Part shown: in pieces, positions 1 to 64,000 of the stretch
How the letters are laid out: each line of letters opens with the position of its first letter
Numbering within the stretch: position 1 is the first letter of the stretch
Assembly: GCA_009914755.4 (NCBI GenBank)
Contig: CP068257.2
Span: forward strand, 6,016,001 to 6,080,000
DNA length: 64,000 bases
Direction of reading: 5' to 3'
From: the human T2T-CHM13v2.0 reference genome, Homo sapiens
Position numbers and translations under genes: made by a program
The notes under the pieces: model-generated
The model's input: the letters and a program-made list of their open reading frames with translations, nothing else
The model's database searches: none
Told to the model about the DNA's origin: nothing

Positions 1-100
1 ATTCCATTCCTCTCCATTCCACTCCACTCCACTTCACTCCACTCCACTCCAGTCCACTCCATTCCAATCCATTCCATTCCACTGCATTCCATTCCATTCC

Positions 101-190
101 TTTCTTTCGAGTGTATCTCACTCCGTCACCCAGCCTGGAGAGCAGTGGCACAATCTCAGCTGACATTTCATTTCACCATTCCATTCCATT
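101..190 (-). repeat. Alu 3'-end fragment (type A landmark), minus orientation, embedded in HSat3
   Basis: gagtgtatctcactccgtcacccagcctggagagcagtggcacaatctcagctgac is the reverse complement of the Alu terminal region GAGACGGAGTCTCGCTCTGTCGCCCAGGCTGGAGTGCAGTGGCGCGATCTCGGCTCAC. A tttctttc remnant of the poly-T lies on the left. Confidence 0.8.
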
Positions 191-565
191 CCGTTCCATT
201 CAGTTCCATTCTGCTCTACTCTACTCCACTCCATTGCAATCCATTCACTTCACTCCACTCCATTCCATTCCACTCCACTCCTTTCCCTTCCATCCCATTC
301 CATTGCACTCCTTTCCTCTCCAATCCACTCTACTCCACTCCATTCCATTCCATTGCACTCCATTAGATTGCATTCCTTTCGTTTGACAGGATTTCACTCT
401 GTCACCCAGGCAGGAGTGCAGTGGCACAATCTCACCCCATTTTTCATTTCACCATTCCATTCCTTTCCATTCCACTGCACTCCACTCCAATCCACTGAAT
501 TCCACTCCACTCCACTCCAACCTATTCCATTCCGTGCAATTCCAATCCCTTCCATTCCTCTCCTT

Positions 566-650
566 TCTTTTGACAAGATCTCCCTCTCTCACACAGGGTG
601 TAGCGCAGTGGCACAATCTCAGCACACATTTCTTTTCACGATTCCATTCC
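566..650 (-). repeat. Alu 3'-end fragment (type B landmark) in HSat3
   Basis: ttttgacaagatctccctctctcacacagggtgtagcgcagtggcacaatctcagcacacatttcttttcac. Confidence 0.75.
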
Positions 651-932
651 ACTCCATTTCATTCCTTTCCATTCCGTTTCATTCCATTCCATTCATTTCA
701 ATTGCATTCCATCCCACTCCATTCCATTCCATTCCATTCCACTCCATTCAATTCCATTCCACTCTATTCCATTCCATTCCACTCCACTCCATTCCATTCC
801 ACTCCAATCCATTCCACTCCACTCCTCTCCACTCCACTCCTCTAAACTCCACTCCACTCCATTCCATTCCTTTCCATTCCATTCCATTCCATTCCATTCC
901 ATTCCATTCCATTCCATACCATTCCTTCCCTT

Positions 933-1008
933 TCTTTCCAAAGGATCTCACTCTGTCACAGGGGCTGGAGTGCTGTGGCACAATCTCAGCTCACATTTCT
1001 TTTCACCA
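933..1008 (-). repeat. Alu 3'-end fragment (type C landmark) in HSat3
   Basis: tttccaaaggatctcactctgtcacaggggctggagtgctgtggcacaatctcagctcacatttcttttcacc. Confidence 0.75.
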
Positions 1009-1180
1009 TTCAATTACGTTCCATTCCATCCCATTCCATTCCTCTCTATTTCACTCCACTCCACTCCATTCCACTCCATCCCATTCCAGTCGACTCCATT
1101 GAACTAAACTCCATTCCACTCCACTCAAATCCATTCCATTCCATTCCATAACATTTCACTCCATGGCATTCCATAGCTTC

Positions 1181-1262
1181 CTTTCCACTGTATATCACTT
1201 TGTCACCCAGGCTTGAGTGCAGTGGCACTATCTCAGCTCATATTACATGTCAACTTTCCATT
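1181..1262 (-). repeat. Alu 3'-end fragment (type D landmark) in HSat3
   Basis: ccactgtatatcactttgtcacccaggcttgagtgcagtggcactatctcagctcatattacatgtcaactttccattgc. Confidence 0.75.
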
Positions 1263-1654
1263 GCATTGCATTCTATTCCATTGCATTCAATTGCATTCCA
1301 TTCCTTTCCATTACATCCTTTCCATTCCATTCCTTTCCCTTCCATTCCACTCCGTTCGACTCCACTCCACTCCTCTACATTCCATTACATCTGATTCCAT
1401 TCCACTACATTCCACTCCTCTCCATTCAACTACACTCCACTCCACTCCATTCCACTCCATTCCAATCCATTCCGCTCCATTCCACTGCACTTCCCTCCAC
1501 CCCTCTCCACTCCACTTCATTCCATTCCATTCCATCCCATTCCATTCCCCGCCATTCCACTCCACTCCACTTCTCTCCACTCCACTCCTCTCCAGTTCAC
1601 TCCATTCCACTCCACTCCACTCACTCCACTCCACTGCATTCCATTCCACTCCCT

Positions 1655-3669
1655 TCTTTCGAGAGTATCTCACTCTGTCACCCAGCCCGGAGTGTAGTGG
1701 CACAATCTCAGCACACATTTCATTTCACCATTCCTTTCCATTCTATTCCATTCCATTCCATTCAACTCCACTCCACTCCAATGCATTCCACTCCTCTCCA
1801 TTCCCGTCCATTCCATTCCACTCCTTTCCATTCCACTCCTTTCCACTCCACTTCCCTCCAATCCACTCCATTCCATTCCACTCCATTCTATTCCTTTGTT
1901 TTGATGGGGTCTCACTCTGTCACCCAGGCTGGTGTGCAGTGGCACAATCTCAGCTCATATTTCATTTCACCATTCCACTGCACTCCACTCCACTCCACTC
2001 AATTCCACTCCACTCCACTCCAATCCATTCTTTTCCATTCCATTCCAATCCCTAACATTCCACTCCTTTCTTTTGACAGGATCTTCCTGTGTCACACAGG
2101 CTGTAGCACAGTGGCACAATCTCAGCACACATTTCTTTTCACCATTTGATTCCATTCCATTCCACTCTATTTCTTTCCATTCCAATCCCTTCCACTGCAC
2201 TCCACTCCACTCCACTCCTCTCCATTCCCCTCCACTCCACTCCATTCCACTCCATGCCACTCCATTCCACTCCACTCCACTCCATTCCATTCCACTCTAC
2301 TCCATTCCACTCCACTCCTCTCCATTCCACTCCAATCCATTCCACTCCATTCCACTCCTTGCCACTCCATTCCACTCCACTCCACTCCATTCCATTCCAC
2401 TCTATTCCACTCCACTCCACTCAATGCCACTCCCCTCCACTACACTCCATTCCACTCCACACCTATCCACTCCACTCCACTCCCCTCCACTGCATTATAT
2501 TCTTCTCCACTCCACTCCCCTCCACTACATTATATTCCACTCCATTCCATTCCATTCTTTCTTTCCACAGGATTTCACTCTGTCACAAAACTGGAGTGCA
2601 GTATCACAATTTCAGCTCACATTTCTTTTCACCATTCCATAGTATTCCATTCCATCGCATTCCATTCTACTCTATTTCATTCCACTCCACTCCACTCCAT
2701 TCCGTTCCACTCCACTCCGTTCCATTCCACTCCATCCCATTCCATTGGACTCCACTCCATTCCACCCCATTCCACTCCACTGCATTTCACTCCATTCCAC
2801 TCCATTCCACTCCACTGCACTCCACTCCACCCCACTCCATTCCATTCCACTCCATTCCATTCCATTGCACTCCATTCCATTCCATTCCATTCCACTCCTT
2901 TCCATTCCATTCTACTCCACTCCATTCCGCTCTACTCCACTCAACTCTACTCCTCTCCACTCCACTCCATTCCATTCCATTCCACTCCATTCCATGCCAT
3001 TCCATTCCACTCCACTCCTTTCCATTCCATTCCACTCCACTCCATTCCACTCTACTCCATTCCACTCCACTCCATTCCACTCTACTCCTCTCCACTCCAC
3101 TCCATTCCAGTCCACTCCATTACACTCCACTCCATTCCACTCTATTCCCCTCCACTCCACTCCATTCTATTCCATTCCACTCCATTCCATGCCATTCCAT
3201 TCCACTCCATTCCAGTCCTCTCCATTCCACTCTACTCTATTCCACTGCACTCCACTCCATTCCATTCCATTCTACTCCATTCCATTCCGTTCCTTTATTT
3301 CTACTGGATCTCACTCTATCAACCAGACTGGAGTTCAGTGGCACAATCTTAGATCACATTTCATTTCATCATTCCATTCCATTCCTTTCAATTCTATTCA
3401 GTACAACTCCGTTCCACTCCACTCCACTCCACTTAATTCCATTACATCCGATTCCATTCCACTCCATTCCACTCCTCTCCTCTCCACTGCACTCAACTCC
3501 ATTCCACTCCATCCCATTCCAATCTGCTCCATTCCACTGCAATCCCCTCCACCCCACTCATCTCCATTTCATTCCATTCCATTCCATCCCATTCCAGTCC
3601 ACTCCACTTCACCCCACTCCATTCCACTGCAGTCCACTCCATTCCATTCCACTGCATTAAATTATATTC
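1655..3669 (+). repeat. HSat3 higher-order repeat copy 2 (variant: D landmark absent, extra x-like fragment at about 3,290)
   Basis: Landmarks A 1655, x 1895, B 2065, C 2560, x-like 3290. The x-to-B spacing of about 170 bp is conserved. Confidence 0.6.
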
Positions 3670-5699
3670 CATTCTTTTGAAAGAATCTCACTCTGCCACC
3701 CAGCCTGGAGCACAGTGACACAATCTCGGGTCACATTTCATTTCACGATTCCATTCCATTCCATTCCATTCCACTTCACTCCACTCTTCTCCACTCCACT
3801 CCAATCCACTCCACTCTACTCCACTCCATTCCAGTCCACTCCACTACACTCCATTCCATCCCATGCCATTCCACTCCTTTCAACTGCACTCCACTCCACT
3901 CCATTCCAGTCCACTCCACTACACTCCATTCCATTCCACGCCATTCCACTCCTTTCCACTCCACTCCACTCCACTCCACTCCACTCCATTCCATTCCATT
4001 CCACTCCTTTCTTTTGACAGAATCTCACTCTGTCACCCAGGCTGGTGTGCAGTGGCACAGTTTCATCTCACATTTCACTTCAGCATTCCATTCCATTCCA
4101 TTCTATTCCACTGCACTCCACTGCACTCCACTCCACTCAATTAGACTCCACTCCAGTCCAATTCATTCCATTCCAATCCCTTCAATTCTAAGCCTTTCTT
4201 TCGACAGGATCTCCCTCTGTCACACTGGCTGTAGTGCATTGGCACAGTCTCAGCACACATTTCTTGTCACCATTTCATTCCATTCCGTTCCATTCCATTC
4301 CATTCTATTACACTACATTCCATTCCACTGCATTCCATTCCACTCTACTCCAGTGCACTCTACTCCATTTCATTCCACTACATTCCATTCCACTCTTTTC
4401 CACTCCATTCCAATCTATTCCGTTCCATTCCTCTCCATTCCATTCCACTCCACTCCACTCCATTCCACTCCTCTCCACCCCATTCCTCTCTACTCCACTC
4501 CATTCCACTCCACTCCATTCCATTTCATTCAATTCCACTCCATTCCATTCCCTTCCATTACATTCCATTTGATTGCATTCCACTCCATTCCACTCCATTC
4601 CTCTCCATTCCACTCCACTCTGCTCCGTTCCATACCATTCCATTCCATTCCATTCCTCTCCACCCTATTCCAATCCATTGCATTCCACTCCACTCCACTT
4701 TAATCCACTCCACTCCTCTCCACTCCATTCCATTCCATTTCACTCCATTGCATTCCATTCCTTTCTTTCAACAGGATATCACTGTGTCACCCAGGCTGGA
4801 GTGCAGTGGCACAATCTCTGTTCACATTACATGTCAACTTTCCATTTCACTGCATTCTATTCCATTGCATTCCATTGCTTTCCATTTCATTCCATTCCAG
4901 TCCATTCCATTCCATTCCACTCCACTCCATTCCATTCCATTCCATTCCACGCCACTCCACTCCATTCCATTCCATACCATTCCTTTCCTTTCTTTCCAAA
5001 GGATCTCACTCTGTCACAGAGGCTGCAGTGCAGTGGCACAATCTTAGTTCACATTTCTTTTCATCATTCCTTTGCATTCCATTCAATCCCATTCCATTCC
5101 TCTCTATTTCACTCCACTCCACTCCACTGCATTCCATTCCACTCCATCCCATTCCATTCGACAACATTCCACTAAACTCCACTCCACTCCACTCAACTCC
5201 ATTCCATTCCGTTCCATACCATTTCACTCCATTCCATTCCATAGCTTCTTTTCCACAGGATATCACCGTGTCACCCAGGGTGGAGTGCAGTGACACTATC
5301 TCAGCTCACCTTACATGTCAACTTTCCATTGCTTTGCATTCAATTGCATTCCATTCCATTCCATTCCATTCCATTCCATTCCATTCCACTCCGTTCGACT
5401 CCACTCCTCTCCACTCCTCTACATTCCATTACATCTGATTCCATTCCACTCTATTCCACTCGTCTCCACTCCACTGCACTCCACTCCATTCCACTCCATT
5501 CCACTCCATCCCATTCCATTCCACTCCATTCGACTGCACTCCACTCCACCCCACTCTATTCCTCTTCATTCCATTCCATTCCATCTCATTCCATTACTCT
5601 CCATTCCACTCCACTCCACTTCACTCCACTCCACTCCTCTCCAGTCCACTCCATTCCATTCAATTCCATTCCATTACACTGCATTCCATTCCATTCCTT
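3670..5699 (+). repeat. HSat3 higher-order repeat copy 3 (variant: extra D-type fragment at about 4,760 between B and C)
   Basis: Landmarks A 3670, x 4010, B 4195, D 4760, C 4990, D 5255. Confidence 0.6.
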
Positions 5700-7329
5700 T
5701 CTTTCGAGAGTATCTCACTCTGTCACCCAGCCTGGAGCGTGGTGGCACAATCTCAGCTCATATTACATTTCACCATTCCATTCCATTCTCTTCCTTTCTA
5801 TTCCACACCACTCCACTCCAGTACGTTCCCCTCCACTCCACTCCATTCCAGTCCATTCCAGTCCTTTCCATTCCATCCCATTCCATTCCACTCCTTTCCA
5901 CTCCACTCCCCTCCACTCCACTCCAATCCATTCCATTCCACTCCATTCCATTCCATTGCTTTCTTTTGACAGGACCTCACTCTATCAACCAGGCTGATAT
6001 GCAGTGGCACAATCTCAGCTCACATTTCATTTCACCATTCTACTCCATTCCATTCCATTCTATTCCACTGCACTCCACTCCAGTCAATTCCATTCCACTC
6101 TACTCCAATCAATTCCATTCCATTCCATTCCAATCCCTTCTACTCCACTCATTTCTTTCAACAGGATCTCCCTGTGTCACACATTTCTTTTCACCATTTC
6201 ATTCCATTCCACTCCAGTCCACTCCACTCCATTCCAATCCATGTCAATCCATTCCACTCCACTCCATTCCATTCCACTCTACTTCACTCCAGTCCACTCG
6301 TCTCCATTCCACTCCACTCCACTCCACTGAATTCCACTCCATGCCACTCCATTCCACTCCACTGCATTCCACTGCATGACACTCCATTCCACTCCACTCC
6401 ACTCCATTCCATTCCACTCCACTCCACTCCATTCCATTCCACTCTACTCCACTCCATTCCACTCCACTCAATTCCATTTCACTCCACTCCACTCCATTCC
6501 TCTCCACTCCACTCCACTCCTCTCCACTCCTCTCCACTGCATTCCATTCCACTCCATTCCTCTCCACTCCACTCCTCTCCACTCCACTCCACTGCATTCC
6601 ATTCCACTCCATTCCATTCCATTAATTTCTTTCCACAGGAACTCACTATGTCACAAAGGCTGGAGTGCAGTGGCACAGTCTCAGCTGACATTTCTTTTCA
6701 CCATTCCATTGCATTCCATTCCATCCTATTCCATTCCACTCTATTTCACTCCACCCCACTCCACTCCATTCCTTTCCACTCCTTCCCTTTCCATTCCGCT
6801 CCACTCCACTCCATTCCACTCCGTTGCATTCCATTCATTTCTTTCAACAGGATATCACTGTGTCACCCTGGCTGGAGTGAAGTGGCACAATCTCAGCTCA
6901 CGTTACATGTCATCTTTCCATTGCGTTGCATTCTATTCCATTGCATTCCATTGCATTCCATTGCATTCCATTCCATTCCAGTCCTTTCCATTCTATTCCA
7001 TTCCATTAAATTCCATTCCATTCCATTCTGTTCCACTCCACTCCCCTGCACTGCACTACATTCCATTACACCCGATCCCATTCCACTCCATTCCAGCCCT
7101 CTCCACTCCACTGCACTCCACTCCACTCTATTCCAATCCATCCCATTCCATTCCGCTCCATACCACTGCACTCCACTCCACCCCACTCCACTCCTCTTCA
7201 TTCCATTCCATTCCATCTTTTTCCATTCCTTTCGATTGCACTGTACTCCACTTCACTCCACTCCACTCTGCTCCACTCCACTCCACTCCACTCCAAACCA
7301 TGCCATTCCATTCCACTGCATTCAATTCC
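5700..7329 (+). repeat. HSat3 higher-order repeat copy 4 (about 1.63 kb; A 5700, x 5960, B 6150 partial, C 6625, D 6840)
   Basis: Same A-x-B-C-D order and similar spacings as copy 1. Confidence 0.65.
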
Positions 7330-7838
7330 ATTCCTTTCTTTCGAGAGTATCTCACTCTGTCACCCAGCCTGGAGCACAGTGGCAGAATCTCAGCTCACAT
7401 TTCATTTCACCATTCCATTGCATTCTACTCCATTAAATTCCAATGCACTCCACTCCACTCCAATCCATTCCACTCCACTCCACCCCAGTCCAGTCCACTC
7501 CAGTCCTTTTCTTTCCTTCCCATTCCATTCCACTCCTTTCTACTCCACTCCATTCCACTTCTTTCAATTCCATTACATTCCATTCCACTCCATTCCACTC
7601 CATTCCACTCCATTCCATTCCAGTACTTTCTTTTGACTGTATCTCACTCTGTCACCCAGGCTAGTGTGCAGTGGCACAATCTCAGCCCATAATTTCACCA
7701 TTCCATTCCATTCCATTCCACTGCACTCCACTCCACTCCACTCAATTCCACTTCACTCCACTCCTATCCATTCCATTCCATTCCAATCCCTTCCATTCCA
7801 CTCCTTTATTTCAACAGGGTCTCCATCTGTCACACATG
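7330..7838 (+). repeat. HSat3 higher-order repeat copy 5, truncated (A 7330, x 7625, B 7800 interrupted by beta-satellite)
   Basis: The B-type Alu fragment tttcaacagggtctccatctgtcacaca runs directly into tgatcacccaggtgat… (beta-satellite) at about 7,838. Confidence 0.65.
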
Positions 7839-10800
7839 ATCACCCAGGTGATAGGACTTTTGTCTAGGCTCTGCCTACGGTGGCATTGTGACATATCTCT
7901 TCACTGATCACCCAGGTGATGTAACTCTTGTGTTGGATCTGCCTAGGGGGAATCATGACATATTTCTGCACTGATCACCCAGGTGTTGGGACTCTTGTCT
8001 AGGCTCTGTATATGGGGGATTTGTGACATATCCCTGCACTGATCACCCAGGTGATGTAACGCTTGACTAGGCTGTGAATTCTGGGGCATAGTGACATCAC
8101 TACATTGATCACTGAGATGACGTAACTCTTGTCCAGGCTCTAGCTATAGAAGGCCCAGTGACATATCTCTGCACTGATCATCTACTTGATGTAACTCTTG
8201 GTTACACATTGCCTGCAGAGGCATTGTGAAATATCTCTTTACTGATCAACCAGGTGATCTAAGTCTTGTCTAGGCTCTGCCTACAGGGGGTTTTGTGGCA
8301 TAACCCTGCACTGATCACCCAGGTGATGGGACTCTTCTCTAGGCTCTGCCTATTGGGGGCATTGTCACATATTTCTGCACTGATCACCCAGGTGATGGAC
8401 TCTTGTCTTGGATCTGCCCATGGGGGCATTGTGACATATCTCTGCACTGATCACCCAGGTGATGTAACTCTAGTCTAAGCTCTGCCTAAAGTGGCATTGT
8501 GACAGATCTCTGTACTGATCACTCAGCTGATGTAACTATTGTCTAGGCTCTGCTTAAAGGGGCCTTGTCACATATGTCTACACTGATCACCCAGGTGATG
8601 TAACTGTTGTCTAGGTTCTGCTTACAGAGGATATTGTAACATATCTCTGCACTGATAACGTAAGTGATGTAATACTTGTGTAGGCTCTGCCTACAGGGGC
8701 ATTTTGACATATCTCTGCACTGTTAACCGAGGTGATGTAATTCTTCTCTAGGCTGTGCCCACAGGGGCGTTGAGACATATCTCTGCACTGATCCCAAGGT
8801 GATCCAACTGTTGTCTGGGCTCTGCCTACTGGGGGCATTGTGACATATCTCTGCACTGATCTCCCACGTGATGTAACTTTTATCTAAGCTCGGGCTACAT
8901 GGCATTGTGACATATTACTGCACTGATCACCCAGGTGATATAACCCTTGTCTAGGCTCTGCCTACAGGGGGCTTGTGACACATCTCTGCACTGATCACCC
9001 AGGTGATGTATCTCTTGTCTAGGATCCGCCTACAGGTTGCTTTGTGACATATCCCTGCAATGATCACCCAGGTGATGTACCACTTGTCAAAGCTCTGACT
9101 ACAAGGGGTTTGCTATGTATCTCTGCACTGATAATATAGGTCATGTATCTCTTGTCTAGGCTCTACCTACAGTGGCATTGTGATATATCTCTGCACTGAT
9201 CACCCAGGTGATGGAATCCTTGTCTAGGCTCTGCCAAAATGGGGCATTGTGATATAACTCTGCACTGATCACCCAGGTGATGCGACTCTTGTCTAGGCTC
9301 TGCCTACAGGAGCATTGTGACATATCTCTGCATTGATCACGCAGGTGATGTAACTCTTGTCTATATCTGCCTACTGGTGGCATTGTGGCATATTTCTGCA
9401 CTGATCACCCAGGTGATGGACTCTTGTCTTGGATCTGCCTATGGGGGCATAATGACATATCTCAGCACTGATCACTCATATGATGTAACGCTTGTCTAAG
9501 CTGCGCCAAAAGGGGAATTGTGAAAGATATCTCCACTGATCACCCAGGTGATGTAACAATTTTCTGGTATTTGTCTACAGGGTGCTTTGTGACATATCTT
9601 TGCACTGATCACCCAAGAGATGTAACACTTGTCTAGGCTCGGCCTACAGGGGCTTTGTGACATATGTCTGTACTGATCACCCAGGTGAAGTAACTCTTGT
9701 CTAGGCTCCACCTACAGGGGGTATTGTGACGTATCTCTGCACTGATCACCCAGGTGATGTAACATTTATCTAGGCTCTTCCTACAGGGGCGTTTTGACAT
9801 AGCTCTGCACAGCTCACCTAGGTTATATAACTCTTGTCCACTCTCTGCCTACAGGGGCATTGTGAAACATCTCTGCACTGATCACCCAGGTGATGCGACT
9901 CTTCTCTATACTCTGCCTAGAAGGGGTTTGTGACATACCTCTGCACTGATAACCCAGGTGATGGAAGTCTTGTCTAGGCTCTGTCTATGGGGGCATTGTG
10001 TCAAATATCTGCACTGTTCACCCAGGTGATGTACCTCTTTTCTAGGCTCTGTCTACAGGGATTTTTGTGACATATCACTGCACTGATCACCTAGGCGATA
10101 TAAGCTTTGTATGGGCTTTGCCTACAGAAGGCTTTGTGACATATCTATGCACTGATCTCTGAGGTGACGCAACTCTTGTCTAGGCACTGCCTACAGGGTA
10201 CATTGGTACATAACTCTGCACTGAGCACCCAGGTGATGGACTCTTGTCTGAGATCTGCCTACAGGGACATTGTGATACATCTCTGAACTGATCAACCAAG
10301 TGATGAAACTCATGTCTAGGCTCTGCCTACAGGGGCTTTGTGACACATCTCTACACTGATCACCCTGGGGAAGGAACTCTTGTCTATGCTCTGCCTACAG
10401 GGGACATTGTGGCATATGTCTGCACTGATAACCCAGGTGATGCAACTCTTCTCAATGCTCTGCCTACATTTGGCATTGTGACATATCTCTGCACTGATCA
10501 CCCATTTGATGTAACTCTTTTCTAGTCTCTGCCTACAGAGGGCGTTGTGACATCACTCTGCACGGATCACACGGGTTATTTAACTCTTGTCTAGGCTCTG
10601 CCTACGTGGGCATTGTGACTTATCTCTGCACTGATCACCCAAGAGATGTGTCACTTGTCTAAGCTCTGTGTAGAGGGACATTGGGACATATCTCTGCCCT
10701 GATCGCTGAGGTGATGTAAAATTTGTCTAGGCTTGCCTACAGTGGGATTTATGACGTATCTCTGCACTGATCACCCAGGTGATGTAACTCTTGTCTAGGC

Positions 10801-11689
10801 TCTGCTTACAGGGAGTATTGTGAGATATCTCTGCACTGATCACACAGGTGATGAAACTCTCGTCTAGGCTCTGCCTACAGGGGCTTTGTGACACATCTCT
10901 GCACTGATCACCCTAGGGAGTGAACTCTTGTCTACGCTCTGCCTACAGGAATCTTTATGACTTATACCTGCACTGATAACCTAGGTGATGTAACACTTGT
11001 CTAGGCTCTGCCTACACGGGAATTCTCACATATCTCTGCACTGATCACCCAGGTGATGTAACTCCTGTCTAGTTTCAACCAACGGGAGCGTTTTGACATA
11101 TCTCTGCCCTGATGACCCAGGTGATGTAACCCTTGTCTAAGCTCTGCCTACAGGGGCATTGTATCAGATCTCTCCAATGCTCACCCAGGTGATGTAACAA
11201 TTGTCTGAGCTTTGCCTACAGGGGGCTTTGTGATATACATTTCCACTGATCAAACAGGTGATGTAACCCTTGTCAAGGTTCTGCTTACAGGGGATTTGTG
11301 ACATAGCTCTGCACTGATCACCCCAGGGAGGAAACACTTGTCTGCACTCTTCCTAAAGGAGGATTTACGACTTATCCCTGCACTGATCACTAGGTGATGT
11401 AACACTTGTCTAGGCTCTGTCTACATGGGAATTTTCACATATCTCTACACTAATCCCCTAAGTGATGTAACCCTTGTCTAGGTTCAGCCTACTGGGGATT
11501 TCTGACATACCTATGCACTGATCACTGAGGTGATGTAAATCATTTCCAGGCTTTTTGTACAGGGGACCTTGTGATATATCTCTGCACTGATCACCCAAAT
11601 GATGCAAATCGTCTCTAAGCTCTGCAGGGAGGGGGCATTGTGACATACTTCTGAACCAATCATCCAGGAGATGTAAGTATACTCCAGGC
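7839..11689 (+). repeat. Beta-satellite (68-bp Sau3A family) array, block 1, about 3.85 kb
   Basis: Tandem monomers of roughly 68 bp, about ctgcactgatcacccaggtgatgtaactcttgtctaggctctgcctacagggggcattgtgacatatct, each with a GATC site. The last roughly 800 bp is the conserved tail block also seen before the other D4Z4-like units. Confidence 0.95.
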
Positions 11690-12401
11690 TTTGACTTAAG
11701 AGCATCGCAAGGTGTTGGGAGAGCCTCAGCCGGAATTTCACAGACAGACAAGGACAAAGAGAGGCCAGCGGGCTCCCTTGCACATCAGCCAGGGTGCGCA
11801 ATGAGCGCAGGTTTAGCCAGGAGGCTGGCAAAGAGAGCTAGAAGTCTGCGTTCTGCCGCCAGGCGCTCCAAGGTGGTAGCTGGGAGGCTGCAGGGGCACG
11901 GGCGGGCCGACGACGGTGGCTCAGAGGCGCAGAGGAGGTGAGCCGCCGGAGGCGTGTCAGGCCTGGACGCTGCGTGGGCCCAGTGTTTCACGGGACGGGG
12001 GTCTCCACCCTGCCCAGGGGAGGACGCATTTTCCGTGGATGGGGGGTGGGGGTGTGGGGTGTTGGTCAGGCGGGGTTGGGGTGGTGGAAAGGCATGAGAT
12101 CTCTGCCTGGGCTGCTCCCAAAGCCCAGGCGGCTACCCCACAACACGCACTTGCACAGTAGGCGGCCCACCTGCTGGTACCTGGGCTGGCTCTGGGATCC
12201 CCGGGATGCCCAGGAAAGAATGGCTGTTCTCCACTGTGTGGAGCCTCTTACTGGGCCTAGACCTAGAAGGCAGGAATCCCAGGCCGGTCAGCCCGGTTGT
12301 GGGGGCGGGGGAAGACACAACCCTCCATAACCAGCCAGGTGTTCCCTGGGAAAGAGAGGCCACCGCCCTGCCCCGACCCGACCCCGCCCCAACCCCGCGT
12401 C

Positions 12402-13841
<1,440 letters not shown>

Positions 13842-14462
13842 TCATGAATGGCGGTGAACCCTGGGAATGCCCACCCCACCCCAGAAGGGTTCCAGGGTGT
13901 CGAGGCCTGCGGCCTGGGGGTGGTGGGGGGGGAGGGCGTGGTGATGTCGCTGGTGAGGCCAGAGACACGAAGAGGAAGGGGGTGAGGGGGAAGGGGTGAG
14001 GTGGGCGCATTTCACGGGCTGGCTCTCCGGACCTCTCCAAGAATCCCACGGGAAATGGAAGCCAATCTCTGGGCTCCCACGCGTCTTCAGCAGGGAGAAA
14101 CCGGCCTGGGAGGGTGGAGGGGAGTGTAAACCTTAACCCCCGTGGGAGTCTTGAGTGTTCCAGACCCTCTCTCCGTGAAGGAGGCAGTGCCTGTGGCAGT
14201 CGCCGTTGCCAGGACAGTCTCACACACCCAGGCGTGTGGCTCTCGTTAATTTCCATGTATGAGACCAGAGTGAGACCCCAGAGAGAAGGTGCCTCCCCAG
14301 CGTGATGACCTGACGATGGATTCCCATGTGCGGCAACATGGGGAGTCTGCAGTGTGGCCGGTTTGGAAACTGGCAAGGAGAGCAAAGGCACCATTCGGGT
14401 CTTCCACCCTTCCCTGCATGTTTCCGGGTGCCCGCAGAGCTCTGGGAGCAAACAGTCAGCAT

Positions 14463-17400
14463 GACACATCTCTGAACTGATCAACAAAGTGATGTAACTC
14501 TTGTCTAGGCTCTGCCTACAGGGGCTTTGTGACATATCTCTGCACTGATCACCCAGGTGATGAGACTTTTGTCTAGGCTCTGCCTATGGGGGCATTGTGA
14601 CATATCTCTACACTGAACACCCAGGTGATGTAACTCTTGTGTTGGATCTGCCTATGGGGTCATTGTGACATATTTCTGCACTGATCACCCAGGTGACGGG
14701 ACTCTTATCTAGGCTCTGTGTATGGGGGCTTTGTGACATCTCTGCATTGATCACCCAGGTGATGTAACGCTTGACTAGGCTCTGCCTACGGTTCATAGTC
14801 ACATATCACTGCATTGATCACCGAGGTGATGTAACTCTTGTCCATGCTCTGCCTATAGGGGTCCTTGTGACATATCTCTGCACTGATGATCTACGTGATG
14901 TAACTCTTGCTTATGCTCTGCCTGCAGGGGCATTGTGAAATATCTCTGCACTGATCACCCAGGTGATGGGACTCTTCTCTAGGCTCTGCCTAATGGGGGC
15001 ATTGTCACATATTTCTGCACTGATCACCCAGGTGATGGACTCTTGTCTTGGATTTGCCTATGGGTGCATTGTGACATATCTCTGCACTGATCACCCAGTT
15101 GATGTAACTCTGGTCTAAGCTCTGCCTAAAGGGGCATTGTGACAGATCTCTGCACTAATCACTCAGGTGATGTAACTATTGTCTGGGCTCTGTTTAAAGG
15201 GGCCTTGTCACATATCTCAGCACTGACCACCCAGGTGATGTAACTCTTGTCTAGCCTCTGCTTACAGAGGTTATTGTGACATATCTCTGCACTGGTCACT
15301 TAATTGATGTAACAATTGTGTAGGCTCTGCCTACAGAGGCATTTTGACATCTCTCTGCACTGTTAACCGAGGTGATGTAACTCTTGTCTAGGCTGTGCCC
15401 ACAGGAGTATTGAGGCATATCTCTGCACTGATCCCGAGGTGATCCAACTCTTGCCTGGTCTCTGCCTACTGGGGACATTGTGACATATCGCTGCACTGAT
15501 CTGCCAAGTGTGTAACTTTAGTCTAGCCTCTGGCTACACGGCATTGTGACAGATCTCTGCACTGCTGACCCAGGTGATATAACTCTCGTCTGGGCTCTGC
15601 CTACAGGGGGCTTTTGACATATCTCTGCACTGATCTCCCAGGTGATGTAACTCTTTTCTAGGATCTGCCTACAGGGTGCTTTGTGACATATCCCTACAAT
15701 GATCACCCAGGTGAGGTACCACTTGTCAAGGCTCTGCCTACAGGGACATTGCGATGTGTCTCTGCACTGATCACCTAGGTCATGTAACTCTTGTTTAGGC
15801 TCTGCCTACAGTGGCATTGTGACATATCTCAGCACTGATCATTCAAGTGATGTAACTATTGTCTAGGATCTGCCTAACGGGATTTTGTGACATAACTCTG
15901 CACTGATCATCCAGGTGATGGGACTTTTATCTAGGCTCTGCCTAAGGGGGCATTGTGACATATATCTGCACTGATCACACAGGTGACGGGCCCTTGTCTT
16001 AGATCTGTCTATGAGGGCATAGTGACATATCTCTGCACTGATCACTCATGTGATGTAACGGTTTTTAAGCTGCGCCTAAAGGGGAATTGTGACAGATATC
16101 TCCACTGCTCACCCAGGTTATGTAACAATTTTCTGGGATTTTTCTACAGGGGGCTTTGTGACATATCTCTGCACTGATCACCCAGGTGATGTAACTCTTG
16201 TCTAGGCTCCACCTACAGGGATTATTGTGACGTATCTCTGCTCTGATCACCCAGGTGATGTAACATTTATCTAGGCTCTCCCTACAGGGGCGTTTTGACA
16301 TAGCTGTGCACAGATCAACTAAGTTATGTAACTCTTGTTCACTCTCTGCCTACAGGGGGCATTGTGAAATATCTCTGCACTGATCACCCAGGTGATGGGA
16401 CTCTTCTCTATACTCTGCCTACGGGGGATTTGTGACATATCTCTGCACTGATCACCCAGGTAATGGAAGTCTTGTCTAGGCTCTGTCTATCTTGACATTG
16501 TATCAAATATCTGCACTGATCACCCAGGTGATGTAACTCTTTCCTAGGCTCGGTCTACAGTGATTTTTTTGACATATCACTGCACTGATCGCCTAGGTGA
16601 TGTAAGCCTTGTATGGGCTTTGCCTACAGAAGGCTTTGTGACATATCTCTGCACTGATCTCTGAGGTGATGCAACTCTTGTCTAGGCACTGCCTTCAGGG
16701 TACATTGGTACATATCTCTACACTGATCACCCAGGTGATGGACTGTTGTCTTAGATCTGCCTACATGGACATTGTGACCCATCTCTGACCTGATCAACCA
16801 AGTGATGAAACTCTTGTCTAGGCTCTGCGTACAGGGGCTTTGTGACACATCTCTACACTGATCACCCTGGGGAGGAAACTCTTGGCTACGCTCTGCCTAC
16901 AGGAGGCTTTATGCCTTATACCTGCACTGATAACCTAGGTGATGTAACACTTGTCTAGACTCTGCCTTCACCGGAATTCTCACATATCTCTGCACTGATC
17001 ACACAAGTGATGTAACTCCTATCTAGGTTCAGCCTTCAGGAGCGTTTTGACATATCTCTGCACTGATCACCCAGGTGATGTAACCCTTGTCTAAGCTCTG
17101 CCTACAGGGGCATTGTGACAGATCTCTCCACTGCTCACCCAGGTGATGTAACAACTGTCTGGGCTTTGCCTACAGGGGGCTTTGTGATATACATTTCCAC
17201 TGATCAAACAGGTGATGTAACACTTGTCAAGGTTCTGCTTACAGGGGCTTTGTGACATATCTCTGCTCTGATCAACCTAGGGAGGAAACACTTGACTGCA
17301 CTCTGCATAGAGGGGACTTTACGACTTATCACTGCGCTGATTACAAGGTGATGTAACACTTGTCTAGGCTCTGTCTACACGTTAATTTTCATATATCTCT

Positions 17401-17642
17401 ACACTGATCACCTAAGTGATGTAACCCTTGTCTAGGTTCAGCCTTTTGGGGATTTCTGACATACCTATGCACAGATCACCGAGGTGATGTAAATCATTTC
17501 CAGGCTTTTTGTACAGGGGACATTGTGATATATCTCTGCACTGATCACCGAAATGATGCAAATCTTCTCTAGGCTCCGCAGGGAGGGGGCATTGTGACAT
17601 ATTTCTGAACTGATCATCCAGGAGATGTAACTATTCTCCAGG
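14463..17642 (+). repeat. Beta-satellite array, block 2, about 3.2 kb
   Basis: 68-bp monomers. Begins with the conserved head block (atgacacatctctgaactgatcaacaaagtgatgtaactcttgtctagg…) and ends with the conserved tail. Confidence 0.95.
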
Positions 17643-20425
<2,783 letters not shown>

Positions 20426-23400
20426 CACACCTCTGAACTGATCAACAAAGTGATGTAACTCTTGTCTAGGCTCTGCCTACAGGGGCTTTGTGACATATCT
20501 CTGCACTGATCACCCAGGTGATGGAACTTTTGTCTGGGCTCTGCCTATGGGGACATTGTGACATATCTCTACACTGATCACCCAGGTGATGTAACTACTG
20601 TGTTGGATCTGCCTATGGGGACATTGTGACATATTTCTTCACTGATCACCCACGTGATGGGACCCTTGTCTAGGCTCTGTGTATGGGGGCATTGTGACAT
20701 ATCTCTGCACAGATCACCCAGGTGATGTAACGCTTTACTAGCCTCTGCCTACGGGGCATAGTGACATATCACTGCATTGATCACCGAGGTGATATAACTC
20801 TTCTCTAGAATCTGACTACAGAGTGCTTTGTGACATATCCCTGCAATGATCACCCAGGTGATATACCACTTGTCAAGGCTCTGCCTACAGGGGCATTGCG
20901 ATGTATCTCTGCACTGATCACCTAGGTCATGTAACTCTTGTCTAGGCTCTGCCTACAGTGGCATTGTGACATATCTCTGCACTGATCACCCAGGTGATGT
21001 AACTCTTTTCCAGGCTCTGAGTATAGGGGGCCTTGTGACATATCTCTGCACTGATCATCTAGGTAAAGTAACTCTTGTCTACCCTCTGCCCAAAGGGGGC
21101 ATTGTGAAATATCTCTGCACTGATCACACAGGTGAAGGGACTCTTCTCTAGGCTCTGCCTACTGGGGGCATTCTCACATATTTCTGAACTGATCACCCAG
21201 GTGACGGACTCTTGTCTTGGATTTGCCTATGGGGGCATTGTGACATATCTCCGCACTGATCACCCAGGTGTTGTAACTCTGGTCTAATCTCTGACTAAAG
21301 GGGCATTGTGACAGATCTCTGCATTGATCACTCAGGTGATGTAACTATTGTCTAGGCTGTGCTTAAAGGGGCCTTGTCACATATCTCTGCACTGATCACC
21401 CAGGTGATGTAACTGTTGCCTAGGCTCTGCTTACAGGGCGTATTTTGACATATCTCTGCACTGATCACCTAAGTGATGTAACACTTGTGTAGGCTCTTCC
21501 TACAGGGGCATTTTGACATATCTCTGCACTGTTAACCGAGGTAATGTAACTCTTGTCTAGGCTGTGCCCACTGGGGGATTGACATATATCTCTGCACTGA
21601 TCCTGAAGTGATCCAACTCTTGCCTGGTCTCTGCCCACTGGGGACATTGTGACATATCTCTGCACTGATCTCCCAGGAGCTATTGCTTTATTCTAGGCTT
21701 TGGCTACACGGCACTGTCACATATCACTGCACTGATCACCCAGATGATATAACTCTTGTCTAGGCTCTGCCAACAGGGGGCTTTTGACATATCTCTGCAC
21801 TTATCACCCAGGTGATATAACTATACTCTAGGATCTGACTACAGGGTGCTTTGTGACATATCCCTGCAATGATCACCCAGGTGATATACCACTTGTCAAG
21901 GCTCTGCCTACAAGGACATTGCGATGTATCTCTGCACTGATCACCTAGGTCATGTAACTATTGTCTAGGCTCTGCCCACACTTGAATTCTCACATATGTC
22001 TGCACTGATTACCCAGTTGATGTAACTCCTGTCTAGGTTCAGCCTACAGGAGCGTTTTGACATATCTCTGCACTGATCATCCCGGTTTTGGGGCATTTTT
22101 CTAGGCTCTGCCTAAGGGGGCATTGTGACATATCTCTGCACTGATCACCCAGGTGATGTTACTGTTGTATAAGCCCTGCCTACAGGGGAATTTTGAGAGA
22201 TATCGCCACTGATCCCCCAACTGATGTAACTATTGTCTAGGCTTTGCCTACAGGGGGCTTTGTGACATAATTTTGCACTGATCACGCAGGTGATGTAACT
22301 CATCTAAGTTCTGCCTACAGGAGCTTTGTCACATATCTCTGCACTGATCACTTTGGTTATGTAACACTTTTGTAAGCACTGCCTAAAGGGAATTTTCACA
22401 AATCTCTGCACTGATCACCTAGGTGATGTAACTCTTGTCTACCATCTGCCCAAAGGGGGCATTATGAAATATCTCTGCACTGATCACTTTGGTGATGTAA
22501 CACTTTTGTAAGCACTGCCTAAAGGGAATTTTCACAAATCTCTGCACTGATCACCTAGGTGATGTAACTCTTGTCTACTATCTGCCCAAAGGGGGCATAT
22601 GAAATATCTCTGCACTGATCACCCAGTTGATTCAACTCTAGTCTAGGATCTGCCTACAGAGGTGTTTTCACATATCCTTGAAGTGATGACAAACGTGATG
22701 TAACTCATGCCTAGACTTTACCTACAGGGGACATTGTGACATATCTCTGCACTGATCACCCAGGAGATGCAACTCTTCTCTCTGCTCTGCCTACAGGGGA
22801 CATTGTGACGTATCTTTGCACTGATAAACCAGGTGGTGTAACACTGGACGAAGCTCAGCCTAAAGGGGCATTGTGAAAAATCTCTGCACTGATCACTCAG
22901 GTGATGTAACTATTGTCTAGGCTATGCTTAAAGGGGCCTTGTCACATATCTCTGCACTGATCACCCAGGTGATGTAACTCTTGTCTAGGCTCTGCTTACA
23001 GGATGTATTGTGACATATCTCTGCAATGATCACCTAAGTGATGTAACACTTGTGTAGGCTCTGCCTACAGGGACATTTTGACATATCTCTGCAGTGTTAA
23101 CCGAGGTGATGTAACCCTTCTCTAGGTTGTGTCCACAGGGGGATTGAGGCATATCTCTGCACTGATTCCTAGGTGATCCAACACTTGCCTGGTATCTGCC
23201 TACTGGGGACATTGTGATATCTCTCTGCACTGATCTCTCAGGTGTTGTAACTTTAGTCTAGGCTCTGCCTACAGGGCATTGTGACATATCACTGCACTTA
23301 TCACCCAGGTGATATAACTCTTGGTTAGGCTCTGCCTACAGTGGCATTGTGACATATCTCTGCACTGATCATCCAGGTGATGTAACTCTTTTCTAGGATC

Positions 23401-26400
23401 TGCCTACAGGGTGCTTTGTGACATAACCCTGCAATGATCACCCAGGTGATGTACCACTTGTCAAGGCTCTGCCTACAGGGACATTGCTATGTATCTCTGC
23501 ACTGATCACCTAGGTCATGTAACTCTTGTTTAGGCTCTGCCTACAGTGGCATTGTGACATATCTCTACAATGATCATCCAAGTGATGTAACCCTTGTCTA
23601 GGATCTGCCTAAAGGGACTTTGTGACATAACTCTGCACTGATCATCCAGGTGATGGGGCTTTTGTCTAGGCTCTGCCTAAGGGGGCATTGTGACATACTT
23701 CTGCACTGATCACCCAGGTGAGGGAATCTTCTCTTGGATCTGCCTATGGGGGCATTGTGACATAAATCTGCACTGATCACCCAGGGGATGTAACTGTTGT
23801 ATAAGCTCAGCCTACAGGGGAATTGTGAAAGATCTCGCCACTGATCACCCAAGTGATGTAACTATTGTCTAGGCTTTGCCTACAGGGGGTTTTGTGACAT
23901 ACCTTTGCACTGATCACCCAGGAGATGTAACTCATCTAAGTTCTACCTACAGGAGCTTTGTGACATATCTCTGCACTGATCACTTAGGTGATGTAACACT
24001 TTTATAAGCTCTGCCTACAGGGAATTTTGACAAATCCCTGCACGGATCACCTAGGTGATGTAAATCTTGTCTACCCTCTCGCCCAAAGGGGGTATTGTGA
24101 AATACCTCTGCACTGATCACCCAGGTGATTCAACTGTTATCTAGGATCTGCCTACAGGGGGTATTGTGAAATATATCTGCACTGATCAACTAGGTGATGT
24201 AACCCTTATCTATGTGATGCCTACAGGGGCCTTTTCACATATCCCTGACCTGATGACAAAGGTGATGTAACTCTTGCCTAGGCTTTGCCAACAGGGGACA
24301 TTGTGACATATCTCTGCACTGATCACCCAGGTGATGCAACTCTTCTCTATGCTCTGCCTACAGGGGGCATTGTGACATATCTCTGCACTGATCACCCAGG
24401 TGATGTAACTCTTTTCTAGTCTCTGCCTACAGAGGGCGTTGTGACATCACTCTGCACGGATCACCCGGGTTATGTAACCCTTGTCTAGGCTCTGCCCATG
24501 GGGGCATTGTGACTTACCTCTGCACTCATCACCCAGGAGATGTGACTCTTTTCTAAGCTGTGCCTGGAGGGACATTGGGACATATCTCTGCACTGACCGG
24601 TGAGGTGATGTAAAACTTGTCTAGGCTTTGCCTACAGTGGGATTTATGACATATCTCTGCACTGATCACCCAGGTGATGTAACTCTTGTCTTAGCTCTGC
24701 TTACACGGGGTATTGTGAGATATCTCTGCACTGATCACCCAGGTGATGTAACTCTTGTCTAGGCTCTGTCTACAGGGGCATTTTAACATATCACTGCACT
24801 GATCACCGAGATGATGTAACCCTTGTATAGGCTTCGCCGACAGGGGGCATTGAGACATATCTCTGCCCTGATCACCGAGGTGATGCGACTCTTGTCTGGG
24901 ATCTGCTTCCAGGGGGCATTGTGACATATCTCTGCCCTGATCAACCAGGTGATGTAACTCTTGTCTAGGCTCTGCCTACTGGAGACATTGTGACATATCT
25001 CCGCACTTATCACCCAGGTGATATCACTTTTCTCAAGGATATGGCTACACGGACATTGTGACATGTCACTGCACTGATCTCACAGCTGATGTAACTCTTA
25101 TCTAGACTCTGGCTACATGGGGTTTGTGACACATCTCTGCACTGATCACCCATGTGTTGTAACCCTTGTCTAGGCTCTGCCAAAAAGGGGCATTGTGACA
25201 TAACTCTGCACTGATCCCCCAGGTGATGGGACTCTTGTCTAGGCTCTGCCTACATGGGCATTGTGACATATCTCTGCAGTGATCACGCAGGTTATGTAAC
25301 TCTTGTTTATATCTGCCTACTGGCGGCATTGTGACATATTTCTGCACTGATCACCCAGGTGATGGACTCTTGTCTTGGATCTGCCTATGGGCCATAGTGA
25401 CATATCTCTGCACTGATCACTCATGTGGTATAACACTTATGTAAACTGCGCCTAAATGGGAATTGTGACAGATATCTCCAGTGATCACCCAGGTGATGTA
25501 ACAATTTTCTGGGATTTGTCTCCAGGGGGCTTTGTGACATATCTTTGCACTGATCACCCAGGAGATGTAATTCTTGTCTAGGCTCGGCCTACAGGGGCCT
25601 TGTGTCATATTTCTGCACTGATCATCCAGGTGATATAACTCTTGTTTAGGCTCTGCCTACAGGGGATTTTGTCATATTTCTGCACTGATCACCCACGTGA
25701 TGTAACTCTTTTTTAGGCTCTGCCTACAGGGGCTTTGTGATATATCTCTGCACTGATCACCCAGGTGATGTAACTCTTGTCTAGGCTCCACCTACAAGGG
25801 GTATTGTGACGTATCTCTGCACTGATCACTCAGGTGATGTAACTGTTGTCTAGGCTCCACCTACAGGGTTTATTGTGACGTCTCTATGCACTGATCACTC
25901 AGGTGATGTAACGTTTATCCAGGCTCTGCCTACTGGGGCGTTTTGACATAGCTCTGCACAGATCTCCTAGGTTATGTAACTCTTGTCCACTCTCTGCCTA
26001 CAGTGGGCATTGTGAAATATCTCTGCACTGATCACCCAGGTGATGGGACTCTTCTCTATACTCTGCCTAGAGGGGGATTTGTGACATATCTGTGCACTGA
26101 TCACACAGGTGATGGAAGTCTTGTCTAGGCTCTGTCTATGGGGACATTGTGTCAAATATCTGCTCTGATCACCCATGTGATGTAACTCTTGTCTAGGCTC
26201 TGTCTACAGGGATTTTTGTGACATGTCACTGTGCTGATCACCTAGGTGATGTAAGCCTTGTATGGGCGTTGCCTACAGAAGGCTTTGTGACATATCTCTT
26301 CACTGATCTCTGAGGTCATGCAACTCTTGTCTAGGCACTGCCTACAGAGGACATTGGTACATAAACTGCACTGATCACCCAGGTGAGGACTCTTGTCTTA

Positions 26401-27290
26401 GATCTGCCTACATGGACATTGTGACACATCTCTGAACTGATCAACCAAGTGATGAAACTCTTGTCTAGTTTCTGCCTACAGGGGCTTTGTGACACATCTC
26501 TGCACTGATCACCCTGGGGAGGGAACTTTTGTCTACGCTCTGCCTACAGGAGGCTTTATGACTTATGCCTGCACTGATAACCTAGGTGATGTAACACTTG
26601 TCTAGGCTCTGACTACATGGGAATTCTCACATATCTCTGCACTGATCACCCGGGTGATGTAACTCCTGTCTAGGTTCAGCCTACAGGAGCGTTTGGACAT
26701 ATCTCTGCACTGATCACCCAGGTGATGTAACCCTTGTCTAAGCTCTGCCTACAGGGTCATTGTGACAGATCTCTCCACTGCTCACCCAGGTGATGTAACA
26801 ATTGTCCAGGCTTGCCCTACAGGGGCCTTTGTGATATACATTTGCACTGATCAAACAGGTGATGTAACCCTTGTCAAGGTTCTGCTTACAGGGGCTTTGT
26901 GACATATCTCTGCACTGAACACCCCAGGGAGGAAACACTTGTCTACACTCTGCCTATAGGAGGCTTTATGACTTATCCCTTCACTGATCCCTAGGTGATG
27001 TAACACTTGTCTAGGCTCTGTCTACACGGGAATTTTCACATACCTCTACACTGATAACCTAAGTGATGTAACCCTTGTCTAGGTTCAGCCTACTGGGGAT
27101 TTCTGACATACCTATGCACTGATCCCCGAGGTGATGTAAATCATTTCCAGGCTTTTTGTACAGGGGACATTGTGATATATCTCTGCACTGATCACCCAAA
27201 TGATGCAAATCTTCTCTAGGCTCCACAGGAAGGGGGCATTGTGACATATTTCTGAACTGATCATCCAGGAGATGTAACTATTCTCCAGGC
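20426..27290 (+). repeat. Beta-satellite array, block 3, about 6.9 kb
   Basis: 68-bp monomers; head at 20,426-21,950, tail at about 26,500-27,290. Contains a near-identical 2-monomer tandem duplication at 22,340-22,612. Confidence 0.95.
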
Positions 27291-28000
27291 TTTGACTAAA
27301 GAGCATCGGAAGGTATTGGGAGAGCCTCAGCCGGAATTTCACGGACGGACGAGGGCACAGAGGCCAGCATGCTCCCTTGTACGTCAGCCACAGTGCACAA
27401 TGAGCGCAGGTCTAGCCAGGAGCCCGGCAAAGAGAGCTAGAGGTCTGCGTTCTGCCACCAGGCGCTCCATGGTGGCAGCTGGGAGGCTGCAGGGGCACCA
27501 GAGGGCCAGGGACCGTGGCGCGGAGGTGCAGAGGAGGCGAGCCGCCAGAGGGGTGTCAGGCCCGGACGCTGAGCCGGCCCAGTGTTTCGCGAGACGGGGG
27601 TCTCCACCCAGCCCAGGGGAGGACGCATTTTCCCGGGTTGGTGTGTGGGGATGGGGAGAGTGTGGTCCGGCCGGGTGGGATGGTGGAATGGCATGAGAGC
27701 TCTGCCTGGGCTGCTCCCACAGCCCAGGCGGCTGCCCGCAAACCCACGCATGTGCAGTAGGCAGCCCACCTGCTGGTACCTGGGCCGGCTTTTGATCCCC
27801 GGGATGCCGAGGAAAGAATGGCAGTTCTCCACTGGGTGGAGCGTCTCACCAGGCCTAGACCTAGAAGGCTGGAATCCCATGCCGGTCAGCTCGGTGGAGG
27901 GGTCGAGGGGAAGACGTGCCCCTCCATAGCCAGCCAGGTGTTCCCCGCGAAAGGGAGGCCACCGCCCTGCTCTGACCCGACCCCTTCCCAACCCAGTGAC

Positions 28001-29305
<1,305 letters not shown>

Positions 29306-29401
29306 TCAGAGAGAGTCCGGTAGGCTCCCGTGCACCTCAGCTGGACTGTGCACTGCGGCAAGTGCAGCCAGGAGACCAGCCGGGACAACAAGCCAGCAGT
29401 T

Positions 29402-29410
29402 CTTATAAAG
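29402..29410 (-). promoter_or_regulatory. TATAA-type box upstream of the DUX4-like ATG, unit 3
   Basis: Plus strand tcttataaaggtctgcagg at the homologous position. Confidence 0.3.
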
Positions 29411-30063
29411 GTCTGCAGGCAGGCAGGCTCCACCCCCTGATGAATGGCGGTGAGTCCTGGGACAGACCGCCCCACCCCGGAAGGGTCCCAGGGCGTCCAG
29501 GCCTGTGGCCGGGAGGTGGTGGGGTTGGGGGGAGGGCGTGGTGATGGTGTTGGTGGGGCCGGAGAGACGAAGAGGAAGGGGGCGAGGGGAAAGGGGTGAG
29601 GGGGGAGAGTTTCAGGGGCTGGCTCTCCGGACCACTCCAGGAATCCCGCGGGAACTGGAAGCCACTCTCTGGGCTCCCACATGTCTTCAGCAGGGAGAAA
29701 CCGGCCTGGGAGGGTGGAGGGGAGTGTGGAACTGAACCTCCGTGGGAGTCTTGAGTGTTCCAGGCCCTGTCTCCATGAAGTAGTCAGTGCCTGTGTGTGT
29801 CGCCTTTGCCGGGACAGTCTCACAGGCGCAGGCCTGTGACTCTCGTTCATTTCCACGTAGGAGACCAGAGCGAGACCCCAGAGAGAAGACGCCTCCCCGG
29901 CGTGATGGCCTGACGATGGATTCCCGTGCGTGGCATCATGGGGAGTCTGCAGTGTGGCCGGGTTGGAAACTGGCAAGGAGAGCGAAGTCACCATGTCGGT
30001 CTTCTATCCTTCCCTGCATGTTTCCGGGTGCCCGCAGAGCTCCGGGAGCAAACAGTCAGCATG

Positions 30064-33000
30064 ACACATCTCTGAACTGATCAACAAAGTGATGTAACCC
30101 TTGTCTAGGCTCTGCTACAGGGGCTTTGTGATATATCTCTGCACTGATCACCCAGGTGATGGGACTTTTGTCTAGGCTCTGCCTATGGGGGCATTGTGAC
30201 ATATCTCTACACTGATCACCCAGGTGATGTAACTCTTGTGTTGGATCTGCCTATGGGGACATTGTGACATATTTCTGCACTGATCACCCAGGTGATGGGA
30301 CTCTTGTCTATGCTCTGTGTATGGGGGCTTTGTGACATATCTCTGCACTGATCACCCAGGTTATGTAACGCTTGACTAGGCTCTGCCTATGGGGCATAGT
30401 GACATATCACTGCATTGATCACGAAGGTGATGAAACTCTTGTCCAAGCTCTGCCTATAGGGGGCCTTGTGACATATCTCTGCACTGATCATCTAGGTGAT
30501 GTAACGCTTGCTTACGCTCTGCCTGCAGGGGCATTGTGAAATATCTCTGCACTGATCACCCAGGTGATGGGACTCTTCTCTAGGCTCTGCCTACTGGGGG
30601 CATAGTCACATATTTCTGCACTGATCACCCAGGTGACCGACTCTTGTCTTGGATTTGCCTATGGGGGCATTGTGAAATATCTCTGCACTGATAACCCAGG
30701 AGATGTAACCCTGGTCTAAGCTCTGCCTAAAGGGGCATTGTGAAAGATGTCTGCACTGATCACTCAGGTGATGTAAGTATTGTCTAGGTTCTGCTTAAAG
30801 GGGCCTTGTCACATATCTCTGCAGTGATCACCCAGGTGGTGAAACTCTTGTCTAGGCTCTGCTAACAGGGGCTATTGTGACATATCTCTGCACTGATCAC
30901 CTGAGTGATGTAACACTTGTGTAGGCTCTGCCTACAGGGGCATTTTGACATATCTCGGCACTGTTAACCAAGGTGATGTAACTCTTGTCTAGGCTGTGGC
31001 CACAGGGGGATTGAGACATATCTCTGCACTGATCCCTAGGTGATCCAACTCTTGCCTGGTCTATGCCTACTGCGGACATTGTGACATATCTCTGCACTGA
31101 TCTCCCAGGTGCTGTAACTTTAGTCTAGGCTCTGGCTACACGGCATTGTGACATATCACTGCACTGAGCACCCAGGTGATATAACTCTTTTCTAGGCTCT
31201 GCCTACAGGAGGCTTATGACATATCTCTGCACTGATCATCCAGGTGATATAACTCTTCTCTAGCATCTGCCTACAGGGTGCTTTGTCACATATCCCTGCA
31301 ATGATCACCCTGGGGATATACCAATTGTCCAGGCTCTGCCTACAGGGGCATTGCGATGTATCTCTGCACTGATCACCTAGGTCATGTAACTCTTGTTTAG
31401 GCTCTGCCTACAGTGGCATTGTGACATATCTCTGGACTGATCACCCAGGTGATGTAACTCTTTTCTAGGATCTGCCTACAGTTGGCTTTGTGACATATCC
31501 CTGCAATGATCACCCAGGTGATGTACCACTTGTCAAGGCTCTGCCTACAGGGACATTGCGATGTATCTCTGCACTGATCACCTAGGTCATGTAACCCTTG
31601 TCTAGGCTCTGCCTGCAGTGGCATTGTGACATATCTCTGCACTGATCATCCAAGTGATGTAACACTTGTCTAGGATCTGCCTAAAGTGACTTTGTGACAT
31701 AATGCTGTACTGATCATCCAGGTGATGGGGCTTTTGTCTAGGCTCTGCTTAAGGGGGCATTGTGACATATTTCTGCACTGATCACCCAGGTGATGCAACA
31801 CTTTTCTAGTCTCTGCCTACAGAGGGCTTTGTGACATTACTCTGCATGAACACCCAGGTGATGGGACATTTGTATACGCTCCGCCTATGGGGGCATTGTG
31901 ACATATCTCTACACGGATCACCCAGGTGATGTAACTCTTGTGTTGGATCTGCCTATGGGGGCATTGTGACATATTTCTGCACTGATCACCCAGGTGAAGG
32001 GAATCTTGTGTATGCTCTGTGTATGGGGGCTTTGTGACATATCTCTGCACTGATCACCCAGGTGGTGTAACGCTTGACTAGGCTCTGCCTACGGGGCATA
32101 GTGACATATAACTGCATTGGTCACCGAGGTGATGTAACTCTTGTCCAGGCTCTGCCTATTGGGGGGCTTGTGACATATCTCTGCACTGATCATCCAGGTT
32201 ATGCAACTGTTGCTTACGCTCTGCATGCAGGGGCATTGTGACGTATCTCTGTACTGATCACCCAGGTGATGGGACTCTTCTCTAGGCTCTGCCTACTGGG
32301 AGCATTGTCACATATTTCTGCACTCATCACCCAGGTGACGGATTCTTGTCTTGGATTTCCCTTTAGGGGCGTTGTGACATATCTCTGCACTGATCACCCA
32401 GGTGATGTAACTCTGGTCTAAGCTCTGCCTAAAGAGACATTGTGACAGATCTCTCCACTGATCAATCAGGTGATGTAACTATTGTCTATGCTCTGCTTAA
32501 AGGTGCCTTGTCACATATCTCTGCACTGATCACACAGGTGATGTAACTATTCCGTAGGCTCTGCTTACAGGGGGTGTTTTGACATATCTCTGCACTGATC
32601 ACCTAAGTGATGTAACACATGTGTAGGCTCTGCCTACAGGGACATTGCAATGTATCTCTGCATTGATCACCTGGGTCATGTAACTCTTATCTAGGCTCTT
32701 CCTACAGGGGCATTGTGATAAATCTCTGCAGTGATCACGCAGGTGATGTAACTCTTGTCTATATCTGCCTACTGGCGGCATTGTGGCATATTTCTGCACT
32801 GATCACCCAGGTGATGGACTCTTGTCTTTGATCTGCCTATGGGGTCATAGTGACACATCTCTGCTCTGATCACTCATGTGATGTAACACTCGTCTATGCT
32901 GCGCCTAAAGGGGAATTTTGACAGATATCTCCACTGATCACCCAGGTGATGTAACAAATTTCTGGGATTTGTCTACAGGGGGCTTTCTGACATATCTTTC

Positions 33001-36000
33001 CACTGATCACCCAGGAGATGTAACTCTTGTCTAGGCTCGGCCTACAGGGGCTTTGTGACATATTTCTGCAGTGATCACCCAGGTGATGTAACTGTTGTTT
33101 AGGCTCCACCTACAGGGGGTATTGTGACGTATCTCTGCACTGATCACCCAGGTGATGTAACATTTATGTAGGCTCTGCCTACAGGGGGGGTTTGACATAG
33201 CTCTGCACAGATCACCTAGGTTATGTAACTCTTGTCCACTCTTTGCCTACAGGGGGCATTGTGAAATACCTCTGCACTGATCACCCAGGTGATGGGACTC
33301 TTCTCTATACTCTGCCTAGAGGGGGATTTGTGACATATCTCTGCACTGATTACCCAGGTGATGGAAGTCTTGTTTAGGCTCTGTCTATTGGGGCATTGTG
33401 TCAAATATCTGCACTGATCACCCAGGTGATGTATCTCTTGTCTAGGCTCTGTCTACAGGGATTTTTGTGACATATCACTTCACTGATCACCTAGGTGATG
33501 TAAGCCTTGTATGGGCTTTGCGTACAGAAGGCTTTGTGACATATCTCTTCAATGATCTCTGAGGTGATGCAACTCTTCTCTAGGCACTGCCTACAGGGGA
33601 CATTGGTACACATTTCTGCACTGAGCACCCAGGTGATGGACTCTTGTCTTAGATCTGCCTACATGGACATTGTGACACATCTCTGAACTGATCAACCTAG
33701 TGATGAAACACTTGTCTAGACTCTTCCTACACGGGAATTCTCACATATCTCTCCACTGATCACCCAGGTGATGTAACTCCTGTCTAGCCTCTGCCTACAG
33801 GGGCTTTGTGACATATCTCTGCACTGATCACCCAGGTGATGGGATTTTGGCTAGGCTCTGCCTATGGGGGCATTGTGACATATCTCTACACTGATCACCC
33901 AGGTGATGTAACTCTTTTGTTGGATCTGCCTATGGGGGCATTGTGACATATTTATGCACTGATCACCCAGGTGATGGGACTCTTTTCTAGGCTCTGTGTA
34001 TGGGGGCTATGTGACGTTTCTCTGCACTGATCACCCAGGTGATGCAACACTTGACTAGCCTCTGCCTACGGGGCATAGTGACATATCACTGCATTGATCA
34101 CCGAGGGGATGTAACTCTTGTCCAGGCTCTGCCTATAGGGGACCTTGTGACATATCTCTGCACTGATCATCTAGGTGATGTAACTCTTGCTTACACTCTG
34201 CCTTCAGGGGCATTGTGAAATATCTCTGCACTGATCACCCAGGTGATGGGACTTTTCTCTATGCTCTGCCTACTGGGGGCATTGTCACATATTTCTGCAC
34301 TGATCACTCAGGTGACAGACCCTTGTCTTGGATTTGCCTATGTGGGCATTGTGACATATCTCTGCACTGATCATCCAAGTGATGTAAATATTGTCTAGGA
34401 TCTGCCTAAAGGGACTTTGTGACATACCTCTACACTGATCCTCCAGGTGATGAGACTTTTGTCTAGGCTCTGCCTAAGGGGGCATTGTGACATATTTCTG
34501 CACTGATCACCCAGGTGACGGACTCTTGTGTTGGATCTGCCTATGGGGGCATTGTGACATATCTCTGCACTGATAACCCAGGTGATGTAACTTTTGTATA
34601 AGCTCGGCCTACAGGGGAATTGTGAGAGATCTCGCCACTGATCACCCAAGTGATGTAACGATAGTCTAGGCTTTACCTGCAGGGGGCTTTGTGACATACC
34701 TTTGCACTGATCTCCCAGGTGATGTAACTCATCTAAGTTCTGCCTACAGGAGCTTTATGACATATCTCTGCACTGATCATTTAGGTGATGTAACACTTTT
34801 ATAAGCATTGCCTAGAGGGAATTTAGGCAAATCACTGCACTGATCACCTAGGAGATGTAACTCTTGTCTACCCTCTTCCCAAAGGGGGCATTGTGTAATA
34901 TCTCTGCACGGATCTCCCAAGTGATTCAATTCTTGTCTAGGATCTGTCTGGGTATTTTGAAATATCTCTGCAGTGATCAACTAGGTGATGTAACTCTTGT
35001 CAAGGCTCTGCCTACACTGTCGTTTTTACATATCCCTGAACTGATGACAAAGGTGATGTAACTCTTGCCTAGGCTTTGCCTACAGGAGACATTGTGATAT
35101 ATCTCTGCACTGCTCACCCAGGTGATGCAACTCTTCTCTATTATCTGCCTACAAGCGACATTGAGAAATATCTCTGCACTGATCACCCAGGTGTTAGAAC
35201 TCTTTTCTAGTCTCTGCCTGCAGATGGCGTTGTGACATCACTCTGAACGGATCACCCGGGTAAAGTAACTCTTGTCTAGGCTCTGCCTACGGGGGCATAG
35301 TGCCTTATATCTGCAGTGATCACCTAGGAGATGTGACTCTTGTCTAAGCTCTGCCTAGAGGGACATTGGGATGTATCTCTGCACTGATCGCTGAGGTGAT
35401 GTAAAACTTGTCTAGGCTTTGCCTACAGTGGGATTTATGACATGTCTCTTCACTGATCACCCAGGTGATGTAACTCTTGTCTAGGCTCAGCTTACAAGGG
35501 GTATTGTGAGACATCTCTGCACTGATCACCCAGGTGATATAACTCTTGTCTAGGCTCTGCCTACAGGGGTATTTTAAGATGTCACTGCATTGATTACCGA
35601 CATGATGGAACACTTGTATATGCTTCGCCGACAGGGGTCATGGAGACATGTCTGTGCACTGATCACCGAGGTGATGCAACTCCATTCTTGGATCTGCTTA
35701 CAGGGGGCATTGTGACATATCTCTGCCGTGATCACCCAGGTAATGTAACTCTTGTCTAGGCTCTTCCTACTGGAGACATTGTGAGTTATCTTCACACTGA
35801 TCACCCAGGTGTTATCACTTTTGTCTAGGATACGGCTACAGGGACATTGTGACATGTCACTGCACTGATCACACAGCTGATGTAACTCTTGTATAGGCTC
35901 TGGCTACAGGGTGCTTGTGACACATCTCTGCACTGATCACCCAGGTGATGTAACCCTTGTCTAGGCTCTGCCAAAAGGGGGCATTGTGACATAACTCTGT

Positions 36001-38150
36001 ACTGATCAACCAGGTGATGGGACTCTTGTCTAGACTATGCCTATAGGGGCATTGTGACATAGCTCTGCAGTGATCATGCAGGTGATGTAACTCTTGTATA
36101 TATCTGCCTACTGGCATCATTGTGGCATATTTCTGCACTGATCACCCAGTTGATAGACTCTTGACTTGTGTCTGTGTATGGGGGCATAGTGACATATCTC
36201 TGCACTGATCACTCATGTGATGTGACGCTTGTCTAAGCCTCGCCTAAAGGGGAATTGTGACAGATATCTCCACTGATCACCCAGGTGATGGACTGTTGTC
36301 TTGGATCTGTCTATGGGGGCATAGTGACATATCTCTTCACTGATCACTCATGTGATGTAACGCTTGTCAAATCTGCACCTAAAGGAGAATTGTGACAGAT
36401 ATCTCCACTGATCACCCAGGTGATGTAACAATTTTGTGGGATTTGTCTACAGGGGGCTTTGTGACATATCTTTGCACTGATCACCCAGGAGATGTAACTC
36501 TAGTCTAGGCTTGGTCTACAGGGTCTTTGTGACATATTTCTGCACTGATCACTTAGGAGATGTAACTCTTGTTTAGGCTCTCCCTACAGAGGCTTTGTGA
36601 CATATTTCTGTACTGATCACCCAGGTGATGTAACACTTGTCTAGGCTCCACCTACAGGCCGTATTGAGACGTATCACTGCACTGATCACCAAGGTGATGT
36701 AACTCTTTTCTAGGCTCCACCTACAATGTGTATTGTGATGTATCTCTGTACTGATCACCCAGGTGATGTAACATTTATCTAGGCTCTGCCTACTGGGGCG
36801 TTTTGACTAGCTCTGCACAGATCACCTAGGTTATGTAGCTCTTGTCCACTCTCTGCCTACAGGGGGCATTGTGAAATATCTCTGCACTGATCACCCAGGT
36901 GATGGGACTCTTCTCTATACTCTGCCTAGAGGGGGATTTGTGACATATCTGTGCACTGATCACCCAGGTGATGGAAATCTTGTCTAGGCTCTGTCTATGG
37001 GGGCATTGTGTCAAATATCTGCACTGATCACCCAGGTGATGTAACTCTTTTCTAGGCTCTGTCTACAGTGATTTTTGTGGCATATCACTTCACTAATCAC
37101 CTAGGTGATGTAAGACTTGTGTGGGCTTTGCCTACATAAGGCTTTGTGACATGTCCATGCACTGAACTCTGAGGTGATGCAACTCTTGTCTAGTCACTGC
37201 CTATAGGAAACATTGGTACATATCTCTGCACTGATCAACCAGGTGATGGACACTTGTCTTAGATCTGCCTACATGGACATTGTGACAAATCTCTGATCTG
37301 ATCAACCAAGTGATGAAACTCTTGTCTAGTCTCTGCCTTTAGTGGCTTTGTGACACTACTCTGCATGGATCACCCTGGGGAGGGAACACTTGTCTACATT
37401 CTGCCTACAGGAGGCTTTATGACTTATACCTGCACTGATAACCTAGGTGACATAACACTTGCCTAGACTCTGCCTACAAGGGAATTCTCACATATCCCTG
37501 CACTGATCACCCAGTTGATGTAAGTCATTTCTAGTTTCAGCCTACAGGAGCGTTTGGACATATCTCTGCACTGATCACCGTGGTGATGTAACCCTTCTCT
37601 AAGCTCTGCCTACAGGGGCATTGTGACCGATCTCTCCACTGCTCACCCAGGTGATGTAACAATTGTCTGGACTTTGCCTACAGGGGGCTTTGTTATATAC
37701 ATTTCTAATGATCAAACAGGTGATGGAACCCTTGTCAAGGTTCTGCTTACAGGGGCTTTGTGACATATCTCTGCACTGATCACCCCAGGGAGGAAACACT
37801 TGTCTACACTCTGCCTACAGGAGGCTTTACGACTTAACCCTGCACTGATCCCTAGGTGATGTAACACTTGTCTAGGCTCTGTCTACACGGGAATTTTCAC
37901 ATATCTCTACACTGATCACCTAAGTGATGTAACCCTTGCCTAGGTTCAGCCTACTGGGGATTTCTGACATACCTATGCACTGATCACCGAGGTGATGTAA
38001 ATCATTTCCAGGCTTTTTGTACAGGGGACATTGTGATATATCTCTGCACTGATCACGGAAATGATGCAAATCTTCTCTAGGCTCTGCAGGGAGGGGGCAT
38101 TGTGACATATTTCTGAACTGATCGTCCAAGAGATGTAACTATTTGCCAGG
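30064..38150 (+). repeat. Beta-satellite array, block 4, about 8.1 kb
   Basis: 68-bp monomers; head at 30,064-31,640, tail at about 37,360-38,150. Confidence 0.95.
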
Positions 38151-38874
38151 CGTTGACTAAAGAGTGTCGGAAGGTATTGGGAGAGCCTCAGCCAGAATTT
38201 CACGGATGGAGACTGGCACAGAGAGGCCAGCGGGCTCCCTTGCACATCAGCCAGTGTGCTCAATGAGTGCAGGTCTAGCCAGGAGGCAGGCAAAGAGAGC
38301 TAGAGTTCTGTGTTCCGCCGCCAGGCGCTCCATGGTGGCAGCTGGGAGGCTGCAGGGGTACGGGTGGGCTGGCAATGGTGGCGCAAAGGCGCAGAAGGAG
38401 CGAGCCGCTGGAGGGGTGTCAGGCCTGGACGCTGCACGTGTCCGGTGTTTCGCGGGACCGGGGTCTCCACCCACCCCAGGGGATGACTCATTTTCCGGGT
38501 GTGGGGTTGAGGGTGGGGATGGTGTGCTCAGCGGGGGTGGGGTGGAGGAAAGGAAGGAGAGCTCTGCATGGGCTGCTCCCACAGCCTAGGCGGCTGTCCG
38601 CAAAACCGCATGTGCGCAGAAGTGGCCCACCTGTTTGTACCTGAGCCGGCTCTGGGATCCGCGGGATGCCCAGTAAAGAATGACAGTTCTCCACTGTGTG
38701 GAGTCTCTCACCGGGCCTAGACCTATAAGGCAGGAATCCCACGGCGGTCAGCCCTGTGGGGGGGGCGGGGTGAAGACACGCCCCTCCATAGCCAGCCAGG
38801 AGTTCCCTGTGAAAGAGAGGCCACCGCCCTGCCCCGAACTGATCAAGTCCAAACCCGGAGTCCTGAAGCTCCTC

Positions 38875-40281
<1,407 letters not shown>

Positions 40282-40662
40282 TCAGCAGGGAGAAACCGGC
40301 CTGGGATGGTGCAGGGGAGGGTGGAACTGAACCTCCGTGGGAGTCTTGAGTGTTCCAGGCCCTCTCTCCGTGAAGGAGGCAGTGCCTGTGGGTGTCGCCA
40401 TTGCCGGGACAGTCTCACACAGGCAAGCGTGTGGCTCTCGTTCATTTCCACATGGGAGAACAGAGCGAGACCCCAGAGAGAAGATGCCTCCCCGGCGTGA
40501 TGGCCTGATGATGGATTCCTTTGTGCGGCAACATGGGGAGTCTGCAGTGTGGCTGGTTTGGAAACGGGTAAGGAGAGCCCATGAACCATGCCGGTCTTCC
40601 ACCCTTCCCTGCATGTTTCCGGGTGCCCGCAGAGCTCCGGGTGCAAACAGTCAGCATAACGC

Positions 40663-42212
40663 ATCTCTGAACTGATCAACACTGTGATGTAACACTTGTC
40701 TAGGCTCTGCCTACAGGGGCTTTGTGACATATCTCTTCACTGATCACCCAGGTGATGTAACCCTTGAGTTGGATCTGCCTATGGGGGCATTGTGAAATAT
40801 TTCTGCAATGGTAACCCAGGTGATGGGATTCTTGCCTAGGCTCTGTGTATGGGGGCTTTGTGACATATCTCTGCACTGATCACCCAGGTGATGGGACTTT
40901 TGTCTAGGCTCTGCCTATGGGGGCATTTTGACATATCTCTACACTGATCACCCAGGTGACGTAACCCTTGTGTTGGATCTGCCTATGGGGGCATTGTGAC
41001 ATATCTCTGCACTGATCACCCAGGTGATGTAACGCTTGACTAAGCTCTGCCTATGGGACATATAGACATATCACTGCATTGATCACCGAGGTGTTGTAAC
41101 TCTTGTCCAGGCTCTGCCTATAGGGGGCCTTGTGACATATCTCTGCACTGATCATCTAGGTGATGTAACTCTTGCTTACGCTCTGCCTGCAGGGTCATTG
41201 TGAAATATCTCTGCACTGATCACCCAGGTGATGGGACTATTGTCTAGGCTCTGCCTGTGGTGGCATTGTGACATATCTCTGCACTGATCACCCAGGTGAT
41301 GTAACTGTTGTATAAGCTCTGCCTACAGGGGAAGTGTGACACATCTCTGATCTGATCAACCAAGTGATGAAACTCTTGTCTAGGCTCTGCCTATAGGGGC
41401 TTTGTGACACATCTCTGCACTGATCACCCTGGGGAGGGAACTCTTGTCTACACTCTGCCTACAGGAGGCTTTATGACTTATACCTCCACTGATAACCTAG
41501 GCGATGAAACACTTGTCTAGGCTCTGCCTACACGGGAATTCTCACATATCTCTGAACAGATCACCCGGGTGATGTAACTCCTCTCTAGGTTCAGCCTACA
41601 GGAGCGTTTTGACATATCTCTGCACTGATCACCCAGGTGATGTAACCCTTGTCTAAGCTCTGCCTACAGGGGCATTGTGACAGATCTCTCCACTGCTCAC
41701 CCAGGTGATGTAACAATTGTCTGGACTTTGCCTACAGGGGTATTTGTGATATACATTTCCACTGATCAAACAGGTGATGTAACCCTTGTCAAGCTTCTGT
41801 TTACAGGGGCTTTGTGACATATCTCTGCACTGAACGCCCCAGGGAGGAAACACTTTTCTACCCTCTGCCTACAGGAGGCTTTACGACTTATCCCCGCAGT
41901 GATCACTAGGTGATGTAACACCTGTCTATGCTCTGTCTACACGGGAATTTTCACATATCTCTACACTGATCACCTAAGTGATGTAACCCTTGTCTAGGTT
42001 CAGCCTACTGGGGATTTCTGACATACCTATGCCCTGATCACCGAGGTGATATAAATCATTTCCATGCTTTTTGTACAGGGTACATTGTGATATATCTCTG
42101 CACTGATCAGCCAAACAATGCAAATCTTCTCTAGACTCCGCAGGGAGGGGGCATTGTGATATATTTCTGAACTGATGATGCAGAAGATGTAACTATTCTC
42201 CAGGCTTTGACT
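40663..42212 (+). repeat. Beta-satellite array, block 5, about 1.55 kb (minimal block: truncated head plus tail)
   Basis: 68-bp monomers. Head sequence to about 41,290, then a short middle, then tail from about 41,400. Confidence 0.95.
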
Positions 42213-42924
42213 AAAGAGCATCGGAAGGTGTTGGGAGAGCCTCAGCCGGAATTTCATGGATGGACAAGGGCACAAAGTGGCCAGCGGGCTCCCTTGTACA
42301 TCAGCGGGGGTGCACAATGAGTCCAGGTCTAGCGAGGAGGCCGGCAAATAGAGCTACAGGTCTGCGTTCCGCCGCCAGGTGCTCCATGGTGGCAGCTGGA
42401 AGGTTGCAGGGACACGGGCGGGCCGGCGACGGTGGCGCAGAGGTGCAGAAGAGGCGAGCCGCGGAGGGGTGTCAGGCCTTGACGCTGCGCAGGGCCAGTG
42501 TTTCGCGGGACGGGGGTCTCCACCCAGCCCAGGGGAGGACACATTTTCCGGGGATGGGGTGTCGGTGGGGATGGTGTGCTCAGGCGGGGGTGGGGTGGAG
42601 GAAAGGCAGCAGAGCTCTGCCCTGGCTGCTCCCACAACCCAGGCAGCTGCCCGCAATCCCGCGGGTGCACAGTACGTGACCCACCTGTTGGTACCTGGGC
42701 CGGCTCCGGGATCCCCTGGATGCCCAGGAAAGAATGGCAGTTCTCCGCTTCTCCACTGTGTGGAGTCTCTCACCGGGCCTAGATCAAGAAGGCAGGAATC
42801 CCAGGTCGGTAAGCCCGGTGGAGGGGGCGGGGGGATGACACGCCCCTCCATAGCCACCCAGGTGTTCCCCGCGAAAGAGAGGCAACGGCCCTGCCCCGAC
42901 CCGACCCCGTCCAAACCCTGCGTC

Positions 42925-44360
<1,436 letters not shown>

Positions 44361-44988
44361 TCATGAATGGCGGGGAGCCCTGGGACAGCCCGCCCCACCA
44401 CGGAAGGGTCCCAAGGCGTTGAGGCCAGCGGCAGAGTGGTTGTGGGGTTGGGGCATAGGGCGTGGTGATGGCGGTGGTTGTGCCGGAGAGACGAAGAAGA
44501 AGGTGGCGAGGGGGAAGTGGTAAGGGGGGCGCGTTTTGGGGGTTGGCTCTCCGGACCTCTCCAGGAATCCCGCGGGAAGTGGAAGCCACTTTCTGGACTC
44601 CCACGCGACTTCAGCAGGGAGAAACCGGCCTGGGAGGGTGGAGGGGAATGTGGAACTGAACCTCCGTGGGAGTATTGAGAGTTCCAGGCCCTCTTTCCGT
44701 GAAGGAGGCAGTGCCTGTGGGTGTCGCCATTGCCGGGACAGTCTCACACACGCAGGCGTGTGGCTCCCGTTCATTTCCACTTAGGAGAACAGAGCGAGAA
44801 CCCAGAGAGAAGATGCCTCCCAGGGGTGATGGCTTGACGATGGATTCCCGTGTGCGGCAACATGGGGAGTCTGCAGTGTGGCCGGTTTGGAAACTGGCAA
44901 GGAGAGCGAAGGCACCATGCCGGTCTTCCACCCTTCCCTGTATGTTTCCGGGTGACCGAAGAGCTCCTGGAGCTAACAGTCACCATGA

Positions 44989-47900
44989 CATATCTCTGAA
45001 CTGATCAAAAAAGTGATATAACTCTTGTTTAGGCTCTGCCTACAGGGGCTTTGTGACATATCTCTGCCCTTATCACCCAGGTGATGGGACTTCTGTCTAG
45101 GCTTTGCCTACGGGAGCATTGTGACATATCTCTACACTGATCACCCAGGTGATGTAACTCTTGTGTTGGATCTGCCTGTGGGGGCACTGTGACATATGTC
45201 TGCACTGATCACCCAGGTGATGGGATTCTTGTCTAGGCTCTGTGTACGGGGGCTTTGTGACATATCTCTGCACTGATTATCCAGGTGGTGTAACGCTTGA
45301 CTAGGCTTTGCCTACGGGGCATAGTGACATATCACTGCATTGATCACCGAGGTGATGTAACTCTTTTCCAGGGTCTGCCTATAGGAGGCCTTGTGACATA
45401 TCTCTGCACTGATCGTCTAGGTGATGTAACTCTTGCTTACGCTCTGCCTGCAGGGGCATTGTGAAATATTTCTGCACTGATCACCCAGGTGATGGGACTC
45501 TTTTCTAGGCTCTACCTACTTGTGGCATTGTCACATATTTCTGCACTGATCACCCAGGTGACAGACTGTTGTGTTGGATTTGTCTATGGGGGCATTGTGA
45601 CATATCTCTGCACTGATCACACAGGTGATATAACACTAGTCTAAGATCTGCCTAAAGGGGCATTGTGACAGATCTCTGCACTGATCACTCAGGTGATGTA
45701 ACTATTGTATAGGCTCTGCTTAAAGGGGCCTTGTCAAATATCTCTGCACTGTTAACCGAGGTGATGTTACTCTTGTCTAGGCTGTGCCCACAGTGGGATT
45801 GAGACATATCTCTGCACTGATCCCGAGGTGATCAAACTCTTGCCTGGTCTCTGCCTACTGGGGAAATTGTGACATATCTCTACACTGATCTCCCAGGTGC
45901 TGTAACTTTAATCTAGGCTCTGGCTACAGGACATTGGGATATATCACTGCACTGGTCACCCAGGTGATATAACTCTTGTCTAGGCTCTGCCTATAGGGGG
46001 CTTTTGACATATCTCTGCACTGAATACCCAGGTGATATAACTCTACTCTAGGATGTGCCTACAGGGTGCTTTGTGACATACCTTTGCACTGATCACCCAG
46101 GTGATGTAACTCATCTAAGTTCTGCCTACAGGAGCTTTGTGACATATCTCTGCACTGAACACTTATGTGATGTAACCCTTTTATAAGCACTGCCTACAGG
46201 GAATTTTGTCAAGTCTCTGCACTGATCACCTAGCTGATGTAACTCTTGTCTACCCTCTGCCAAAAGGGGGCATTGTGAAATATCTCTGCAATGATCACCC
46301 AGGTGATTCAACTCTTGTCTAGGATCTGCCTACAGGGGGTATTGTGAAATATCTCTGCACTGATCAACTAGGTGATGTAACTCTTGTCTAGGCTCTGCCT
46401 ACAGTGGCGTTTTCACATATCCCTGAACTGATGACAAATGTGATGTAACTCTTGCCAAGCCTTTGCCTACAGGGGACATTGTGACATATCTCTGCACTGA
46501 TCACCCAGGTGATGCAACTCTTCTCTATGCTCTGCCTGCAGGGGACATTGTGACATATCTCTGCACTGATCTCCCAGGTGATGTAACTATTTTCTAGTCT
46601 CTCCCTACAGAGGGCATTGTGACATCACTCTGCACGGATCACCCGGGTTGTGTAACTCTTGTCTAGGCTCTGCCTATGGGGGCATTGTGACTTATCTCTG
46701 CACTGATCACCTGGCAGATGTGACTCTTGTCTAAGCTCTGCCTAGAGGGACATTGGGTCATATCTCTGCAATGATGGCTGAAGTGATGTAAAACTTGTCT
46801 AGGCTTTGCCTACAGTGGGATTTATGACATATCTGTGCACTGATCACCCAGGTTATGTAACTCTTGTCTAGGCTCTGCTTACATTGGGTATTGTGAGATA
46901 TCTCTGCACTGATCACCCAGGTGATGTAACTCTTGTCTAGGCTCTGCCTACAGGGGCATTTTAACATATCACTGCAGTGATCACCGAGATGATGTAACTC
47001 TTGTATAGGCTTCGCCTACAGGGGGCATTGTGACATATCTCTGACCTGATCAACCAGGTGATTGATGTAACTCTTGTCTAGGCTCTGCCTACTGGAGTCA
47101 TTGTGACATATCTCCGCACTGATCACCCAAGTGATGTCACCTTAGTCAAGGATATGGCTACAGGGACTTTGTGACATGTCACTGCACTGATCACACAGCT
47201 GATGTAACCCTTGTCTAGGCTCTGGCTACAGGGGGCTTCTGACACATCTCTGCAGTGATCTCCCATGTGATGTAACCTTTTTCTAGGCTCTGCCAAAAAG
47301 GGGCATTGTGACATAACTCTGCACTGATCATCCAGGTAATGGGACACTTATCTAGGCTATGCCTACCCGGGCATTTGGACATATCTCTGCAGTGATCACA
47401 CAGGTCATGTAACTATTTTCTATATCTGCCTACTGGCGGCATTGTGGCATATATCTGCACTGATCACCCAGGTGATGGACTCGTGTGTTGGATCTGCCTA
47501 TAGGGTCATAGTGACATATCTCTGCACTGATCACTCATGAGATGTAACACTAGTCTAAGCTGCGCCTAAAGGGGAATTTTGACAGATATCTCCACTGATC
47601 ACCCAGGTGATGTAACAATTTTCCGGGATTTGTCTCCAGGGGGCTTTGTGACATATCTTGGCACTGATCACCCAGGAGATGTAACTCTTGTCTCGTCTTG
47701 GCCTACATGGACGTTGTGACATATTTCTACGCTCATCACCCAGGTGATGTAACTCTTGTCTAGGCTCCACATACAGGGGGTATTGTGACGTATCTCTGCA
47801 CTGATCACCCAGGTGATGTAACGTTTATCTAGGCTCTGCCTAGAGGGGCGTTTTGACATACCTCTGCACAGGTTATGTAACTCTTGTCCACTCTCTGCCT

Positions 47901-48520
47901 ATAGGGGGCATTGTGAAATATCTCTGCACCGATCACCCAGGTGATGGGACTCTTCTCTATACTCTACCTAGAGGGGGATTTGTGACATATCTCTGCACTG
48001 ATCACACAGGTGACGGAAGTCTTTTCTAGGCTCTGTGTATGGGGGAATTGTGTCAAATATCTGCAATGACCACCCAGGTGATGTAACTCTTTTCTAGGCT
48101 CTGTCTATGGGGATTTTTGTGACATATCACTGCACTGATCACCTATGTGATGTAAGCCTTTTATGAACTTTGCCTACAGAAGGCTTTGTGACATATCTAT
48201 GCACTGATCTCTGAGGTGATGCAAGTCTTGTCTAGGCACTGCCTACAGGGGACATTGGTACATATCTCTGTACTGATCACCCAGGTGATGGAATGTTGTC
48301 TTAGATCTGCCTACATGGACATTGTGACAAATCTCTGAACTTATCAACCAAGTGATGAAAGTCTTGCCTAGGTTCTGCCTAGGGGGGCTTTGTGACACAT
48401 TTCTGCACTGATCACCCTGGAGAGGAAACTCTTGTCTACACTCTGCATACAGGAGGCTTTATGACTTATACCTGCACTGATAACCTAGGTGATGTAACAC
48501 TTGTCTAGGCTTTGCCTACG
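44989..48520 (+). repeat. Beta-satellite array, block 6, about 3.5 kb, truncated by the inversion breakpoint
   Basis: 68-bp monomers with head at 44,989 onward. Only the first roughly 120 bp of the conserved tail (caccctggagaggaaactcttgtctacactctgcatacaggaggctttatgacttatacctgcactgataacctaggtgatgtaacacttgtctaggctttgcctacg) is present before an abrupt switch to GC-rich D4Z4 sequence at 48,521. Confidence 0.9.
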
Positions 48521-55668
<7,148 letters not shown>

Positions 55669-57712
55669 CTGGAGAATAGTTACATCTTCCTGGATGATCA
55701 GTTCAGAAATATGTCACAATGCCCCCTCCCTGCGGAGCCTAGAGAAGATTTGCATCATTTGGGTGATCAGTGCAGAGATTTATCACAATGTCCCCTGTAC
55801 AAAATGCCTGGGAATGATTTACATCACCTCGGTGATCAGTGCATAGGTATGTCAGAAATCCCCAGTAGGCTGAACCTAGACAAGGGTTACATCACTTAGG
55901 TTATCAGTGTAGAGATATGTGAAAATTCCCGTGTAGACAGAGCCTAGACAGGTGTTACACCACCTAGGGATCAGTGCCGGGATATGTCATAAAGCCTCCT
56001 GTAGGCAGAGTGTAGACAAGTGTTTCCTCCCTGGGGTGATCAGTGCAGAGATATGTCACAAAGCCCCTATAAGCAGAACTTTGACAAGGGTTACATCACC
56101 TGTTTGATCAGTGGAAATGTATATCACAAAGACCCCTGTAGGCAAAGCCCAGACAATTGTTACATCACCTGGGTGAGCAGTGGAGAGATATGTCACAATG
56201 CCCCTGTAGGCAGAGCTTAGACAAGGGTTACATCACCTGGATGATCAGTGCAGAGATATGTCAAAACGCTCCTGTAGGCTGAACCTAGACAGGAGTTACA
56301 TCACCCAGGTTATCAGTGCAGAGATATGTGAGAATTCCAGTGTAGGCAGAGCCTAGACAAGTGTTATATCACCTAGGTTATCAGTGCAGGTATAAGTCAT
56401 AAAGCCTCTTGTAGGCAGAGTGTAAACCAGAGTTCCCTCCCCAGGGTGATCAGAGCAGAGATGTGTCACAAAGCCCCTGTAGGCAGAGCCTAGACAAGAG
56501 TTTCATCACTCAGTTGATCAGTTCAGAGATGTGTCACAATGTCCATGTAGGCAGATCTAAGACAAGTGTCCATAACATGGGTGATCTGAGCAGAGATATG
56601 TACCAATGTCCCCTGCAGCCAGTGCCTAGACAAGAGTTGCATCACCTCAGAGATCAGTGCATAGATATGTCACAAAGCCTTCTATAGGTAAAGCTCATAC
56701 AAGGCTTACATCACCTGGGTGATCAGTGCAGAGATATTTCACAATGTCCCCTGTAGGCAGAGAGTGGAAAAGAGTTAGATAACCTAGGTGATCTTTGCAG
56801 GGCTATGTCAAAACGCCCCTGTAGGCAGAGCCTAGATAAATATTACATCACCTGGGTGATCAGTGCAGAGATAGGTTCCAATACCCCATGTAGGTGGAGC
56901 CTAGACAAGAGTTACATCACCTGGGTGATCAGTGCAGAGATATGTCACAAAGCCCCTGTAGGCCGAGCCTAGACAAGCGTTACATCACGTGGGTGATCAG
57001 TGCAGAGATATCTCACAATATCCCCTGTAAGCAGAGTCTAGACCAGAGTTACATCACGTGGGTGATCAGTGTAGAGATGTGTCATAAATCCCACTGTATG
57101 CAAACCCTAGACAAGTTTTACATCACCTCAGCGATCAGTGCAGAGATATGTCCCAGTGTCCCTCTTGGCAGAGCTTAGACAAGAGTCACATCTCCTGGGT
57201 GATCAGTCCAGAGATAAGTCACAATGCCCCCATAGACAGGCCTAGACAAGAGTTATATAACCCGAGTGATCCTCAGTGCAGAGATATGTCACTATGCCCC
57301 CATAGGCAGATCCAAGACAAGAGTCCATCACCTGGGTGCTCACTGCAGAAATATGCCACAATGCTGCCATTGGGCAGATATAGACAAGAGTTACATCACC
57401 TGCGTGATCACTGCAGAGATATGTCACAATGCCCCTGTAGGCAGAGCCTAGACAAGTGTCCCATCACCTGGGTGATCAGTGCAGAGTTATGTCACAATGC
57501 CCCCTTTTGGCAGAGCCTAGACAAGGTTTACATCACCTGGGTGATCAGTGCAGAGATGTGTCACAAGCCCCCTGTAGCCAGAGACTAGACAAGTGTTACA
57601 TCAGCTGTGTGATCAGTGCAGTGACATGTCACAGTGCCCCTGTAGCCATATCCTTGACAAAAGTGACATCACTTGGGTGATCAGTGCGCAGATATGTCAC
57701 AATGTCTTCAGT
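55669..57712 (-). repeat. Beta-satellite array, block 8, inverted orientation, about 2.0 kb
   Basis: Starts with the pLAM-like degenerate monomers and reverse-complemented tail after plus-strand unit 7. Ends at 57,712 in middle-type monomers, joined directly to forward-orientation beta-satellite. Confidence 0.93.
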
Positions 57713-58093
57713 AGGCACTGATCACCCCAGGGAGGAAACACTTTTCTACGCTCTGCCTACAGGAGTCTTTACGACTTATCCCTGAACTGATCACTAGGTG
57801 ATGTAACACTTGTCTAGGCTCTGTCTACACGGGAATTTTCACATACCTCTGCACTGATAACCTAAGTGATGTAACCCTTGTCTAGGTTCAGCCTACTGGG
57901 GATTTCTGACACACGTATGCACTGATCAGCGAGGTGACATAAATCATTTCCAGGCTTTTTTTGCAGGTGATATTGTGAAATATCTCTGCACTGATCACCC
58001 AAATGATGCAAATCTTCTCTGGGCTCCGCAGGGAGGGGCATTGTGACATATTTCTGAACTGATCATCCAGGAGATGTAACTATTCTGCAGGCT
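57713..58093 (+). repeat. Beta-satellite, block 9, forward orientation, 0.38 kb (distal part of the conserved tail only)
   Basis: ctgatcaccccagggaggaaacacttttctacgctctgcctacagg… matches tail offset about 430 to the end and runs into D4Z4-like unit 8. Confidence 0.9.
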
Positions 58094-58806
58094 GTGACTA
58101 AAGAGCGTCGGAAGGTGTTGGGAGAGCCTCAGCCGGAATTTCACGGACGGACAAGGGCACAGAGAGGCCAGCGGGCTCCCTTGCACGTCAGCCGGGGTGT
58201 GCAATGAGCGCAGGTCTAGCCAGGAGGTCGGCAAAGAGAACTAGAGGTCTGCGTTCTACCGCCAGGTGCTCCATGGTGGCAGCTGGGAGGCTGCAGGGTC
58301 ATAGGCGGGCTGGCGACGGTGGCACGGAGGCGCAGAGGAGGCTAGCTGCCGGAGGGGTGTCATGCCTGGACGTTGAGCAGGCCCAGTGTTTCGTGGGATG
58401 GGGGTCTCCACCCAGCCCAGGGGAGGACGCATTTTCCGCGGGTGGGTGCTGGGCGTGTGGAGGGGCTGGTCAGGCGGGGGTGGGGTGGAGGAAAGAGAGG
58501 AGAGCTCTGTACGGGCTACTCCCACAGCCCAGGCGGCTGCCCACAAACCCGTGCGTGCATAGTTGGTGGCCCACCTGCTGGTACCTGGGCCGGCTCTGGG
58601 GTCCCCGCGATGCCCAGGAAAGAATGGCAGTTCTCCAATCTGTGGAGTCTCTCACCAGGCTTAGACCTAGAAGGCAGGAATCCCAGGCCTGTCAGCCCGC
58701 TGGAGGGGGCGGGGGAAAGACACGCCCCTTCATAGCCAGCCAGGTGTTCCCCGCGAAATGGAGGCCACCGCCCTGTCCCGACCCAACACCTTTCCAACCC
58801 AGCGAC

Positions 58807-60241
<1,435 letters not shown>

Positions 60242-60866
60242 TCATGAATGGCGGTGAGCCCTGGGACAGTCCGCCCAAACTTGGAAGGGTCCCAGGGCGT
60301 CGAGGCCTGCGGCCGGGTTGTGGTGGGGTTGGTGGGGAGGGCGTGGTGATGGTGGTGGTGGGGCCGGAAAGACGAAGAGTAAGGGGGCGAGGGCGAACGG
60401 GTGAGGGGGGCGCGTTTCAGGGGCTGGCTCTCCAGACCACACCAGGAAACCCGTGGGAACTGGAAGCCGCTTTCTGGGCTCCCACGCATCATCAGCAGGG
60501 AGAAACCGGCCTGGGAGGGTGGAGGGGAGTGTGGAACTGAACCTCCGTGGGAGTCTTGAGTGTTCCAGGCCCTGTCTCCATGAAGTAGTCAGTGCCTGTG
60601 GGTGTCGCCATTGCCAGGACAGTCTCACAAGCGCAGATGTGTGACTCTCGTTCATTTCCACATAGGAGACCAGACCGAGACCCCAGAGAGAAGATGCCTC
60701 CCAGGCCTGATGGCCTGACGATGGTTTCCCGTGTGCAGCAACATGGGAAGTCTGCAGTGTGTCCGGTTTGGAAACTGGCAGGGACAGCGAAGGCACCATG
60801 ACGGTCTTCTACCCTTCCCTGCATGTTTCCAGGTGCCTGCAGAGCTCCGGGAGCAAACAGTCAGCA

Positions 60867-63800
60867 TGACACATCTCTGAAGTGATCAACAAAGTGATGT
60901 AACCCTTGTCTAGGCTCTGCCTACAGGGGCTTTGTGACATAACTCTGCAAGGATCATACAGGTGATGGGGCTTTTGTCTAGGCTCTGACTAAGGGGGCAT
61001 TGTGACATATTTCTGCACTGATCACCCAGGTGACGGACTCTTGTCTTGGATCTGCCTATGGGGACCTTGGGTCATATCTCTGCACTGATAACCCAGGAGA
61101 TGTAACTGTTGTATAAGCTCTGCCTACAGGGGAATTGTGAGAGATCTCGCCACTGATCACCCAAGTGATGTAACTATTGTCTAGGCTTTGCCTACAGGGG
61201 GCTTTGTGAAATAAATTTGCACTGATCACCCAGGTGACGTAACTCATCTAAGTTCTGCTACAGGAGCTTTGTGACATATCTCTGCACTGATCATTTAGGT
61301 GATGTAACACTTTTATAAGCACTGCCTACAGGGAATTTTGAAAAGTCTGCACACTGATCACCTAGGTGATGTAACTCTTGTCTACCCTCTGCCCAAAGGG
61401 CGCATTGTGAAATATCTCTGCACTGATCACCCTGGTGATTCAACTCTTGTCTAGGATCTGCCTAAGGGGGTATTGTGAAATATCTCTGCACTGATCAACT
61501 AGGGGATGTAACTCTTGTCTAGGCTCTGCCTGCAGGGCCGTTTTCACATATCCCTGAACTGATGACAAAGGTGATGTAACTCTTGCCTAGGCTTTGCCCA
61601 CAGGGGACATTGTGACATATCTCTGCACTGATCACCCAGGTGATGTAATTCTTCTCTATGCTCTGCCTACAGTGGATATTGTGACATATCTCTACACTGA
61701 TCACCCAGGTAATGCAACTCTTCTCTATGCTCTGCCTACAGGGGGCATGGTGAAATATCTCTGCACTGATCACCCAGGTGATGTAACTGTTTCCTAGTCT
61801 CTGCCTACAGAGGTTGTTGTAACATCAGTCTGCACGGATCACCCGGGTTATGTAACTATTGTCTAGGCCCTGTGTATTGGGGCATTGTGACTTATCTCTG
61901 CACTGACCACCCAGGAGATGTGACTCTTGTCTAAGCTCTGCCTAGAGGGACATCTGGACATGTCTCTGCACTGATGGCTGAGGTGAAGTAAAAATTGTCT
62001 AGGCTTCGCCTACAGTGGGATTTATGACATATACCTGCACTGATCACCCAGGTGATATAACTCTTGTCTAGGCTCTGCTTACAGGGGGTATTGTGAGATA
62101 TCTCTGCACTGATCACCCAGGTGATGTAACTCTTGTCTAGGCTCTGCCTACAGGAGCATGTTAACAGATCACTGCACTGGTCACCGAGATGATGTAACTC
62201 TTTTGTAGGCTTCGCCGACAGGGGGCATTGAGACATATCTGTGCACTGGTCCCCCCCCGAGGTGACGTAAATCTTGTCTGGGGTCTGCTTACAGGGGGCA
62301 TTGTGACATATCCCTGCCCTGATCACCCAGGTGATGTAACACTTGTCTAGGCTGTGACCACAGAGGGATTGAGATATATCTCTGCACTGATCCCGAGGTG
62401 ATACAACTCTTGCCTTATCTCTGCCTACTGGGGACATTGTGACATAACTCTGCACTGATCTCCCAGGTTCAGTAACTTTAGTCTATGCTCTGGCTACAAG
62501 GCATCATGACAAATCACTGCACTGATCACCCAGGTGATATAACTCTTGTCTATGCTCTGCCTACAGGGGGCCTGTGAAATATTTCTGCACTGATCACCCA
62601 GGTGATATAATTCTTCTTTAGGATCTGACTACAGGGTGCTTTGAGACATATCTCTACAATGATCACCCAGGCGATATACCACTTGTCAAGGCTCTGCCTA
62701 CAGGGGCATTGCGATGTATCTCTGCACTGATCACCTAGGTCATGTAACTGTTGTCTAGGCTCTGGCTACAGTGGCATTGTGACATATTTCTGCACTGATC
62801 ACCCAGGTGATGTAACGCTTGTCTAGGATCTGCCTAAAGTCACTTTGTGACATATACCTGCATTGATCATCCATGTGATGGGGCTGTTGTATAGGCTCTG
62901 CCTAAGGGGGCATTGTGACATATTTCTGCACTGACCACCCAGGTGATGGACTCTTTTCTTGGATCTGCCTATGGGGGCATTTTGACATATCTCTGCACTG
63001 ATCACCCAGGTGATGTAACTGTTGTAGAAGCTCTGCCTACAGGGGAATTGTGAGAGATCTCGCCACTGATCACCCAAGTGATGTAAATATTGTCTAGGCT
63101 TTGCCTACAGGGGGCTTTGTGACATACCTTTGCACTGATCACCCAGGTGATGTAACTCATCTAAGTTCTGCTACAGGAGCTTTGTGACATATCTCTTCAC
63201 TGATCACTTAGGTGATGTTACACTTTTATAAGCACTGCTTACAGGGAATTTCGACAAATCTCGGCACTGATCACGTAGGTGATGTAACTCTGGTCTACCC
63301 TCTGCCCAAAGGGGGCATTGTGAAATATCTCTGCATTGATCACCCAGGTGACTCAACTCTTGTCTAGTATCTGCCTACAGGGGATATTGTGAAATATCTC
63401 TGCACTGATCAACTGGGTGATGTAACTCTTGTCAAGGCTCTGCCTACCAGGGCGTTTTCACATATCCCTGAACCGATGACAAAGGTGATGTTACTCTTGC
63501 CTAGGCTTTGACTACAGGGGACATTGTGACACATCTCTGAACTGATCAACCAAGTGATGAAACTCTTTTCTAGGCTCTGCCTACAGGGGCTTTGTGACAC
63601 ATCTCTGCACTGATCACCCTGGGGAGGGAACTCTTGTCTACGCTCTGCCTACAGGAGGCTTTATGACTTATACCTGCACTGATAACCTAGTTGATGTAAC
63701 AATTGTCTAGGCTCTACCTACACGGGAATTCTCCCATATCTCTGCACTGATCACCCAGGTGATGTAACTCCTCTCTAGGTTCAGCCTTCAGGAGAGTTTT

Positions 63801-64000
63801 GACATATCTCTGCACTGATAACCCAGGTGATGTAACACTTGTCTAAGCTCTGCCTACAGGGGCATTGTGACAGATCTCGCCACGGCTCACCAAGGTGATG
63901 TAACAATTGTGTGGGCTTTGCCTTCAGGGGGCTTTGTGATATAGATTTCCACTGATCAAAGAGGTGATGTAACTCTTGTCAAGGTTCTGCTTAAAGGGGC
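60867..64000 (+). repeat. Beta-satellite array, block 10, over 3.1 kb, continues past the window end
   Basis: 68-bp monomers. Head at 60,867 onward; conserved tail begins about 63,590, implying another D4Z4-like unit shortly beyond 64,000. Confidence 0.93.

What the first reader, a model, noticed from the sequence alone, without database searches (positions are those of the whole stretch)
1..7838. HSat3 array has an ancient higher-order repeat of about 1.55-2.0 kb punctuated by five distinct Alu 3'-end fragments in fixed order
The (CATTC)n array is not homogeneous. About every 170-500 bp it contains a roughly 75-bp block derived from the last roughly 65 bp of an Alu in minus orientation with a poly-T remnant. 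Five sequence variants (A, x, B, C, D) recur in the same order with similar spacings: A-to-x about 240-340 bp, x-to-B about 170-190, B-to-C about 375-495, C-to-D about 215-265, D-to-A about 445-490. This gives at least four periods of 1.55-2.0 kb. One copy lacks D and one has an extra D. This implies a single Alu insertion into HSat3 that was truncated, amplified as a roughly 300-bp sub-repeat, diverged, and was then re-amplified as a pentameric higher-order repeat. The landmarks make this HSat3 subfamily recognisable and could serve as a chromosome- or array-specific marker.
Basis: seen in the sequence. Interest (0 to 1): 0.5.

Follow-up and report, generated by a model that had tools for sequence, protein, structure and literature searches.

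The report
Old Alu-tagged repeat in HSat3-type satellite
A 7.8-kb stretch of pentamer (CATTC/CACTC) satellite DNA is built from an old, badly eroded 1.6–2.0-kb repeat unit marked by five recognisable versions of one truncated Alu fragment in a set order, which is a tidy example of a known kind of satellite architecture rather than something new.

Summary
Window 1–7836 is a CATTC/CACTC pentamer array containing 24 Alu 3'-end blocks: 22 full, one with an internal deletion, and one cut by the beta-satellite junction. All are in minus orientation and all end at the same Alu coordinate (about 224). The order is A-x-B-C-D in 19 of 23 transitions; the maximum in 200,000 shuffles was 15. A-to-A periods are 1553, 2018, 2026 and 1637 bp, and the spacers are periodic too.

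The copies are only 73–88% identical, against about 70% for mismatched modules, so this is a relic rather than a homogenised array.

The landmark also occurs in 65 metagenome contigs, presumably human DNA, none identical to the window. They repeat the same cycle and the same "irregularities": the E block, the extra D, the deleted B block, and the broken B block joined to beta satellite. The whole superstructure, junction included, therefore predates its spread into many paralogous copies. The landmark marks a multi-copy subfamily, not a single array.

Published work already describes TE fragments within HSat3 repeat units, kilobase-scale "nested tandem repeats", and GGAAT/GGAGT "satellite III group 2". 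Novelty and interest are low.

The parts
1..7836 (+). Diverged pentamer satellite array (CATTC/CACTC on the + strand, GGAAT/GGAGT on the - strand). It runs off the left edge of the window.
   Evidence: ATTCC 25%, ACTCC 22%, GC skew about -0.7; TRF period 5 across 641-7622
1..100 (+). Tail of a preceding period (end of a D-to-A type spacer), cut by the window edge
   Evidence: 1-925 aligns with 1554-2413 at 80% (lag 1553) and 12-595 with 7246-7836 at 81% (lag 7234), so 1-100 pairs with the stretch just upstream of the A blocks at 1654 and 7335
101..1653 (+). Period 1 (1553 bp): A x B C D
1654..3671 (+). Period 2 (2018 bp): A x B C E. It has a long ACTCC-rich C-to-E spacer of 739 bp.
3672..5697 (+). 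Period 3 (2026 bp): A x B D C D, with an extra D between B and C
5698..7334 (+). Period 4 (1637 bp): A x B* C D, where B* carries an internal deletion
7335..7836 (+). Period 5 (partial): A x B, cut within B by the beta-satellite junction
101..164 (-). Alu 3'-end block, type A
377..433 (-). Alu 3'-end block, type x
564..627 (-). Alu 3'-end block, type B
931..994 (-). Alu 3'-end block, type C
1195..1240 (-). Alu 3'-end block, type D
1654..1716 (-). Alu 3'-end block, type A
1895..1957 (-). Alu 3'-end block, type x
2067..2130 (-). Alu 3'-end block, type B
2555..2620 (-). Alu 3'-end block, type C
3294..3357 (-). Alu 3'-end block, sixth type E, sitting in the D slot. It is a singleton in the window but recurs in at least 9 contigs.
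3672..3734 (-). Alu 3'-end block, type A (the most diverged A)
4008..4071 (-). Alu 3'-end block, type x
4195..4258 (-). Alu 3'-end block, type B
4762..4825 (-). Alu 3'-end block, type D (the extra D)
4989..5052 (-). Alu 3'-end block, type C
5246..5309 (-). Alu 3'-end block, type D
5698..5760 (-). Alu 3'-end block, type A
5960..6023 (-). Alu 3'-end block, type x
6151..6194 (-). Type B block with an internal deletion of about 31 bp. The identical deletion junction is present in 13 contigs.
6642..6689 (-). Alu 3'-end block, type C
6838..6901 (-). Alu 3'-end block, type D
7335..7398 (-). Alu 3'-end block, type A
7627..7689 (-). Alu 3'-end block, type x
7804..7836 (-). Type B block truncated at the junction with beta satellite. 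Compared with the ancestral junction seen in 14 contigs, the window copy has lost about 80 more bp.
7837..11676 (+). First stretch of the 68-bp beta-satellite array that abuts the pentamer array. This is context, but it belongs to the same duplicated block.

Best explanation
This is a fossil nested tandem repeat, or very diverged higher-order repeat, inside a GGAAT/GGAGT-type satellite III (HSat3-like) array. It is non-coding structural satellite DNA, and no function is implied.

Inferred history:
1. One Alu inserted into the pentamer array in minus orientation. Either it was 5'-truncated on insertion or it was later cut down to its last 65 bp or so plus the tail.
2. The fragment and its adjacent pentamers were amplified as a short sub-repeat of about 170-300 bp. 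The copies diverged into types A/x, B/C, D and E.
3. A block of five sub-repeats (A-x-B-C-D, about 1.55-1.65 kb) was amplified in tandem by unequal crossing-over. Pentamer expansions and unequal exchanges produced the 2.0-kb variants A x B C E and A x B D C D.
4. The array was broken inside a B block and joined to beta satellite.
5. The whole segment was copied to many other genomic places.
6. The window's copy then lost about 80 bp at the junction.

Steps 1, 3, 4 and 5 rest on direct sequence comparison. Steps 2 and 6, and the mechanisms themselves (retrotransposition, unequal crossing-over, segmental duplication), are inferred from established knowledge of satellite evolution.
For: - Single origin. 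All 22 full blocks end at Alu position 224-225, lie in the same orientation and share a flank of the form ATTTC(A/T)TTTCACC.
- Types. Unsupervised clustering yields A, x, B, C, D and E, and at four clusters the types pair as A+x and B+C.
- Cyclic order. 19 of 23 transitions are canonical, a score reached by 0 of 200,000 shuffles.
- Spacers are homologous in register. D-A, x-B and C-D spacers are reciprocal best matches, and the k-mer periodicity survives masking of the Alu blocks.
- Identity. In-register modules are 73-88% identical, against 69.6 +/- 3.5% for mismatched modules.
- Independent copies. 65 contigs carry the landmark and show the transitions Ax 91, DA 60, xB 58, CD 51 and BC 29, with the same spacings. 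Four contigs with two exact A landmarks give A-to-A distances of 1552-1622 bp.
- Superstructure is older than its dispersal. Each window period has position-specific partners at 91-95%, against about 80% between periods. The deleted B block is shared by 13 contigs, the broken-B/beta-satellite junction by 14, and the E block and the B-D-C-D arrangement recur.
Against: - Bootstrap support for the individual block clades is modest (18-78%) because the blocks are only about 80 bp long.
- Period-to-period identity is only a few to about 18 points above the pentamer background, so the fine alignment of spacers is uncertain.
- Only 4.5 periods are visible, and they vary in length by 30%.
- The contigs are short-read metagenome assemblies of a repeat. 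Some arrangements, such as L055, could be assembly collapses.
Confidence: 0.85

Rival explanations
1. The periodicity comes from a patchwork of a few large duplications, for example one of about 4.05 kb covering two periods plus one or two of about 1.6 kb. On this view there was no iterated tandem amplification of a five-block unit, and calling it a HOR overstates the regularity.
For: The sharpest k-mer offset peak is at 4.0-4.1 kb. The best self-alignment is 777-3586 against 4840-7622 at 78.6%. The C..D module of that pair is the most similar of all, at 87.8%. Only 4.5 periods are visible and their lengths vary.
Against: All adjacent periods are in register and in the same cyclic order. If neighbouring offset bins are summed, the peaks at 1.5-1.7, 1.9-2.2, 3.4-3.7 and 5.4-5.8 kb are comparable to the one at 4.0-4.1 kb, which is sharp mainly because that alignment has few indels. 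Other module pairs at other lags reach 80-83%. Contigs show 1.55-1.62-kb A-to-A units. The difference from the main explanation is partly semantic, because tandem duplication by unequal exchange is how such repeats grow.
Confidence: 0.1
2. The blocks are independent Alu insertions into a preferred target in the pentamer array.
For: Alu elements do insert into satellites, and L1 endonuclease has target preferences.
Against: All 24 blocks share the same 5' truncation point, orientation and flanking sequence. They also share diagnostic substitutions by type in cyclic order, and the spacers between them are homologous as well.
Confidence: 0.01
3. The blocks are not Alu-derived. They would be a native satellite motif that resembles the Alu 3' end by chance, or a fragment derived directly from 7SL.
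For: No Rfam hit. The Alu consensus used was recalled from memory.
Against: There are 22 BLAST matches with E-values down to 6e-12 over about 65 bp, all collinear with the Alu 3' end followed by a T-rich tail remnant. The differences from the consensus are mostly the CG>CA/TG changes expected of an old methylated Alu, as seen directly. As far as I recall the 7SL sequence, the stretch GAGATTGTGCCACTGCAC fits Alu rather than 7SL, which has an insertion there. No tool tested this.
Confidence: 0.02
4. The pattern is an assembly artefact, meaning a mis-assembled or artificially expanded repeat in the source assembly.
For: Satellite regions are prone to mis-assembly.
Against: Copies differ by 12-27%, which is far too much for assembler confusion. 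The same order, spacings and idiosyncratic deletions appear in dozens of independently assembled contigs.
Confidence: 0.02

Closest known systems
Nested tandem repeats (NTRs) or higher-order units in HSat2/HSat3 arrays, e.g. the 3.6-kb DYZ1 unit on Yq and the 1.77-kb HSat2 unit on chr1 (Altemose et al., bioRxiv 10.1101/2021.07.12.452052; PMC4022460; Warburton 2008, PMC2588610)
   Same: Kilobase-scale units are superimposed on a diverged (CATTC)n base. [quoted passage not shown]
   Different: Here the unit copies are only 73-88% identical, so this is a relic. The unit is itself made of five to six recognisable sub-repeats, each tagged by the same Alu fragment. I found no published description of this specific five-block unit in the papers I could read.
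Satellite III 'group 2' of the acrocentric short arms and 1q12 (pTRS-47, pE-2, pR-1, pR-2, pR-4; Choo 1990; Bandyopadhyay 2001, as summarised in PMC6862356), and the 7,571-bp 'GAATG/GAGTG' array at 1q12 listed by Warburton 2008 (PMC2588610)
   Same: The array is a mixed GGAAT + GGAGT pentamer composition (25% and 22% here). It is of similar size (at least 7.8 kb) and flanks heterochromatin. It adjoins an LSAU/beta-satellite composite, as HSat3 does at 1q12 in the CHM13 cenSat table.
   Different: The clone sequences and genome coordinates could not be compared here. The published pTRS-47 unit is 1366 bp, whereas the periods here are 1.55-2.03 kb. Identity with the 1q12 array is a lead, not a test.
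HSat1B / DYZ2 (2.47-kb unit containing one Alu fragment per repeat; Frommer 1984, cited)
   Same: A classical satellite whose repeat unit carries an Alu fragment that was amplified passively along with the satellite.
   Different: HSat1B has an AT-rich base sequence rather than a pentamer one, and one Alu fragment per unit rather than five diverged copies of one fragment.
Alpha-satellite higher-order repeats
   Same: Diverged sub-repeats of common origin occur in a fixed cyclic order. Exact deletions and extra monomers serve as structural variants.
   Different: Alpha-satellite monomers have a uniform length of about 171 bp, and active HOR copies are 95-100% identical. Here the sub-repeats range from 170 to 740 bp and the copies are 73-88% identical.
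LSAU-BETA composite (Hoyt et al., bioRxiv 10.1101/2021.07.12.451456; Altemose cenSat annotation)
   Same: The flank from 7837 to 64000 is 68-bp beta satellite with repeated GC-rich elements of about 2.9 kb that are 85-87% identical. That matches the reported 80-95% intra-array identity in centromere-transition regions. An inversion is present, as reported for beta-satellite arrays.
   Different: This is the neighbouring sequence, not the finding itself. LSAU identity was not tested against a reference sequence.

Membership tests
HSat3 / satellite III | Derived from a (CATTC)n/(GGAAT)n pentamer array | tested here: met
   TRF finds period 5 over 641-7622. ATTCC makes up 25% and ACTCC 22% of rotation-collapsed 5-mers.
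HSat3 / satellite III | Occasional interspersed 10-11-bp motif (CAACCCGAGT / ATGTCGGGTTG type, Table S2) | tested here: not met
   No hits at <=1 mismatch in 1-7838. The motif is described as occasional, so its absence in 7.8 kb weakens membership without excluding it.
HSat3 subfamilies A1-A6 and B1-B5 (Altemose 2014) | Presence of subfamily-specific 24-mers | tested here: inconclusive
   None of the 14 Table 1 24-mers occurs exactly in the window. The nearest are A2 (one hit at 1 mismatch) and A4. In 189 kb of related contigs, A2 and A4 have 19 and 16 one-mismatch hits. Only the single top 24-mer per subfamily was available.
Satellite III group 2 (pTRS-47 family) | Mixed GGAAT and GGAGT motifs | tested here: met
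   One search gives the composition. The definition is taken from PMC6862356 and PMC2588610.
Satellite III group 2 (pTRS-47 family) | Sequence identity to the reference clones, and location on the acrocentric short arms or 1q12 | not testable with these tools
   Neither the clone sequences nor a human genome is available here. Choo 1990 and Jarmuz 2007 are not held.
Higher-order repeat / nested tandem repeat | Head-to-tail periodicity above the base repeat | tested here: met
   Offset peaks at about 1.6, 2.0, 3.6, 4.05, 5.6 and 7.2 kb, also with the Alu blocks masked, and in-register self-alignments.
Higher-order repeat / nested tandem repeat | Distinct sub-repeat types in a fixed cyclic order | tested here: met
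   19 of 23 canonical transitions, reached by 0 of 200,000 shuffles, and replicated in 65 contigs.
Higher-order repeat / nested tandem repeat | High identity between unit copies (homogenisation, typically >=95%) | tested here: not met
   73-88% between periods. It works like a HOR in origin but is no longer homogenised.
Alu-derived sequence | Significant collinear similarity to the Alu consensus 3' end plus a tail remnant | tested here: met
   22 hits to Alu positions 224-289, E-values from 4e-4 to 6e-12. The consensus was recalled from memory.
Alu-derived sequence | Recognition by a curated model (7SL/SRP clan in Rfam) | tested here: inconclusive
   No Rfam match at E<=1. The fragment is short, 25% diverged and covers only the end of the element.
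Beta satellite (flank) | 68-bp tandem unit matching the published consensus | tested here: met
   TRF finds period 68 over 7837-11676. Its consensus is the reverse complement and rotation of the 68-mer in Altemose Table S2.

The most novel reading that the evidence does not exclude
The Alu-tagged GGAAT/GGAGT array is an un-named HSat3 subfamily: it matches none of the 14 published subfamily marker 24-mers. Its single fixed break point with beta satellite records one ancestral HSat3/beta-satellite fusion, later spread with the LSAU/beta-satellite composite across 1q12 and the acrocentric short arms. Its position-specific landmarks (A1-A5, the E block, the deleted B, the junction deletion) would then serve as a ready-made character set for reconstructing the order and direction of exchanges among those chromosome arms.
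Probability: 0.3. Interest if true: 0.35.

Novelty: new member of a known kind. Interest (0 to 1): 0.2.

Why it matters
The practical value is modest. The block types, the E block, the deleted B block and the junction give exact, easily searched landmarks in sequence that is otherwise very hard to align. They could help anchor reads, check assemblies and trace how HSat3/beta-satellite/LSAU segments were copied between pericentromeric and acrocentric regions. The finding does not change the understanding of satellite biology. TE fragments inside HSat3 units, kilobase-scale nested repeats and GGAAT/GGAGT satellite III are all already described.

Tried and rejected
- HSAT5 as the name for this sequence. 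Rejected: HSat5 is a 14-15-bp repeat, AGGGCCTCACTGACC.
- Assignment to an Altemose 2014 subfamily using the Table 1 24-mers. No exact hits in the window and only stray hits in the contigs, so this is inconclusive.
- Rfam search of 1-8000 for an SRP/Alu-related model. No hit, which is uninformative.
- Using a published Alu primer string as an independent anchor. The string CAGGCTGGAGTGCAGTGG occurs in 71 papers, but the one I opened does not call it Alu. Not used as evidence.
- Scan of genome contigs for the landmark. No hits.
- Reading Choo 1990, Jarmuz 2007 and the Science version of Altemose. None is held.
- A distinct higher level of organisation at 4.05 kb. Considered because that is the sharpest k-mer peak. 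Rejected as a separate level because the summed neighbouring bins at other lags are comparable and module identities overlap.
- A loose pattern search for the E block (<=4 mismatches). It also hit A and x blocks and was discarded.
- ORFs in the GC-rich inserts. No Pfam domains.


Full report
**What is there.** Window 1-7836 is a diverged pentamer satellite. On the + strand it reads CATTC/CACTC, with ATTCC making up 25% and ACTCC 22% of rotation-collapsed 5-mers. GC skew is about -0.7. CpG is depleted (51 observed, 192 expected). At 7836/7837 it meets a 68-bp beta-satellite array (the consensus agrees with the published 68-mer). That array continues to the end of the window and is interrupted by repeated GC-rich elements of about 2.9 kb.

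**The Alu blocks.** All are in minus orientation and all stop at Alu position 224-225. E-values range from 4e-4 to 6e-12, mostly 3e-7 or better, and there are no hits elsewhere in the 64 kb.
- Two more blocks are partial. One has an internal deletion (6151-6194) and one is cut by the junction (7804-7836).
- The shared truncation point, orientation and flank (ATTTC(A/T)TTTCACC) show that all the blocks descend from one truncated Alu. This rules out independent insertions.
- Most differences from the consensus are CG>CA/TG changes, as expected for an old methylated element (read directly).
- Rfam gave no hit. For a 65-nt fragment that is 25% diverged, this is uninformative.

**Types and order.** Bootstrap support is only 18-78% because the blocks are short.
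- The order is A x B C D | A x B C E | A x B D C D | A x B* C D | A x B(cut).
- That is 19 of 23 canonical transitions. In 200,000 shuffles the mean was 4.4 and the maximum 15.

**Periodicity beyond the Alu blocks.** Offsets of shared rare 14-mers peak at about 1.6, 1.9-2.1, 3.5-3.6, 4.0-4.1, 5.5-5.7 and 7.2 kb. The peaks remain when the Alu blocks are masked.
- Spacers of the same position are reciprocal best matches (D-A, x-B, C-D). The spacer after E best matches the D-A spacers, which places E in the D slot.
- In-register modules are 73-88% identical, against 69.6 +/- 3.5% (maximum 76.5%) for mismatched modules.
- Out-of-register pentamer stretches align at about 72-75%.
- The repeat is therefore real but old and eroded. 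The sharp 4.05-kb peak reflects a long alignment with few indels (777-3586 against 4840-7622, 78.6%) rather than a clearly separate level of organisation.

**Related sequences elsewhere.** The 27-nt A landmark gave no hits in the bacterial/archaeal genome collection and 65 hits among metagenome contigs. These are presumably human DNA in host-associated samples, but I could not verify that.
- None is identical to the window. The best is 96%, and many are 82-91%.
- Among themselves they are mostly 93-99.5% identical, and only 3 of 65 have a partner at 99.5% or above. They therefore represent many paralogous copies, not one locus sampled repeatedly.
- Annotated with the window's block types, they show the same cycle (Ax 91, DA 60, xB 58, CD 51, BC 29 transitions) and the same spacings. 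Four contigs with two exact A landmarks have A-to-A distances of 1552-1622 bp.

**The irregularities are inherited.**
- The E block recurs in at least nine contigs as C->E about 756 bp and E->A about 378 bp, and the B-D-C-D arrangement recurs too.
- The exact deletion junction of the B block at 6150 is present in 13 contigs.
- Fourteen contigs share one ancestral junction, in which a B block is broken at ...GGCTGTAGTGCAG|GTGATGAG... and continues into beta satellite. The window's junction is that same junction with about 80 further bp deleted.
- A-centred 590-bp segments of each window period cluster with position-specific contig partners at 91-95%, whereas the window's periods are only about 80% identical to each other.
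- It follows that the amplification of the five-block unit, its variants and the join to beta satellite all predate the spread of the whole segment into many copies.
- A second group of contigs, 72-77% identical to the window, carries the same Alu sub-repeat in a different long-range order. The landmark therefore marks a subfamily rather than one array.

**Most likely history.**
1. One Alu inserted into the pentamer array and was reduced to its last 65 bp or so.
2. It was amplified with neighbouring pentamers as a short sub-repeat and diverged into types.
3. A five-block unit was amplified by unequal crossing-over, with pentamer expansion and unequal exchange producing the 2.0-kb variants.
4. 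The array broke within a B block and was joined to beta satellite.
5. The whole segment dispersed by duplication.
6. Small deletions then occurred locally.

The comparisons above support the order of events directly. The mechanisms are inferred from established models of satellite evolution. No function is implied.

**Comparison with what is known.**
[quoted passage not shown] They name the kilobase-scale HSat2/3 units nested tandem repeats.
- Their CHM13 annotation shows HSat3 (A4/B3/A2) directly flanking an LSAU-BSAT composite at 1q12.
- Acrocentric satellite III is defined by mixed GGAAT/GGAGT motifs, with a 'group 2' comprising pTRS-47, pE-2, pR-1, pR-2 and pR-4.
- Warburton et al. list a 7,571-bp GAATG/GAGTG array at 1q12 and assign it to that group. 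The window's array matches in composition, size class and neighbourhood, but neither the clone sequences nor a human genome could be compared here.
- None of the 14 published subfamily marker 24-mers occurs in the window, and the classical HSat3 10/11-mer is absent.
- HSat5 was considered and rejected.

**Verdict.**
- there is a sixth block type;
- the irregularities are inherited rather than local;
- the repeat is a relic rather than an active HOR;
- the landmark is specific to a subfamily, not to one array;
- the array is part of a larger duplicated HSat3/beta-satellite block.

It is a well-resolved example of a known kind of structure. Novelty and interest are low, with some practical value as an alignment and phylogenetic marker set.

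Noticed in passing
window 7837-64000: Beta satellite (68 bp) is interrupted by a repeated GC-rich element of about 2.9 kb. Full copies lie at 11700-14600, 17654-20561, 27301-30199, 42216-45124 and 58103-61005, all 85-87% identical. Another copy at 38167-40795 has an internal deletion. This looks like the LSAU-BETA composite. ORFs in the element have no Pfam domain.
   Followed up: partly
window about 48500-57900: The beta-satellite orientation flips to the minus strand between about 48.7 and 57.8 kb. This segment contains an inverted copy of the GC-rich element (55656-52754), and an inverted 446-bp fragment of the element (48969-48524) lies at the left breakpoint. This is an inversion inside the composite array.
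   Followed up: partly
window 7826-7845, compared with L006, L009, L025-L028, L040, L055, L062, L064 and others: The window's HSat3/beta-satellite junction lacks about 80 bp that are present in all 14 junction-bearing contigs: the rest of the B block up to GTAGTGCAG, plus the first beta-satellite monomer. No contig carries the window's derived junction.
   Followed up: yes
L005, L008, L016, L022, L041, L045, L047, L057, L059, L060, L065: A second group of contigs, only 72-77% identical to the window, carries the same Alu-fragment sub-repeat in a different long-range order, roughly x A x C D A x B C B A. This suggests a sister array type with its own unit.
   Followed up: partly
L055 compared with window 2555-4989: L055 goes from an A2-like period straight into the A4-like period. 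It lacks the E-A3-x-B-D stretch (about 2.4 kb) present in the window and, in overlapping parts, in L007, L023 and L053. This is either a real unequal-crossover variant between C blocks or a short-read assembly collapse.
   Followed up: no
window 1-7836 compared with all 65 contigs: No contig matches the window above 96%, although the contigs form tight clusters among themselves. The window's copy is either a rarer diverged paralogue or comes from a different genome or species than the contig sources. The species of origin could not be established.
   Followed up: partly
window 2150-3290: The long B-to-C and C-to-E spacers of period 2 are almost pure ACTCC/ATTCC. They have local sub-periodicities of about 105, 160 and 225 bp; for example, 2632-3068 aligns with 2857-3288 at 81.7%. 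This suggests local pentamer-block expansion, which would explain the 2.0-kb period length.
   Followed up: no
L013, L006, L049, L059: A few contigs contain an exact marker 24-mer of another HSat3 subfamily: A6 in L013, B4 in L006 and L049, B5 in L059. This hints that arrays of this type abut or intergrade with other HSat3 subfamilies.
   Followed up: no

What the first reader, a model, noticed from the sequence alone, without database searches (positions are those of the whole stretch)
7839..64000. The repeating element is a multi-kb super-repeat: conserved beta-satellite tail (about 0.8 kb), D4Z4-like unit (2.77 kb), conserved head (about 1.4 kb), then a variable beta-satellite middle
The beta-satellite monomers immediately flanking every D4Z4-like unit are not random. 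The same roughly 12-monomer tail (…caccctggggagggaactc… to …gatgcaaatcttctctaggctc.gcagggagggggcattgtgacatatttctgaactgatcatccaggagatgtaactattctccaggctttgactaaagag) precedes units 1, 2, 3, 4 and 5, and a truncated form precedes unit 8. The same roughly 20-monomer head (atgacacatctctgaactgatcaacaaagtgatgtaactc… to …gggactcttgtctagg…) follows each unit. Between them the middle beta-satellite varies from about 0 to 6 kb. Unit-to-unit spacing is 5.95, 9.65, 10.86 and 4.06 kb. The array therefore grew by unequal exchange within the beta-satellite middle, not by duplication of isolated D4Z4 copies.
Basis: seen in the sequence. Interest (0 to 1): 0.5.

Follow-up and report, generated by a model that had tools for sequence, protein, structure and literature searches.

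The report
Known LSau–beta-satellite composite repeat array
This is a diverged copy of the well-known human-type heterochromatin array in which decayed DUX4/D4Z4 units sit at a fixed place in a long ordered series of 68-bp beta-satellite monomers; the super-repeat is real but ordinary, and the whole spacer is conserved, not only its ends.

Summary
The super-repeat is real. Seven full 2.76-kb GC-rich units and one 430-bp fragment interrupt 539 beta-satellite monomers between 7834 and 64000. All seven units share base-identical junctions. The 12-13 monomers before each unit are 92.5% identical position for position, against 72-76% for other monomer pairs.

Two points in the finding need correcting:
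- **The "variable middle" is not anonymous satellite.** 453 of 539 monomers fit one ordered series of about 72 monomer types. 357 of 399 neighbouring typed pairs follow that order (shuffles: mean 10). Middle positions are as conserved (0.90) as head (0.88) and tail (0.91). Spacer length varies through whole-monomer deletions and duplications of this one template.
- **The ~20-monomer head is not unbroken after every unit.** It runs uninterrupted after only two of the seven units.

The same order appears in 120 independent human-derived contigs. The unit is a 5'-truncated D4Z4, a partial D4Z4 and a pLAM-like end, with broken DUX4 reading frames and CpG decay. A 9.2-kb segment (48525-57705) is inverted.

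This matches the published LSAU-BSAT or "beta-composite" arrays of T2T-CHM13: 80-95% identity within an array, many inversions, about 5.4% CpG. Verdict: already known, low interest.

The parts
7834..11700 (+). Beta-satellite spacer B0 (57 monomers), starting at the junction with the (ATTCC)n satellite. Canonical positions C2-20, C43-60, C31-38, C61-72.
10821..11700 (+). Tail before U1. It holds C61-C72; the C60 slot is occupied by another monomer type.
11701..14461 (+). Unit U1 (2761 bp): 5'-truncated D4Z4, partial D4Z4 and pLAM-like end. The DUX4 remnant is on the minus strand.
14462..17655 (+). Spacer B1 (47 monomers): C1-22, C46-48, C51-72. Head 14462-15955, tail 16775-17655.
17656..20422 (+). 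Unit U2 (2767 bp).
20423..27303 (+). Spacer B2 (101 monomers): the canonical order with an internal duplication of about 25 monomers (roughly C10 to C32, twice). Tail 26422-27303.
27304..30061 (+). Unit U3 (2758 bp).
30062..38163 (+). Spacer B3 (119 monomers). The head series occurs three times (monomers 1-20, 26-38, 55-63). Tail 37283-38163.
33606..33943 (+). Junction inside B3 reading C59, a type-01-like monomer, one untyped monomer, then C2 and C3. A tail and a unit are expected here and are absent.
38164..40658 (+). Unit U4 (2495 bp), with a 267-bp internal deletion at U1 coordinates 1668-1934.
40659..42218 (+). Spacer B4 (23 monomers): a scrambled short head, then C59-72.
42219..44985 (+). 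Unit U5 (2767 bp).
44986..48524 (+). Spacer B5 (52 monomers): C1-11, C14-18, C26-48, C50-62. It ends at the left inversion junction.
48525..57705 (-). Inverted segment of about 9.2 kb. It holds the unit fragment, spacer B6, U7 and spacer B7. The junctions are at 48524/48525 and 57700-57711.
48525..48954 (-). 430-bp internal unit fragment (U1 coordinates 1316-1745) covering the second DUX4 homeobox region. It lacks the normal junction with the satellite on both sides.
48955..52892 (-). Spacer B6 (58 monomers), the head side of U7. It runs from C1 to C66 with three small gaps.
52893..55653 (-). Unit U7 (2761 bp), inverted. The DUX4 remnant is on the plus strand.
55654..57700 (-). Spacer B7 (30 monomers), the tail side of U7. 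The complete 13-monomer tail is at 55654-56536.
57711..58104 (+). Truncated tail before U8 (6 monomers, C67-72).
58105..60866 (+). Unit U8 (2762 bp).
60867..64000 (+). Spacer B9 (46 monomers, cut by the window end): C1, then a jump to C22-39, C13-31 and C60-66.

Best explanation
The region is a diverged tandem array of the LSau-beta-satellite composite repeat of human-type pericentromeric or acrocentric heterochromatin.

**Structure.** One repeat is a single piece of about 7.7 kb. It consists of an ordered series of about 72 distinct 68-bp beta-satellite monomers (about 4.9 kb) followed by a 2.76-kb unit. On the opposite strand, the unit is the distal end of a 4qA-type D4Z4 array. That end comprises about 800 bp of upstream sequence, the DUX4 reading frame, the KpnI boundary, about 470 bp of the next repeat, and a pLAM-like end that runs into the last 'tail' monomer.

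**History.**
- Shown: the unit-satellite junctions arose once, and the whole composite was then amplified as one piece.
- Shown: the copies then diverged by about 8-14%, with heavy CpG decay in the GC-rich unit.
- Inferred: out-of-register homologous exchange or replication slippage between similar monomers then deleted and duplicated whole-monomer blocks. This produced spacers of 23 to 119 monomers.
- Inferred: the last 6-7 tail monomers are the least like other monomers, which would give them little homology for misaligned exchange. This may explain why they are always intact here.
- Shown: a later complex rearrangement inverted about 9.2 kb.

The array has no demonstrated function. The DUX4 frames are broken.
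For: **Satellite and units**
- 68-bp period and clean segmentation into 539 monomers.
- Seven units and one fragment, all with identical junctions.

**Identity of the unit**
- The unit consensus encodes the DUX4 N-terminus on the minus strand, 150/152 residues identical to PDB 5z6z, with two Pfam homeodomains.
- Published DUX4 primers from PMC2965761 map onto the unit consensus:
  - the ATG primer at 1942-1971;
  - the stop-codon primer at 703-738;
  - the KpnI primer exactly at 471-501;
  - the exon 3/pLAM primers on the last tail monomer (32 of 39 columns identical).

**Ordered template**
- No short-lag periodicity in the satellite.
- 357 of 399 adjacent typed pairs follow one 72-position order, against a shuffle mean of 10.3 and maximum of 22. 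453 of 539 monomers are placed, with 41 order breaks.
- Within-position identity is 0.883 in the head, 0.896 in the middle and 0.913 in the tail.
- Independent check: in 120 metagenome contigs carrying human DNA, 1342 of 1482 adjacent pairs follow the window-derived order. Long runs read C30 to C72, then the unit, then C1 onward. None of these contigs is more than 95% identical to the window.

**Co-divergence and CpG decay**
- Units are 85.8% identical overall, 90.6% at non-CpG columns and 68% at CpG columns.
- At 238 inferred ancestral CpG sites, 28% are now TG or CA. CpG density is 5.2-6.0%.

**Tail divergence**
- Tail monomers C66-C72 are 0.65-0.74 identical to other positions, against about 0.76-0.78 elsewhere.

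**Literature**
- Beta-composite arrays with interspersed LSau, and more than 200 inversion breakpoints in beta-satellite arrays.
- LSAU-BETA composite with 80-95% identity within arrays in centromere transition regions.
- 319 copies of a 5'-truncated D4Z4-pLAM in LSAU-BSAT regions, with about 5.4% CpG and high methylation.
Against: - No copy in the window carries the complete 72-monomer series, so the canonical template is a reconstruction. The external contigs suggest small differences from it: an extra 37-like monomer after C39, and repeated C32 and C51.
- The external contigs are short-read assemblies of repeats and may be collapsed or chimeric. They were also selected by the tail-unit junction.
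- Unequal exchange is inferred only from in-register breakpoints. Replication slippage or gene conversion with indels would leave the same trace.
- Chromosome and species of origin were not determined.
- The inversion does not fit a simple two-break inversion of a canonical array.
Confidence: 0.88

Rival explanations
1. One reading: a super-repeat with conserved tail and head, separated by a non-homologous variable stretch of generic beta satellite. The array grew by unequal exchange confined to that middle.
For: Tail and proximal head are conserved, and spacer length varies between 1.56 and 8.1 kb. Simple position-by-position identity decays beyond about 13 monomers upstream and about 10 downstream.
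Against: The decay reflects whole-monomer register shifts. Once monomer gaps are allowed, homology at about 0.90 spans whole spacers. Middle positions C23-59 have 4-10 copies each at 0.896 within-position identity. Order breaks also occur within the head. External contigs show the same middle order.
Confidence: 0.06
2. D4Z4-like units inserted independently, several times, into a pre-existing beta-satellite higher-order repeat at a preferred site.
For: None specific. It would also place units at a constant position in the monomer order.
Against: The junctions are identical at both ends in all seven units, with the same 5' truncation point. At non-CpG sites, units and flanks show similar divergence. 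In the window C72 is always followed by a unit, and the head C1 is always preceded by one.
Confidence: 0.01
3. The high identity of the flanks is caused by local gene conversion or homogenisation spreading out from the units. It is not due to common descent of the whole spacer.
For: The tail has the highest within-position identity (0.913).
Against: The difference from the middle (0.896) and the head (0.883) is small, and there is no gradient with distance from the unit. Pairwise identities are star-like, with no tracts of near-identity.
Confidence: 0.03
4. The variable spacers and the inverted segment are assembly artefacts of a repetitive region.
For: The inversion junctions are non-canonical: a unit fragment without normal junctions at 48525-48954, and a 12-bp filler at 57700-57711. 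No reads are available to check them.
Against: Copies differ by 8-14%, which is ample for unambiguous long-read assembly. Published complete assemblies report more than 200 inversion breakpoints in such arrays. Independent contigs show comparable spacer variants.
Confidence: 0.04

Closest known systems
LSAU-BSAT (LSAU-BETA) composite repeat, also called beta-composite arrays, of T2T-CHM13 (Hoyt et al., bioRxiv 10.1101/2021.07.12.451456; Altemose et al., bioRxiv 10.1101/2021.07.12.452052; earlier Agresti 1989 and Meneveri 1993 as cited there)
   Same: 68-bp beta satellite interspersed with single LSau/D4Z4-like units in tandem. Identity within the array is 86-92%, inside the reported 80-95% for centromere transition regions. 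Strand inversions are present. The array lies next to another pericentromeric satellite. The unit is the 5'-truncated D4Z4-pLAM form with about 5.4% CpG.
   Different: Nothing in kind. The explicit 72-position monomer order, and the reading of spacers as deletion or duplication derivatives of it, was worked out here. I did not find it stated in the papers I could read, but their supplementary figures were not available.
Distal end of the 4qA/10q D4Z4 array (D4Z4, partial D4Z4, pLAM, then 6.2 kb of beta satellite; FSHD locus)
   Same: The parts follow in the same order on the DUX4 sense strand. Published DUX4 ATG, stop, KpnI and exon 3 primers all map in the expected order, and the exon 3/pLAM primers fall on the first satellite monomer after the unit.
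   Different: Here there is one 5'-truncated unit per repeat, not a head-to-tail 3.3-kb array. The DUX4 frames are broken. Copies are about 86% identical to each other. From my recollection of the 4qA sequence, the position of the ATTAAA poly(A) signal reads as ordinary satellite sequence here; this was not tested against a reference.
Beta-satellite higher-order repeats (pB3 on chromosome 9, pB4 on acrocentrics; Waye and Willard 1989, as summarised in PMC8125562)
   Same: Diverged 68-bp monomers (about 76% identical) arranged in a fixed multimeric order that repeats as a block.
   Different: The period here is far longer (about 72 monomers), includes a non-satellite 2.76-kb element, and is heavily remodelled.
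Alpha-satellite higher-order repeat arrays
   Same: The same logic applies: position-specific monomer types, and structural variants that differ by whole monomers through out-of-register exchange.
   Different: Unrelated sequence family. There is no evidence of centromere function, and the copies are much less homogenised.

Membership tests
LSau-beta-satellite composite (LSAU-BSAT / beta-composite array) | Tandem monomers of about 68 bp of the Sau3A/beta-satellite type | tested here: met
   TRF gives period 68 across 7837-64000. 539 monomers, 506 of them 67-69 bp. The consensus carries GATC. No reference beta-satellite sequence was available for direct comparison; the assignment rests on the period, the literature description and linkage to D4Z4.
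LSau-beta-satellite composite (LSAU-BSAT / beta-composite array) | Interspersed GC-rich LSau/D4Z4-like elements related to DUX4 | tested here: met
   Seven 2.5-2.77-kb units at about 65% GC. The consensus encodes the DUX4 N-terminus, 150/152 identical to PDB 5z6z, with two homeodomains. Published DUX4 primers map in order.
LSau-beta-satellite composite (LSAU-BSAT / beta-composite array) | Unit and satellite repeat together as one composite in tandem | tested here: met
   Identical junctions, conserved monomer order around and between units, and the same order in external contigs.
LSau-beta-satellite composite (LSAU-BSAT / beta-composite array) | Identity of 80-95% within arrays in centromere transition regions; frequent inversions | tested here: met
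   Units 85-87.5% identical and same-position monomers 0.88-0.91. One inverted 9.2-kb segment. Compared.
LSau-beta-satellite composite (LSAU-BSAT / beta-composite array) | Location on acrocentric short arms, the chromosome 1 pericentromere or other listed sites | not testable with these tools
   No primate genome is searchable here. The adjoining (ATTCC)n satellite at 641-7622 is consistent with a pericentromeric or acrocentric setting.
LSau-beta-satellite composite (LSAU-BSAT / beta-composite array) | Dense CpG methylation | not testable with these tools
   Indirect evidence only. 28% of inferred ancestral CpGs are now TG or CA, and CpG observed/expected is 0.51-0.57, as expected for germline-methylated DNA.
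D4Z4 macrosatellite proper (4q35/10q26 type) | 3.3-kb KpnI units directly head to tail | tested here: not met
   Units are 2.76 kb and start about 800 bp upstream of the DUX4 ATG. They are separated by 1.6-8.1 kb of satellite.
D4Z4 macrosatellite proper (4q35/10q26 type) | Intact DUX4 open reading frame (424 codons) | tested here: not met
   The longest open stretch holding a homeobox motif in any unit is 262 codons. Even the majority consensus stays open for only about 240 codons from the ATG.
Beta-satellite higher-order repeat | Position-specific monomer types recurring in a fixed order, with between-copy identity well above between-monomer identity | tested here: met
   0.88-0.91 within a position against 0.73-0.77 between positions. 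357 of 399 ordered adjacencies, against a maximum of 22 in shuffles.

The most novel reading that the evidence does not exclude
The LSau-beta-satellite composite may be, family-wide, a single very long higher-order repeat of about 72 position-specific monomers with the D4Z4-pLAM unit fixed between positions 72 and 1.

All known spacer-length variants would then be deletion or duplication derivatives of it. These include the 26-monomer (C1-7 | C54-72) and 7-monomer (C1 | C67-72) forms seen in external contigs.

Breakpoints would be governed by inter-monomer similarity. The type-01 monomers that bracket the tail plus the unit could act as direct repeats for gain or loss of units.

Separately, copies of this family diverge with an unusual transversion-rich spectrum (Ts/Tv about 0.6, with G>T and C>A as frequent as transitions). 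This could mark a mutational process specific to heterochromatin.
Probability: 0.2. Interest if true: 0.4.

Novelty: already known. Interest (0 to 1): 0.2.

Why it matters
These arrays hold most of the DUX4-like copies in a human genome, and they produce off-target signals in FSHD assays. A position-by-position monomer map would give a coordinate system for comparing arrays between chromosomes and between people, and for locating exchange and inversion breakpoints. It would also trace how the 4qA D4Z4-pLAM-satellite end relates to the dispersed copies. For this window it adds no new kind of element.

Tried and rejected
- **Plain position-by-position comparison of flanks.** It understated the homology because whole-monomer indels shift the register. 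I replaced it with monomer-level gapped alignment and typing.
- **Short-lag higher-order periodicity.** TRF reported periods of 137 and 273. The lag profile is flat at 0.75-0.77 for lags 1-24, so there is no dimer or tetramer repeat.
- **Tree congruence between tail, unit thirds and head**, intended as a test of co-amplification. It was uninformative because the pairwise identities are star-like and uncorrelated. I used junction identity and matched non-CpG divergence instead.
- **A simple two-break inversion model for 48525-57705.** Re-inverting the segment gives non-canonical adjacencies (C62 next to C41, and a unit fragment next to C67). The rearrangement is therefore complex and remains unresolved.
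- **Bacterial and archaeal genome contigs.** Only one 247-bp hit, a human contaminant in a Streptomyces assembly.
- **Cas9 guide sequences for pLAM in the supplements of PMC10620044.** No supplementary files are held. I used the published DUX4 primers instead.
- **Chromosome and species assignment.** Not possible, because no primate genome collection is available. No external contig exceeds 95% identity to the window.
- **The worry that the transversion-rich spectrum meant an artificial sequence.** Rejected, because independent human-derived contigs show the same spectrum.
Full report
**Layout of the window**

Bases 641-7622 are an (ATTCC)n-type satellite. From 7834 to the end of the window the sequence is a 68-bp tandem repeat, interrupted by GC-rich blocks.

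An nhmmer scan with the 68-bp consensus cut the satellite into 539 monomers, of which 506 are 67-69 bp long. The gaps in that monomer map define the units:

| Unit | Coordinates | Note |
|---|---|---|
| U1 | 11701-14461 | |
| U2 | 17656-20422 | |
| U3 | 27304-30061 | |
| U4 | 38164-40658 | 2495 bp, internal 267-bp deletion |
| U5 | 42219-44985 | |
| fragment | 48525-48954 | 430 bp, inverted, internal piece of a unit |
| U7 | 52893-55653 | inverted |
| U8 | 58105-60866 | |

The satellite changes strand at 48524/48525 and again at 57700-57711, so about 9.2 kb is inverted.

**Checking the observation**

Any two monomers in the window are on average 0.758 identical, with a 99th percentile of 0.899.

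- **Tail.** The 13 monomers before U1-U5 and U7 are 0.925 identical when compared position for position. Different positions within the same tails give 0.718. U8 keeps six of these monomers because the inversion junction cuts its tail.
- **Junctions.** The two unit-satellite junctions are the same to the base in all seven units.

The head is less uniform than claimed. It runs unbroken for 20-22 monomers only after U1 and U3. It runs 5, 11 and 10 monomers after U2, U5 and U7. It is scrambled after U4, and only one monomer remains after U8.

**The middle is also conserved**

The satellite has no short-period higher-order structure. Identity is flat at 0.75-0.77 for lags of 1 to 24 monomers.

When whole-monomer gaps are allowed, the spacers align to each other over 45-54 monomers at about 0.90 identity. 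Many diagonal runs of 5-16 monomers at 0.90-0.95 link the middles of different spacers.

Average-linkage clustering at 0.12 distance gave 70 recurrent monomer types. Written as strings of types, the ten satellite blocks are all versions of one series of 72 positions, C1 to C72, with the unit between C72 and C1.

- 357 of 399 neighbouring typed pairs follow that order. Shuffling within blocks gives a mean of 10.3 and a maximum of 22.
- 453 of 539 monomers sit at a matching position.
- There are 41 breaks in order.
- Within-position identity is 0.883 for the head (C1-22), 0.896 for the middle (C23-59) and 0.913 for the tail (C60-72). Each position has 4 to 10 copies.

The middle is therefore variable in length only. 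The long spacers are duplications. B2 repeats a block of about 25 monomers. B3 carries the head series three times. The short spacers are deletions; B1, for example, lacks C23-45, and B4 jumps from C8 to C59.

All of these changes are in monomer register. The shortest monomers lie at block ends, and the few other odd-length ones differ by only a few bases.

**Independent check with other sequences**

The tail-unit junction (39 nt, with four degenerate positions) was searched in two collections.

- The bacterial and archaeal genome collection gave one 247-bp contaminant contig.
- The metagenome contigs gave at least 120 hits, mostly from human-associated samples.

After the same segmentation, each external monomer was labelled by its best match among the window monomers. 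1342 of 1482 adjacent pairs then follow the window-derived order. Long runs read C30 to C72, then a 2.72-2.77-kb gap, then C1, C2 and so on.

- 18 of 31 contigs with enough upstream sequence have the complete C60-C72 tail.
- 7 of 12 with enough downstream sequence start C1-C7.
- Recurrent derivatives include C1-7 joined to C54-72 (a 4548-bp period in L034) and a 7-monomer spacer of C1 joined to C67-72.

None of these contigs is more than 95% identical to the window (median 90.9%). They are therefore paralogous copies, and the order is a property of the family, not of this locus.

Two caveats apply. These are short-read assemblies of repeats, and they were selected by the junction itself.

**What the unit is**

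The majority consensus of the seven units encodes the DUX4 N-terminus on the strand opposite to the satellite orientation used here. It matches PDB 5z6z at 150 of 152 residues and has two Pfam homeodomains.

Published DUX4 primers (PMC2965761) map onto the unit consensus in the expected order:

| Primer | Position on unit consensus | Match |
|---|---|---|
| ATG primer | 1942-1971 | 28/30 |
| Stop-codon primer | 703-738 | 35/36 |
| KpnI-boundary primer | 471-501 | 31/31 |
| Exon 3/pLAM reverse primers | last tail monomer | 32 of 39 columns |

Read in the DUX4 sense, each unit is therefore a 5'-truncated D4Z4 starting about 800 bp before the ATG. It continues through the reading frame, the KpnI boundary and about 470 bp of the next repeat, to a pLAM-like end that continues into the satellite.

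This is the form reported as the commonest D4Z4-related sequence of T2T-CHM13: a 5'-truncated D4Z4-pLAM with 319 copies, located in LSAU-BSAT regions.

No unit here keeps an intact frame. The longest open stretch containing a homeobox motif is 262 codons.

**Divergence**

- Units are 85.8% identical on average, with no clear grouping.
- At columns that are never CpG they are 90.6% identical. At CpG columns they are 68% identical.
- Of 238 inferred ancestral CpG sites, 59% remain CG and 28% are now TG or CA.
- CpG density is 5.2-6.0%, matching the roughly 5.4% reported for divergent, highly methylated D4Z4 copies.

Once CpG decay is set aside, the units are about as diverged as the satellite positions around them. 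Together with the identical junctions, this shows that unit and spacer were copied as one piece.

**Mechanism**

Shown:
- a single origin of the junctions;
- co-divergence of unit and spacer;
- one ordered template;
- in-register deletions and duplications;
- an inverted segment.

Inferred:
- The remodelling arose by out-of-register homologous exchange or replication slippage between similar monomers.
- The last tail monomers escape it because they are the least similar to other positions: 0.65-0.74 for C66-C72, against about 0.76-0.78 elsewhere.
- The junction at 33606-33943 in B3 reads C59, a type-01-like monomer, one extra monomer, then C2. It may mark the loss of a tail plus a unit by exchange between the two type-01 monomers (C60 and C1) that bracket them.

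The inversion cannot be explained by two simple breaks in a canonical array. Re-inverting it places C62 next to C41, and a unit fragment next to C67.

**Comparison with what is known**

- Beta satellite interspersed with single or double D4Z4/LSau repeats on acrocentric short arms has been described since 1989-1993.
- T2T-CHM13 papers call these beta-composite arrays or LSAU-BETA/LSAU-BSAT composites found on 16 chromosomes.
- Identity within arrays is reported as 80-95% in centromere transition regions.
- More than 200 inversion breakpoints are reported in the beta-satellite arrays of chromosome 1 and the acrocentrics.

Every feature of this window fits that description. It is not a D4Z4 macrosatellite in the strict sense, because the units are not 3.3 kb, not head to tail, and not intact.

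I did not find the explicit 72-position monomer map in the papers I could read, and their supplementary figures were not available. I therefore treat the map as detail added to a known class, not as a discovery.

**Verdict**

It is wrong that only the ends are conserved and that exchange is confined to the middle.
- Novelty: already known.
- Interest: 0.2.

Noticed in passing
window 11701-60866 (units) and all satellite blocks; external loci L002-L121: Differences among copies are rich in transversions. At non-CpG columns, Ts/Tv is 0.58 in the units and 0.65 in same-position monomers, and G>T and C>A are as frequent as G>A and C>T. Independent human-derived contigs give 0.66. CpG columns of the units give 2.18. 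This is far from the usual germline ratio and is unexplained. Possible causes are a mutational bias specific to heterochromatin, or an effect of old paralogous variation.
   Followed up: partly
window 641-7836: The (ATTCC)n satellite carries at least 17 Alu-like fragments (...TCTCACTCTGTCACCCAGGCT...). All are in one orientation, at irregular spacings of roughly 190-1400 bp. The switch to beta satellite at about 7815-7840 happens at one such fragment, where ...tctgtcac... runs into ...gatcacccaggtgat.
   Followed up: partly
L001 (NZ_JAHHIT010000841.1, 247 bp): A contig in a Streptomyces hilarionis genome assembly consists of the tail monomers plus the start of the D4Z4-like unit. It is almost certainly human DNA contamination in a bacterial assembly.
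   Followed up: no
L008, L096, L098, L107; L034, L038: External contigs show recurrent short forms of the composite. In one, units are separated by only 7 monomers (C1 then C67-72). In the other, a 26-monomer spacer (C1-7 then C54-72) gives a 4548-bp period. These are probably the homogeneous large arrays and the 'double D4Z4' arrangements mentioned in the literature.
   Followed up: partly
window 48525-48954 and 57700-57711: The left inversion junction carries a 430-bp internal piece of a unit (second DUX4 homeobox region) with no normal unit-satellite junction on either side. The right junction has 12 bp of filler between head-to-head monomers. This suggests a complex, possibly template-switching, rearrangement rather than a simple inversion.
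   Followed up: partly
window, last tail monomer before each unit (e.g. 27242-27303): On the DUX4 sense strand, the monomer after the unit aligns with DUX4 exon 3/pLAM primers. From my recollection of the 4qA sequence, the position of the ATTAAA poly(A) signal reads GTCACA-like ordinary satellite sequence here, so these copies would lack the permissive signal. This was not checked against a reference sequence.
   Followed up: no
canonical positions C1 and C60 (e.g. 14462-14529 and 16775-16842): The same monomer type (type 01) occurs both immediately after each unit and as the first monomer of the 13-monomer tail. The tail plus the unit are therefore bracketed by direct repeats. This may ease the loss or gain of units.
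   Followed up: partly
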